In this document: in pieces, positions 1 to 64,000 of the stretch
Layout: every line of letters begins with the position of its first letter
Position numbering within the stretch: position 1 is the first letter of the stretch
Origin: Macrostomum lignano
Lineage: Eukaryota
NCBI GenBank assembly: GCA_002269645.1
Contig: NIVC01001511.1
Span: 186,001-250,000 of the forward strand
Length of the DNA stretch: 64,000 nucleotides
Reading direction: 5' to 3'
Made by a program: the position numbers and the translations under genes
The notes under the pieces: generated by a model
Database searches by the model: none
What the model was told of the DNA's origin: nothing
The model's input: the letters and a program-made list of their open reading frames with translations, nothing else

Positions 1-55
1 CACAAGCACGCCAAGACTGCACGCAGGCACCCACTCGTGCACACGCTCACACAGA

Positions 56-445
56 GTGCACAGGGGCGCCAGCACCAGGGGCTTTAGCACCAGGGGCGCC
101 AGCACCAGGGGCTTTAGCACCAGGGGCTTTAGCACCAGATGCTTTAGCACCAGGGGCGCCAGCACCAGAGGCGCCAGCACCAGGGGCGCCAGCACCAGGG
201 GCGCCAGCACCAGGGGCGTCAGCACCAGAGGCGCCAGCACCAGGGGCGCCAGCACTAGGGGCGTCAGCACCAGAGGCGCCAGCACCAGGGGCGTCAGCAC
301 CAGAGGCGCCAGCACCAGGGGCGCCAGCACTAGGGGCGTCAGCACCAGAAGCGCCAGCACCAGGGGCGTCAGCACCAGAGGCGCCAGCACCAGAGGCGCC
401 AGCACCAAGGGTGCCATCACCTGGGGCGCCAGCACCAGAAAAACT
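56..445. repeat. 15-bp minisatellite (CAGCACCAGGGGCGC)n, intronic
   Basis: Directly visible tandem unit; explains the GAPGA/STRGA ORFs on both strands. Confidence 0.95.
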
Positions 446-537
446 TGTGAACCAGCGCAGGATCAGAACAGCGCAAAATTCAGTGCTACTGAAAACTCGC
501 AAGTTTCGAGTTCAGGATCGCGGCCGACAGCTCATAC

Positions 538-927
538 CTGGCGAGCGGATGGCTCAGACGATTCTCTGATCACCGCGGCAGGCAGGGTGGCTTCATCCAG
601 ATCGTAGCCGATGCCCTGAGCCATGCGGCGCAGGTCTCGGTAGTCGCTGCTCACGTAGCAGGTGCCCAACTCGTGCGGCAGCGGGTCCGCCTCCGAGACC
701 TTCAGCGTGACGGAGCGCCCGCCGACCCGGCCGGAGGACTCCAGCACGAGGAGATTCTTGAAGCCCAGACTGCGGAGCAGGTAGGCCATATGCATCCCGG
801 CTGGGCCGGCGCCCACAATGGCCACCCTCGAAGACCGGCTGGGCCGCTCGGCAGCTGTCGGCAGGCAGGCGGCGTCATGGTTGCTAAGCAACTGCAGCAG
901 CAACAGCAGCAGCAGTGATGATGTCAT
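538..927 (-). CDS. First coding exon of a secreted FAD-dependent oxidoreductase (flavin amine oxidase superfamily); gene continues off the left edge
   Basis: Hydrophobic N-terminal signal-like stretch; Rossmann motif VAIVGAGPAG followed by LE-x4-VGGR; phase-0 donor CAG|GTATGAG at 538/537. Confidence 0.8.
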
Positions 928-1759
928 GCTTTATCACTCGCCTTATAGTCTCTAAATCAGCTGTTAGGAATAATTAGTTTAAATGAGTACAATTAGCAGG
1001 CTAGCAAGCGCAAAACTCTGCTGTGAGAAAAGACTTAATAAGGGCCTATAAGTCGAGGCTCTTATCGGAAACCCCCCCACCCCCTAATGCAGCAGCTCAA
1101 TGGGCCGGCCCCTGCCATGTGTTATTGTTCCATTGTTTGAAGGCAAAATAATTTGTGACAGGAGTTGGCGATTATTTATGACTGATAATAAAATACTCAC
1201 GATTCCAGAGTTCGACCGGATTGCCCCCCATGCGGGATTGCGTGCGCACTACTTGAAATTAATTCTGTCACTTTTTGCCAGGCGTTGTTGCTATTTATAG
1301 CTTTAGTTGACGTTTTACCGGCCCGCGAGATATGGCATGAGTTCGTGGAGGATCGCGGCAAAATTTGAAGTGCCATGCACTTGAGAAAAAAACTATTATG
1401 GCCGAGATTTGAAAAGCTGCACGAAATTATTCCACGGCTGATTGAACTGCTCGAAATCTGCGCAATTTTACCAGCAGGGATCGACTTTCGAAAAGCCAAT
1501 GAAATAACAAATTAATCGATTTAAATGATTTAATCGATCGATTTTTATCGATTTTTATCGATTTTCATTGAATTTATCAATTTTCATCGAATTTATCTAT
1601 TTTTTCGGACCTTTGAGATTTTTTCTCAGTTTTATCGATTCTTATCGATTTTTATTGACTTTCATCGATTTTATCGATTTTATTGAGCATATTCTTTAGC
1701 AGTTGCTAATCGGAGTCCAGATTCTGGGTTAGTTCGATGTGTTTTGTAATTTTTTTGCT

Positions 1760-2059
1760 AATGTAATTGCAAGACACGCACACGACTGCCCCTGAGCAGG
1801 CACACAAGCGCCCGGATACGTACGCAGTCATACGCAGGCACACACTCACACAGGAGTGTACAGCGGCCCTAACTTTATTTACCGATAGACATGTACACTT
1901 CACTGTGATTTGGGGGTTGGCCTTCAAGGCCGTTAATTGCGCAAGCAGAGCCAAGCCAAGACTCCGATTTAGCCCCAAATTAATGTGACTGCACTGGGAA
2001 TCGATCCTGGGCCGCTGGCACACCAGAACGCCGCTCTACTAGATCGCTGGGCTATGCCC
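1760..2059 (-). mobile_element. Probable tRNA-derived SINE (degenerate)
   Basis: Minus strand starts GGGCATAGCCCAG..GTAGAGCG (A-box-like) with GGATCGATTCCC (B-box-like) at ~1996-2007; 3' boundary approximate. Confidence 0.4.
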
Positions 2060-2452
2060 CCATAAAAGTGCAATTACCCCGCCCTAACTTAGCTGGGATT
2101 GACGTAAACACAAAAGCGATTAGCATCTAAATTTAGTTTGAAAGAATCTGAAATCAGATCCTCTCATGCAGCTCATGAAACTCAATGCCAATACAAAGGA
2201 ATATTTTTCTTGGATAAAAGAAACATCCAGGCCAGGCATTGTGAGCTCACGCAAGTCTCCGCCTGACTGCTTCGGGCCAGGGCTGAGAGGGCCGAGTGGA
2301 GGGGAAGTCAGCCAAGCGTGCGCCTGCTGGCGACTCGAGCCTGACAGGGCAGAAGTTCGCGGGCTCGTCTGTCGCTGAACGGCACCGAATCCCAAGGGTG
2401 CAGAGAAAATTTGAATTTTAATACCATGAGACGCGTCCTTTTCAGCCTCAGT

Positions 2453-2585
<133 letters not shown>

Positions 2586-3423
2586 CATCGATCTTCCCCT
2601 CTTTCCTTTCTGTGTCCCACTGCAAATCTCTGGTGAATTTTCGACAAAAGAGCTCAAATATAAATAGACGCAATGAAAGGCCTAAAAAACGCAATGATAA
2701 TTAGCAGGAGTCGAATTCCATTTTTGGCCTTCTACTAGCTTGTATTTCTGAAAAAAATCCGACTTTCTGAAAGGGGTGGTCGAATATCTGAATGCCTTAC
2801 AAGCACATGAACTGTAAGTCTTAGGATTAGATATTGGGAAATTTATGTGTCCACAGAGTACTGAAATCTACCCATCTCGCAAATGCATTCAGGCAGGGAA
2901 ACTCGGCCTGAAACAAAACAGAGTAAGGAGTCCTTGTACTTGAGTTGTCCATCAGTGAGTATATTGCACCCATGCAGCCAAATTACTTTTGCAGCGCATA
3001 AGCTGTCAAAATGACAAAACAAATATTTTCAAATCCATCGTCTTCCCACATATCAGCAGCTTTGCGCGCCTGAGGCTGCAGCGAATTATGAGAAGAACTG
3101 AACTCAAAATTTTTCGTTTGATTTTTCCCTCCTTTGCCCGGGTCTCCGCGTACAGCCCGAAGGAATTGCCAAGGCGCCCGAGACTGAGGCTGCAACTCGA
3201 TCAAGGCGGGGCCCGTCGCCCACGCCTCTGTCTGGGGAGAGGAAATTGAAATTCAAAAAAAGAAAAAACATGACACCGCTCGAACTGGGTGGCCGGGGCG
3301 CGTGTTCCTTGATGAGGAGAACAAGGGAGGATGGGGCGTTGACGCTGGTTGCTAATTAAACAGCCAGCATCTCTGACTCGGGGGCGGAAGCCATATCATA
3401 CTGGCGCATTTTGAGTCAATTTT

Positions 3424-3800
3424 GTCGTTGACTAGATTAGCAATCCATCTCATTCTTTCCTGTTGACTAGATTAGCAATCCATTTCCTACTTTCCTGTTG
3501 ACTAGATTATCAATCCATTTCCTACTTTCCTGTTGACTAGATTAGCAATCCATTTCCTACTTTCCTGTTGACTAGATTAGCAATCCATTTCCTACTTTCC
3601 TGTTGACTAGATTATCAATCCATTTCATAATTTCCTGTTGACTAGATTAGCAATCCATTTCATAATTTCCTGTTGACTAGATTAGCAATCCATTTCCTAC
3701 TTTCCTGTTGACTAGATTAGCAATCCATTTCATACTTTCTTGTTGAATATATAGATTCTTGTTGAATTTCATACATTCTTGTTGACTAGATTAGCAATCC
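3424..3800. repeat. 35-bp minisatellite TGTTGACTAGATTAGCAATCCATTTCCTACTTTCC
   Basis: Unit starts recur at 3461, 3496, 3531, 3566, 3601. Confidence 0.93.
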
Positions 3801-5858
3801 ATCCTGCATCTTTATACTCTGGCAGAAATTGAGACAGAGAAAGCAGAAGCGAAGAACAACAATACGAGTATAAGCACATGCATAAGCAGAAATGGCATGC
3901 AAATGTAGATTGTCTCAGAAAGTGTTCAGACAGGCCAGCCGTGAGCACCTCTGAGATCTCAGCAGCGCCGGCAGGAGCTGTAGATCACCAGGAGGCAATA
4001 AATTAGAGGGGTCGGCCTTGTAGGGACGGGGAATTTAATCAGTCCTGGGTCTGCTATGGATTTTGTACATGCGAGCTCACGCGGGGCGTCCCAGAGGCTG
4101 GCTGATATATAATTACCTCAATAGCCATAAAACACGATTTCCAGTCTTTACAAGGCCGCCGATTCTTGTTTTTCCATCGATAAATAAAATTCCGCACTGA
4201 CTACTTGCAACTGAGACTGGCAAAAAATTAATTAATTTGATAACTATGCGAGACAGACTGCACGTTTCTTTTGGCTCAAAGGTTGTTGGAAAAATTTATT
4301 GCAGAAAACCGCTGCATGGGAATTGCATATAGGACTCGCCATCTTCATTGGCTCCTGGTTTGGCAGTCCTGCGCCTTGATCATCAGTATATTAAACTCTC
4401 TAGCCCTTTCGACGATTTATAATTTCGAGCTTGTAACAGCTAACCCTTTTTCGACTCACCGATATGTTACGTTAAACAATTTTTAAGGCAGTTTTTTCCA
4501 CGAAGAAACGCATGCACTTTTGCGAGTGTTTCTTGAAAACAGAAACCTGCATCATTACGCTCGTAACAGGAAGCAGCACCTGGATCAGTTGGCGTGAATC
4601 AAAAGCTTCTGCGGCATTGCAGGAAATCTAAGGAATTTGCTTGGCTTCCAGAATGCACAAGTTAATTAACGCTGGCCCCGATCGTGCAGCCCTTTTCACA
4701 ATAGCATGTAGCGGAAGTACTCGAAATTCAACAATTTCTGCAAACACGTCCAGCTCACTAATTAAATCCCAGCTACTCACTTGTCTGTTTTCAATCGATC
4801 CGAAGGGATCTATTTCCTTGCTTTGTTTGCTTCTAGGGGTCAGTTTCCGATATGTATAATAAACATCATTTGTTTGAAAACAGGAAAGCTGGTGGCTTTG
4901 CCGACATGTTGAGTAAATAACTTTCTTGCCAGTTATAGTGAGTCTGTAGGTTTGCCGATATGTTGAGCAAATAACTTCTCAGACTGGTTAATACTAAATA
5001 TTAGACAGGTACCTCCTGATGTCGAAGAATTTCAAGAACGCATCCGAATCTCTCACCAAAGCTCCCGGGTTCGAATCCAGGGTTTAAGGACCAGAAATTA
5101 GAGTGCAGACGCACTCTCCTGTCTAGGCGAGTTCTGTCGTCAACCCCTAAAAGCCGCTGCAATCTGTTAATTAACTAATGGCATTGAACAAGTCAGTGGG
5201 CAGCCCAGAGTCCTCAGCCTTGTCACATCGCGGGCACAAAAGCTACACAAATATGGATGCTTCATTTTCCAATTTCTTTAATAAAGGCTTAAAATAATTA
5301 ACAGAATGCCCAAGAGTCAAGATTATTCATTTGCAGATAACTACATGTAAGTAAAGTTAGGTAAGTTAATTTAATCATACCTGTATCAATGTGGACACAA
5401 TACCAGAGTATATGCAAGCAGCGAATATTACAAATGTGATGCGTTGAAAAGCCTGCAAAACGACCAGTGAACTCCATTTACAAGAAAATGCATTGTGCAT
5501 TATAAAACACACAGGGACATACTAAGGACATGCACAAATGCACTGCAATTATATGAAAAATAGGAATTGTTCCAAACTACTCTACTAGTATAAGTAGCAA
5601 TCAAAGCGTTCAATGTTAAAACGCACAGAATAAAGAAACAAATGAATTGAACAGTTTGGAAACGCAGAATAAAGTATAAAAACTTCATTGAAATACGAGT
5701 AATTTAGGCAACATATCGTCAATTTATGACTTACAAAGTTACTAACGAAACTTATCGTTAAATTATTACTTACAAAGTTGTTAACGCAACATATCGTCGG
5801 TTTATGTCTTACAAAGTTATTTACGCAACATATCGTCCAGCTACAGACCAAGCAAAAA

Positions 5859-6578
5859 TTACAGAAGCTCATCAACATTATTGCTTTCAGAGTGAATATC
5901 ATTAATAGAAGAAACTGTCCCGGCTTCCTTCTCCAACTCAGCCTGCTCAGTGCAGTCATTCTGCAGCTCCTCCTCCTCCTTTACCGCCAGCTCATTCTCC
6001 AGGTCGGCGTCAACGCCAGCCAGCGGAGGCGGCGGCGGAGCCGGAGTGACGGCGGCGGCCCCAGCCTCGTCTTCATCCGCTGCGTCATCGATGCCTCTTT
6101 CAACATCGTCGTCAGCATCGTCAGCAGCGGCGGCATCCGCCTCGCTGCCGTTCTGACGCTCAGCAACATCCACTTCCTCCAGCTTCGGCAGTTTCACGTC
6201 CAAAGACGAGTCCTCCTCATCGACATCGTCAACATCGTCGGTGTTGTTGACGCTGTCATCGACCCCTCGTTTCAACGACTGCGGCGGCGACTTCAAGCTG
6301 GCCGGTTGACGGGGCGGCAGCAGCTGCGAGCGCTTTATCTGCGCCTTGATCTGGTGCACGGATTTCGTTCGCAGAGTCTCGGCAATGCGGGCCAAGTCGG
6401 TGTGGCCGTGCCGGGCCACGCAGTCGCGCAGCATCTGCAGCTCGGCGCTGGTCCACTTCAGCCGGCCGCTGCTGTCCTCGGCGGTCTGCAGGGCCAGCGT
6501 CGTCTGCTCGGCAAGGCGGCTGAATGCGGCGCCGGCGAACAGAAACAGCTCGGAGACTGCGGCCGCGCCGGAGGTCAT
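5859..6578 (-). CDS. BAP18: BAP18 / C17orf49 homologue (SANT/Myb-like chromatin complex subunit), single coding exon, acidic C-terminal tail
   Basis: MTSGAAAVSELFLFAGAAFSRLAE...KWTSAELQMLRDCV...KSVHQIKAQIKR matches the recalled BAP18 pattern MTSASTKVGEIFSAAGAAFTKLGE...KWTETEIEMLRAAV...RTVAQIKATVKR. Confidence 0.85.
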   Translation of the reverse strand: MTSGAAAVSELFLFAGAAFSRLAEQTTLALQTAEDSSGRLKWTSAELQMLRDCVARHGHTDLARIAETLRTKSVHQIKAQIKRSQLLPPRQPASLKSPPQSLKRGVDDSVNNTDDVDDVDEEDSSLDVKLPKLEEVDVAERQNGSEADAAAADDADDDVERGIDDAADEDEAGAAAVTPAPPPPPLAGVDADLENELAVKEEEELQNDCTEQAELEKEAGTVSSINDIHSESNNVDELL

Positions 6579-6699
6579 GATGGCGGATGACGGGGCTTGA
6601 TGGAGCGAATAGGGGGATGCTGGGCACTAACTGGATCAGCTGCCGCTGAAACAGGCGGGTTCAGGATGGACAAGTAAGGATGAATACTTGCTATGCTTC

Positions 6700-7075
6700 T
6701 ACTACTACTGCTACTACTGCTACTACTGATACTACTACTACTACTGATACTACTACTACTACTATTATACTACTACTACTATTACTGATACTACTACTAT
6801 TACTATTATACTACTACTACTACTATTACTATTATACTACTACTACTACTACTGATACTACTACTACTACTGATACTACTACTACTACTATTATACTACT
6901 ACTACTACTACTGATACTACTACTACTACTATTATACTACTACTACTACTACTGATACTACTACTATTACTATTATACTACTACTACTACTACTGATACT
7001 ACTACTATTACTATTATACTACTACTACTACTACTGATACTACTACTATTACTATTATACTACTACTACTCCTAC
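6700..7075. repeat. (TAC)n trinucleotide microsatellite with variants
   Basis: Directly visible. Confidence 0.95.
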
Positions 7076-8629
7076 CATGAAGTAGACTTTTCCATTAAAA
7101 TCAGCACCAACTCTAGAAATGAAGCTCTGTGGACATAATAATTGCTTTAAAACTCTCTACTTGATTGTCTTTTTAACCAGAGAGAAGATTCTTGAACAGC
7201 TTGGCTTGGCTTGCATTCTTGCAATTTGCGTGGTCGGTCTTTTCCTATTGAATGCATTGAGAGTGGCCTTCTAGGGAATATAAAATCTATGCTACTAACA
7301 CTATGAGTACTGAAAAAATATACTACTTATGCTACTGTATACTAGCTTACTACAGCACCATAAAGGAGAAAATCAGGGGTAAAGCAGAATACCGCAGGTG
7401 AAGAGGAGACAATTATATTTATACAATTAGCAAATATGTATTCATGGCATCAGCTTTTGTCTTGCACAGAAGTTTTTCAGTCAAATTCTTAAAAAATAGA
7501 GAATAGAGATAAGCTACTTTGAGTAATAATAAATGAAAACTTTCTAATTAAAACAGGAAAATACAGCGGAAAAGTTGGGACGGAAATTACTAAATATAAT
7601 TATTTAAAAAGCTTTGGAATGAGCATTAAATTAAGAATATTTTTGCGATAAACTATTCACTGCCAATACACAGCGCATTGCAGAACCAGTCTGCCCCTAC
7701 AGTTCAAACAAATTTTTATCAAACAATTTGATACTACTTGTTAGTTAGTAGTATGGGCTTATGCTCATTGCAGCAATATAAAAATAACTAGATGTACTTT
7801 TATTATTAAGGCAAATATCGAGTAACTACAAGTTGTTGAATAAGAAAATACAAAAAATGAAGCAAACAGAACAGCTAACAATTTCGCTAGTGACTACTCG
7901 AACTGGTCGTGCAGTAGATAGTGGCGAAAATATGCAGGAAAATAAAATAAAACTGCTAATATTGTTACACCAAAATTCAATGTTCAAGTCGTATCAAGGA
8001 CGGAATAAAAATCTGCAAATTAGTGAGATGATTATCAATTGGTCAGACCAATCTAGCAATGATCAGTTATCGACCTATTTTCATACCAAATTATTATTTA
8101 TGACTACAATAGATTTGCAAAGCAATAAACCAAGCAATCAGTCAGTCGCTAAGGCATCCTGTTCATTCCTGCTGACTGTGCCGGGCACCTGACGGACTGT
8201 AGGGTCGCTGCTGCCGTGGTGTTGGCGAAGCGTTGCTGCAAATATATGAAAATAAAATTAATATATTAAACAAACTGTAATTCTGCCGTTGAACAGACTG
8301 TAAAAGCACAGATATGCAGACAATAAATGAGGATGTTGTCTAGCTACATAGACTGTGTCATCATATTGTGACGGGATTTTAGATTACAAACACAAAAAAT
8401 ATAAAATGTGATTTGAACAAAGAGTGAATGACGATTCAAAATTTAATAAAGACTGACGTGAACAACAGCCACCAAGATCCACCAAGCAGCTTAAATCCTT
8501 GAGGTTGTACGGGCGTAAAGGGGCCCGTATATCACAACTAAAATATCAAACACTAGATACCGATATTCTAGAGTATGGTCTCAAATTTAGATGCCAAACA
8601 TCACGTGGTTATTCCTTGATCTCATACCC

Positions 8630-9410
8630 AGATCCTAGATCCCAGATCCCAGATCCTAGATCCCAGATCTCAGATCCTAGATCCTAGATCCTAGATCCCA
8701 GATCCCAGATCCCAAATCCCAGATCCCAGATCCTAGATCCTAGATCCTAGATCCAATATCCTAGATCCCAGATCCTAGATCCCAGATCCTAGATCCCAGA
8801 TCCTAGATCCCAGATCCCAGATCCTAGATCCTAGATCCCAGATCCCATATCCCAGATCCTAGATCCCAGATCCTAGATCCTAGATCCCAGATCCCAGATC
8901 CTAGATCCAATATCCTAGATCCCAGATCCTATATCCTAGATCCCAGATCCTAGATCCCAGATCCTAGATCCCAGATCCTAGATCCCAGATCCTAGATCCC
9001 AGATCCCAGATCCTATATCCTAGATCCCAGATCCTATATCCCAGATCCCATATCCCAGATCCTAGATCCCAGATCCTAGATCCTAGATCCTAGATCCCAG
9101 ATCCTAGATCCAATATCCTAGATCCCAGATCCTATATCCTAGATCCCAGATCCTAGATCCCAGATCCTAGATCTCAGATCCTAGATCCCAGATCCTAGAT
9201 CCCAGATCCTAGATTCCAGATCCTAGATCCCAGATCATAGATCCCAGATCCTAGATCCCAGATCCTAGATCCCAGATCCTAGATCCCAGATCCTAGATCT
9301 CAGATCCTAGATCCCAGATCATAGATCCCAGATCCTAGATCCCAGATCCTAGATCCCAGATCCTAGATCTCAGATCCTAGATCCCAGATCCTTAGATTCT
9401 AGATCCCAAA
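8630..9410. repeat. 7-bp tandem repeat (AGATCCT/AGATCCC)n
   Basis: Directly visible. Confidence 0.95.
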
Positions 9411-9564
9411 TCCTAGGTTCCAGATCTGAGACACATTTTGCACAGCGACATCGACAGTGACAATGGCACGGTGACTCAGCAGCACAAGGAATTGAACTAC
9501 AATAAAATATACCTTTAGAAAGCGGCTCATCGGAAAACCTACAAGAGCTCTAGATAGCAGAGTC

Positions 9565-9814
9565 TCAATTGGAGCCTAACCGAGACTGCCCCTGAGCAGT
9601 TCGACGCCTGTGAGAAGTGACGGTGGAGGTGGTGTAGCTGCTTAAGACGCGACTGCCGCCTCCACCGACAACTCCTGCGTCAGACTGATGGTGCTGGTGA
9701 TGCTGATGATGATGCAGCAGTTTGCTGCTTCTCGACGTTGGTGACATTTGTTGATGCTGGTGCTGATGGATGCTGCTTGATGGAGAAGCTAAAGCATCCA
9801 CTGCGGTCACATCC
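9565..9814 (-). CDS. CEP135: CEP135 terminal exon 13 (His/Gln/Ser-rich tail)
   Basis: AAACAG|G acceptor in phase 2, open to TGA at 9567-9565; no conserved motif recognised. Confidence 0.65.
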
Positions 9815-12800
9815 CTGTTTATTGGTTTATTGTTTAGGGGAATCGATGGGGACTGGGTGTCTGGCTAGAGATAGGCGATTAGTAATAGTAAAAAACTGTG
9901 CCTGGCCACAGACTATTTAGAGTCAATTATTGCCTGGCCATAGATAATTTAGAGTCAGTTAGTGCCTGGCCATAGATAATTTAGAGTCAATTAGTGCCTG
10001 GCTATAGATAATTTAGAGTCAGTGCCTGGCCATAGATAATTTAGAGTCAATTAGTGCCTGGCTATAGATAATTTAGAGTCAGTGCCTGGCCATAGATTAT
10101 TTAGAGTCAATTAGTGCCTGGCTATAGATAATTTAGAGTCAGTTAGTGCCTGACCATAGACTATTTATAGTTAATTAGTGCCCGGCCATAGATTATTTAG
10201 AGTCAATTAGTGCCTGGCCATAGATTATTCAGAGTCAATTAGTGCCTGGCCATAGATTATTCAGAGTAAATATAAAATAGGCCATAGATAATGTGGATCA
10301 CGGATCAGCTCATAAATTAGTTATTAACACTGCTAATATTAACTGGATATATATAAAATTACCTTCGAGAATCGCTTCTGTACAATCCAGCTGAGTTGGC
10401 CGCCTGGGCAGCGCCGTACAGGGCGCCCGTAGATGAAGAAGCTGCTAAGCCGCTCCCGCGGCCTCCGCCACCGCCCGCTCCGCCGCCGCCAGTTCGTCGC
10501 AGCTCGGCGGCCAGACGTTCGCGTTCGAATCTTTCCGAAGCCAGCTGCCTTGTGAGACGTTCGACATCCGATTCTAGCTCGGAGTTGCGCGAGCGGAATC
10601 TGAGAGAGTGAGTTAGTGTGGGACTGGGACTTGGCTGGGGAGATACTATGAAAAACTAAGGATGTCAGATGGAGATTCTCAAGGGGAGTCAGATGGAGAT
10701 TCTCAAGGGGAGTCAGATGGAGATTCTCAAGGGGAGTCAGATGGAGATTCTTAAAGGGAGTCAGATGGAGATTCTTAAAGGATGTCAGATGGAGATTTTT
10801 AAAGGGAGTCAGATGGAGATTCTTAAAGGGAGTCAGAGGGCGATTCTTAAAGGGAGTCAGATGGAGACTCTTAAAGGGAGTCAGATGGAGACTCTTAAAG
10901 GGAGACAGATGGCGATTTTTGAAGGGGTCAGATGGCGATTCCTAAAGGGAGTCAGAGGGCGATTCTGTACAACCGACCTGGCCAGATCCCGCCCCAGCTG
11001 CTCCAGCTTGGTGTCGCTCAGTTCCAGGCGCTCCCGCAGCATGGCCAGCTCGGCTTGCCTCTCCTGCGCCTCCAGCTGAGTCTGGAATTCTTTCTCCCTG
11101 CTAGCGCTGAGCACAGTCTCAAGGCTTTTCTTGGCGTCAGACTCGGCAGCCAGCTGCTCCCTGAGCAGGTCGGCTTCGTGCTGAAGCTCGTCCACCTGTC
11201 CGGCCAGCTGCTCAGTGTCCAGAGCTTTGCTAGTGAGCTGACGCTGCACGCTGTCCTTGCTGGACTCGAGGCGGGCGCAGAGGTCGCGCAGGGCGGCGAG
11301 ATCCTTCATGGTTTCGGCTCGCTCGAGCTCCTGCTGACGGAGCGAGTCTTCCAGGTCCGACACTGAGCGGGTGAGGTTGGACAGCTGAGGGAGGGGGGAG
11401 AAAGAGGGAAAGGATGGGAATTACAGGCTTTAGGTTTTTGAGTAACGTTTCAATGAATTATATTTTCCGAGTCTACAGTCCATGTATTCAATTCTGATTT
11501 TTTTAATTCAGAATCTTGAATCGTACCGTATATCTCAAATCTCGATTTATAAATACTGAATCTTGAATCCCACTTCTAGAATCCCAAATCCTTGATCCTT
11601 AATCCCGTCCCAAATCCTTAATCCTGTATACTTAATCCCGTCCTGAATCCTTAATCTCGACTCCGGAATTTCAAATCTTTAATCCCGAATCCCATCCTTA
11701 ATCTCTAATCACATCCCAAATGCAGAATCCCCAATCAAAATCATAAATCCTAAATCCCCAATTAAGATCCGAATCCTGAATCCCCAATCAAAATCCCAAA
11801 TGCAGAATCCCCAATCAAAATCCCCAATCCTGAACCCCCAATCAAAATCCCCAATCCTGAACCCCCAATCAAAATCCCGAATCCAGAATCCCCAATCAAA
11901 ATCAAAATCCAGAATCCTCAATCAAAATCCCTAATCCTGAATCCCCAATCAAAACCCCAAATTCAGAATCCCCAATCAAAATCCCGAATCCTAAATCCCC
12001 AATCAAAATCCCAAATCCAGAATCCCCAATCAAAATCCCGAATCCTAAATCCCCAATCAAAATCCCAAATTCAGAATCCCCAATCAAAACCCCAAATTCA
12101 GAATCCCCAATCAAAATCCCGAATCCTAAATCCCCAATCAAAATCCCAAATTCAGAATCCCCAATCAAAATCCCGAATCCTAAATCCCCAATCAAAATCC
12201 CAAATCCAGAATCCCCAATCAAAATCCCGAATCCTAAATCCCCAATCAAATCCCGAATCCAGAATCCCCAATCAAAGTCCTGATTCCCTAATCCCCAATC
12301 CTAAATGCCTAATCCCTAATCTCAAAATCTCAGTTTCATAACCCAAATCTTTAATTCAGCCTTCCAAGTCCTTGAAAAATCAGAGTCCCCAAACTTCAAA
12401 TCATACCTGCAGTTCATAAGCTGACGCGGTGTGCCGGCAGTCTCTCAGGTCGGCCTCAGCCTGCTCCAGACGCTCCTTCAACCGTTTGCAGTCGGCCTCC
12501 TTGGCGGCCAGCTCCAGCCGCAGGCTGCTGCCCTCGGACTCGAGCTGGTGGGCGTCGGCCTGGAACCTGTCAGACTCGCTAGACAGCTGGCGGTACTGCT
12601 CCAGCAGGTCTGCCCGCTCCTGCTCCTTCTGGCCGAGCAGCTCCTCGACTCGACGCACCTCGGCCAGGTAGTCCTGCGCCTTGGACTTGAACTGCTCCCG
12701 CTCCTGGGCCGTGTCCTGAATCTCCGACTGCAGGCTGGCGTTTTCGCGGGTCACGACCTGGCGTTGAGGCATTGAGCATAAATGCGTCATATAAAAATGA

Positions 12801-15800
12801 AATTTTAGGCAAGCGAAGCATGCATAGCAGTTGACACCAAGGTCTGTGAATATGGAATCATAACCTGTACAAGAAACCTAAATCAGTAAAGGACACACTG
12901 AGATCAGTACGAGAAACACACTAAAATCAGTACAAGAACACACTTAAATTAGTACAAGAACACACGTAAATCTGTACAAGAACACACTTAAATCTGTACA
13001 AGAACACACTTAAATCTGTACAAGAACACACTTAAATCTGTACAAGAACACACTTAAATCTGTACAAAAACCACACTTAAATCTGTGCAAGAACACACTT
13101 AAATCGGTACAAGAACACACTTAAAATCTGTACAAGAACACACTAAAATCTGTACAAGAACACACTAAAATTTGTACAAGAACACACTAAAATTTGTACA
13201 AAACACACTAAATCTGTACAAGAACACACTTAAAATCTGTACAAGAACACACTAAAATCTGTACAAGAACACACTAAAATTTGTACAAAACACACTAAAA
13301 TCTGTACAAGAACACACTAAAATCTGTACAAGAACACAATTAAATCTGTACAAGAACACACTAAAATCTGTACAAGAACACACTAAAATCTGTACAAGAA
13401 CACAATTAAATCTGTACAAGAACACACTAAAATCTGTAAAAGAACACACTAAAATCGGTACAAGAACACACTTAAATCTGTACAAGAACACACTTAAATC
13501 TGTACAAGAACACGCTAAAAAATCTGTAAAAGAACACACTTAAATCAGTACAAGAAATCTAAATCTACAGTGTACAAAGAAAGCACCTAGATCTGTACTA
13601 CAAATAACTAAAACGCACAAGAATCCAATATCTGTACAAGACTGCCACAAATATCAGTACAAATATTTGCATGGACGCCAGCTGCACCAGCACCCACCTG
13701 CAAGTCGTCCTGCAGCCTGGCGACATCCCTCTGCAGGCAGTCGGCCCGGTGCCGCTCGCTGGCCAGCTCAGCCTGGGCGGTCTCGCTCGCCTTCCGCACC
13801 TGCCGCAGCTCCTGCTCCCTGTTGCCCAGCTGGTCCTGGGCCCGGCCGAGCTGGTATTCGGCGTGGTGCAGCTGGGCGCGCAGATCGGCGGTCAGCGCCT
13901 CCTTGGCTTTGGCCTCCTCTTCGGCGGCGCGCAACCGATCGGCGCGCTCTTGCAGCGCGCCCTCCAAGCTGTCCTTCTCGTAGTCCAAGTTGTTGATGCC
14001 AGCGCGCAATTGGGCCTGCTCGTCGCGTAGAGACTTCACCTCGCGGTCCAGACAGATGCAGCGGTCCTGGGTATGTTAGGGGAAGTAAATTTAATTCACA
14101 TCTATAGATGCATGCGAGTCATGGGCTATTAAAACTATAGAGCTTCTTACTGGGTACTACTATTTCCGGTATAAATACTTATTTTGAATGAATTATTGTA
14201 GATTAGCACAATTTCCGGTTTAGTCTGAGTTTGGATGAGCACTACTTCCGGTTTAGTCTGATTTTGGATGAGCACTACTTCCGGTTTAGTCTGAGTTTGG
14301 ATGAGCACTACTTCCGGTTTAGTCTGATTTTGGATGAGCACTACTTCCGGTTTAGTCTGATTTTGGATGAGCACTACTTCCGGTTTAGTCTGAGTTTGGA
14401 TGAGCACTACTTCCGGTTTAGTCTGATTTTGGATTAGCACAATTTCCGGTTTAGTCTGAGTTTGGATGAGCACTACTTCCGGTTTAGTCTGATTTTGGAT
14501 GAGCACTACTTCCGGTTTAGTCTGAGTTTGGATGAGCACTACTTCCGGTTTAGTCTGAGTTTGGATGAGCACTACTTCCGGTTTATTCTAAATTTGGATT
14601 AGCACAACTTCCGGTTCATTCTTAATTTGGATTAGCACTACTTCCGGTTCATTCTTAATTTGGATTAGCACTACTTCCTATTCATTCTTAATTTGGATTA
14701 GCACTACTTCCTATTCATTCTTAATTTGGATTAGCACTACTTCCTATTCATTCTTAATTTGGATTAGCACTACTTCCTATTCATTCTTAATTTGGATTAG
14801 CACTACTTCCTATTCATTCTTAATTTGGATTAGCACTACTTCCTATTCATTCTTAATTTGGATTAGCACTACTTCCTATTCATTCTTAATTTGGATTAGC
14901 ACTACTTCCTATTCATTCTTAATTTGGATTAGCACTACTTCCTATTCATTCTTAATTTGGATTAGCACTACTTCCTATTCATTCTTAATTTGGATTAGCA
15001 CTACTTCCTATTCATTCTTAATTTGGATTAGCACTACTTCCTATTCATTCTTAATTTGTGTGATGCTCTGCTGGCAACTCTAGTGCTTGATGAATAACGA
15101 AGCTCGTATCTTGCTTTGCTTGTTTATTTGGCTTTAGGACCACATTAATGCTAGCGGGGCTTGTAACAAGATTATGAAACTAGGACACTTATATATTAGG
15201 AAGGGATGAGGGAGGTGGCATTTGGGCGCAGCGGCCATAGACTATTGCACGAGCGTATGTCATGTCTCCCTCCAGAAGGAAAGAGTTGAACTATGTCTCC
15301 GAACAATGTAAACTTTATGTTAGGAACTCAACAGATAACTAATTCAAATTCAGCGTGTCAGGTTTCATTTTGGTTACTCGTAATGTGTAGCTAATGCGTT
15401 TTTTAGCAGTCATGAGGAGTAGCGGTCTGGTTGGCGACGCATCCGGGTGCTACGGCGAATTCCACCTGCTTCTTGTTCTTGCGCGCCTTGGTTCGAATTG
15501 TCGCTGGGGTTCCCTGCCTCCGTGTCTGCGGGATCTCCTGCCATTGATTCTTCATCGTCGTGTGGCAGTGGAGCAAGTTGGTTGTCGCTTGCCAAACGCA
15601 GTTCGCTCCCGTCCAACACGAAGGCCGTGTTGCGGCCTCGGTTCATCACGTATTCGACAGTGGAGGGTGGAGCGTCCGAGGTTGGCTGATACAGAACGCG
15701 CTCGCCTTGGTTGAACGTGGAGACTACAGGAGCGCGTAGTTGGCGTCCGAAAACAATCTCAGCTGGCGTCTTGCCCCTACACGTAGATGAGTTTCGGTGA

Positions 15801-18800
15801 TGAAACAGCAATCGCTGTAGATAGGGAACAAATTCAGCGTGGGTGGTTCGTTCGTTCCAGGCCCGCAGAGCTCGTTTGACTGTCTGGACTGCTCGCTCAG
15901 CCGATCCATTGGCCTGGGGATAATAAGTTGGGGATTCCATCTTCTTTATGCCATTTTGGTGCAGCCAGCTCCTCAGTGAATCGCTGACGAACTCCGGAGC
16001 ATTGTCCGAAACTAAAAGTTCAGGCACACCAAAGCGTGTGAAAACAGTTCTGAGGCATTTAATGATCTGGTCTGTGGATCGATCTTTACAGGGAAAGGCC
16101 TCGATCCAACCAGAGTGAGAGTCGACTGCTATCAGGATGTTTCCAACATTCTTTACGTACGCCCAGTCAACGTGAAGCTTTTGAAACGGGTATTCAGTCG
16201 ATGGCCAGGTGTCTCTGGTCTTCCCCAATCTGGGCCGCAGCCTGTTGCATACATCACACTGGCTGACAAATCGCTCGATGTCAGCGCGCATTCCAGGCCA
16301 CCAGCAGGACAAGCTCATGAAGTTGAGTGTCGCCAGAGACCCAGAGTGAGTGTCATGCGCTGCACGAAAAGCTTCTTTCCGCAGTCTTGGCGGAATGTAG
16401 ACCTGGCGACCCTTGAACAGTAAGCCGTCCTCGATAGTTAGGCATTGCGATACGGCCTGGAATGGTTTCTCAGCCTGAGAACAGCCAGCCCAGTTTCCCG
16501 AGCGAACTCGGTGCATCACTTTTTTTATGAGCTCATCCAACTCTAGCTCTGCGGCAACCCGGTTCCTGGAAATGACAGACGGCTCGAAGGCAACGCAATC
16601 AATGGCTTCGCAGACTTCCGCCGAATCGTTAGATGAGTCAGTGAAGCGTAGGCGAGAAAGCGCATCGGCATGTGGAATCTTCTCTCCTGGTATATAGCGT
16701 ATGGTGTAGTCAAGGTGCATCATCGCGAGTGCCCATCTGCTAATGCGAGCGGAGGTGTTCAGCGGCACCCCGCGAGACTGGCCGAAGAGCTGTTCGAGAG
16801 GCTTATGATCCGTCTGTATTGTAAAGTGGCGGCCCAGTAAATAGTGCTTCAGCCGGCTGACTGCCCAAAAAACGGCAAGGGCTTCTCGCTCTATGTTCGA
16901 ATAGTTTTGTTCGGCAGTAGAAAGACACCGAGAAATATAGATCACAGGATGGCCATCTTGCGTGACCACTCCTGCAAGTGCTCCCTTGGAGGCATCTGTG
17001 GTAAGAGTGAGTTCCTTTTCTAATGAGTATGGCTGGACTATGGGTTGAGAGGCAATCTCCGTCTTGAGTTGTCTGAAGGCTCGGTCACACTCAGCTGTCC
17101 ACTGAAAGTTGGCGTCCGCTCTGCGCAGTCGATTTAGCGGCTGGATCTTTCCAGAGAAATTGGGTACTAGCCTTCCAAAGAAGTTTATTAGACCAACAAA
17201 TCGTTCCAGCTCCTTCTTGTCTTTAGGTTGTGCGATGCTGCGGATTTTCTCAACCAATCGATCATCGGGTTGGATGCCAGCAGCAGAAATTTTAAATCCC
17301 AGAAATGATATTTCATCAGTCGCCTCGATGCATTTGCTTTCGTTGATGGTGACATGCTTTTCTGCCAGCCTAGTCTTCACAGCACGAAGTCTTTTCTGTA
17401 GTGAATCACTGTTTTCGGCGAAAACTAATACGTCGTCTTGGTAGATGAGAACGCCCTTTAGGTCTGACAGAATACTTTCCATCGCGCGCTGAAAAATAAA
17501 AGATGCATTCTTCATCCCCATCTGAAGTCTTTTCACGCGAAATAATCCTTTGGATGTGTTAATTATTGAGAGATCCTGAGCAGCCTCGTCCAATTCTATC
17601 TGCCAATAGGCCGACCTCAGGTCTACTTTGGCGAACTTCTTGGCGTTTTTTAGTTTGGAAAATAGGTGCTCCACGCTAGGGATGGGATAGTCCTCTGACT
17701 TGATCTTTGCGTTGACGTGAACGCTGTAGTCAGCGCACATCCTTAGGGTTCCATCTTTCTTTTTGACCCAGACGACAGGAGAAGCATTGCTCACCGGGCC
17801 GTCAACTGGTTCTATCACGCCCAGCTGCTGCAGCCTGTCCAATTCAGCGTTGATGGAGGATTCCAGGGCGACAGGCACGGGACGCGCACGGCAAAACCTC
17901 GGAGTGGCACCAGCGATGGTCTCCATTTTGGCCTTGATGCCTTTAATCACGGGTAGGGCATCCACGCTGTTACCGATGCTAGTGGAGCATGTGCTGTGGA
18001 CTTGCGCTGAGTCCAATAAGTCACGGCCTAACAGACCGAATGTCTTAGAGGCCTGTACAACGATCAGTTCAGCAGGGTGAAACTTGCCGCGAAGCTCAAT
18101 GGCGGTTGATAACTTGCCGAGGACTTTAAGCGTGTGGCCATCGTAGGCTTGAAGACGGCGATGACACTTCTGGAGGGCCGGGCGGCGGAGTGACTCCCAG
18201 AGAGTGCTTGAAATGACGCTCACCGCAGCACCGGTGTCTACTTGCATTGGGATTTGAGCACCATTGATGCCTATGTTTTCCAGTGTCGAGTCGATAGCGT
18301 GAACCGTGTCCGCGTCCCCAAGGTGAAGAAGGGACGTGGTATCTGGTTGCGGCGTGTCTGCGTTTGAGAGCTCCTCGACGTTGTGGAGCTGGCGTGGTCG
18401 GGAGGATCGACATACTGATGCAAAGTGGTTTGGTTTTGAGCATTTGCTGCAGGTTTTTCCAAACGCTGGACACTTTCCAGCAACATGGACTTGACCGCAG
18501 TAGCCACAATGTCCAGTGCGTGGTCCAATCTTGCGCGGAGTGGTAAAGTTGTTCTTTGTAGCCAAAGAGCCATGGTGAATCTCCGGAACAGTTTCCTTTG
18601 GTGGGGAGGTCGTGAACGGCGTGGAGGCTTTTTGGACACGAACTCTTTCACTTGCTTGATCTGGGCAACAAAATCTACGATTTCCTCGACCGACAGCTCC
18701 TTGATCTGCATAGCTTCTAGAACTTTTTGCTGTGTTGTGGGACAGTGCATGCCAGCGACTAACGCCAGTTGAATCATGACCTCTTCTGGGCTTTCTGCCT

Positions 18801-20179
18801 CTTTCAGCGAGTCGAATTTGCAATGTTGGGCGGCCTTTCTTAGGCGCGAGAGGTAATCCGGAAGAGACTCGTCGTGCTGTTGCCGGATGGTGTAGAAGCG
18901 AGTTCGCTCGGCAATGGTGATGCGCGTCTTTGGTTGAAGGTAACTTTGAATGGCGGCCTCGATTGCAGAAAACTCCAATTCGTCGATCTTCTTTGGGGCC
19001 ACCAGAGATGTTAGCTTTTCAAGTGCTGGCAATCCGCATAGTGCTAGAAAGTTATCCGCAATTTCTCTGTTGGTGCCTTCATCTTTCCATTTCTTGGCTC
19101 GAGCGAGCGCACGGAATGCTGTTAGCCATGTCAGGGCGCGCTCAGGTTCTGAGAGTTCGATGCGTCCAAGTGCTTGCGACGCCATTGTGATGCTCTGCTG
19201 GCAACTCTAGTGCTTGATGAATAACGAAGCTCGTATCTTGCTTTGCTTGTTTATTTGGCTTTAGGACCACATTAATGCTAGCGGGGCTTGTAACAAGATT
19301 ATGAAACTAGGACACTTATATATTAGGAAGGGATGAGGGAGGTGGCATTTGGGCGCAGCGGCCATAGACTATTGCACGAGCGTATGTCAATTTGGATTAG
19401 CACTACTTCCGGTTCATTCTTAATTTGGATTAGCACTACTTCCTATTCATTCTTAATTTGGATTAGGACTACTTCCGGTTCATTCTTAATTTGGATTAGC
19501 ACTACTTCCGGTTCATTCTTAATTTGGATTAGCACTACTTCCGGTTCATTCTTAATTTGGATTAGCACTACTTCCGGTTCATTCTTAATTTGGATTAGCA
19601 CTACTTCCGGTTCATTCTTAATTTGGATTAGCACTACTTCCGGTTTATTCTTAATTTGGATTAGCACTACTTCCGGTTTATTCTTAATTTGGATTAGGAC
19701 TACTTCCGGTTTATTCTTAATTTGGATTAGGACTACTTCCGGTTTATTCTTAATTTGGATTAGCACTACTTCCGGTTTATTCTTAATTTGGATTAGGACT
19801 ACTTCCGGTTTATTCTTAATTTGGATTAGCACTACTTCCGGTTTATTCTTAATTTGGATTAGGACTACTTCCGGTTTATTCTAAATTTGGATTAGCACTA
19901 CTTCTGGTTTATTCTTAATTTGGATTAGCACTACTTTCGGTTTATTTATTCTATCTTGTCTTGAACTATCACTACTTCCGGTTGGATATTGCTTGAATTA
20001 TCACAACCTCTGGCTTGATAAAACTTCAATTACTAGTGGGGATCGAACCTCATGCAGACAGACAGACACCTGTTTGCCTTCATCAGTCAGCCATAGCAAC
20101 AGGCCTTCCTCTCCCACCACTCTCAGTGTGCACAGACGTTTCTTTTATGAAGACATTTTTGTCTATGTGGAGACTTTAC

Positions 20180-20216
<37 letters not shown>

Positions 20217-21022
20217 TAATAAAAATAATAATAATAATAATAATAATCATCATCATCATAACGAGAAGACAGATTATTGGGCCAGATGTGCAACCGACAG
20301 CTCAGCCGCAGCTATTGCGCTGCGCGGAGCACCTGCGCACGGCTGCTCAGTACAAGGACTGGGGGGGGGGGGGGGTCGCCACACACTCACCCTCAATTAC
20401 CCCAGCTAATGCTGGCACCCATCTTACAGCTGGGTGAACTGAAGCAATGCAGAGTTTAGTGTCTTGCTCAAGGATACAAATTGTTTCAGTGGGATCGGGA
20501 ATCGAACCCCCGACCTTCAAGTCGTGAGTCTGACGCTCTGACCACTGCCTACAACCCATCTACGATTCAGATTTTTATCCGTTTACTTTTCTCAGTTCAA
20601 TTGAACCGCTTACAATTATAATCAACTTCCGGTTCGTTATATACTGGATTATCACTACTTCCGGTTCATTTTTCAGCCTCAATACCCCTCGAGAATCTGA
20701 AACCCACCTGCAGCAGCGCGGCCGCATCCTGAGCCTGAGCCAAGTCGGCCTCCAGCTGGCGGCACTGCCGCTGGGCGGACTCCAGGCTCAGCCGGGCCTG
20801 GTTCGCGCCGCCTCTCTCGTTCGCCAACTCGTCGTCCCGGTCGGCCAGGGCCCGGTGCAGCTGCTTGGCCTGCTCCTCCAGCTCCTGGCAGCGGTGGCGC
20901 AGGGTGGCCGCCTTCGTGCCGTTGTCGTCTCGCTCGGCTGCGGCCTGAAATCATGCAGCCAGGTGAACGTCGGTTAATGATGGACTGATAGCCTCACAAA
21001 CGGCAGAAAGACAGAGACAGAC

Positions 21023-21065
<43 letters not shown>

Positions 21066-21194
21066 AAGACAGACAGAAAGACAGAAAGACAAACAGACAG
21101 ACAGACAGACACTAAGACAGACAGACAGACAGGCAGACAGATAGACAGACAGACACACAGACAGACAGACAGAAAGACAGACAGACAGACACTA

Positions 21195-21257
<63 letters not shown>

Positions 21258-21294
21258 AAGACAGACAGACAGAAAGACAGACAGAAAGACAGAC

Positions 21295-21327
<33 letters not shown>

Positions 21328-21330
21328 CTA

Positions 21331-21377
<47 letters not shown>

Positions 21378-21394
21378 AAGACAGACAGACAGAA

Positions 21395-21427
<33 letters not shown>

Positions 21428-21474
21428 CTAAGACAAACAGACAGACAGACACACAGACAGGCAGGCAGGCAGGC

Positions 21475-21553
<79 letters not shown>

Positions 21554-21634
21554 AAGACAGACAGAAAGATAGACAGACAGAAAGACAGACAGACAGTAAG
21601 ACAGACAGAAAGACAAACAGACAGACAGACAGAG

Positions 21635-21669
<35 letters not shown>

Positions 21670-21738
21670 AAGACAGACAGAAAGACAGAAAGACAGAAAG
21701 ACAGACAGAAAGACAGACAGACAGTAAGACAGACAGAA

Positions 21739-21783
<45 letters not shown>

Positions 21784-24700
21784 CTAAGAGACAGTCACAA
21801 ACAACCACTAGCAACCCCCAAAAAGCCCTAAACAGCCACAAGCAGATTCGAACAGCCCCCAAAAAGCCACTAACAGCCACAAGCAGATTCAAACAGCCCC
21901 CAAAAAGCCCTAAACAGCCACAAGCAGATTCGAACAGCCCCCAAAAAGCCACTAACAGCCACAAGCAGATTCAAACAGCCCCCAAAAAGCCCTAAACAGC
22001 CACAAGCAGATTCGAACAGCCCCCAAAAAGCCACTAACAGCCACAAGCAGATTCAAACAGCCCCCAAAAAGCCATTAACAGCCACAAGCAGATTCGAACA
22101 GCCCCTAGAAAGCCATTAACAGTCACACGAACCTTCCGCGCAGCAGCCTGCAGCTCCTCAATCCGCTGCTCCAGTCGGGCCCTGTCGGCCGATGCAGAAT
22201 CAGCCGCCGCCTTCATCCGATCCCGCAGGCTGTCCCGTTCCACAGCCGTCCGTCGCAGCTCCGCAATGGCGTCGTCTCGTTCAGTTTCGACGCGTTTCAG
22301 CACCGCCTGAGCGGCCAGCGACACCTTGGGCTGCTGGTTGGCGGACGACATGACCTCGCGCCTGGACCGGTGCAGCTCGTCCTTGGTGTCGTCCAGCATC
22401 CGCGCCAGCTGGTCGCGCTCGTGCGTCAGGGCGCGCACGTTGCCTTGAATCTCCGCCATGTGCCGCTCGAACTTGTCCAGCAGGGCCTGAAGCTCGTCGC
22501 GTTCGCGCTTTACGCGGAGCAGCTCGGCATCGTCGTAGGCCGCAGCGGTGTCGCGATCTCGCGTCGGCGGGGAGCGACCACGCTGGCGCAGCGTCGTCTC
22601 GTAGCTGCCGACGCCGCCGTTGCCGACATAGTCGGCGCCGTGGTCCGACGAGTAGTCCTGCGAGATGAGGGTGGGGAGGTCAAGAGTTCGAATCTTTAGT
22701 TGAGGTTAGGAGTTCGAATCTTTCGGTTGAGGTCGGGAGTTTGAATTTTTCGGTTGAGGTCGAGAGTTCGAATCTTTCGGTTGAGGTCCGGAGTTCAAAT
22801 CTTTTGGTTGAGGTCGAGAGTTCGAATCTTCGGTTGAGGTCGGGAGTTCGAATCTTTCGGTTGAGGTCGGGAGTTTGAATCTTCGGTTGAGGTCGGGAGC
22901 TCGAATCTTTTGGTTGAGGTCGGGAGTTTGAATCTTCGGTTGAGGTCGAGAGTTCGAATCTTTCGGTTGAGGTCGGGAGTTTGTATCTTTTGGTCGAGGT
23001 CGGGAGTTTGAATCTTTCGGTTGAGGTCACGAGTTTGAATCTTCGGTTGAGGTCGGGAGTTTGAATCTTTCGGTTGAGGTCGGGAGTTTGAATATTTTGG
23101 TTGAGGTCGAGAGTTCGAATCTTTCGGTTGAGGTCGGGAGTTCGAATCTTCGGTTGAGGTCGGGAGTTCGAATCTTTCGGTTGAGGTCGAGAGTTCGAAT
23201 CTTTCGGTTGAGGTCGGGAGTTCGAATCTTCGGTTGAGGTCGGGAGTTCGAATCTTTCGGTTGAGGTCGAGAGTTCGAATCTTTCGGTTGAGGTCGGGAG
23301 TTCGAATCTTTCGGTTGATGTCGGGAGTTCGAATCTTTCGGTTGAGGTCGAGAGTTCGAATCTTTTGGTTGATGTCGGGAGTTCGAATCTTTCGGTTGAG
23401 GTCGAGAGTTCGAATCTTTCGGTTGAGGTCGAGAGTTCGAATCTTTCGGTTGAGGTCGAGAGTTCGAATCTTTCGGTTGAGGTCGAGAGTTCGAAAACTC
23501 GTGTCGATTTTTTTAAATTACAACTAATTAACTTGAATCTAACATGAATTGGATTAATAAGGCTTACCAGCAGGCCAGCTTATTTTGAGACCAGGTTTAA
23601 TAGCCAATATGCTTTTTGGAAAAAATGGTTACAATACCGCAAGCCAAGCGGCTGTAGACTTGCTGCAGACTTGACAAGCGATCTTAATGAATGAGACCAG
23701 AGCTGTGATTTCTCAGCAACTAGCCTATACTAATAAGAGATGCTAAGGTTATAATATTTCAGGTAAAGCTGCATGCATAATTTATAAGTCTGTACCTGGC
23801 GCACAGGGCAACTGTGTCAAATAAACATAAGTCAGGCATGCCCCATAGCAGGTAAGATAGGCGTATTTGAGGTTGTCGCCATGACAACTATCTTAAACAA
23901 TGCGTGCAGGCAAATATTTACGGAATTCGTGTACGCCACATGCGCCAGGTTTTTTGTGAATTATAATTACTAAATTCTCTACATGCTACTTACTGATGCT
24001 ACGCAAGTTATAAAGAAATACATGTCATGTTTAAAATTAAGAAAGTGGCGGTGACCTCCCCAAGGAACTAAAAGGAGGAAGGGACTTAAAGAACTAGGGC
24101 CTCTCTACCTAGCTGGAAGAGGGAGGGAGCTCAGACCAAGAGTTCTGGTGACCCATGAGGAGCTGGAAAGTGGGAAGGGCAAGTGACCCTTCCCATGAGG
24201 AGCTCCGAGAGTGAGAGGGGAAGTGACCTGGAGGAAATGAAGAAACAAAGGAGGGCCGGTGACCCCCCTAGGATCTAGAGTAAGAGAGGGCGGTACCCCT
24301 GAGGAACTAGGGGAGTGGGGGCGGTGACCCCCTTGAGGGCGGTGACCCCTCGGAGGAACTAGGGAAGTGAGGAGCCATGAACACTTGAAGAACTACTACT
24401 AGTAGGGGAGTGAGGGCGGTGACCCCCTCATGAGGAACTAGAAGAGTGAGGGCGGTGACCCCCTCATGAGGAACTAGAAGAGTGAGGGCGGTGACCCCCT
24501 CATGAGGAACTAGAAGAGTGAGGGCGGTGACCCCCTCATGAGGAACTAGAAGAGTGAGGGCGGTGACCCCCTCATGAGGAACTAGAGGAGTGAGGGCGGT
24601 GACTCCCTCATGAGGAACTAGAGGAGTAAGAGCAGTAACCCCCTGAGGAATTAGGGAAGTGAGGTCGGTGACCCCTCTGAGGAACTAGGGGAGTGAGGGC

Positions 24701-27700
24701 GGTGATTTCCTGAGGAATTAGGGAAGTGAGGTCGGTGACCCCTATGAAGAACTAGGGGAGTAAGAGGGCGGTGACCCCCCAAAGATACTAAGGGAGGCAT
24801 TGACCCCTGAGTGAGGCAGAAAATTATAATTAGTAAGCCTCAGAGGGATAAAACTAGGGACAAGATGTGCTGAGTCCGCACTGATCCCAAATACCTTTCC
24901 GTTAACTGCAGCCGTGCCGTTTCTGCTGGCTGGCCGGGCCGGACTCGGCGATCTGAGCTTGCCGCCTCGACTCATCCTGGCGCCGCCGCTGGGACTCGAA
25001 CCCCGGCTGCCAGCCGACCGACCGGCCATGAGAACGGGAGATTTCAGCATCTGGGACAGCTGCTCGGCCTCCCGCTTCCAATAGTCTCGGTCGCTTTCAA
25101 CGCCTTTGAAGTATTGCTCAATTTGAGAAGTTGTGGTTGCTGAGTTACCAGCTGGGGCCTTCTTGGCTGAGCCGACTCTGCGCTTCAGCCGCTCGATCTC
25201 CAGTACCAGCTCGCGCTCTGCAGGCGATCAAGAATAGAGGCTGAGTTACATGTTGCTAACGGAAAGCTATTTGGGTAGTTTAGGGAGAATTCTTAGGGTA
25301 GCTTAGGGAAGATTTTGAAGCTAGTTTAAGGGGTTTCTTGAGTAGTTTAGTGAGAATTCTTAGGGTAGCTTAGGGAAGATTTTGAAGCTAGTTTAAGGGG
25401 TTTCTTGAGTAGTTTAGGGAGAATTCTTAGGGTAGCTTAGGGAAGATTTTGAAGCTAGTTTAAGGGGTTTCTTGAGTAGTTTAGTGAGAATTCTTAGGGT
25501 AGCTTAGGGAAGATTTTGAAGCTAGTTTAAGGGGTTTCTTGAGTAGTTTAGTGAGAATTCTTAGGGTAGCTTAGGGAAGATTTTGAAGCTAGTTTAAGGG
25601 GTTTCTTGAGTAGTTTAGTGAGAATTCTTAGGGTAGCTTAGGGAAGATTTTGAAGCTAGTTTAAGGGGTTTCTTGAGTAGTTTAGTGAGAATTCTTAGGG
25701 TAGCTTAGGGAAGATTTTGAAGCTAGTTTAAGGGGTTTCTTGAGTAGTTTAGTGAGAATTCTTAGGGTAGCTTAGGGAAGATTTTGAAGCTAGTTTAAGG
25801 GGTTTCTTGAGTAGTTTAGGGAGAATTCTTAGGGTAGCTTAGGGAAGATTTTGAAGCTAGTTTAAGGGGTTTCTTGAGTAGTTTAGTGAGAATTCTTAGG
25901 GTAGCTTAGGGAAGATTTTGAAGCTAGTTTAAGGGGTTTCTTGAGTAGTTTAGGGAGAATTCTTAGGGTAGCTTAGGGAAGATTTTGAAGCTAGTTTAAG
26001 GGGTTTCTTGAGTAGTTTAGGGAGAATTCTTAGGGTAGTTTAGGGAAGATCTTGAGGCTAGTTTAAGGGATTTCTTGAGTAGTTTAGTGAGAATTCTTAG
26101 GGTAGCTTAGGGAAGATTTTGAGGCTAGTTTAGGGGTTTTTTGAGTAGTTTAGGGAGCATTCTTAGGGTAGCTTAGGGAGCATTCTTAGGGTAGCTTAGG
26201 GAGCATTCTTAGGGTAGCTTAGGGAGCATTCTTAGGGTAGCTTAGGGAGCATTCTTAGGGTAGTTTAGGGAGGTTTCTTAGGGTAGCTTAGGGAGGCTTA
26301 TTAGGGTAAGTTTATGACATACCTTAAGGCTTTCTTTTAAAGGAAAGTTTTAATTAACAGTTAATAGCCACTCTGAAACGATTCTAAAGACAGTTACACG
26401 GGAGGCTTCGGTTTAGCAGTTGAAGAGGCTGGCATTGTGTTGTAGTTGAAAGGAAGATTCATTGTTACGATGGCCTAAGTGGCCAAATTTTTCAAGTGTG
26501 TTGCGACCGGCTGAACCCAAGGGTGAGTATTTAGCTTGTGTGCTGCCGTCATTCTCATTCAGCTGCATGACTCGTAAAGGGAGCTTTGCAACACCCTTTC
26601 TATTGTATTTAATTAATTTCTTGAAAACCCCCGAAAACACTGCACAAGCCTATCAATCATTTTATGAACTGAGCGGCAAGAACTTAATTAAAAGAACCGA
26701 AATTAAGCGAAAACTTGCAGGAGAAAAAAAGATTTTTGAAGTGGTCCTTGGTTAGCCGCAAACCCAACCACGGGTTTGGGCAGCGACCATTTGCTCAATG
26801 CAAAATGATCTGCAGCATGCATAAATCTATTGAACATGCGGCCTGCAAATAGCTCATGAATAATTAATTAGATAGCCATTCAAGCCATTTTATTGCAAGG
26901 TCGTTTAATCAATAGCCATAAAAACTATTTGATTTATGATTACAATTATTATTACTACACTACTTGCCATAGTTGATGATCTCTCATAAAATATGTCCTC
27001 TTTCTCTCTTTGTACCCTATCTCATCAAATACCCGCTTTCCTCTCCTTACAACCTCTCTCATCCCCTCCTTACACCCTCTAATCAAATACCCGCTTTCCC
27101 CTCCTTACACCGCTAGCAGACAGGAATTTACCAGGCTGGTGGAACTGCTGAGAATCCCTCTGATCCCAGCTGCTGCCAGTGGAAGACGCCGCCGATTCAG
27201 TTCGCCTGGCTATGCGATTTTGAGTCGCAGTGGAAATCAAGCCGGGATGCTGCTGCTTTCTAGTCTTCTTTGACCGATTGTGATGATTACTATTATTACG
27301 AGTTTTCCTATCGGAATTACTGACTATTGACACTCGTTTAGAATTCGATAACAACAAAGTTGAATCGTTGCCAGTCGACCAATAACCGCTGCTGCTCATA
27401 GTCGAAGATTTTTACTCAAACAAAAAAGTTGGCTGTTTTTTCCAATAAATTTTTCCTAGCTTCTCTGGATGGACATGGTTTCTCTGTGACTTCGACTAAG
27501 GGGATGCAGGCGTGAGGGCAGAGCTGGGGTTTCCATACCGCAACTTTCAAGACTAGCTCTAGTCTAGATGAGAGAGGCGGAGGGACAGAGACACAGGCAC
27601 AGAGAGTACAGAGGCAGAGCGGGTAAAGGGAAGTGAAAGCCACCCGGTGTTGTCCACCAATTGAAACTTTTCTGGTGCAGAGGGGGTGGGGCAGCGCCAA

Positions 27701-30700
27701 GGGATGAGGTTATGCTGCATTTTATTATGTAGTTGTAAGTGCATGGAGTACTAAATATAGCTATGTCTACAACCTGGACAAGGAAATTTAAATACCTTTT
27801 ACAGCGGTAAAAGTGGTGCTAATATCTAGCCTTCTACAGCGCTAAAAGTGGCACTAATATCTAGCCTTCAACAGTGGTAAAAGTGGCGCTAATATCTAGC
27901 CTTCTACAGCGCTAAAAGTGGTGCTAATATCTAGCCTTCTACAGCGCTAAAAGTGGTGCTAATATCTAGCCTTCTAGAGCGCTAATAAAAGTGGCGCTAA
28001 TATCTAGCCTTCTACAGCGCTAATAAAAGTGGTGCTAATATCTAGCCTTCTACAGCGCTAAAAGTGGCACTAATATCTAGCCTTCAACAGTGGTAAAAGT
28101 GGCGCTAATATCTAGCCTTCTACAGCGCTAAAAGTGGCACTAATATCTAGCCTTCAACAGTGGTAAAAGTGGCGCTAATATCTAGCCTTCTACAGCGCTA
28201 AAAGTGGCATTAATATCTAGCCTTCAACAGTGGTAAAAGTGGCGCTAATATCTAGCCTTCTACAGCGCTAATAAAAGTGGTGCTAATATCTAGCCTTCTA
28301 CAGCGCTAAAAGTGGCACTAATATCTAGCCTTCAACAGTGGTAAAAGTGGCGCTAATATCTAGCATTCTACAGTGCTAAAAGTGGCATTAATATCTAGCC
28401 TTCAACAGTGGTAAAAGTGGCGCTAATATCTAGCCTTCTACAGCGGTAAAAGTGGCGCTAATATCTAGCCTTCTACAGCGCTAATAAAAGTGGTGCTAAT
28501 ATCTAGCCTTCTACAGCGCTAAAAGTGGCGCTAATATCTAGCCTTCTACAGCGGTAAAAGTGGCGCTAATATCTAGCCTTCTACAGAGCTAAAACTAGCG
28601 CTAATATCTAGTCTTCTACAGCGCTAATATCTAGCCTTCTACAGCGCCAAAATCTTGTCTACAGCGCTAAAGAAGCAGGCAAGCTAAAACAGTAATTTTA
28701 TTGAACTAAGGTTTTATTTAGTACACCATGAATAAGGGAGAGAGAGATGCAGAGAGACGACGAGAACCGGTGTGGTAGGCAACGCTAGTTAGTGGGGATC
28801 TGTGTGAGAAGCAATCCCTTACCCAACTCACCAACCCGACAGGCCCCAGAGTCGGTATACACAGAGCGGGATTCTCAAGCCAAAAACAACTTGGGGGAAA
28901 GAATGAATGACTCATACAGTTTTTTAAATCCCCTCCCAACCTACTCAAACCATTGACTTACGCGCATAGCCACTTGGCTGTATGCTTTATGACACTATGA
29001 GACAAAGGTGAAGTGTGCATAAAGGCAGCAAAGTCTTGAACTAAAAGCCTTGAGCAGAGAGAGTCTAACGGGATGCAATGCAATGCAAATTTGGTGTCCC
29101 ATTGTTGAACACCAAAGTATAGAATGCTAGTTAACAACACTAGTAATTTCAAAATTTTAGTAACTACTACATCAATAGAGTCTACATGCAAACTTTCGCA
29201 CAACTCTCTCTGTGATTCTTTTTTACGATTGTTCTTATAGTTGTTTGCCCAACAAAAACGAAACTTAACCAAGATTTGTTTACACACGATCGCTCTTTCT
29301 CTCTCTTCTTAGCCTGAACCCAAGCCTTTTCTCTATACTGGCAATTATTATAGACAAACATTGGCGACATCAAGTTCCCACGGGGCATTGAGTTTGGCAG
29401 CCAGAATTTTAATTAAATTTTAAATAAAGACCGAAAAACGCATTCTTTCCACCTACTATAAGTAGGCTAATCGATTCGCTCACCATTGGCGGTTAGTTTT
29501 TCAACTCGCTGAGCTAAACGTTTCTTATCAGCTTGGAGTCGAAGCAGCAAATCCTGCAGTTCGCGATTGTCTTGAGTAGACTCCGTAGCTGCTCGTTTAG
29601 TATCGGCCAGCGACTCCTGCAGTTGCTGGCGCTCCTGATTGTGTCGTTAGTAAAAATAATTGGTACTGCTTGTGCTAAGAAGATAACGAGGCATTTAAAT
29701 ATCCCTATAGAGCAATAGTTACTCCCGCTGATTACCCAGAACATGTGGCTGACTTTTCGGCATTGGTCACCATACTAGCCACAACTGGCATACTGGGACC
29801 AACTTCCTATATGTCAGCGCCACATTCTACTCCTCTCTTTGGCGAAGTAGCAACCATTTACACCCCGAAGGGATTAAGGTTGAACTTCATGGCGGAAGGA
29901 GCTGCATACAGATTAGGAATAGAATCGGAAACAATAAGAGAAATAAAAAGATAAGCTATATCGAGGTCTTCATTTTCGTAAAGCAAAATAATAAGTTGAA
30001 AATACACACAAATGATGAAGCATTTCTTCAATATACAAATTCACTTGTACAACATACAATATTTTTTTATTCAAATGACTTGATAACAACCATAATTAAT
30101 ATTGTTTACCGAAAAAATCTAAATTATACTACTCACTACTAAGTAGCATAAATTGTATATTCTAAGTTTAATTGGAAGTTTAGGCAAAAATTAAATGCTT
30201 CGAAGTCAGGTGCACAAAAATTTGGCTAAAAATGCGCAGGCACTACTACCCGTGATTTACAATTTGAGTAGTAATATATCAAGATTGAACTCGAGTTTTT
30301 ACCTCTTCAAGCTGAGCGCAGGCTTCCTCGAGCTGGGCAAGTCGCTGCCGAGTCGCCTCCAATTGAGCTTTGGCTTGAGCGATTTCTGCGTCAGCGGCTG
30401 CCAGCACCTCAGCCTTCTCCACTTCAATCCGGTGGGCCATACGGCCGACATTCTCCAATTCGCCGCTCAGGTGTCGATTCCTGGCGCCCAAGTCAAATTC
30501 GGCGCGTCGATCGGCCCCAATTCGCGCCTCGGCGGCGGCTAGCGCCGTTTCTAATTCGCGATTTCGCGCCGACAGAGCCTCAATCTGGGCGGCCTGCTGA
30601 TGGAGAAGCCGCTCGGCGCCGCGTGCCTCGGCCTCCAAGCTGACAGCCTCGTACGGCCGGCCGCCTTCGCAGAGGACTTTCAAACGGGCGATCTCGTCTT

Positions 30701-33700
30701 CGCGTAGAGCGGCCTGGCAGGGGCGCGGGTTTTTTGGAGATGGAATTATAATTACGGGCCTGGTGAATTCCCTTAGCAACAAGGAAGTGTGTCTGTGGAT
30801 TTCCCTTAGCAACGAGAATAGGTGCCTGTGGATTTCCCTTAGCAACGAGGATAGGTGTCTGTGGATTTCCCTTAGCAACGAGGATAGGTGCCTGTGGATT
30901 TCCCTTAGCAACGAGGATAGGTGTCTGTGGATTTCCCTTAGCAACGAGGATAGCGTGTCTGTAGATTTCCCTTACCAGCAAGGAAGCGTGTCTGTGGAAT
31001 TCCCTTAGCAACAAGATTAGGTGCCTGTGGATTTCCCTTAGCAACGAGGATAGGTGCCTGTGGATTTCCCTTAGCAACGAGGATAGGTGCCCTGTGGATT
31101 TCCCTTAGCAACGAGGATAGCGTGTCTGTAGATTTCCCTTAGCAACGAGGAAAAATGTACTAATAAGTTAGTAGCATCACTAATAATAGGCAGCTTAAAA
31201 CGGGAATTAGCAAATAAAATAGGCCTTATTAGCTAATATGTTTACATCTTAATAATAGGATAGGTGCCTTTAAAAAATGTAATTTAAAAAGTTTACTTGT
31301 ACAAATCTTTAAGAGAAACGCTGATGAAGCATGCTCCGCAAAGTTACACAAGCTTGATTTTGATTGACAGTCTATAATTAATACTACTAAAATCAATTTA
31401 TAAATGGAAAAAAATCATCTGCGCTGTCACAACCTTGATTGAGGCGAGCTATAGGCTAATTAACGCCAATACCCCAACCTGCTGTCCATATGGGTTTGGC
31501 GAGACTAAGGTATAATAAAAGCCAATTAAAAAGGTCCACACAAAAAGCTCCCAGATCACGCAAAGCAACCAGCTGACTGTGAGAGTCTCCACTCTTAGCC
31601 TTATATCTATATCGTATATCTCGTATGTCTACTCAAGATTTGCCATAGCAACAAGAATAGGCGCGTCAAGTTTTGCCTTAGCAACAAGAATAGGTGCCTG
31701 AAGATTTCCCTTAGCAACAATAATAGGTGCCAGAAGATTTCCCTTAGCAACAATAATAGGTGCCTGAAGATTTCCCTTAGCAACAAGAATAGGCGCGTCA
31801 AGATTTGCCTTAGCAACAAGAATAGGCGCGTCAAGATTTGCCTTAGCAACAAGAATAGGCGCGTCAAGATTTGCCTTAGCAACAAGAATAGGCGCGTCAA
31901 GATTTGCCTTAGCAACCAGAATAGGCGCCCAAAGATTTCCCTTAGCAACAAGAATAGGTGCCTGAAGATTTCCCTTAGCAACAAGAATAGGCGCGTCAAG
32001 ATTTGCCTTAGCAACAAGAATAGGCGCGTCAAGATTTGCCTTAGCAACAAGAATAGGCGCGTCAAGATTTGCCTTAGCAACAAGAATAGGCGCGTCAAGA
32101 TTTGCCTTAGCAACAAGAATAGGCGCGTCAAGATTTGCCTTAGCAACAAGAATAGGCGCGTCAAGATTTGCCTTAGCAACCAGAATAGGCGCCCAAAGAT
32201 TTCCCTTAGCAACAAGAATAGGCGCCCAAAGATTTCCCTTAGCAACAAGAATAGGCGCCCAAAGATTTCCCTTAGCAACAAGAATAGGCGCCCAAAGATT
32301 TCCCTTAGCAACAAGAATAGGCGCCCAAAGATTTCCCTTAGCAACAAGAATAGGCGCCCAAAGATTTCCCTTAGCAACAAGAATAGGCGCCCAAAGATTT
32401 CTCTTAGCAACAAGAATAGGCGCCCAAAGATTTCCCTTAGCAACCAGAATAGGCGCCCAAAGATTTCCCTTACAAGTACAACAAGAATAGGCGCCTGAAG
32501 ATTTCTACAGTGGTCTTGATTTTCGGCAGCACTCCAAAAGCCCCACCCCAGCAACTCATTAAATAGCAGGATTAAGCTGGCTTATTGCTAAACTCACCGC
32601 CCGTTTCAGATTAGCAATCCTTCGCTCCTGAATATCGGCTTCTTCATTCTGTCTGTCCAACTGTTTCTGCAATTCGCTGATCCGTTTCTGGGACGCCTTC
32701 ACCAGATCCACAACGTGCGGATCCTGCTGCTGCTTGCGCACGCCTGTCAGCGGCGTCGCTCTGGTCGGCTTCTGTGGCTGCTGACGCTGAGATGACGGTG
32801 GCTCCAGCAGTTCGTCAACTTCCATGCGCTGACGACTGCAAGGAGAAGTTGGGGATTGCAAGCAGTTCTCAGAGGGTTACTTTTAACTTTTTTGGCCTTT
32901 GGCGATTCTTCCGGTGATTAGAGGTTTTTGAGGGGGCGATTGTTCTGGTGATTCTTCTCAGTACAGAAAGTGCTTCGTTGACGATTCTTTGTGGTTAATG
33001 GTCCTACTTTTTTAGAAAAATGACAACTCAAACGAATTCTACCCACCGGTACGGAATGGACTTTTTCTTGCCCGATGGCGTCTGCACCACGGCCAGCAAA
33101 TTTTTCTCTTGCAGTTGCAGGATTTTCTCCGACTTTCGACGGGACTCCTCCTCCATCTGCTTGAGCTTGGCCAGGCACTGCGAGTTGAAAAAGCGAAGGT
33201 CCTCCGCTTCGCTCTCTAAGCGGCGCTTAGCGGCCTGTTTGGTGTTGGTGAGTATTGGCTTTATCAGTGGATAAACATAGACTCAAGGCGAGTTTAATAG
33301 GATCTGGTACGCAGGCCCAGCAACTGAGAATCTGGGAGGCTGGCGCAGCAACTGAGAATCTGGGAGGCTGGCCCAGCAACTGAGAATCTGGGAGGCTGGC
33401 GCAGCAACTGATGATCTGGGAGATGGTCCAGCAACTGATGATCTGGGAGGCTGGCCCAGCAACTGAGGATCTGGGAGGCTGGCGCAGCAACTGAGAATCT
33501 GGGAGGCTGGCCCAGCAACTGAGAATCTGGGAGGCTGGCGCAGCAACTGATGATCTGGGAGATGGTCCAGCAACTGATGATCTGGGAGGCTGGCCCAGCA
33601 ACTGAGGATCTGGGAGGCTGGCGCAGCAACTGAGAATCTGGGAGGCTGGCCCAGCAACTGAGAATCTGGGAGGCTGGCCCAGCAACTGAGGATCTGGGAG

Positions 33701-34308
33701 GCTGGCCCAGCAACTAAGGATCTGGGAGGCTGGCCCAGCAACTGACACTCTGGGAGGCTGGCCCAGCAACTGACACTCTGGGAGGCTGGCCCAGCAACTG
33801 AGGATCTGGGAGGCTGGCTCAGCAACTGAGGATCTGGGAGATGGTCCAGCAACTGATGATAAGGGAGGCTGGTGGCCCAGAAACGGAGGATAAGGGAGGA
33901 CGGTGGTGGTCCAGCAGCAACAGCTGAGGATCTGAGTTTGAGGTGTATGTTTAGCTTATGATCTACAACAACCCAGCTTACCATGAGCTCCCGATTCTCT
34001 TCATCATATTTCTGTTTAAGCCTGAGCAGTTCCTGATGCAGCTCATTGTTCTCCTTAACCAGCTTCCCATTGTCAGACTTATACGGCTCAATGTATTCTT
34101 CAATTTTAGATTTCACTTCGACTTTCTTCTCGGTCTCCTGTTTGGCTCGGCGCAGGTGCTCGGTGGTCCAGATGAGGTCGGCTAGCAGCCGCTCAGCCAA
34201 TGGCAGGGCTTCCACAGTGAGCGGCTGCCGGTAGCCCAGCTGGTCCAGCTTCTTGCGCGTGTTGGTGAAGCGCTCCTCAACAGCTGAGACGGCTTCGCCG
34301 CCAGACAT
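9565..34308 (-). CDS. CEP135: CEP135/Bld10 centriolar protein, 13 coding exons, ~1337 aa (gene span)
   Basis: N-terminus [56 protein letters not shown] and C-terminal ERFERER match recalled CEP135 motifs; all 12 introns are GT-AG with compatible phases; exon lengths sum to 4014 nt. Confidence 0.93.
9896..10282. repeat. ~32-bp minisatellite, CEP135 intron 12
   Basis: Unit AGTGCCTGGCCATAGATAATTTAGAGTCAATT. Confidence 0.9.
10363..10599 (-). CDS. CEP135: CEP135 exon 12
   Basis: TCTCAG|A acceptor; [21 protein letters not shown]; donor AG|GTAATT; 237 nt, ends phase 2. Confidence 0.87.
10660..10965. repeat. 24-bp minisatellite, intron 11
   Basis: Unit GGGAGTCAGATGGAGATTCTTAAA. Confidence 0.92.
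10978..11384 (-). CDS. CEP135: CEP135 exon 11
   Basis: CCTCAG|CTG acceptor; [17 protein letters not shown]...SREKEFQ; donor AG|GTCGGT; 407 nt. Confidence 0.88.
11700..12330. repeat. ~27-bp minisatellite, intron 10
   Basis: GAATCCCCAATCAAAATCCC-based units. Confidence 0.9.
12407..12757 (-). CDS. CEP135: CEP135 exon 10
   Basis: CGCCAG|GTC acceptor; [12 protein letters not shown]...SSLRLEL...AYELQ; donor CAG|GTATGA; 351 nt. Confidence 0.88.
12900..13660. repeat. ~23-bp minisatellite, intron 9
   Basis: Unit AAATCTGTACAAGAACACACT(T/A). Confidence 0.9.
13698..14066 (-). CDS. CEP135: CEP135 exon 9
   Basis: ACCCAG|GAC acceptor; [12 protein letters not shown]...RLQDDLQ; donor CAG|GTGGGT; 369 nt. 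Confidence 0.88.
14215..15058. repeat. 33-bp minisatellite, intron 8, left of the LTR element
   Basis: Unit TTGGATTAGCACTACTTCC(GG/TA)TTCATTCTTAAT; resumes at 19390. Confidence 0.93.
15059..15262 (-). repeat. 3' LTR
   Basis: Identical by eye to 19186-19389. Confidence 0.95.
15410..18633 (-). CDS. Gag C-terminus/Pol frame: two Cys/His knuckles, aspartic protease, RT, RNase H, integrase (true start uncertain; likely joined to Gag by a frameshift)
   Basis: [30 protein letters not shown]; VDTGA; YQDD; TDAS; HDTHSG..CDVC; SDNAPEF..AERAV; open to the stop at 15412-15410. Confidence 0.92.
18271..19185 (-). CDS. Gag N-terminal ORF
   Basis: ATG immediately after the 5' LTR; [32 protein letters not shown] is a typical Mag/Gypsy gag motif; translation becomes non-gag-like after ~18630. 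Confidence 0.85.
   Translation of the reverse strand: MASQALGRIELSEPERALTWLTAFRALARAKKWKDEGTNREIADNFLALCGLPALEKLTSLVAPKKIDELEFSAIEAAIQSYLQPKTRITIAERTRFYTIRQQHDESLPDYLSRLRKAAQHCKFDSLKEAESPEEVMIQLALVAGMHCPTTQQKVLEAMQIKELSVEEIVDFVAQIKQVKEFVSKKPPRRSRPPHQRKLFRRFTMALWLQRTTLPLRARLDHALDIVATAVKSMLLESVQRLEKPAANAQNQTTLHQYVDPPDHASSTTSRSSQTQTRRNQIPRPFFTLGTRTRFTLSTRHWKT
19186..19389 (-). repeat. 5' LTR
   Basis: Identical by eye to 15059-15262. Confidence 0.95.
19390..19940. repeat. 33-bp minisatellite, intron 8, right of the LTR element
   Basis: Same unit as 14215-15058. Confidence 0.93.
20178..20557 (-). mobile_element. tRNA-derived SINE with conserved-core-like middle and (ATT)n tail
   Basis: Head GGGTTGTAGGCAGTGGTCAGAGCG...GGTTCGATTCCC; core TCCTTGAGCAAGACACT...CACCCAGCTGTAAGATGGGTGCC; (AAT)n at 20178-20250 on the + strand. 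Confidence 0.75.
20708..20944 (-). CDS. CEP135: CEP135 exon 8
   Basis: TTTCAG|GCC acceptor; coiled-coil; donor CAG|GTGGGT; 237 nt. Confidence 0.85.
21005..21790. repeat. (ACAG)n microsatellite, intron 7
   Basis: Directly visible. Confidence 0.97.
21800..22120. repeat. ~41-bp minisatellite, intron 7
   Basis: Unit AACAGCCACAAGCAGATTCGAACAGCCCCCAAAAAGCCACT. Confidence 0.9.
22133..22657 (-). CDS. CEP135: CEP135 exon 7
   Basis: TCGCAG|GAC acceptor; [33 protein letters not shown]; donor AAG|GTTCGT; 525 nt. Confidence 0.88.
22680..23495. repeat. ~27-bp minisatellite, intron 6
   Basis: Unit TTCGGTTGAGGTCGAGAGTTCGAATCT. Confidence 0.93.
24050..24790. repeat. 36-bp minisatellite with degenerate flanks, intron 6
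   Basis: Unit GAGGGCGGTGACCCCCTCATGAGGAACTAGAAGAGT, cleanest at 24410-24620. Confidence 0.88.
24895..25217 (-). CDS. CEP135: CEP135 exon 6
   Basis: CTGCAG|AG acceptor; [12 protein letters not shown]...[13 protein letters not shown]; donor AAG|GTATTT; 323 nt. Confidence 0.88.
25270..26310. repeat. 67-bp minisatellite followed by a 23-bp subunit array, TTAGGG-rich, intron 5
   Basis: GAATTC recurs every 67 bp; each unit has 2-3 TTAGGG. Confidence 0.93.
27790..28670. repeat. 35-bp minisatellite, intron 5
   Basis: Unit CTAATATCTAGCCTTCTACAGCGCTAAAAGTGGCG. Confidence 0.93.
29484..29634 (-). CDS. CEP135: CEP135 exon 5
   Basis: AATCAG|GAG acceptor; [18 protein letters not shown]; donor G|GTGAGC; 151 nt, ends phase 1. 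Confidence 0.85.
30303..30713 (-). CDS. CEP135: CEP135 exon 4
   Basis: TGCCAG|GCC acceptor; [24 protein letters not shown]; donor GAG|GTAAAA; 411 nt. Confidence 0.88.
30765..31150. repeat. 33-bp minisatellite A, intron 3
   Basis: Unit GATTTCCCTTAGCAACGAGGATAGGTGCCTGTG. Confidence 0.92.
31640..32500. repeat. 33-bp minisatellite B, intron 3 (related to A)
   Basis: Unit GATTT(C/G)CCTTAGCAACAAGAATAGGCGC(CCAAA/GTCAA). Confidence 0.92.
32598..32835 (-). CDS. CEP135: CEP135 exon 3
   Basis: TTGCAG|T acceptor completes Arg; RQRMEVDE; donor GCG|GTGAGT; 238 nt. Confidence 0.9.
33047..33234 (-). CDS. CEP135: CEP135 exon 2
   Basis: AAACAG|GCC acceptor; [19 protein letters not shown]...KKKSIPYR; donor CG|GTGGGT; 188 nt. 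Confidence 0.9.
33305..33860. repeat. 28-bp minisatellite, intron 1
   Basis: Unit CAGCAACTGAGAATCTGGGAGGCTGGCC. Confidence 0.92.
33982..34308 (-). CDS. CEP135: CEP135 exon 1
   Basis: ATG at 34308; donor ATG|GTAAGC; 327 nt, phase 0. Confidence 0.92.
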
Positions 34309-36523
34309 GATGGCTGCAGTGGTGATGGCAGTGATAACATTATTGGATTATTATTGAAATCTGTGCAATAATTGTGCATAACTAGCTGTTTAGAATCTAT
34401 CAAGACCCTATTTTAAACATTGTTCAATAGACATTCTAGAGGTGTGATTAATATTTTGTCAGAGAAAGTCTCTTGATTATAAGTGTTTAGTATTTTAGCG
34501 ATTGCAATAAGTTTAATGATGACTGCAATATCCAGCATTTTTCTGGCTTTTAAAACAATACTCATTAGTCTTTATTATCACAATTATGATTACTGATTGT
34601 ACTTGCATTTTATGACTCAACACTTTTAGAGACACAGTGACCATGTCTGATATTGTATAGGTTTATACTTGAGAACATGGTGATTTACATAGCAATTTTT
34701 GTCCCTAATAGAGAGTAAGCTTTGCACTAGAAAACTTGACTCCACAAAATCCACTCTGAAATCTTTAAGGTTAATCTTTTTTCTATTGTTAATAAATAAA
34801 TAAGCTAGTATTGCATTGATTTATTAGTTTCTATAAATTTAGCTTCCATGGGCCTATTGATTTATTAATCATGATTGGAAAAAATGTGTTGGGATAATAG
34901 GCATGTCAATTTTCACAAAGGCCTTTTTTATTTTGTTATAGTTGAGTAGATTGCATTTTTGATATCACCTTATAATAGTACAAAGAAATTTGCTTAAATA
35001 AATAAAATAAACAATCTAATCTAACCTGACCATAACTGGCAATAAAAAGGTAAAATATTAATTATTAAACTAAGAAATTCAAAAGTTAATTATCATAAAG
35101 ATATAGCATTGGTAATTGTAAATCTTCTTTGTTACCAAAGTGGCTATTATTGGAATGGATTATATTAGGGCATATAGTCCTGCCTAGGCATATTGCTTAA
35201 ACCCAAGAGACATTTTGCCTCTCTATGCATATTGCCTATCCCCAAATGTTCTGTCTCCTAGGCTTAGTGCCTATCTCAAACATTTAATTTCCTAGGCAGT
35301 TTGCCTCTTCCAATTCTCTATTTCTATTAGGCCTAGGCATTCTATCCTCCCTACCAAACTTCTCTATTAGACATTAGTTTTAGTTAGGAAGTGTCTTGCC
35401 ACTAAGACACTGAATGCTACCTAAGTGTTGATCAAGCATATTTATATTAAAATAAGAAATTCTTTATCCATTCTAAGAAACCCCAAGGTCTATTAGATGA
35501 TAAGGCATTTAGCCCTTATAAGACAGTCATAGTTACTCCTGCCATTTACCCAAAATTGCATTAATGTTGCTCTAGTCTAGGGTTTCTTTCATAGGTAAGT
35601 CGCATAACCAATGTAAATCAGGGGGGTTGCGCATGTATGCTGCTAAGTCTGGTTAACCTTCTTACTCAGCACCCTGGCACCACTAGATTAGGCCTAATTT
35701 GTTCAAGGTAACTTGCTTACTCATCAAATTAATTTAGTTTTAATTTACTTTGTTTTTAAAGTCCTATATAATAATAACCAAAATTAATCAGCAAAAAAAT
35801 AAATTCTTCATTTGATTAAAACCATAGCTTCTCTCAAGTTATTTGCCCATAGGGCATAAAATAACCAACAGTTCTTATCTCAAAGAAAGCTTTGTTTGAG
35901 ACTACTATGTTCCATAATATATATGCTGGTAACAGTGCTATTCTATTGATAATAATCAGCTAAGCATTATGACATAAATTGAACTTTGGTATCTAAGGCC
36001 CCAATTCGAATGACCATGCTTAACAAAGACCACTTAACTATGATTACAACTACCTTTTCCTTGGAATTGAGGACCTGGTAGAGGGAGTATTTAGGAAAAA
36101 CCTATTGAGATTTGATTGTGCAATTTTCTAGAATCATTCATATGAATTAAAGGCATTTAAAATTTGCCAACTGCCTAAATAGTTGCTTTTTTTCTGCCTC
36201 TACCTTAGTCTCTACTCTATCCTAAATAGGTGGCAGCCATGAAATTAATCCGCAAACATGAAATAGAGTCCATACTGACGAGTCCATAATCATGAGCTTG
36301 GCCGGAGGCGGTCGAAGCGCATGCCCAGAGCCCAGACGCAAATTTGCTCACTATCGAAATTTGCTGCCCAAACGCGACGATACAGTTCACGGAGAGCTCT
36401 ACGATCGAGACCTCGCTCGAGAGAACTTTTGCTCTGGACCCTCATGGTTGCTGAGTCCGGCGATGAGACTCATTTTGATCCGTTGCGCAGCTGAATCAAA
36501 ATTCTCGCCCTTGAGCTAATATC

Positions 36524-37450
36524 GCAGAAATTGCACAGAAATGTAGATTTCTTTTGTTACTTTTGATTTTCACTTCAACTCCAAATTATTTTTCAGTTTT
36601 GAGTGAAGCCCAGATTTTTAAACTTTTGGTTTCATACTGTAAATGCACTAAAATGTATGCATTTAAACGTCTATTTCAAACTAGAGGTCAATAACTCCGA
36701 GTTGGATGCACAAATCTTGCAGAAATTGCACAGAAATGTAGATTTCTTTTGTTATTTTTGATTTTCACTTCAACTCCAAATTAGTTTTCAGTTTTGAGTT
36801 CATTCCAGATTTTCAAACTTTTGGTTTCATACTGTAAATGCACTAAAATGTATGCATTTAAACGTCTATTTCAAACTAGAGGTCAATAACTCCGAGCTGG
36901 ATGCATGAATCTTGCAGAAATTGCACAGAAATGTAGATTTCTTTTGTTATTTTTGATTTTCACTTCAACTCCAAATTAGTTTTCAGTTTTGAGTTCATTC
37001 CAGATTTTCAAACGGTTTCATACTGTAAATGCACTAAAATGTATGCATTTAAACGTCTATTTCAAACTAGAGGTCAATAACTCCGAGCTGGATGCATGAA
37101 TCTTGCAGAAATTGCACAGAAATGTAGATTTCTTTTGTTATTTTTGATTTTCACTTCAACTCCAAATTAGTTTTCAGTTTTGAGTTCATTCCAGATTTTC
37201 AAACGGTTTCATACTGTAAATGCACTAAAATGTATGCATTTAAACGTCTATTTCAAACTAGAGGTCAATAACTCCGAGCTGGATGCATGAATCTTGCAGA
37301 AATTGCACAGAAATGTAGATTTCTTTTGTTATTTTTGATTTTCACTTCAACTCCAAATTAGTTTTCAGTTTTGAGTGAAGACCAGGTCTTCAAACATTTT
37401 AATAGAGTCTGTAAATGTACGGAAATTGTTGAATTTATATCGTCTATTTT
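36524..37450. repeat. 191-195-bp AT-rich tandem repeat, ~5 copies
   Basis: GCAGAAATTGCACAGAAATG starts at 36524, 36719, 36914, 37105, 37296. Confidence 0.92.
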
Positions 37451-37641
37451 AAACTGAAGATCAATAGCAACAAGATGAATAAAAGTCACAAAAGTGTAGA
37501 AAACAGTTGTTATTTTTTTTTATCATCTGATTATCCCAGTTTTAGACATACGGTTAGCTTCTTAAGGATTTGAAAATTTGTTTATCTTTTCACGAATTTG
37601 AAGTTGGAGTTGGAGTTGGAGTTCGAATGCACCCGTGTCAC

Positions 37642-38216
37642 TTAAGCGTCAATGTTTTTGAGATTATGCAAGCGTTCAAGACGACTGATTCTTCTCAACG
37701 ATTTCTGCCATTCGGTAAAAATTAAATCTAAAAAGACTTTAATTGCATCAATTCTTTCTTTGATTCGATCATGCAACGCTGATGACTGAGTCATGAACTC
37801 TTCTAAATTACTCACTTTAACTGTGTTTGTGAAAACTCCTTCTTCAAGAATACGCATCCGTCTATCAGTGGAATTTCTCAGAAGATTAATTGTCGATGTT
37901 AAATTTGTTCTTAAGCCGTTGATTTGCGAGACTACCGAAGTTGTTTCTGACCTAAAGTTCATTAGTTGCGTGTACAACCTGTACATAAAGCTTATCACTT
38001 TCAAACTTTTGCCTGGCCACTTTTATGCGGAGATCTTCTATGTTTATCTGTAGCTGGTGCATGGAGCGCTCTAATTGTTTCAGTCTGTTTTTATTCAGTT
38101 TGATCTCTGGGATCTCTTCATCGCTGTTGATATATCGCCTGTCTAGGATGGATATCTGAGCTAGCTGATGTAAGAGCGTTGTTGCCAGAAATGGATTCAC
38201 CTGCAAAAATAGACAT
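37642..38216 (-). pseudogene. Frameshifted coiled-coil protein gene of the viral block
   Basis: AAAAGATG start at 38216 just after the ATPase stop; protein-like segments in successive frames (MSIFAGES.., ILDRRYINSDEE.., ORF 38004-37642). Confidence 0.45.
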
Positions 38217-38232
38217 CTTTTAATAGCAAATT

Positions 38233-39034
38233 TTAAATTACAGTTCTTTTTTCCTTGTTGATTAGGACAAACTGATAGGGTTGGTTCCACTTTTCGCAGC
38301 AGAGGTTAACAGATTCCTCTTGTGAAATCTTTCTGCTTGAGTTTTTTTGTTGGATTTATAAAATAGGCAAGCGCAATGACCTCACTGTAAAATCTTTTTA
38401 GCCTGTCCTGTGGAATGGTTGAAAACAGGAGAATCAGATTGCAGTTCCCACGAATTGTTTTGTTCGGGAGCTCGAACCAGTTCTGTGCAATGTAAATTAC
38501 ATTACAATTGTTATGTCGCCCTCTTGTAAAATAGTTTTCTATCTGCTTCTGTGGGCCAGTCATACAATCATCAAAGACGATCTAATGCTTTCTCCCTTTT
38601 TCTAGCTCATCTGGTTGGGGTAGAAGTTTAGTCTTTGGATCAGCCTGTGGATCTCCATAGGTGAACACTTTAATGTTCTGCCATTTTTCATTGTCTTTGA
38701 GGTGCTTTGCATATTCAGCAGCTACAATTTCTGGGTTACTGTGAAGGTTTTGTTGGTTATTAAAATATTGAATAATGTCCTCTTTTTTCAGTTTGTTTTG
38801 CAATCCAGAAATCAACATTTTATACTCATCTTGATACAGTGTGGGAGAGTAGATGTGCAGAGTGTCATAGTCGATAAAGCCAGGTCTAAGAAGCATGTTA
38901 AAGACTCTGAATGTTTTACCTGAGCCCGATGAACCAACAACAATGCATCTGAAGTGACTCGGGATTGACTCGTGATGAGAAAACTTAATCTGATTACGCG
39001 TCCAGTGAGGATTGAAGTCGTTTGAAAAGTCCAT
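38233..39034 (-). pseudogene. A32-like/FtsK-HerA DNA packaging ATPase of Polinton/adintovirus type, disabled
   Basis: Walker A CIVVGSSGSGKT; in-frame TAG at 38584-38582 directly before Walker B IVFDD; FTRGRHNNCNVIYIAQ motif; frameshift near 38320 leads to KWNQPYQFVLINK and a stop at 38235-38233. Confidence 0.9.
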
Positions 39035-39309
39035 TTTTTCTATGATGAAAAAAATTTGTATTGTCCTTTATTGTTCATGCGTATCCATGGTTATTTTGTC
39101 GCGGCGAGGCTAGTTTCTGTAATTTCAAATGGAGAATGTCTGATGCCGTAAGCTGCCGAAATAGGACGCAAAAAGGCCGAATTTGAACGCAAAAGTTGCC
39201 CAGTGTCTATGGCTCAGTTGTTTGGACTGCACACTAGCGCTCGCGCCGAAATTGAACGCAAAAACGACGAAATTGACTGCAAAAAGGTATAATAAATCAT
39301 TTAGAAGAT

Positions 39310-39455
39310 GTGTCATTTTGGGACTTTGATGTGTCATTTTGGGACTTGGATGTGTCATTTCGGGACTTAGATGTGTCATTTCGGGACTTAAATGTGTCAT
39401 TTCTGGACTTAAATCTGTCATTTCCTGACTTAAATGTGTCATTTCGGGACTTGTC
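39310..39455. repeat. 21-bp tandem repeat inside the viral block
   Basis: Unit ATGTGTCATTTCGGGACTTA(A/G), ~7 copies. Confidence 0.85.
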
Positions 39456-39477
39456 TTGTACCCTCGAAAAGTACCCT

Positions 39478-39864
39478 TTAGTCAAATTTGAAACCAATTC
39501 CTTTTTTAATGCTAGCTCTCATCTTCTCATAGACTGCAGGGTCCACACTGTCTGGATTTGGGGCCAGCGGAGCCAGCGGGGCCAGCGGCTGAATCTCTTG
39601 TTTAGGTGTTACAGTATCCTTTATCTTTTTGGCTGCTGTGGCTACACTGCCAGCCGCTTCGGCAACGTTCTTGATGTTCTCTTTGTTCTCTCCAATGACC
39701 TTACAAATCTTGGCCCCCTGAGCGATCAAATCGGCAAGGCCATTCCCAGAGCGTTCTTTTCTTGGATAGTGGCCTGCAGGGAAAAGTCCAGATCCGCGTT
39801 TAATGAGATTAAGTTCCTCTTTGTCATAGTATTTGTCAATGTCTTTTTCGAAAATAAGAGGCAT
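39478..39864 (-). CDS. Small Polinton-type accessory protein (possible core/cement protein), 128 aa
   Basis: AAAAATG start 2 nt after the upstream stop; repeated basic-GxG-hydrophobic motifs (KRGSGL, RSGNGL, KKGIGF). Confidence 0.55.
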   Translation of the reverse strand: MPLIFEKDIDKYYDKEELNLIKRGSGLFPAGHYPRKERSGNGLADLIAQGAKICKVIGENKENIKNVAEAAGSVATAAKKIKDTVTPKQEIQPLAPLAPLAPNPDSVDPAVYEKMRASIKKGIGFKFD

Positions 39865-39866
39865 TT

Positions 39867-41137
39867 TTACTTGAAATAATTTTTTTTGTTGAACCGCGAA
39901 AGCAGAAGCTCTCTCGCCCTCTTATCGATGAATTTTCTCTCAAGCATTTTATCCAGGATGTTGACAAATTCTTTTCTATTCTCGTCTTTCATTCCGGTCT
40001 TTGCCGCTCCTAGAAGAACCACTACTCGCTTGTAGATTTCAACTATTCCTTTTCCAGATTTGGGCGGTTGGTCTTGGGGTTGTGGAGTTGGTTGGGTTTG
40101 AAGCTGATGGGGAGGTGATGTAAAAGACCGCTCACTTTCAGAGATGGAACTGTCATGTGGTGCCTGTCTTTGTTGAGGTGTGAAAACTCTTTGATTGATT
40201 CTATTCCTTCGATCTGGAGAGTGTTGTTCTAAGCGTTGCCAGGCATCTGGGTGATTATTTTTATATTTAGCTACTTGAGTCGGATCTGCATTTTCCAGTT
40301 GCCTGAGTACTTCTGTAAAATGTTGTTGCTGTGGTTGTGGTTGTTGTTGTTGCTGTTGTTGTTGTTGTTGTTGTCGTTGTTGTTGTTGTTCTAGATATTT
40401 CATGACTTCCCCCTGATCTGGCAAACCAAACCATTGTTTAAAGCTAGTGCTTGTACTTTTTGAATTTAGTCAGGTTGACACCGCCATCGTAAATGTGTTT
40501 CAGAACTTATGGGACCTTTAGTATTCCTATATCTCTAGCAAGAGAAAAAGTCACTAGATCTCTGTAGTTCTTTAGCTGCTTGTCCGAGATTCTCTCTTGG
40601 TTCTTGGTCATAAAAGTCAGTAAGGCGTCTGTGATAGGAATTTTCATAGTTTCTGAGCCTTTGACAACAGAAATATTTTCCTTATTTATGTTGATATAAT
40701 ATTCCACTGGTTCATTATAAATGTTTTTTTCTCCACATACTTATTCCAAATAGATATTTTCCATCATGTTCTACACGCTCTACTGGTCCAAAAATGTTTT
40801 CTGTCACTTTTAGTTGTGATTGATGTGGTTGTGGTTGTTGTGGTTGCGGCTGTATCTGTGGTTGTGGTTGTTGTGGTTGCGGTTGTATCTGTGGTGCTTC
40901 TGGAATTTTGCCCAAAACCTTTTGCACATGGGTTTGCTGCTGTATGTCGTCGATAGTTTCTTTGACCTGATCAATATTTTTCTTAGCTTCTCCATACCCA
41001 GGTTTATGAAACTCTGTGGCTGCTTGGACAAACTCATTGTAGGATTGTTGCTCCTTATTTATTAGCCCGGTAACTCGTTTCTATGCTTGTGCTAGCTTCT
41101 CCAATTCAGATATCTGCTGTGTACTTTTTCGCTTCAT
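39867..41137 (-). pseudogene. Conserved uncharacterised Polinton protein, broken by stops and frameshifts, with poly-Q/PQ expansions
   Basis: ATG at 41137, TAG at 41083-41081, same frame continues to DGKYLFGI; next fragment TDALLTFM..DKQLKNYRDLV; C-terminal KRVVVLLGAAKTGM..EFVNILDKML..FI resembles the recalled Polinton RLxLL..AGN..E..I..L motif. Confidence 0.55.
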
Positions 41138-42259
41138 TTCTTATTTTATTTTATTTTTAGTTAAAAACTAGCAATCTTCGCCCCCTATGGGGGACATCTG
41201 GATAGAATCTCTGTTCTGTACACGTATCAAAAAGACAGCCAAATAAAGCCTTCACAAGGACAATAGACAAACTGCTCAAATGAAGAGCAATGCGAAAAGA
41301 AAACATCCCAAGACAGCATGCAAGCATCCCCCCCCCCCAGATAGCAAGCATCCCCCCCCAGATAGCAAGCACCCCCAGATAGCAAGCATCCACCTAATAG
41401 CAAGTATCGATCCTTATAGCAAGCATCCACCAGACAATAAGTAGCTAGTGCAACAATTTCCTTAGCTTTATAGTGGCTCCTTTATGATTGGCATGACGCT
41501 TCTTTTTACGTTTGAAATGGTGTCTCTTATGTTTGCCATGGTGGCTCTTTTATGCTTGACATGGTGGCTCTTTAATGTTTGCGATGGTGGCTCCTAAATG
41601 TTTGACATGGTGGCTTTTTTATGACCTACATGGTGGCTCTTCTATGTTTGACGTGGTGGCTCTTTAATGTTTGACATGGTGGATCTTTAATGCTAGGCAT
41701 GGTGGCTCTTTAATGTTAGGCATGGTGGCTCTTTAATGTTTGAAATGGTGGCTCTTTTATGTTTGACATGGTGGCTCCTAAATATTTGCCATGGTGGCTC
41801 TTTTATGTTAGGCATGGAGTCACATATATGTTTCTCAATAGAATCTCTGTTCTCTACAAGTAACAAAAAGACTGCCAAATAGAGCTTTCACAAAGACAAC
41901 AGAAAAACTGCTCAAATGAAGTGCAATGCAAAAAGAAAACATCCCAAGACAGCAAGCATTGCCCCCCCCCAGGGGATAGCATGAAAAGCACCCCCCAGAT
42001 AGCAAGCACCTCCCAGATAGCAAGCACCTCCAGATAGCCAGAACCCCCAAGATAGCAAGCATCCCCCAGATAGCAAGCACCCCCAGATAGCAAGCACCCA
42101 CAGATAGCCAGAACCCCTAAGATAGCAAGCATTCCCCAGATAGCAAGCACCCCCAGATAGCAAGCATCCAATTGATAGCAAGTATCTATCCTTAAATAGC
42201 AAGCATCCACCAGACAATAAGTATCTAGTGCAACAATTTCCTTAGCTTTATGGTGGCTT

Positions 42260-43620
42260 CTTTATGATTGACATGACGCTTCTTTTTACATTTGTAATTG
42301 TCTCTTTTATGCTTGACATGGTGGCTCTTTAATTTTCAACATGGTGGCTCTTTTATGTTCGACATGGTGGCTCTTTAATGTTTGACATGGTGGCTCTTTT
42401 ATGTTTTACATGGTGGGTCTTTAATGTTCGACAGAATGGCTCTTTAATGTCTGACATGGTGGCTCTTTAATGTTTGACCTGGTTGCACTTTACTGTCTGC
42501 AATGATGGCTCTTTAATGTTTGACATGATGGCTCTTTAATGTCTGACATGGAGTCACGTATACGCTTGACATGGTGACTCTTGATTGTTAGACATGGTGG
42601 CTCTTTAATGTTTTACATGGTGGCTCTTTTATGTTCGACATGGTGGCTCTTTAACGTTCGACATGGTGGCACTTTAATGTCTGAAATGGAGTCATGTATA
42701 CACTTGACAAGGTGACTCGTTAATGTTTGACATGTTGGCTCTTTATTGTTCGACATGGTGGCTCTTTAATGTTTGACATTGTGGCTCTTTAATGTTTGAC
42801 ATGGTGGCTCTTTTATGTTCGACATGGTGGTTCTTTTATGTTCGACATGGTGGCTCTTTAATATTTGACATGGTGGCTCTTTAATGTTTGACATGGTGGC
42901 TCTTTAATGTTCGACATGGTGGCTCTATAATGTTCGACATGGTGGCTCTTTAATGTTTGACATGGTGGCTTTTTAATGTTTGACATGGTGCCTCTTTAAT
43001 GTTTGACATGGTGACTCTTTTATATACAACATGATGGCTCTTTAATGTTTGACTTGAAGTCACATATATGTTGGACATGATGGCTCTTTAATGTTCGAAA
43101 TGGTGGCTCTTTTATGCTTGACATGGTGGCTCTTTAATGTTTGACATGGTGGCTCTTTAATGTTCGACATGGTGGCTCTTTAATGTTAGACATGGTGGCT
43201 GTTAATTTTTGACATAGTGCCTCTTTAATGTTTGACATGGTGGTCCTTTTATGTTTGACATGGTGGCTCTTTAATGTTCGACATGATGGCTCTTTAATGT
43301 TTGACATGAAGTCACATATATGTTGGACATGGTGGCTCTTTAATGTTAGACATGGTGGCTCTTTAATGTTAGACATTGTGGCTTTTTAATGTTAGACGTG
43401 GTGGCTCTTTAATGTTCGACATGGTGGCTCATTAATGTTAGACATGGTGGCTCTTTAATGTTCGACATGGTGGCTCTTTAATGTTAGACATGGTGGCTCT
43501 TTAATGTTTTACATGAAGTCACATATATGTTGGACATGGTGGCTCTTTAATGTTCGACATGGTGGCTCTTTAATGTTCGACATGATGGCTCTTTAATGTT
43601 TGACATGGTGGCTCGTTAAT
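42260..43620. repeat. 23-bp satellite GACATGGTGGCTCTTTAATGTT(C/T) inside Helitron-like unit 1 (shorter array also at 41480-41820)
   Basis: Directly visible. Confidence 0.92.
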
Positions 43621-44649
43621 GTTTGAAATTGTGCTTTTTTGTGTTTAGCATTTTGTGTTTTTAAGGTTTTTGAATAAAAAATCTTTTTAAAAAATCTAAG
43701 ATTCTAACCCAGGTCGCTGCATTAGCAGTCCAGTCTGTTCGCATCTATGCTATCTCTTGTCAATTGGAGAACATGAATTGTGGCCCTTATAAATAAAGTC
43801 TTATAGCAAATCGGTTAGAGTAAAAAGTTATGACATAATCAATTTCTCAGTCAGCCAGTATCAGTGTCAATTTAAGTTAGCAATATTGTTACGCAATTTA
43901 AATCAAGTTTTGTGTGCATTTCTTCGGCACTGTTTTCAACTGGTTGTGATGTAAATCCTTATCACAATTGGAATTCAGTCAGTTAGTTTTTCTCTAGCAT
44001 TCTTACAATGCATTTCAGGTCGAAAGAGCTGCTTGACCTTTGCAAAAAAGCATGTTTTTCGAATATTTAATCCCTTTAATATTGAGCGATTTCTTAGCCA
44101 AGATGCTTGTACCGTCCCAGGAAAATTTCTGATCGAATGGTGCAAGTTTGAAGAAAATCGGTTGAGCCAATTTTTCTGAAATCAATCGCATACCCATATA
44201 CATACAGACAACTCATTTTAATAAATAGTACTAGCAATCTTCGCCCCCCGTTGGGGGACATCTGGATAGAATCTCTGTTCTCTACAAGTAACAAAAAGAC
44301 AGCCAAATAAAGCCTTCACAAAGACAACAGACAAACTGCTCAAATAAAGTGTAATGCAAAAAGAAATCATCCCAAGAGAGCAAGCATCCCCCAGATAGCA
44401 AGCATCCCCCAGATTGCAAGCATCCCCCAGATAGCAAGCATCCCCCAGATAGCAAGCATCCTCCAAATAGCAAGCATCCCCCAGATAGCAAGCATCCCCC
44501 AGATAGGAAGCATCTCCCCTCCCGGATAGCAAGCATCCCCCAGATAGCAAGCATCCCCAAATAGTAAGCATCCACCAGACAATAAGTAGCTAATGCAACA
44601 ATTTCCTTAGCTCTATAGTGGCTCCTTTAAAATTGGCATGACGCTTAGT

Positions 44650-46510
44650 TTTACGTTTGAAATTGTGTATCTTTTATGTTTGACATGGTGGCTCTTTTAT
44701 GCTTGACATGGTGGCTCTTTAATGTTTGACATGGTGGTCCTTTTATGTTCTACATGGTGGCTTTTTTATTTTCGACATGGTGGCTCCTATATGTTTGGCA
44801 TGATGGCTCTTTTATATTTGACATGGAGTCACGAATATACTTGACATGGTGACTCGTTAATGTTAGACATGGTGGCTCTATAATGTTTGACCTGCTGGCA
44901 CCTTAATGTCTGTAATGATGGCTTTTTAATGTTTGAAATGGTGGCCTTTAATATTTGACATGGTGGCTCTTTAATGCTTGACATAGTGGCTCTTTAATGT
45001 TCGACATGGTGGCTCTATAATGTTCGACATGGTGGCTCTATAATGTTCGACATGGTGGCTCTTTAATGTTCGACATGGTGGCTCTTTAATGTTAGACATG
45101 GTGGCTGTTTAATTTTTAACGATGGTGGCTCTTTAATGTTTGACATGATGGCTCTTTAATGTTTGACATGGAGTCACATATATGTTGGACATGGTGGCTC
45201 CTTAATGTTCGACATGGTGGCTCTTTAATGTTTGACATTGTGGCTCTTTAATGTTTGACATGGTGGCTCTTTTATGTTCGACATGGTGGTTCTTTTATGT
45301 TCGACATGGTGGCTCTATAATGTTCGACATGGTGGTTCGACATGGTTCCTCTTTAATGTTTGACATGGTGGTCCTTTTATGTTTTACATGGTGGCTCTTT
45401 TATGTTTGACATGATGGCTCTTTAATGTTTGACATGGAGTCACATATATGTTGGACATGGTGGCTCTTTAATGTTCGACATGGTGGCTCTTTAATGTTCG
45501 GCATGGTGGCTCTTTAATGTTCGGCATGGTGGCTCTTTAATGTTGGACATGGTGGCTCTTTAATGTTCGACATGGTGGCTCTAATGTTTGACATTGTGGC
45601 TCTTTAATGTTTGACATGGTGGCTCTTTTATGTTTGACATGGTGGTCCTTTTATGTTTGACATGGTGGCTCTTTTATGTTTGATATGATGCCTCTTTAAT
45701 GTTTGACATGAAGTCACATATATGTTAGACATGGTGGCTCTTTAATGTTGGACATGGTGGCTCTTTAATGTTCGACATGGTGGCTCTTTAATGTCTGTAA
45801 TGATGGCTTTTTAATGTTTGAAATGGTGGCCTTTAATATTTGACATGGTGGCTCTTTAATGCTTGACATAGTGGCTCTTTAATGTTCGACATGGTGGCTC
45901 TATAATGTTCGACATGATGGCTCTTTGATGTTTGACATGGAGTCACGAATATACTTGACATGGTGACTCGTCAATGTTAGACATGGTGGCTCTATAATGT
46001 TTGACCTGGTTGCACCTTAATGTCTGTAATGATTGCTTTTTAATGTTTGAAATGGTGGCCTTTAATATTTGACATGGTGGCTCTTTAATGCTTGACATAG
46101 TGGCTTTTTAATGTTCGACATGGTGGCTCTATAATGTTCGACATGGTGGCTCTTTAATGTTCGACATGGTGGCTCTTTAATGTTGGACATGGTGGCTCTT
46201 TTATGTTTGACATGGTGGTCCTTTTATGTTTGACATGGTGGCTCTTTTATGTTCGACATGATGGCTCTTTAATGTTTGACATGAAGTCACATATATGTTA
46301 GACATGGTGGCTCTTTAATGTTGGTCATGGTGGCTCTTTAATGTTCGACATGGTGGCTCTTTAATGTTGGACATGGTGGCTCTTTAATGTTGGACATGGT
46401 GGCTCTTTAATGTTAGACATGGTGGCTCTTTAATGTTAGACATGGTGGCTCTTTAATGTTCGACATGGTGGCTCTTTAATGTTTGACATGGTGGCACTTT
46501 AATGTTTGAC
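44650..46510. repeat. 23-bp satellite inside Helitron-like unit 2
   Basis: Same unit as in unit 1; 23-bp spacing e.g. 45003/45026. Confidence 0.92.
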
Positions 46511-47199
46511 ATTGTGCTTTTTTGTGTTTAGCATTTTGTGTTTTTAATCTTTTTGAATAAAAAAATCTTCTTCTTGCACTACTAAGATTCGAACCCAGGT
46601 CGCTGCATTAGCAGTCCAGTCTGTTTGCATCTATGCTCAATTGTCAATTGGAGAACATGAATTGTGGCCCTAATAATTAAATTCTTATAGCAAATCGGTT
46701 GGAGTAAAAAGTTATGACATAATCAATTTCTCAGTCAGCCAGTATCAGTGTCAATTTAAGTTAGCAATATTGTTACGCAATTTAAATCAAGTTTTGTGTG
46801 CATTTCTTTGGCCCTGTTTTCAACTGGTTGTGATGTAATCCTTATCACAATTGGAATTAAGTCAGTCAGTTTTTTCTTTAGCATTCTTACAATGCATTTC
46901 AGGTCGAAAGAGCTGCTTGACCTTTGCAAAAAAGCATGTTTTTCGAATATTTAATCCCTTTAATATTGAGCAATTTATTAGCCAAGATGCATGTACCGTC
47001 CCAGGAAAATTTCTGATCGAATGGTGCAAGTTTGAAGAAAATCGGTTGAGCCAATTTTTCTGAAATCAATCGCATACCCATATACATACAGACAACTCAT
47101 TTTTAGTATATAGGACTAGCCAATTCCAACCCCCGTTGGGGCTTTCCGTCAGAACTCCTACCAAAGTTTTCTCACGCAAAAGAAATTTACCCAACTGAA

Positions 47200-50170
47200 C
47201 CCCCCATCCAAAGAATCTCTCATCCATAAAATCCCTGATGCAAATAATCTCACATGCAAAAAACCCTCATCCAAAGAATCCCCATACAAGGAACCCCCCA
47301 TCGACAGAATCCCCGATCCGAAGAATTTCCCATTCAAGGAATCCTCTATCTGTAGAATTCCCTATTTAATTAATCGCCCATCCATAGAATCTCACATGCA
47401 AAGAATACCAATCCTTCCCGTCCCATCCCCATCCCATCCCATTGATAGAATCCCCGATCCGAAGAATTCCCAATTCAAGGAATCCTCCCATCTGAAGAAT
47501 TCCTCGTCCAATGAATCCCTTATTCAAGAAATCCCCATACACAGAAACCCTCTATCCAAAGAATCCCCCCACCCATCCCTATCCAAAGAATCGCCCATCC
47601 ATCCCTATCTAAAGAATACCCCATCGGTCCCTATCCCAAGAATCCTCCTATTCATCCCTATCCAAAGAATTTCCCCATCCATTTCTATCTAAATAATCCC
47701 TCAACCATCCATATCCAAAAAATTCCTCCTCCAAAAAATCCCCCTCCAAAGAATTCACATCCTGAAATAATCCCACATCAAAAGAATAATTGGCCAAATA
47801 ATCCCAGAATCCCCTCATCTAAAGAACCCCCGTTCAAATAACCCCCATCTAAAGAATCATTCATCTAAAGAATCCCCCATTCAAAAAGCCCTCCACCAAA
47901 ACAATGCCCCACCGAAGAAATTGCCCAATGAATCACCTATCCAAATTTATCCATTAGAAGCATCCCTCATCCAAAGAATCATCAATCCATAGAATTCCCC
48001 CAAGACTTAACATCTCAGCAATTCCCCCAAGCCTCGACACCTCAGAAATTTTCCCCAAGCATTGACATCTAAGCAATTCCGGCGCAAGCCTTGACATGTT
48101 ACCAATTTCTCCCCGCCAAAAGCCTTGACATCTCAGTAATTCCCCTCCCCAAGCCTTGATATCTCAGTAATTCTCCTAGTAAGCCTTCATATCTCAGTAA
48201 TTCTCCCAGTTAGCCTTCATATCTCAGTAATTCCTCCAGTAAGTCTTGACATCTTAGCAATTTCTCCCCGTCCAAAGCCTTGGCATCTTAGCGATTCCCC
48301 TCCCCGAGACTTAAGACCTCAGCAATTCCTTTTTAAGCCTTCAAACCTCAGCAATTCCCCCACAAGCCTTGACATCTCAGCGATTCCCTCTTAAGCCTTC
48401 ACATCTCAGCGATTCCCCCCACAAGCCTTGACATCTCAGAAATTCCCCTAAGCCTTGACATCTGAGTAATTCTCCTTCCCAAGTCTTGAAATCTCAGGAA
48501 CTCCCTCTTAAGCCTTGGCATCTCAGCAATTCCCCAACAAGACTTGACACCTCAGCAATTCCCTCTTAAGCCTTGGCATCTCAGCAAGTCCCTCTTAAGC
48601 CTTCACATGTCATTAATTCCCCAAGGTAAGATTTTATACATGTATCTCAATAATTCCCCCTGTAAATCTTGACATCTTAAAATTCTCTTCCGAGCAAGCA
48701 TCCCCCAAGAGCGAGCGTCCTTCCGATAGCAAGCATCCCCTGATAGAAATTACCTCCTGCAAGATTAGTGAAGCAATTTCCTCAGCTAGCCAATTCCAAC
48801 TCCCGTTGGGGCTTTCCGTCCAAACTCCAGCCACAGTTTTCCCACGCAATAAAATTTCACCCAACTGAATCTCCCATCCAAAGAATCCCTCATCCAAAGA
48901 ATACACCACCCATAGAATCCACGATACAAAGAATCTCACATGCAAAGAATCCGCCATCCAAAAAACCTCCCATCGATAGAATCACCGATCCGAAGAATCC
49001 CCCATCTAAAGAATCCCCATCCAAAGAATCCCCCATCCAAAGAATCCCCCATCCAAAGAATCCCCCATCCAAAGAATCCCCCATCCAAAGAATCCCCCAT
49101 CCAAAGAATCCCCCATCTAAAGAATCCCCCATCCAAAGAATCCCCATCTAAAGAATCCCCCATCCAAAGAATTCCCCATTCAAGGAATTCTCCTATCTGA
49201 AGAATTGCCCATCCATAGAATCTTACATGCAGAGAATCCCCATCCAAAGAACCCCATCGATAGAATCCCCGATCCGAAGAATCCCCCTATCCATCCCTAT
49301 CCAAAAAATCCCCGACCTCCATCCATATAAAAAAATCCCCCATCCAAAGAACCCAGCTATCAATAGAATCCCGGATCCAAAGAATTCCCCATTCAAGGAA
49401 TTCTCCTATCTGAAGAACTTCCCATCCAATGCATTGCCCATCCATAACATCTCACATGCAAAGAATCCCCTTCAAAAGAATCCCTATTTAAAGAATCCCT
49501 CATTCACAGAATCCCTATCGAAAGAATCCCCCCACCCATCCATATCCAAAGAATCCCCCATCCATCCCTATCGAAAAAATGCCCCTATTTATCCCTATCC
49601 AAAGAATCCTCCTATCAATCCCCATCCATTCCTATCTAAAGAATCCCCCTCCAAATAATCTCCATGCAAATAATCCACGTCCAAATAATCCCCATCCACA
49701 TTATCCCTTGATTCTCCCATCAAAAGAATAATTGGCCACAGAATACCCTCATCTAAAAAAACCCGTTAAAAAATCCACGTCCAAATAATCCCCATCAACA
49801 GAATTCCCCATTCAAGGAATCCAAAGAATCTCCCATCCAAATAATCCGCCCATGAATAGAATTTTTGGCCAAAGAATCCCCTAATCTCCTCGAGATATCC
49901 ATTAGAAGCATCTCTCGTTCAAAGATTCCCCAATCCATAGAATTCTTCCCCAAGACTTAACATCTCAGCAATTCCCACCAAGCCTTGACACCTCAGAAAT
50001 TCCCTTCAAGCCTTGACATCTCAGCAATTCACTCTTAAGCCTTGGCATCTCAGTAATTATCTCAGTAAGCCCTTATATCTCAGTAATTCCCCCAGTAAGT
50101 CTTGAAATCTCAGCAATTCCCCTCACGTCTTGATATCTCAGAAATTCCCTCTTAGCCTTGGCATCTCAGT
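47200..50170. repeat. Alternating 16-bp (CCAAAGAATCCCCCAT) and ~30-bp (AAGCCTTGACATCTCAGCAATTCCCC..) satellites inside unit 3
   Basis: 16-bp arrays at ~47200-47990 and 48860-49950; 30-bp arrays at ~48000-48680 and 49950-50170. Confidence 0.85.
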
Positions 50171-51799
50171 TTAATAAAAAAATTTGAATATACTACATGA
50201 ATACTCGTAGCTTCTCTTCTACCTGATTTACCTGACGTTTTTTAGTTTTCTTTAGCTAAAAAGTTTAAAATTAATTTTTTTAATAAAAAACTTCTACAAT
50301 TTAAAAATTCGAACCCACGTCGCTGCATTAGCAGGTCAGTCTGTTTGCCTCTAGGCTATCTCTCATTGTTTTGATAACATAAATTGTAGCACTTACGAGT
50401 ACATAATTCAACACTTTCAAAACTCCACGCACAGAGTAAATCATACGAAGCAGTTATGACATAATTTCTCAGCCAGTCTGTATCAGTTTCAAATAAAGTC
50501 ACCAATATGGTTACGCAATCTAAATCTAAATTCAATGGCGCTGGCTTGAATTGTGGAGTTGCGATAAAGTAGGGGTTTGCGATATTGGAGAGTGTACAAT
50601 GAGTATATAAAGTAAAATTCATAGGAATCTTCTTTTTAATGCTGTGCTTTCAATTTTTCGAATCTAAGCAAAGAAATTATATTCCCGAACTCAGCGTTTC
50701 AAGCTCTTTCTAGCAATACAAGGGCACAAGGCTCTCTTCTGAAAGTAAAAAACTCGAAGCACAAACAACGATTAAACATTCCTGCTTTAAAGCATTCAAA
50801 TTCATAAGGTGTACATTCAGCGCTAGCTACAGTGAGAGGCCTGCAAGTTGATGCATTGAAATTAACAACCAAGCCAGCCCATGAATAATTGAATAGTGAC
50901 ACCCGCCCCTCAATTTCAATAACTTAAAGGTGTTGCGCAACCTTTCAACGCTTGTAGCTCTCCACGCGAGTGTAGAGAACCAATGCTATAGTTGGCACTG
51001 AGTTATGATGCAATACAATTCCATCGGCAGTCAGACTCCTTCTCAATCGGAAAGAACTGTTTAAACTTTAAAAAACAGGGAGAAAATCGAGTTTTTCGAA
51101 TATTTAGGCCCGAAAAAATGAAGCAATTTCTTAGCGAAATTTCGTGTACCAGCGCGTCATCAATACGCATCGAATGCAGAAAACCCCACGAAATTCCGAC
51201 CATGTAGAGTGAAGTTAAGCGAAGGTTCCTATAGGTACATAGTTTTGATTTTTAGTATATTGGACTAGCCATTTAGCCCCCCGCTGGGGGGCCTAATGTG
51301 ATGACAACAATAGGTTTTTATTTTGGCCCAAGAGTAACCATTAATTTCCATTTCCAATAATCAAAAAAGACGTTTTCCGATTTTGGCAAAAATAAATTGC
51401 CATGAATCAAAACTTTCACCAGTCAAAAAAGTTTCCTTCAGCCCAAAACCCTATTTCAATCAGCAAATAGTGCTTATCCTTTCAAGGACAAACTCTTAGT
51501 GAATATCGTCATTGGAGTGGGCATGTTCTGGTCCGCAGCAGGAGCTCAATACGCCAATCCCTGACGGCCTTAGACCCATCTTTATTAGCCTAAGTCAAAG
51601 AACCATCAACCATTAACCTTCAATAAATACGCCGGTGTTTCCTATATTTCCTATTAGCAGAAATCAGCATCACTTGCGTGTACTATTTCAATATCTAAAT
51701 TAAATGAGCTACTTGAGCCGTACTACTTGACAATCTGACAATCGCTCAACAATCTAACCCCCTCCCCCCAACAATTCAGTGATCCCCCGAGCAGCAGTT

Positions 51800-53350
51800 A
51801 TACTTAACCCTTGATATCTCAGCAATTCCCCCAGTAAGCCTTGGCATCTCAAAAATTTCCTGAGTAGGCCTTAACATCTCAGCAATTTCCCCATTAAGCC
51901 TTGGCATCTAAAAAATTTCCTCAGTAAGCCTTGGCATCTCAGCAATTCCCCCAGTAAGCCTTGACATCTCAGCGTTTCCCCCAGTAAGCCTTGACATCTC
52001 AAAAATTTCCTCAGTAAGCCTTGGCATCTAAAAAAATTCCTCAGTAAGCGTTGACACGTCCAAAATTTCCTCAAAAAGCCTTAACATCTCAGCGATTCCC
52101 CCATTAAGCCTTGGCATCTAAAAAATTTCCTCAGTAAGCCTTGGCATCTCAGCAATTCCCCCAGTAAGCCTTGGCATCTCAGAAATTCCCCCAGTAAGCC
52201 TTGGCATCTCAGAAATTCCCCCAGTTAGCCTTAACATCTCAGCGATTCCCCCATTAAGCCTTGGCATCTCAGCAATTCCCCCAGTAAGCCTTGACATCTC
52301 ATCAGAGGTCTCATAAGCTCATAGCCCTTGAAATCTCTTTTTTTACCGAAAGCTTGGACCTGTAATCTGTTCCCCGAAGAGCCAAAGCATTTATCTGTAA
52401 GTATTCACCCCATGAGCCTTTATTCTTAGCAATTACACCAGGAATCCTTTATGGTTGATACGACGATTGTTCTATAATTGAACTCTAACCCTAACCATAA
52501 CCCTTAACCTGCAGCCGAGTCACAGCATTTTAGCAACTCCCTCTCAGCCCAAGAATTTAAGCAATTCCACCATGAGCTTTCGAAATCGAAAACTTTCCCC
52601 AATGAGCCTTAAAATTTAGCGACCAACCCATCTTGGCAATTCCACATGAGTCATGGTTGAAAACTAACCCTAGCCCAGCCAAGTCACAGCGTTTCAGCAA
52701 GTTCCACCATGAACCATAGTATTTCAACAACTACCCTTGACAATTATTGAATTTCAGCTACTCCCTTATGAGCCTTTGACATTTCAGCCAATCTCATGTG
52801 AACCTTAGTATCTCAGCAATACCCAAAGAGCCACAGTCTACAGCATTACAGGGATCCCCCGTGAGCGTTGACATTTCAGTGATTCCTTAATGAGCCTTGA
52901 TCTCTCAGTATTATCTCAGAAACTCCTAATTGAGCCACAAAATTTAGGCAATATCCCCAAGTCTTGCAATCACGGCAATTTCCCCCGAGCCTTGAGCCAC
53001 AGTATAATCCAGATATCCCCCCATGAGCTGTGACATTCCTCGATGAGTCTTTAATGTTTGACAGGCCAATTCATTTATGGTATAACCCTTACCTTACCCT
53101 AACAATCTCGGCCATTCCCCAACAGCCACAGCATTCCAGTAATTATCCCCATGAGCTTTTACAGCAAAGAAATTTCCAATGAGCCTTTATAACTCAGCAA
53201 TTTCACAAATGAAACTTGGAATCAAAGCAATTTTCCCCAGAATTACATCATTATAGCAATTCCCCCTAAGCCTTGAGATCTTAGAAATTCTCCCAGGAGT
53301 CTTGACATCAAAGCAATTTCCCATACCAGCCCTGACATCTTAACAATTCA
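51800..53350. repeat. 30-bp satellite inside unit 4, decaying rightwards
   Basis: TAAGCCTTGGCATCTCAGCAATTCCCCCAG; clean to ~52320, degenerate after. Confidence 0.8.
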
Positions 53351-56300
53351 CATTGAGTATTTTATTCTCGACAGACCGCTTCTTTTATGGTTGACATGAT
53401 GATTCTTTTTTCGCTTTTTCTTGCGTTGAGTTTTCTTCTGTTCAAAGTAGAATTTATTAAAAAAATTACAGTGGTTCACTATTACTTTAGCAATGGTTCA
53501 CCAGCAGTTCAGCAATAATTCACCAGCACTTTCCGCAAAATCTGCGAGAAGATGGCCACTTATCTCCATATTTGAACCTAACCCCCATAAATCGGCATTT
53601 TTCTCCACAACAACCTGAAATTATCCCTGCATCTAATCCCGCAAAAAGACTGCAGTTATTTCTTAGCAGCCGGCATTTATCATCCACTTTGCATTCTACA
53701 ACTTTTATTAAAATTAAGCATGTATACCCTCAGCGACATAGAATTGTCCCCGAAGCAAAAAATATTTCACTCAGCAGCTCACGGTAATCCCCTTAACCAC
53801 TTGTACTTAATCTCCCACAGTTAATATTCACTCAAAACTCAATAGTTTTTCGTTACCCTCAGAAGTCTGCCATTATCCCCCAATTAGTCGGCAGTTTTCC
53901 CTCTCAGCAGTCTGCAGCTATACGCTCATAAGTCTTTAGGAACTACCACAACAGTTTGCAGTTTTCCCCCTCTGCAATCTGCAATGATCCCTTCGACAAT
54001 CTCCAGTTCCCCTCAGCAGTCTGCAGTCATTCCATTTGCAGACTACAACTGTTCCATTAACAATTTTCATTCATCCTCTCAGCAGCCTGCAGTTCTCCTG
54101 TCGGCCGGCTCCTCAGTCTCCTCTGCAAACTGAAATTTGCTCAGCATTTTACGGCTTACTAATAAATTTTCGATACATATCGGCAGTCTTGCAAAACTCA
54201 GCATGTCTTGCAAAACTCAGCATTTAGCAATACCTTCAGCAGTTTTTTTCAGAATCGTCTGCAGTTTAGCAATTTCATACTTTCATGGAACTATGCCATA
54301 TACCCATTGATGGGATCAGTACGCTCGTAATACATGTACTCGAAGCAGTTTTTACAAATTAAATTAGCTTAGCGACTTGTGCCAAATAGCAAAAATATTT
54401 CAATAAGTGTGCCTTGTTAATTAAGCATAATAGTTCCAATTGGTCAAAGCACAAGCTAAAATGAAATAATTAGTTCAATTTTGATTGTCCGTTGCTAGGC
54501 AGACTCGAACCTGGGACCTTACGCCTATCCTAAACCTGGTCCTGGTGCCTACAGTGCGGCTACTCCGCCTATTGATCGGAGTGCGACAAAATCAGCCATA
54601 TATCCTTTGGCACTGCAGTCAAATACACAGCAGTGATAGGCTGCTTAGTGCACGGGTTGTATGCAGGCAGAGCCAATGCGCAGTTAAGTGAAATCTATAA
54701 ATTATATTTAACTCTGGAGGAACTACTTCACAGTCTGCAGTTCTTCTCTGGCCGGCACCTCAGTCCCCTTAGGAAACTGCAATTTGCTCAGAATTGTACG
54801 GCTCACTAATCATTTTTCGATACATATCGGCAGTCTTGAAAAGCTCTGCATTTGGCAATACCTTTAAGCAATTTAGCAGCATTGTCTGCAGTTTAGTAAT
54901 TTCGTACCTTTATGGAGCTAGACAATACCCATTGATGGGATCAGTAATACTCGAAGCAGTTTTTACAAATCAAATTTGATTAGTGGCTTGTGCCGAGTAG
55001 CAAAAAATGAATTGCTAATTAATAAACAATGTTTCAATTGAAATTAATCAAAAAAAATGTTCCAATTAGTCGAGGCACAAGCAATAAATTATTCAATTAT
55101 TTTAATTTTAATTATCCACTGGGGAGGCAGACTCGAACCTTGGACCTTACGCCTCGCCTAAACCTAGTCATAGTGCCTACAGTGCGGCTACTCCGCCTAT
55201 TGATGGGAGGACAGCAAAATCAGCCATATATGCTTCAGAACTTCACTTAAAATACATAGCAGTGACAGGCTGCTCAGTGTGTAGGCGTGCAGGCGGAGCC
55301 AATGCACAGTTTATTGAGTGAAATCTATAAATAGCAATTTTCTATGAAGTCCGCCAGTCAGAGCCAGGGTCAGAATGTACACACGCAGCCACTGAGCATT
55401 TTTTCTCTCCTTGCACACTGCAGCCAGTATTGAAGCTTACACAGTGGAGAGAGAAAAGTTATGGCGCAATCATAATTGGAATAGGAATTCAGCCAGTCAA
55501 GAATTCAACCTCGTTTGCCCTCCCATTAAAAGCATTGGGAAAACTCGTTTTTCGAATATTTAATACCTTTAGCATTAAAGCCGATTAAAGAAATTTTAAC
55601 TGTCTTCTTTTCAGATAATTACGAATCTTTTGGCGAAAAAGCGATCAAAATTGGTCAAGAATTGTGGTCTCTAGAGCGTTACAAACAAACCGATCTTAGA
55701 CATTTAGAACTGTCTGCCAGCATCCAGAATTTTTTATTATTTTTGACCCCTGGTACGAGTATTATTGCGCAATTTAAATAGAGTAACTATATTGGCAGTG
55801 GTTCACAGTGAGTTTTCTTTTCAGTTGGCTCTGACGCAATCATTAAAATTGGCTGTGAATTCTCTCGCTGCGAGCAGGTTGATAAAAAATACATTGAATT
55901 TGCCCATTTAAAACAGTTTTTCGAATATTTAATCCCTTTAGCATTGAAGCAGATACAAGAAATTTTAACCATACAATCCCAGGCCAATTACAAATCTTTT
56001 GGCGAAAACGCGTTCAAAATTGGTCAAGAATAGCTCGCTCTAGAGCGTTATGGACATTCATTCATTCAAGCATACAAACCTTAGAGATTTAGTATATTTA
56101 GACTAGCCATTTAGCCCCCCGCTGGGGAGCCCTAAAATGACACTAATTGGTTTTTATTATGGCACAAGAGAAACCTTACTATAATTATCCAAAATGTTGA
56201 TTTCCATTAATCAAAAATTACCTTTTGTCATTTTGCCAAAAATAGATTGCCATGAAATAGAACTATCATCAGCCAAAAAAGTTACCTTCATCAGCCCAAA

Positions 56301-57407
56301 ACCCTTTCTTAATCAGCAAATAGTGCTTATCCTTTTAAGCAAAAACTCTTAGTGCATATCGTCGCTGGCCGGGGCATATTCTGATCCGCAGCAAATATGC
56401 AAATCATTGACGGCCTTAGACCCTCTCTCTTAATTAGCCTAAGTCAAAGAATAAATATTTTAATAAATGCGCTGGTATTTCCTATTAGCAGAAATCAGCA
56501 TCACTTGTGTGTACTATTTCATTATCTGAATTACATGAGCTACTTCAGCCGTACTACCTACCGTACTATCTGACAATCGCCCAACAACCTAACCCCCTCC
56601 CCCCAACAATTCAGCTATCGTCCATGAGCCTTGACATCTTAGCAATTCCCCCCAGTAAGCCTTGATATATCAGCAATTCCCCCAGCAAGCCTTGAAATCT
56701 CAGAAATTCCCCCAGTAGGCCTTGACATCTCAGCAATTCCAACAACTTGCTCTGCTATACACTCAGAGGTCTGGAGGAATACCTCAGCAGTTTTTTTCAA
56801 TTTTTCCCATTGCAGTCTGCATGAATGAGTCTTCTCAGCAATGATTCTTTCAGTAATCTGATAATTTGCTCAGTATTTAGTACAGCTCACTAATCAATTT
56901 TGCGATACATATCGGAAGTCTTTTGCGCAGCTGAGCATTTAGCAGTACCTTCAGCTGTTTAGCTATTTAGCAGCATCGTCTGCAATTCGGGAGCAATAAT
57001 ACACGAAGCAGTTTTTTTACAAATCAAATTTTAAAATGCACTGGCTGAAATCAAATCAAATTCAAATTGACAAAATCAAGTTTGTTTAGCAACTTGTGTT
57101 GAATAGCAAAAATCATTCATTGAGTGTGGCTTACTAATTAATCAAAAATGATTCAATTAGTTGAGGCGCAAGCTATAAATGAACTAATTTATTTAATTTT
57201 AATTATCGGCCGGCGAGGCGGACTCGAACCTTGGACCTTAGCCTAGCCTAAACCTAGTCCTAGTGCCTACACTGCGGCTATTCCGCCTACTGATTGGAGG
57301 GCGCAAAAATCAGCCATATATGCTTTGACATTGCGGTCGAATACATAGCAGCGATAGGCTGCTCAGTGTGCACAGGTTTGGTGCTGGCAGAGCCAATGCA
57401 CAGTTAA

Positions 57408-59752
57408 GAGAAATCTATAAATAGCAATTGTCTATGCAGTCCGCCATTCAGCCAGGGTCAGAAGAATGTACACACGCAGCCACTGAGCAGTATTTTGATT
57501 TCAATACTTTTAAAATGCACTGGCTGATTTCTCTCTCCCTCCAGAGTGCCTGCGCAATGCTTGGCACACTGCCTCTACCTAAAAGGCTCAGAGTCAGTTT
57601 ATAGCGAGAATATGCAGTACACAGTTGTGGCGCAATCAAAATTAGATTTGGAATTCAGCCAGTCAAGAATTCAACCTTGCATTAAAAGCATAGGGAAAAC
57701 TCGATTTTCGAATATTTAATGCCTTGAACATTGAAGCAGATTAAAGAAATTCTAACTGTCTTTTTTTCGAATAACTTTTGGCGAAAGCGCGATTAAAATT
57801 GGTCAAGAATTGCAGTCTGTAGAGCGATAGCTAATTAGAGCTGTCTTCCAGCATCGAGAGTACTTTTTATATTCACCCTTTTAATGGTTGCGCAATTTAA
57901 ATAGAGTTTGTTATCTCGCCAGTGGGGCCCAGGGGCCCAGTGAGTTTTCTTATCAGTTGGCTCTGGCGCAATCATTAAAATTGGCTGTGAATTCTATCGC
58001 TGCGAGCAGTTTGATAAAAAATACATTGAATTTGCCCATTTAAAACCGTTTTTCGAATATTTAATCCCTTTAGCATTGAAGCAGATACAAGAAATTTTAA
58101 CCGTCTTCTTTCCAGACAATTTTGAATCTTTTGGCGAAAACGCGATGAAAATCGGTGAAGAATTGCAATCTCTAGAGCGTTATGGACATTCATTCATTCA
58201 AGCATACAAACCTTAGAGATTTAGTATATTTAGACTAGCTAATTAGAGCTGGCTGCCAGCAGCCAGAATAATTTTTTTATTGCCCCCCTTTAAGTGGAGC
58301 GGAGTGAGTTTTCTTATCAGTTGGCTCTGGCGCAATCAATTAAAATTGGCAGTGAAGTTTCTGGCTGATAAAATTTGCATTGAAAAAGGCCATTTAAAAC
58401 AGTTTTTCGAATATTTAATCCCTTAAGCATTGAAACAGATACAAGAAATTTTAACCATACAATCCCAGGCTGATTACAAATCTTTTGACGAAAACGCGAT
58501 CAAAATCGGTGAAGAATTGCTCACTCTAGAGCGTTATGGACATTCATTCAAACATACAAACCTTAGAGATTTAGTATATAGAGAAATCTATAAATAGCAA
58601 TTGTCTATGCAGTCCGCCATTCAGCCAGGGTCAGAAGAATGTACACACGCAGCCACTGAGCAGTATTTTGATTTCAATACTTTTAAAATGCACTGGCTGA
58701 TTTCTCTCTCCCTCCAGAGTGCCTGCGCAATGCTTGGCACACTGCCTCTACCTAAAAGGCTCAGAGTCAGTTTATAGCGAGAATATGCAGTACACAGTTG
58801 TGGCGCAATCAAAATTAGATTTGGAATTCAGCCAGTCAAGAATTCAACCTTGCATTAAAAGCATAGGGAAAACTCGATTTTCGAATATTTAATGCCTTGA
58901 ACATTGAAGCAGATTAAAGAAATTCTAACTGTCTTTTTTTCGAATAACTTTTGGCGAAAGCGCGATTAAAATTGGTCAAGAATTGCAGTCTGTAGAGCGA
59001 TAGCTAATTAGAGCTGTCTTCCAGCATCGAGAGTACTTTTTATATTCACCCTTTTAATGGTTGCGCAATTTAAATAGAGTTTGTTATCTCGCCAGTGGGG
59101 CCCAGGGGCCCAGTGAGTTTTCTTATCAGTTGGCTCTGGCGCAATCATTAAAATTGGCTGTGAATTCTATCGCTGCGAGCAGTTTGATAAAAAATACATT
59201 GAATTTGCCCATTTAAAACCGTTTTTCGAATATTTAATCCCTTTAGCATTGAAGCAGATACAAGAAATTTTAACCGTCTTCTTTCCAGACAATTTTGAAT
59301 CTTTTGGCGAAAACGCGATGAAAATCGGTGAAGAATTGCAATCTCTAGAGCGTTATGGACATTCATTCATTCAAGCATACAAACCTTAGAGATTTAGTAT
59401 ATTTAGACTAGCTAATTAGAGCTGGCTGCCAGCAGCCAGAATAATTTTTTTATTGCCCCCCTTTAAGTGGAGCGGAGTGAGTTTTCTTATCAGTTGGCTC
59501 TGGCGCAATCAATTAAAATTGGCAGTGAAGTTTCTGGCTGATAAAATTTGCATTGAAAAAGGCCATTTAAAACAGTTTTTCGAATATTTAATCCCTTAAG
59601 CATTGAAACAGATACAAGAAATTTTAACCATACAATCCCAGGCTGATTACAAATCTTTTGACGAAAACGCGATCAAAATCGGTGAAGAATTGCTCACTCT
59701 AGAGCGTTATGGACATTCATTCAAACATACAAACCTTAGAGATTTAGTATAT
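57408..59752. repeat. 1173-bp direct tandem duplication (57408-58580 / 58581-59752)
   Basis: Identical ORF pairs offset by exactly 1173 (57448/58621; 57975/59148). Confidence 0.92.
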
Positions 59753-60656
59753 TTAGACTAGCTAATTAGAGCTGGCTGCCAGCAGCCAGAATAAATTTTT
59801 ATTGCCCCCCTTTAAGTGAGGCCCAGTGAGTTTTCTTATCAGTTGGCTCTGGCGCAATCAATTAAAATTGACTGTGAAGTTTCTCGCTGATAAAATTTGC
59901 ATTGAAAAAGCCCATTTAAAACAGTTTTTCGAATATTTAATCCCTTAAGCATTGAAGCAGATACAATAAATTTTAACTGTCTTCTTTCCAGACAATTTTG
60001 AATCTTTTGGCGAAAACGCGATGAAAATCGGTGAAGAATTGCAGTCTCTAGAGCGTTATGGACAAACATACAAACAAACCTTAGAGATTTAGTATATTTA
60101 GATTTCTGGCTGATAAAATTTGCATTGAAAAAGGCCATTTAAAACAGTTTTTCGAATATTTAATCCCTTAAGCATTGAAACAGATACAAGAAATTTTAAC
60201 CATACAATCCCAGGCTGATTACAAATCTTTTGACGAAAACGCGATCAAAATCGGTGAAGAATTGCTCACTCTAGAGCGTTATGGACATTCATTCAAACAT
60301 ACAAACCTTAGAGATTTAGTATATTTAGACTAGAGCGTTATGGACAAACATACAAACAAACAAACAAACAAATATTAGAGATTTAGTATATTTAGAAGAT
60401 AGTATATTTAGATTGCAGTCTCTAGAGCGTTATGGACATTCAAGCAAGCATACAAACCTTAGAGATTTAGTATATTTAGAAGATAGAAGAAGATTAGAGA
60501 TTTAGTATATTTAGATTGCAATCTCTAGAGCGTTATGGACAAACAAACAAATATTAGAGATTTAGTATATTTAGATATGGACATTCAAGCATACAAACCT
60601 TAGAGATTTAGTATATTTAGAAGATTAGATAGAAGATAGATGGAAGATATAGGAAA

Positions 60657-61952
60657 ATGAACGACCCACTGACACCAGTTTTCTATAAGATTAACAAACC
60701 CATTTTGAGTGATGACAGCACTATTAAAGCGACACAAGTTAGAGTTCCGAGTCACGAGAACCAGAATGAAACTAATTTGGGTCCAGGTCAAACGCTGACT
60801 TTCACATACAACGGTTGTTCGTCGTTGGTCAGTGTCCACAGTCTAAGGAGCGGCTTCTATATGACGTTTCAATTCAAAACTAAAGGAGGCGCAGACGCCG
60901 CTCATGCTAATGATGATCTACACAATGCAAATGTCGCACTAACCAGTAATTTCTGGGCTTATATGTTCAAAGAGTTTAATGTGTCCAATGGAAGTACAGA
61001 GTTGGAAAGAATAGCAAACTTTGGTGTGGTCTATGATACCCAGTGCTTGATTGAGAACCCGGATTTTATTCAGATGGGGAGCGGTGCTGGATTCATCCCC
61101 AATGAACAGACAGGAGATGAGAATGACCCTGGTTACAAAAAGAGAAAGGAGAGATACAACTATGCTCTTGCTGGTGAGAACGATGCTGCTAAGAATCCGC
61201 TGTTTAGGTCTGTAGATATTTTTGTACCTTTGAGGTTTATGAGTGGTTTCTGTAATAGTTTCAATCGGTTGACAAGCAACTTTAGCTACACATTTAGACT
61301 GACTAGAGATGAATGGAACAGAGGAATTTGGTCGGGGGCCAATCATACATCGATGGAGATTAAGCTAACTAGCGTGGAGCTGTACTTAGAAATTATTGAG
61401 CCCAAGACTGCACTCAAAGCTGAATACTTGAAGGCGATTGAGAAAGACATTGATGTTGCTTATACAGCTTATATGTGCAGAGATGAGCGGAATGACGCAA
61501 GACACAATATTTGCATTAAAGAAGGCTCCTGTAGCAATCCAAGGTACATTATTGTCACTATGAGGAGTACGACTAATGTAGGTAGCTATCTACATGGAAA
61601 CGTTCGATCGATTCAACATGAGATCAGTGACAATTTATACCCTGCATTGCCACAAAATGGGAATTTCTCGGAGAACAAGATTAGTAAGTTTTACAATGAA
61701 CTGTCGGACCTGGCTGTCAAAGAGAATAACGGTATTGTTTTGACAACCTTGCAGTATAAAAAACTATATCCAATATTTGGTGTTGATGTGACTGCTAGAC
61801 AAATGCCTACAGACAATAGCCCTGTTAACATTGTGACTAATATCGAGCGGAAAGAATTTGGTGCCGCAACGGCTGTTGATCTGTTTATTATCTATGCATT
61901 TGAGAGTAAAATCAAGGTCAATATGATCAATAACTCGTCTAGTAAAGTTTGA
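60657..61952 (+). CDS. Major capsid protein (double jelly-roll, Polinton/adintovirus hexon-like), intact 431 aa
   Basis: Intronless AT-rich ORF; motifs DDSTI, DIFVPLRFMSGF..F..TFRLTR, PRYIIV, LYP..Q..F, LYPIFGVDVT follow the recalled Polinton MCP pattern; located next to a penton-like gene. Confidence 0.85.
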   Translation: MNDPLTPVFYKINKPILSDDSTIKATQVRVPSHENQNETNLGPGQTLTFTYNGCSSLVSVHSLRSGFYMTFQFKTKGGADAAHANDDLHNANVALTSNFWAYMFKEFNVSNGSTELERIANFGVVYDTQCLIENPDFIQMGSGAGFIPNEQTGDENDPGYKKRKERYNYALAGENDAAKNPLFRSVDIFVPLRFMSGFCNSFNRLTSNFSYTFRLTRDEWNRGIWSGANHTSMEIKLTSVELYLEIIEPKTALKAEYLKAIEKDIDVAYTAYMCRDERNDARHNICIKEGSCSNPRYIIVTMRSTTNVGSYLHGNVRSIQHEISDNLYPALPQNGNFSENKISKFYNELSDLAVKENNGIVLTTLQYKKLYPIFGVDVTARQMPTDNSPVNIVTNIERKEFGAATAVDLFIIYAFESKIKVNMINNSSSKV

Positions 61953-61974
61953 ATAATTTTTTTTCAATAAAAAA

Positions 61975-62832
61975 ATGGAAGCCATAGCCGAAAGACTAAA
62001 CAACATTGTTTCACACTCTAAGGAGAGCATTCCAATCACTATAGCGGGTCGCATTACTGAGTCAAACGGAATCTTCATTCAAAAATTGGAGCAACCACTT
62101 CGTTTGGATCCCGAGGCGAATTACCACGTCTATCTCAACGATTTCACTGGGTGGTCAAATGTTCCCAATGTGACAGCGGAAAATAACAAGTTTTATTAAA
62201 AATGGAAGCGTACTACAACAGAGGTTGTGATATTTCCTGTCAGCACACAGAGCGTGGATACTTATAATTACTTCTTGGAGAACGTCTTCACTAAACGAAA
62301 GCATTTTGAGATACCGGATGAAAGCAAACCAGAAAATAAACTGTTCCCTGTTAGATTAACTTATGATCTAACTGTCATGAGAGTTGTCTTGCAAGTTCAT
62401 AAGGACGCAGAGGTAGAGTTTAAAGATGGCACTTGGTATCGCGAGTTGGGATTTGAAAAGAGAGTTTATGGTGGCGCCACAGACCAAAGCCCGCCGCAGG
62501 CGCCTGGCACTGTTGCTGTGTCCCGGCTAATATCCGGTATGTACTTGGCGCCAAATATCGCTGACATTGTCAAAGGTTTGAATATATTAATTCGCAGCAA
62601 TCTGAGCCATGATTGGATATTCAAGGGCAAACGAACCAACATACTTTTTAACATTTCAAACTCTGTTGCTGGTGGCAAAATGCTTGTGCAAAAGCCAAAC
62701 CCCGTGAAAAGAGTGATTCTGAGTAATAGAGAGATACATGAAATCGTTCTGCAGTTTGAAACAGAGGATGGAGTTGGTGTCGATTTTAACGGGGAAGAGT
62801 TTGTGCTAACAATTATTTTTGAGAGAATGTGA
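61975..62832 (+). pseudogene. Minor capsid protein (penton, single jelly-roll) with one in-frame stop
   Basis: NVPNVTAENNKFY then TAA at 62197-62199; same frame continues to ELGFE..NILIRSNL..PNP..IVLQFETEDG..VDFNGEEFVLTI, the typical Polinton penton C-terminus. Confidence 0.85.
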
Positions 62833-64000
62833 GTCGTCTTCAGACTTGTAAAATTACGATATAAGCCGCCAGGTACATCCTTGTAGTTGGCTACTACAAC
62901 TGCCTTATAACTTCAGCAAAGTTATAGTAGCTGTCGTAATCTTTTACGTAGGTTACTCCATACTTAAGAAGCCGGTGTCTTTGCATGGAGAGCTAGATTA
63001 ATATTAGGGACATTGATATCAACGCCGGGCCAATATTTTCTCATGTATTCGCTGCATTTCTTCTTGCATCGGTACTTACTCTTGTAATTAGGCTCGTGCG
63101 CTTTGTAATAAGAACCTGGAGAGACAACTGGAAACATTTTTATTGAGAATTTAATTTTTTTCAAAGGGTAAGGACCCTGCGCTGATGATTTAAAGTCTTT
63201 GGGATCTGGTTTCGCGAATTGAATGTGGGGGAGAAGAATGCAGATTATTTTCTGATTGTTTCGAAGATGCTATGGGTGGATCTCAGTGGATTATGTAGGA
63301 CACCTGTTATGCTCTGATTCTGTCGGGGATAATATGGATGGATTTAGGAGCAAGTGCGACCCCCCCTTTTTTCTGATTCTGTCGGGGATAATATGGATGG
63401 ATTTAATGGGATTATGGAGGACGTGAAAAATTTTGTCCCAAAAGCCCCCTCATGCATTCTACTTAGTTCAGATTCAGCGCCAAATCAGGCCCAGTCCCAC
63501 TCTTATATTGCCGACTGGGATCTATAGCGGGCGAGCCTATCTAACCATAATAAATAATCGATAACATAACAAATAAGTCTGAGTGCTACCGCTACAAAAA
63601 CCGCCTCCGTTATTCGTCTTCGTCATTTGACCGTGTCGTCTTTAATCGTCACACAATGATCTGACCAGAGTCAGAATATTCTGAACCATGCCGAGCAAGT
63701 GTATTTGTAACTGATTTGAACTTTATCGATATTCTGACTCGAAATCTGATAGATATCAGTGAAAAGTGCAGGTTAAGCCAGTTTATGGGGAAATAAAATA
63801 TCAGCACAATGTATAATGTATAAAAACTCAGTACAACATTTCAGTACAACATTTCGAGCATCTTTCTGCATAGAATTTATCAGCGTTCTAGTTAGAAAAT
63901 ATGCAATAAATTCACTCCGTGTTCGTTCCCTATCCGAATTTTTTTCGTTCCAACGTATTTCCCCGTCTCTCAGTTGGCTCTCTCCAAGCCCAGCTTCGTC

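Follow-up and report, generated by a model that had tools for sequence, protein, structure and literature searches.

The 64,000-nt stretch of the Macrostomum lignano genome analyzed here (the window) contains two blocks of virus-like genes that point away from each other, with 19.5 kb of sequence between their divergent start codons. An earlier note on this DNA had assigned both blocks to a single integrated Polinton/adintovirus-like element, and the questions raised by the locus are whether the blocks do belong to one virus, of what kind that virus was, and what became of it. Viral insertions of this general type are common: a survey of 7,103 assemblies, which includes insertions in Rhabditophora, reports 781,111 dsDNA viral regions, mostly Orthopolintovirales and PLVs (10.1101/2025.04.19.649669), so that a further decayed copy of an endogenous Polinton-type region is in itself ordinary. 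The supplement of that survey, which lay outside the scope of our literature search, may list the present region. No description of a Macrostomum Polinton/Maverick element was found in literature titles and abstract openings, a scope that left out Repbase and subscription journals, and no flatworm terms occur in one supplement file of PMC8502044.

What the locus preserves is a fossil Polinton-type DNA virus, whose virion genes are real and mostly broken. About 6 kb of viral sequence is left, with a Helitron-like stack between the two blocks. As the earlier note had it, a packaging ATPase and accessory genes lie on the minus strand and the major capsid protein (MCP) and penton genes on the plus strand, in tightly packed order (22 bp between MCP and penton, 2 bp between a Q-rich gene and a 128-aa ORF) and with the AAAATG start context at five of seven viral starts. 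The ORFs are AT-rich, with GC of 36-46% and GC3 of 29-45% versus 54-68% and 68-82%, respectively, in the three in-frame host exons used for comparison. Codon usage correlates between the left and right blocks (r=0.46) and gives a coefficient of -0.15 for each block against the host. All of the hallmark genes are single-copy within the window, and Rfam gave no matches in 34-64 kb.

The right block carries an open 431-aa ORF at 60657-61952 (+), which a match to PF21738 in Pfam (E=2.9e-8, 33.7 bits, cut-off 27) and comparison of its predicted structure model (pLDDT 59) both identify as a DJR MCP, the first of the Polinton hallmarks. The best match of the model in the PDB was the Sputnik MCP (E=4e-13), mavirus and PBCV-1 were also found, and all 22 PDB rows among the structure matches listed are capsid entries of DJR viruses. 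The protein had no match in 50,697 phage records, and its relative in the Atlas falls in a DJR cluster and a mostly eukaryotic cluster. Downstream lies the penton (minor capsid protein) pseudogene, 61975-62832 (+), 285 codons long with an in-frame stop at codon 75. When this stop is read as X, the repaired protein is predicted to fold as a penton (pLDDT 93), its best structural match being the mavirus penton (Z 13.2, rmsd 7.8, 235 aligned); the matches at ranks 2-7 (Z 8.0-13.1) likewise come from capsid entries of DJR viruses, and the first non-viral row has a Z of 6.7. This second hallmark is thus present as well, in a gene with a stop. For its relative in the Atlas the clusters are mainly viral and, like those for the MCP relative, mostly unnamed.

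The third hallmark, the A32/FtsK-type packaging ATPase, is a pseudogene at 38236..39034 (-) with Walker A at residue 34 and Walker B at residue 152. Its reading frame begins at 39034 (-), is interrupted by a stop at codon 151, changes near 38340-38320, where an A-run leaves room for an assembly error, and ends at about 38236. With the stop read as X, it matches Pox_A32 above the cut-off (E=1.2e-5, 25.4 bits, cut-off 22.8), which confirms the minus-strand ATPase as real. In a PHROGs search with 10 proteins, the only matches were of this protein to a terminase ATPase and two to weak unknown families. An adomavirus reading, raised by LO7 and LO5 among the structure matches, was rejected in view of the Polinton-type sequence relatives and the presence of an A32 ATPase.

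Around the ATPase, most of the left-block genes carry stops or frameshifts. On its 3' side, a broken accessory gene at 37642..38216 (-), coiled-coil-like on inspection and in pieces in at least three frames, matched no Pfam family over cut-off. Between the ATPase and the 128-aa ORF, a short broken plus-strand frame accompanies a 21-bp tandem repeat (39075..39452), of which a 105-aa minus-strand ORF is probably the product. The 128-aa ORF itself, at 39478..39864 (-), is intact, and its basic product combines three GxG motifs with an amphipathic stretch; upstream of it the Q-rich gene, 39867..41137 (-), has at least four breaks. These two are probable core proteins of the Cupiennin (pVI-like) and GasderminX types, respectively, assignments that follow from weak scores together with synteny to two Polinton-type contigs, L001 and L002, whose probe proteins we take to be GasderminX and Cupiennin. 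For the 128-aa protein, similarity to the L001 and L002 ORFs was weak (10/500 and 149/500 shuffles, respectively) and hhalign gave E=0.03 over just six columns; the last GxG lies at an equal distance from the C-terminus in all three (122 of 128 residues here, 149 of 155 in L001 and 128 of 134 in L002). For the Q-rich gene, the C-terminal piece scored 0/500 shuffles against the L002 protein and 10/500 against that of L001, three pieces are colinear with the L001 protein, the N-terminal and middle pieces being singly not significant, and hhalign was weak (E=0.0019, probability 14%). Two-sequence HMMs of the GasderminX-like and Cupiennin-like kinds, run against the 1,924 peptides of the window, gave no hit.

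The relatives of the three hallmark genes show a common pattern. Each gene falls in a compact unnamed clade far from a canonical Polinton, on strongly supported branches, the penton tree being a quick version without bootstrap, and the tiers are alike: a close tier, a second tier for MCP and ATPase, and then canonical-type proteins. Among 14 MCP homologues, seven are 66-76% identical and four 40-43%; identity to canonical Polinton-type MCPs is only 22-25%. The 22 ATPase homologues (best 78-79%) include nine at 67-79% and five at 47-55%, followed by canonical-type proteins, and the 12 penton homologues are 53-63% identical. In the MCP tree the close tier is not resolved as a clade apart from the second. 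These relatives and trees bear out the earlier note's expectation of an undescribed lineage: the element is a decayed member of a well-known kind, whose lineage is divergent and has no useful name in the sources searched. An MCP relative and a penton relative (P0002 and P0025) lie on equally long contigs (3702), which is circumstantial for linkage.

The nearest relatives with genomic context, L001 and L002, are Polinton-type. L001 (CBDDTI010000304.1, 14.7 kb, in a bacterial MAG) has homologues of the ATPase (34%, E=6e-33), MCP (24%) and penton (21%) and likewise carries an adjacent 290-aa/155-aa pair, with a 34-bp gap between its divergent starts. It differs in having ATPase, penton and MCP on one strand, whereas here the ATPase lies opposite to MCP and penton, and in encoding an rve+chromodomain integrase, a PLA2 and a pX-like gene. 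The start of a long ORF on L001, presumably pPolB, matched only Rho_N and endonuclease VII in Pfam.

What separates the blocks is host repeat, not viral sequence. The interval at 41168..60647 (-), its right edge within 60621-60647, consists of about nine non-autonomous Helitron-like units stacked head to tail, which carry internal 16-30-bp minisatellites and lack a RepHel gene; 87% of the interval is self-repeated, and no unit copies occur elsewhere within the window. The units have the features by which Helitrons are defined in PMC4778049, namely 5'-TC, 3'-CTRR, a sub-terminal hairpin, an A|T target and no TIR. Hairpin+CTAG|T ends were found at 41171, 44234, 47119, 51268, 56106, 58238, 59411 and 59761; all eight hairpin+CTAG ends are on the minus strand and none on the plus strand, as against a mean of 0.41 and a maximum of 3 in 200 shuffles, a test that overstates their independence since the eight ends are of four distinct types only. 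CTAG|TC occurs at six of the eight internal junctions. The units are identical at the MCP end of the stack and 70-87% identical further left. Head-to-tail Helitron arrays described in PMC4778049 and PMC2267711 likewise have 5'-TC/CTAG-3' ends, a sub-terminal hairpin, an AT-rich A|T target and CTAG|TC junctions joining dissimilar units; the maize example described there is a pair, versus about nine units over 19.5 kb here.

The junctions of this stack, together with the matching clades of the three genes, make a single insertion of a divergent Polinton-type virus, later split by the Helitron stack and now a relic, the best reading of the locus, and we consider it likely. The stack cuts no gene; one margin is 30 bp away from the adjoining start codon, the other 9 bp, and these flanks sum to 39 bp, compared with the 34-bp divergent gap in L001. 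We infer that the two blocks are one element, as the earlier note proposed, from this anatomy and the phylogenetic tiers; a relative whose contig joins MCP and ATPase genes of this clade was not seen. Matching tiers and codon usage would equally fit two copies of one family. On the preferred reading, a Polinton-type (preplasmiviricot, DJR-capsid) virus would have inserted itself on the upstream side of a CEP135-like gene of the host, with decay following. In such a virus, MCP trimers and penton pentamers form an icosahedral shell, into which the ATPase pumps the linear dsDNA genome. A viral cysteine protease would have cut the core proteins at GxG sites, and pPolB and an rve integrase would have copied and inserted the genome, their genes and that of the protease being by now deleted or beyond 64 kb. 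The present-day locus is most likely inactive.

Blocks that stem from one family and were not formerly neighbours are an unlikely alternative. Two Helitron insertions could have recombined with loss of the middle, and perhaps with it of pPolB, integrase and protease; alternatively, pieces of two viral copies could have been joined through the stack. The related stack units could indeed recombine, the gene order is unlike that of L001, and some 6 kb of viral sequence is little compared with the 13-25 kb given for full Polintons (10.1101/2023.08.22.554363). Against this, both junctions lie just upstream of start codons and the summed flanks match the L001 gap; two independent insertions would each need such a landing.

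A Polinton or adintovirus in the strict sense has pPolB and an rve integrase, neither of which was found in the window; the virion-module part of the earlier note's Polinton/adintovirus assignment is supported. Like the note, we did not find pPolB, rve integrase, cysteine protease or TIRs in 34-64 kb by Pfam, probes and self-BLAST. Pfam gave no match at E<=0.01, Ulp1/adenain-type proteases included, for any of the 62 frames taken from 34.3-64 kb outside its more repetitive parts; the L001 pPolB probe (N-terminal part only) found nothing in the window, and the L001 integrase gave a best E of 0.22. No TSD (5-8 bp in Polintons) was found, and self-BLAST (E<1e-5) gave no inverted repeats touching 34-64 kb, a search that a partner outside the window would escape; the short inverted repeats at the two ends look fortuitous and were rejected as TIRs. 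The sole rve domain lies within a gypsy pol at 15.4-19.0 kb and was rejected as a viral integrase. Since the frame of this gypsy element runs unbroken for 1202 aa and its two 204-bp LTRs are identical, assembly error is unlikely, and was rejected, as the main cause of the viral gene breaks. The GxG motifs, which are cleavage sites of viral cysteine proteases, hint at a former protease.

These absences also bear on comparison with known systems. The locus resembles PLVs in having a virion module without visible pPolB or RVE-INT; PLVs carry a non-pPolB replication protein (helicase or primase-polymerase) and sometimes a tyrosine integrase, and neither such a protein nor a tyrosine recombinase was found in 62 frames of the window, while the relatives with context are Polinton-type. 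With the Polintons/Mavericks (class Polintoviricetes, as defined in PMC11071308) it shares the DJR MCP, penton and packaging ATPase, the intronless, tightly packed genes and integration in a eukaryotic genome; it differs in that pPolB, RVE-INT, Ulp1-family protease and TIR/TSD were not found in the window. Adintoviruses, after Starrett and Buck, have an OTU-bearing PolB and an rve integrase with chromodomain (PMC11071296), and GasderminX with Cupiennin is given as a hallmark of the Beta-class virion module, decayed relics of which are described even in the human genome (PMC8502044). Adintovirus Hexons are further marked by reciprocal BLASTp matches to the Alpha/Beta references; the MCP here does match that of L001, at 24%. 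The present module resembles the Beta class in its Hexon, Penton, FtsK-type ATPase and probable, weakly supported GasderminX-Cupiennin pair, and is unlike it in that no PolB, integrase or Adenain was seen in the window.

The close relatives themselves, full-length proteins 53-79% identical on short contigs and about 25% identical to canonical Polinton capsids, might form a family-level DJR branch with adintovirus-type core proteins and a rearranged, divergent virion module, without pPolB or rve of its own. We think this rather improbable; if true, it would make them a virion-module-only satellite or PLV-type virus of an animal and the locus its germline fossil. Very improbable, in turn, is an origin as a PLV-type or satellite virus devoid of pPolB and rve integrase from the outset, which was moved in trans or passively captured, even though neither genes for replication or integration nor a TIR were found in 34-64 kb, the MCP is far from canonical ones, the penton's best structural match among predicted viral proteins comes from Tetraselmis viridis virus S1, and butterfly Polintons without polB are reported that seem still to be mobile (10.1101/2025.02.07.637071). 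L001 and L002 are Polinton-type, the former with its integrase, and the GasderminX/Cupiennin-type pair of animal Polintons, a Beta-class hallmark (PMC8502044) that the left block apparently carries, makes an integrase-less PLV the least likely of the three options in the earlier note. Moreover, the window extends for 0.9 kb past the last viral ORF. A short broken ORF in convergent orientation, at 62860..63137 (-) with an approximate lower boundary, begins with AAAATG, has no Pfam match and is probably viral; it suggests more genes rightward.

That selection kept the MCP frame open as a host-co-opted capsid, perhaps transcribed from the adjacent Helitron end, is hardly credible: the gene is intact among broken neighbours, but at the local break rate an unbroken frame has a chance of 0.07-0.10, which is not small, its end branch (0.23) is the longest in its tree bar one tied distant row, and its otherwise invariant columns are broken as often (4/79, tied highest among 11 rows) as those of the broken ATPase (3/68) and penton (2/57), small counts that give a similar rate in both blocks.

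On the preferred reading of a divergent Polinton-type element split after insertion, the locus clearly illustrates how a Helitron stack can grow in a viral divergent gap, and gene-cluster-based virus finders could count such an element as two fragments. Its capsid, penton and ATPase, from a clade without an informative database name, provide probes for intact members, and it gives otherwise host-less sequences a chromosomal anchor. Abutting the left block is a 191-bp tandem repeat (four to five copies, 36524..37466, strand unassigned); it has no partner elsewhere in the window and may represent either host satellite DNA or what is left of the viral terminus.

The locus is a genuine Polinton-type relic, now decayed, that stems from a divergent lineage. 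All ORFs described in the earlier note, which had read them as one Polinton/adintovirus-like element in two divergent blocks, were found at their places: a packaging ATPase gene, a Q-rich gene, a 128-aa ORF and a coil gene on the minus strand (37.6-41.1 kb), and genes for the major capsid protein (MCP; 60657-61952) and penton (61975-62832) on the plus strand. Spacing between the viral ORFs is tight (2-22 bp), five of the seven starts stand in an AAAATG context, and GC3 is 29-45%, compared with 68-82% in host exons.

The 431-aa MCP scores above the cut-off of PF21738. Of 3,814 candidates, 14 are homologues: seven at 66-76%, four at 40-43% and three at 22-25% identity. Its model, predicted from 15 sequences with moderate confidence only (pLDDT 59, pTM 0.63), retrieved capsid entries of Sputnik, mavirus, PBCV-1, EhV, iridovirus and PRD1 in all 22 PDB matches listed (best match E=4e-13, TM 0.54); a comparison with predicted viral structures likewise returned DJR capsid proteins. 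A Pfam search with the penton protein, translated with X at its in-frame stop, gave no match; 12 homologues at 53-63% were found among 530 candidates, and a profile search returned 504 proteins at E<=0.001. The penton alignment comprises 121 of the 148 new proteins listed, the 27 dropped being mostly fragments or overlong, and nine of the 12 close homologues. Among 48,161 chains, the top match of the predicted penton model (pLDDT 93) is the mavirus penton (Z 13.2, rmsd 7.8, 235 aligned), followed at ranks 2-7 by chains from DJR-virus capsid entries, which we take to be pentons (Z 8.0-13.1); the first non-viral match has Z 6.7. Named minor capsid and penton proteins are also among its matches to predicted viral structures. 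The ATPase, likewise read with X at its stop, scores above the Pox_A32 cut-off, carries Walker A and Walker B motifs and has 22 homologues among 157 candidates (nine at 67-79%, five at 47-55%, eight at 34-38%). Its C-terminus continues in a second frame, and since homologue C-termini run on there, a frameshift is placed near 38340-38320.

Between the two blocks lies a stack of Helitron-like units (41168-60647) that cuts no gene; 30 bp separate it from the start of the Q-rich gene and 9 bp from that of MCP. In L001 (CBDDTI010000304.1, 14.7 kb), a Polinton-type contig, the divergent starts are 34 bp apart. Trees were built from all MCP and ATPase homologues; for the penton, 24 homologues were used, namely the 12 close relatives plus the 12 best of the full-length distant proteins. 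Each window gene was placed within its own close tier of homologues, a long way from L001. The clade around the ATPase numbers 10 members (support 100/99), the penton clade, in a quick tree, 13 (SH-aLRT 99), and the MCP group 12 (100/100), the last taking in the second tier of homologues on a long branch. Codon usage is common to both blocks, and otherwise invariant columns are broken at 3.5-5.1% in each. A single insertion, later split by the Helitron stack, is the most likely history; the arrangement may also go back to two copies from a single family or to loss of sequence at the junction.

Within the window, 87% of the stack is self-repeated, versus 0-6% of the viral blocks. A GC hairpin followed by CTAG|T occurs at eight sites on the minus strand and none on the plus strand; 200 shuffles averaged 0.41 such sites and never exceeded 3, a control that overstates independence, the eight ends being of only four distinct types. 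CTAG|TC is found at six of eight internal junctions. Helitrons have the same termini and target rule according to PMC4778049, and for maize PMC2267711 explains head-to-tail joins of unlike Helitrons by consecutive insertion. Duplicates within the stack show 100% identity next to MCP and 70-87% identity further left, a pattern that addition of new units at the 5' side would be expected to leave; the identical ones could also stem from recent tandem duplication or from assembly. These lie at 57400-60330 (624 bp and 222 bp aligned). The less repetitive portions of the stack yielded no coding remnants. Internal motifs that by eye look tRNA-like (box elements) recur at 54490-54560, 55125-55200 and 57215-57290, also near 43700, 46585 and 50310; Rfam at gathering score returned nothing for them.

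The penton gene has one break, the ATPase two, the Q-rich gene at least four and the coil gene at least two; MCP and the 128-aa ORF are open frames. That a nearby gypsy element is unbroken argues that most of these breaks are real. Host co-option of MCP is not supported, because at the local break rate MCP would stay unbroken with a probability of 0.07-0.10, and its conserved columns are hit as often as those of the broken genes.

Of 36 pattern matches in scanned contigs of prokaryotic genomes, two were confirmed: L001 and a second Polinton-type contig, L002, both inside MAGs and with MCPs at 22-24% identity to that of the window. L001 encodes an rve+chromo integrase, PLA2, ATPase, penton, a pX-like gene, a 290-aa/155-aa pair and MCP; in L002, too, a pair of this type precedes MCP. 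Eukaryotic Polinton-type sequence stands here in bacterial MAGs (L001 1-14689, L002 1-3162), probably through binning contamination. A 377-aa ORF of L001, without a Pfam match, resembles a Penelope-type RT/GIY-YIG fragment. The pair before MCP is resembled by the broken Q-rich gene and 128-aa ORF of the window. For the Q-rich C-terminal piece, none of 500 shuffles did as well against the L002 protein and 10 of 500 against that of L001; the remaining two pieces are colinear with the L001 protein, neither being significant alone, and the last GxG of the small protein is equally far from the C-terminus in all three sequences. Profile scores against the pair are weak, and an HMM search of the window for such a pair missed both genes. 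As a lead and not a result, these sequence comparisons suggest candidate GasderminX and Cupiennin genes, hallmarks of Beta-class virion modules in PMC8502044 (section 3.1-3.2).

No TIRs were detected in 34-64 kb, and pPolB, integrase and protease were found neither in 62 frames drawn from the less repetitive sequence of 34.3-64 kb nor by tblastn of the window with L001 proteins. About 6 kb of viral sequence is left; full Polintons measure 13-25 kb (10.1101/2023.08.22.554363), and Polintons with TE insertions or without polB are on record (10.1101/2025.02.07.637071). Further viral genes may follow, since the window stops 0.9 kb past a convergent ORF. In the stretch 63170-64000, which has no long ORF, a 30-mer is duplicated and two perfect inverted copies of 12 bp form a pair (63668-63740); the stretch may represent an end of the element or a regulatory part of it. 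The locus is built like the virion module of Polintons/adintoviruses, but by the definitions in PMC11071308 and PMC11071296 membership proper takes more than the genes found here. Endogenous Polinton-type regions are described as abundant in animals, flatworms included (10.1101/2025.04.19.649669) and corals too (PMC11131425). The literature listings searched, which took in neither Repbase nor subscription journals nor bioRxiv supplements, contained no description of the clade.

Eukaryotic host DNA, with minisatellite-filled introns between GC-rich exons, makes up the first 34 kb of the window; the host is probably an animal, and perhaps a flatworm like Macrostomum. A CEP135/Bld10-like gene (about 10300-34308, minus strand), whose introns are nearly all distinct minisatellite arrays with periods of 8-67 bp, has PDB matches to CEP135/basal-body proteins (E=2.6e-12 to 5.8e-6). 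The intact Ty3/gypsy retrotransposon (15059-19389, minus strand; 311-aa gag-like and 1202-aa pol frames) sits in a 33-bp minisatellite inside one of these introns, and its 204-bp LTRs are 100% identical, so its insertion was very recent. Other host exons, both on the minus strand, encode a Myb-like domain (5859-6626, E=8.8e-6) and the N-terminus of an FAD/NAD-binding oxidoreductase (532-930, E=4e-10). Directly left of the viral block, 36290-37466 consists of a short GC-rich unique stretch and then a 191-bp tandem repeat (97% identity).
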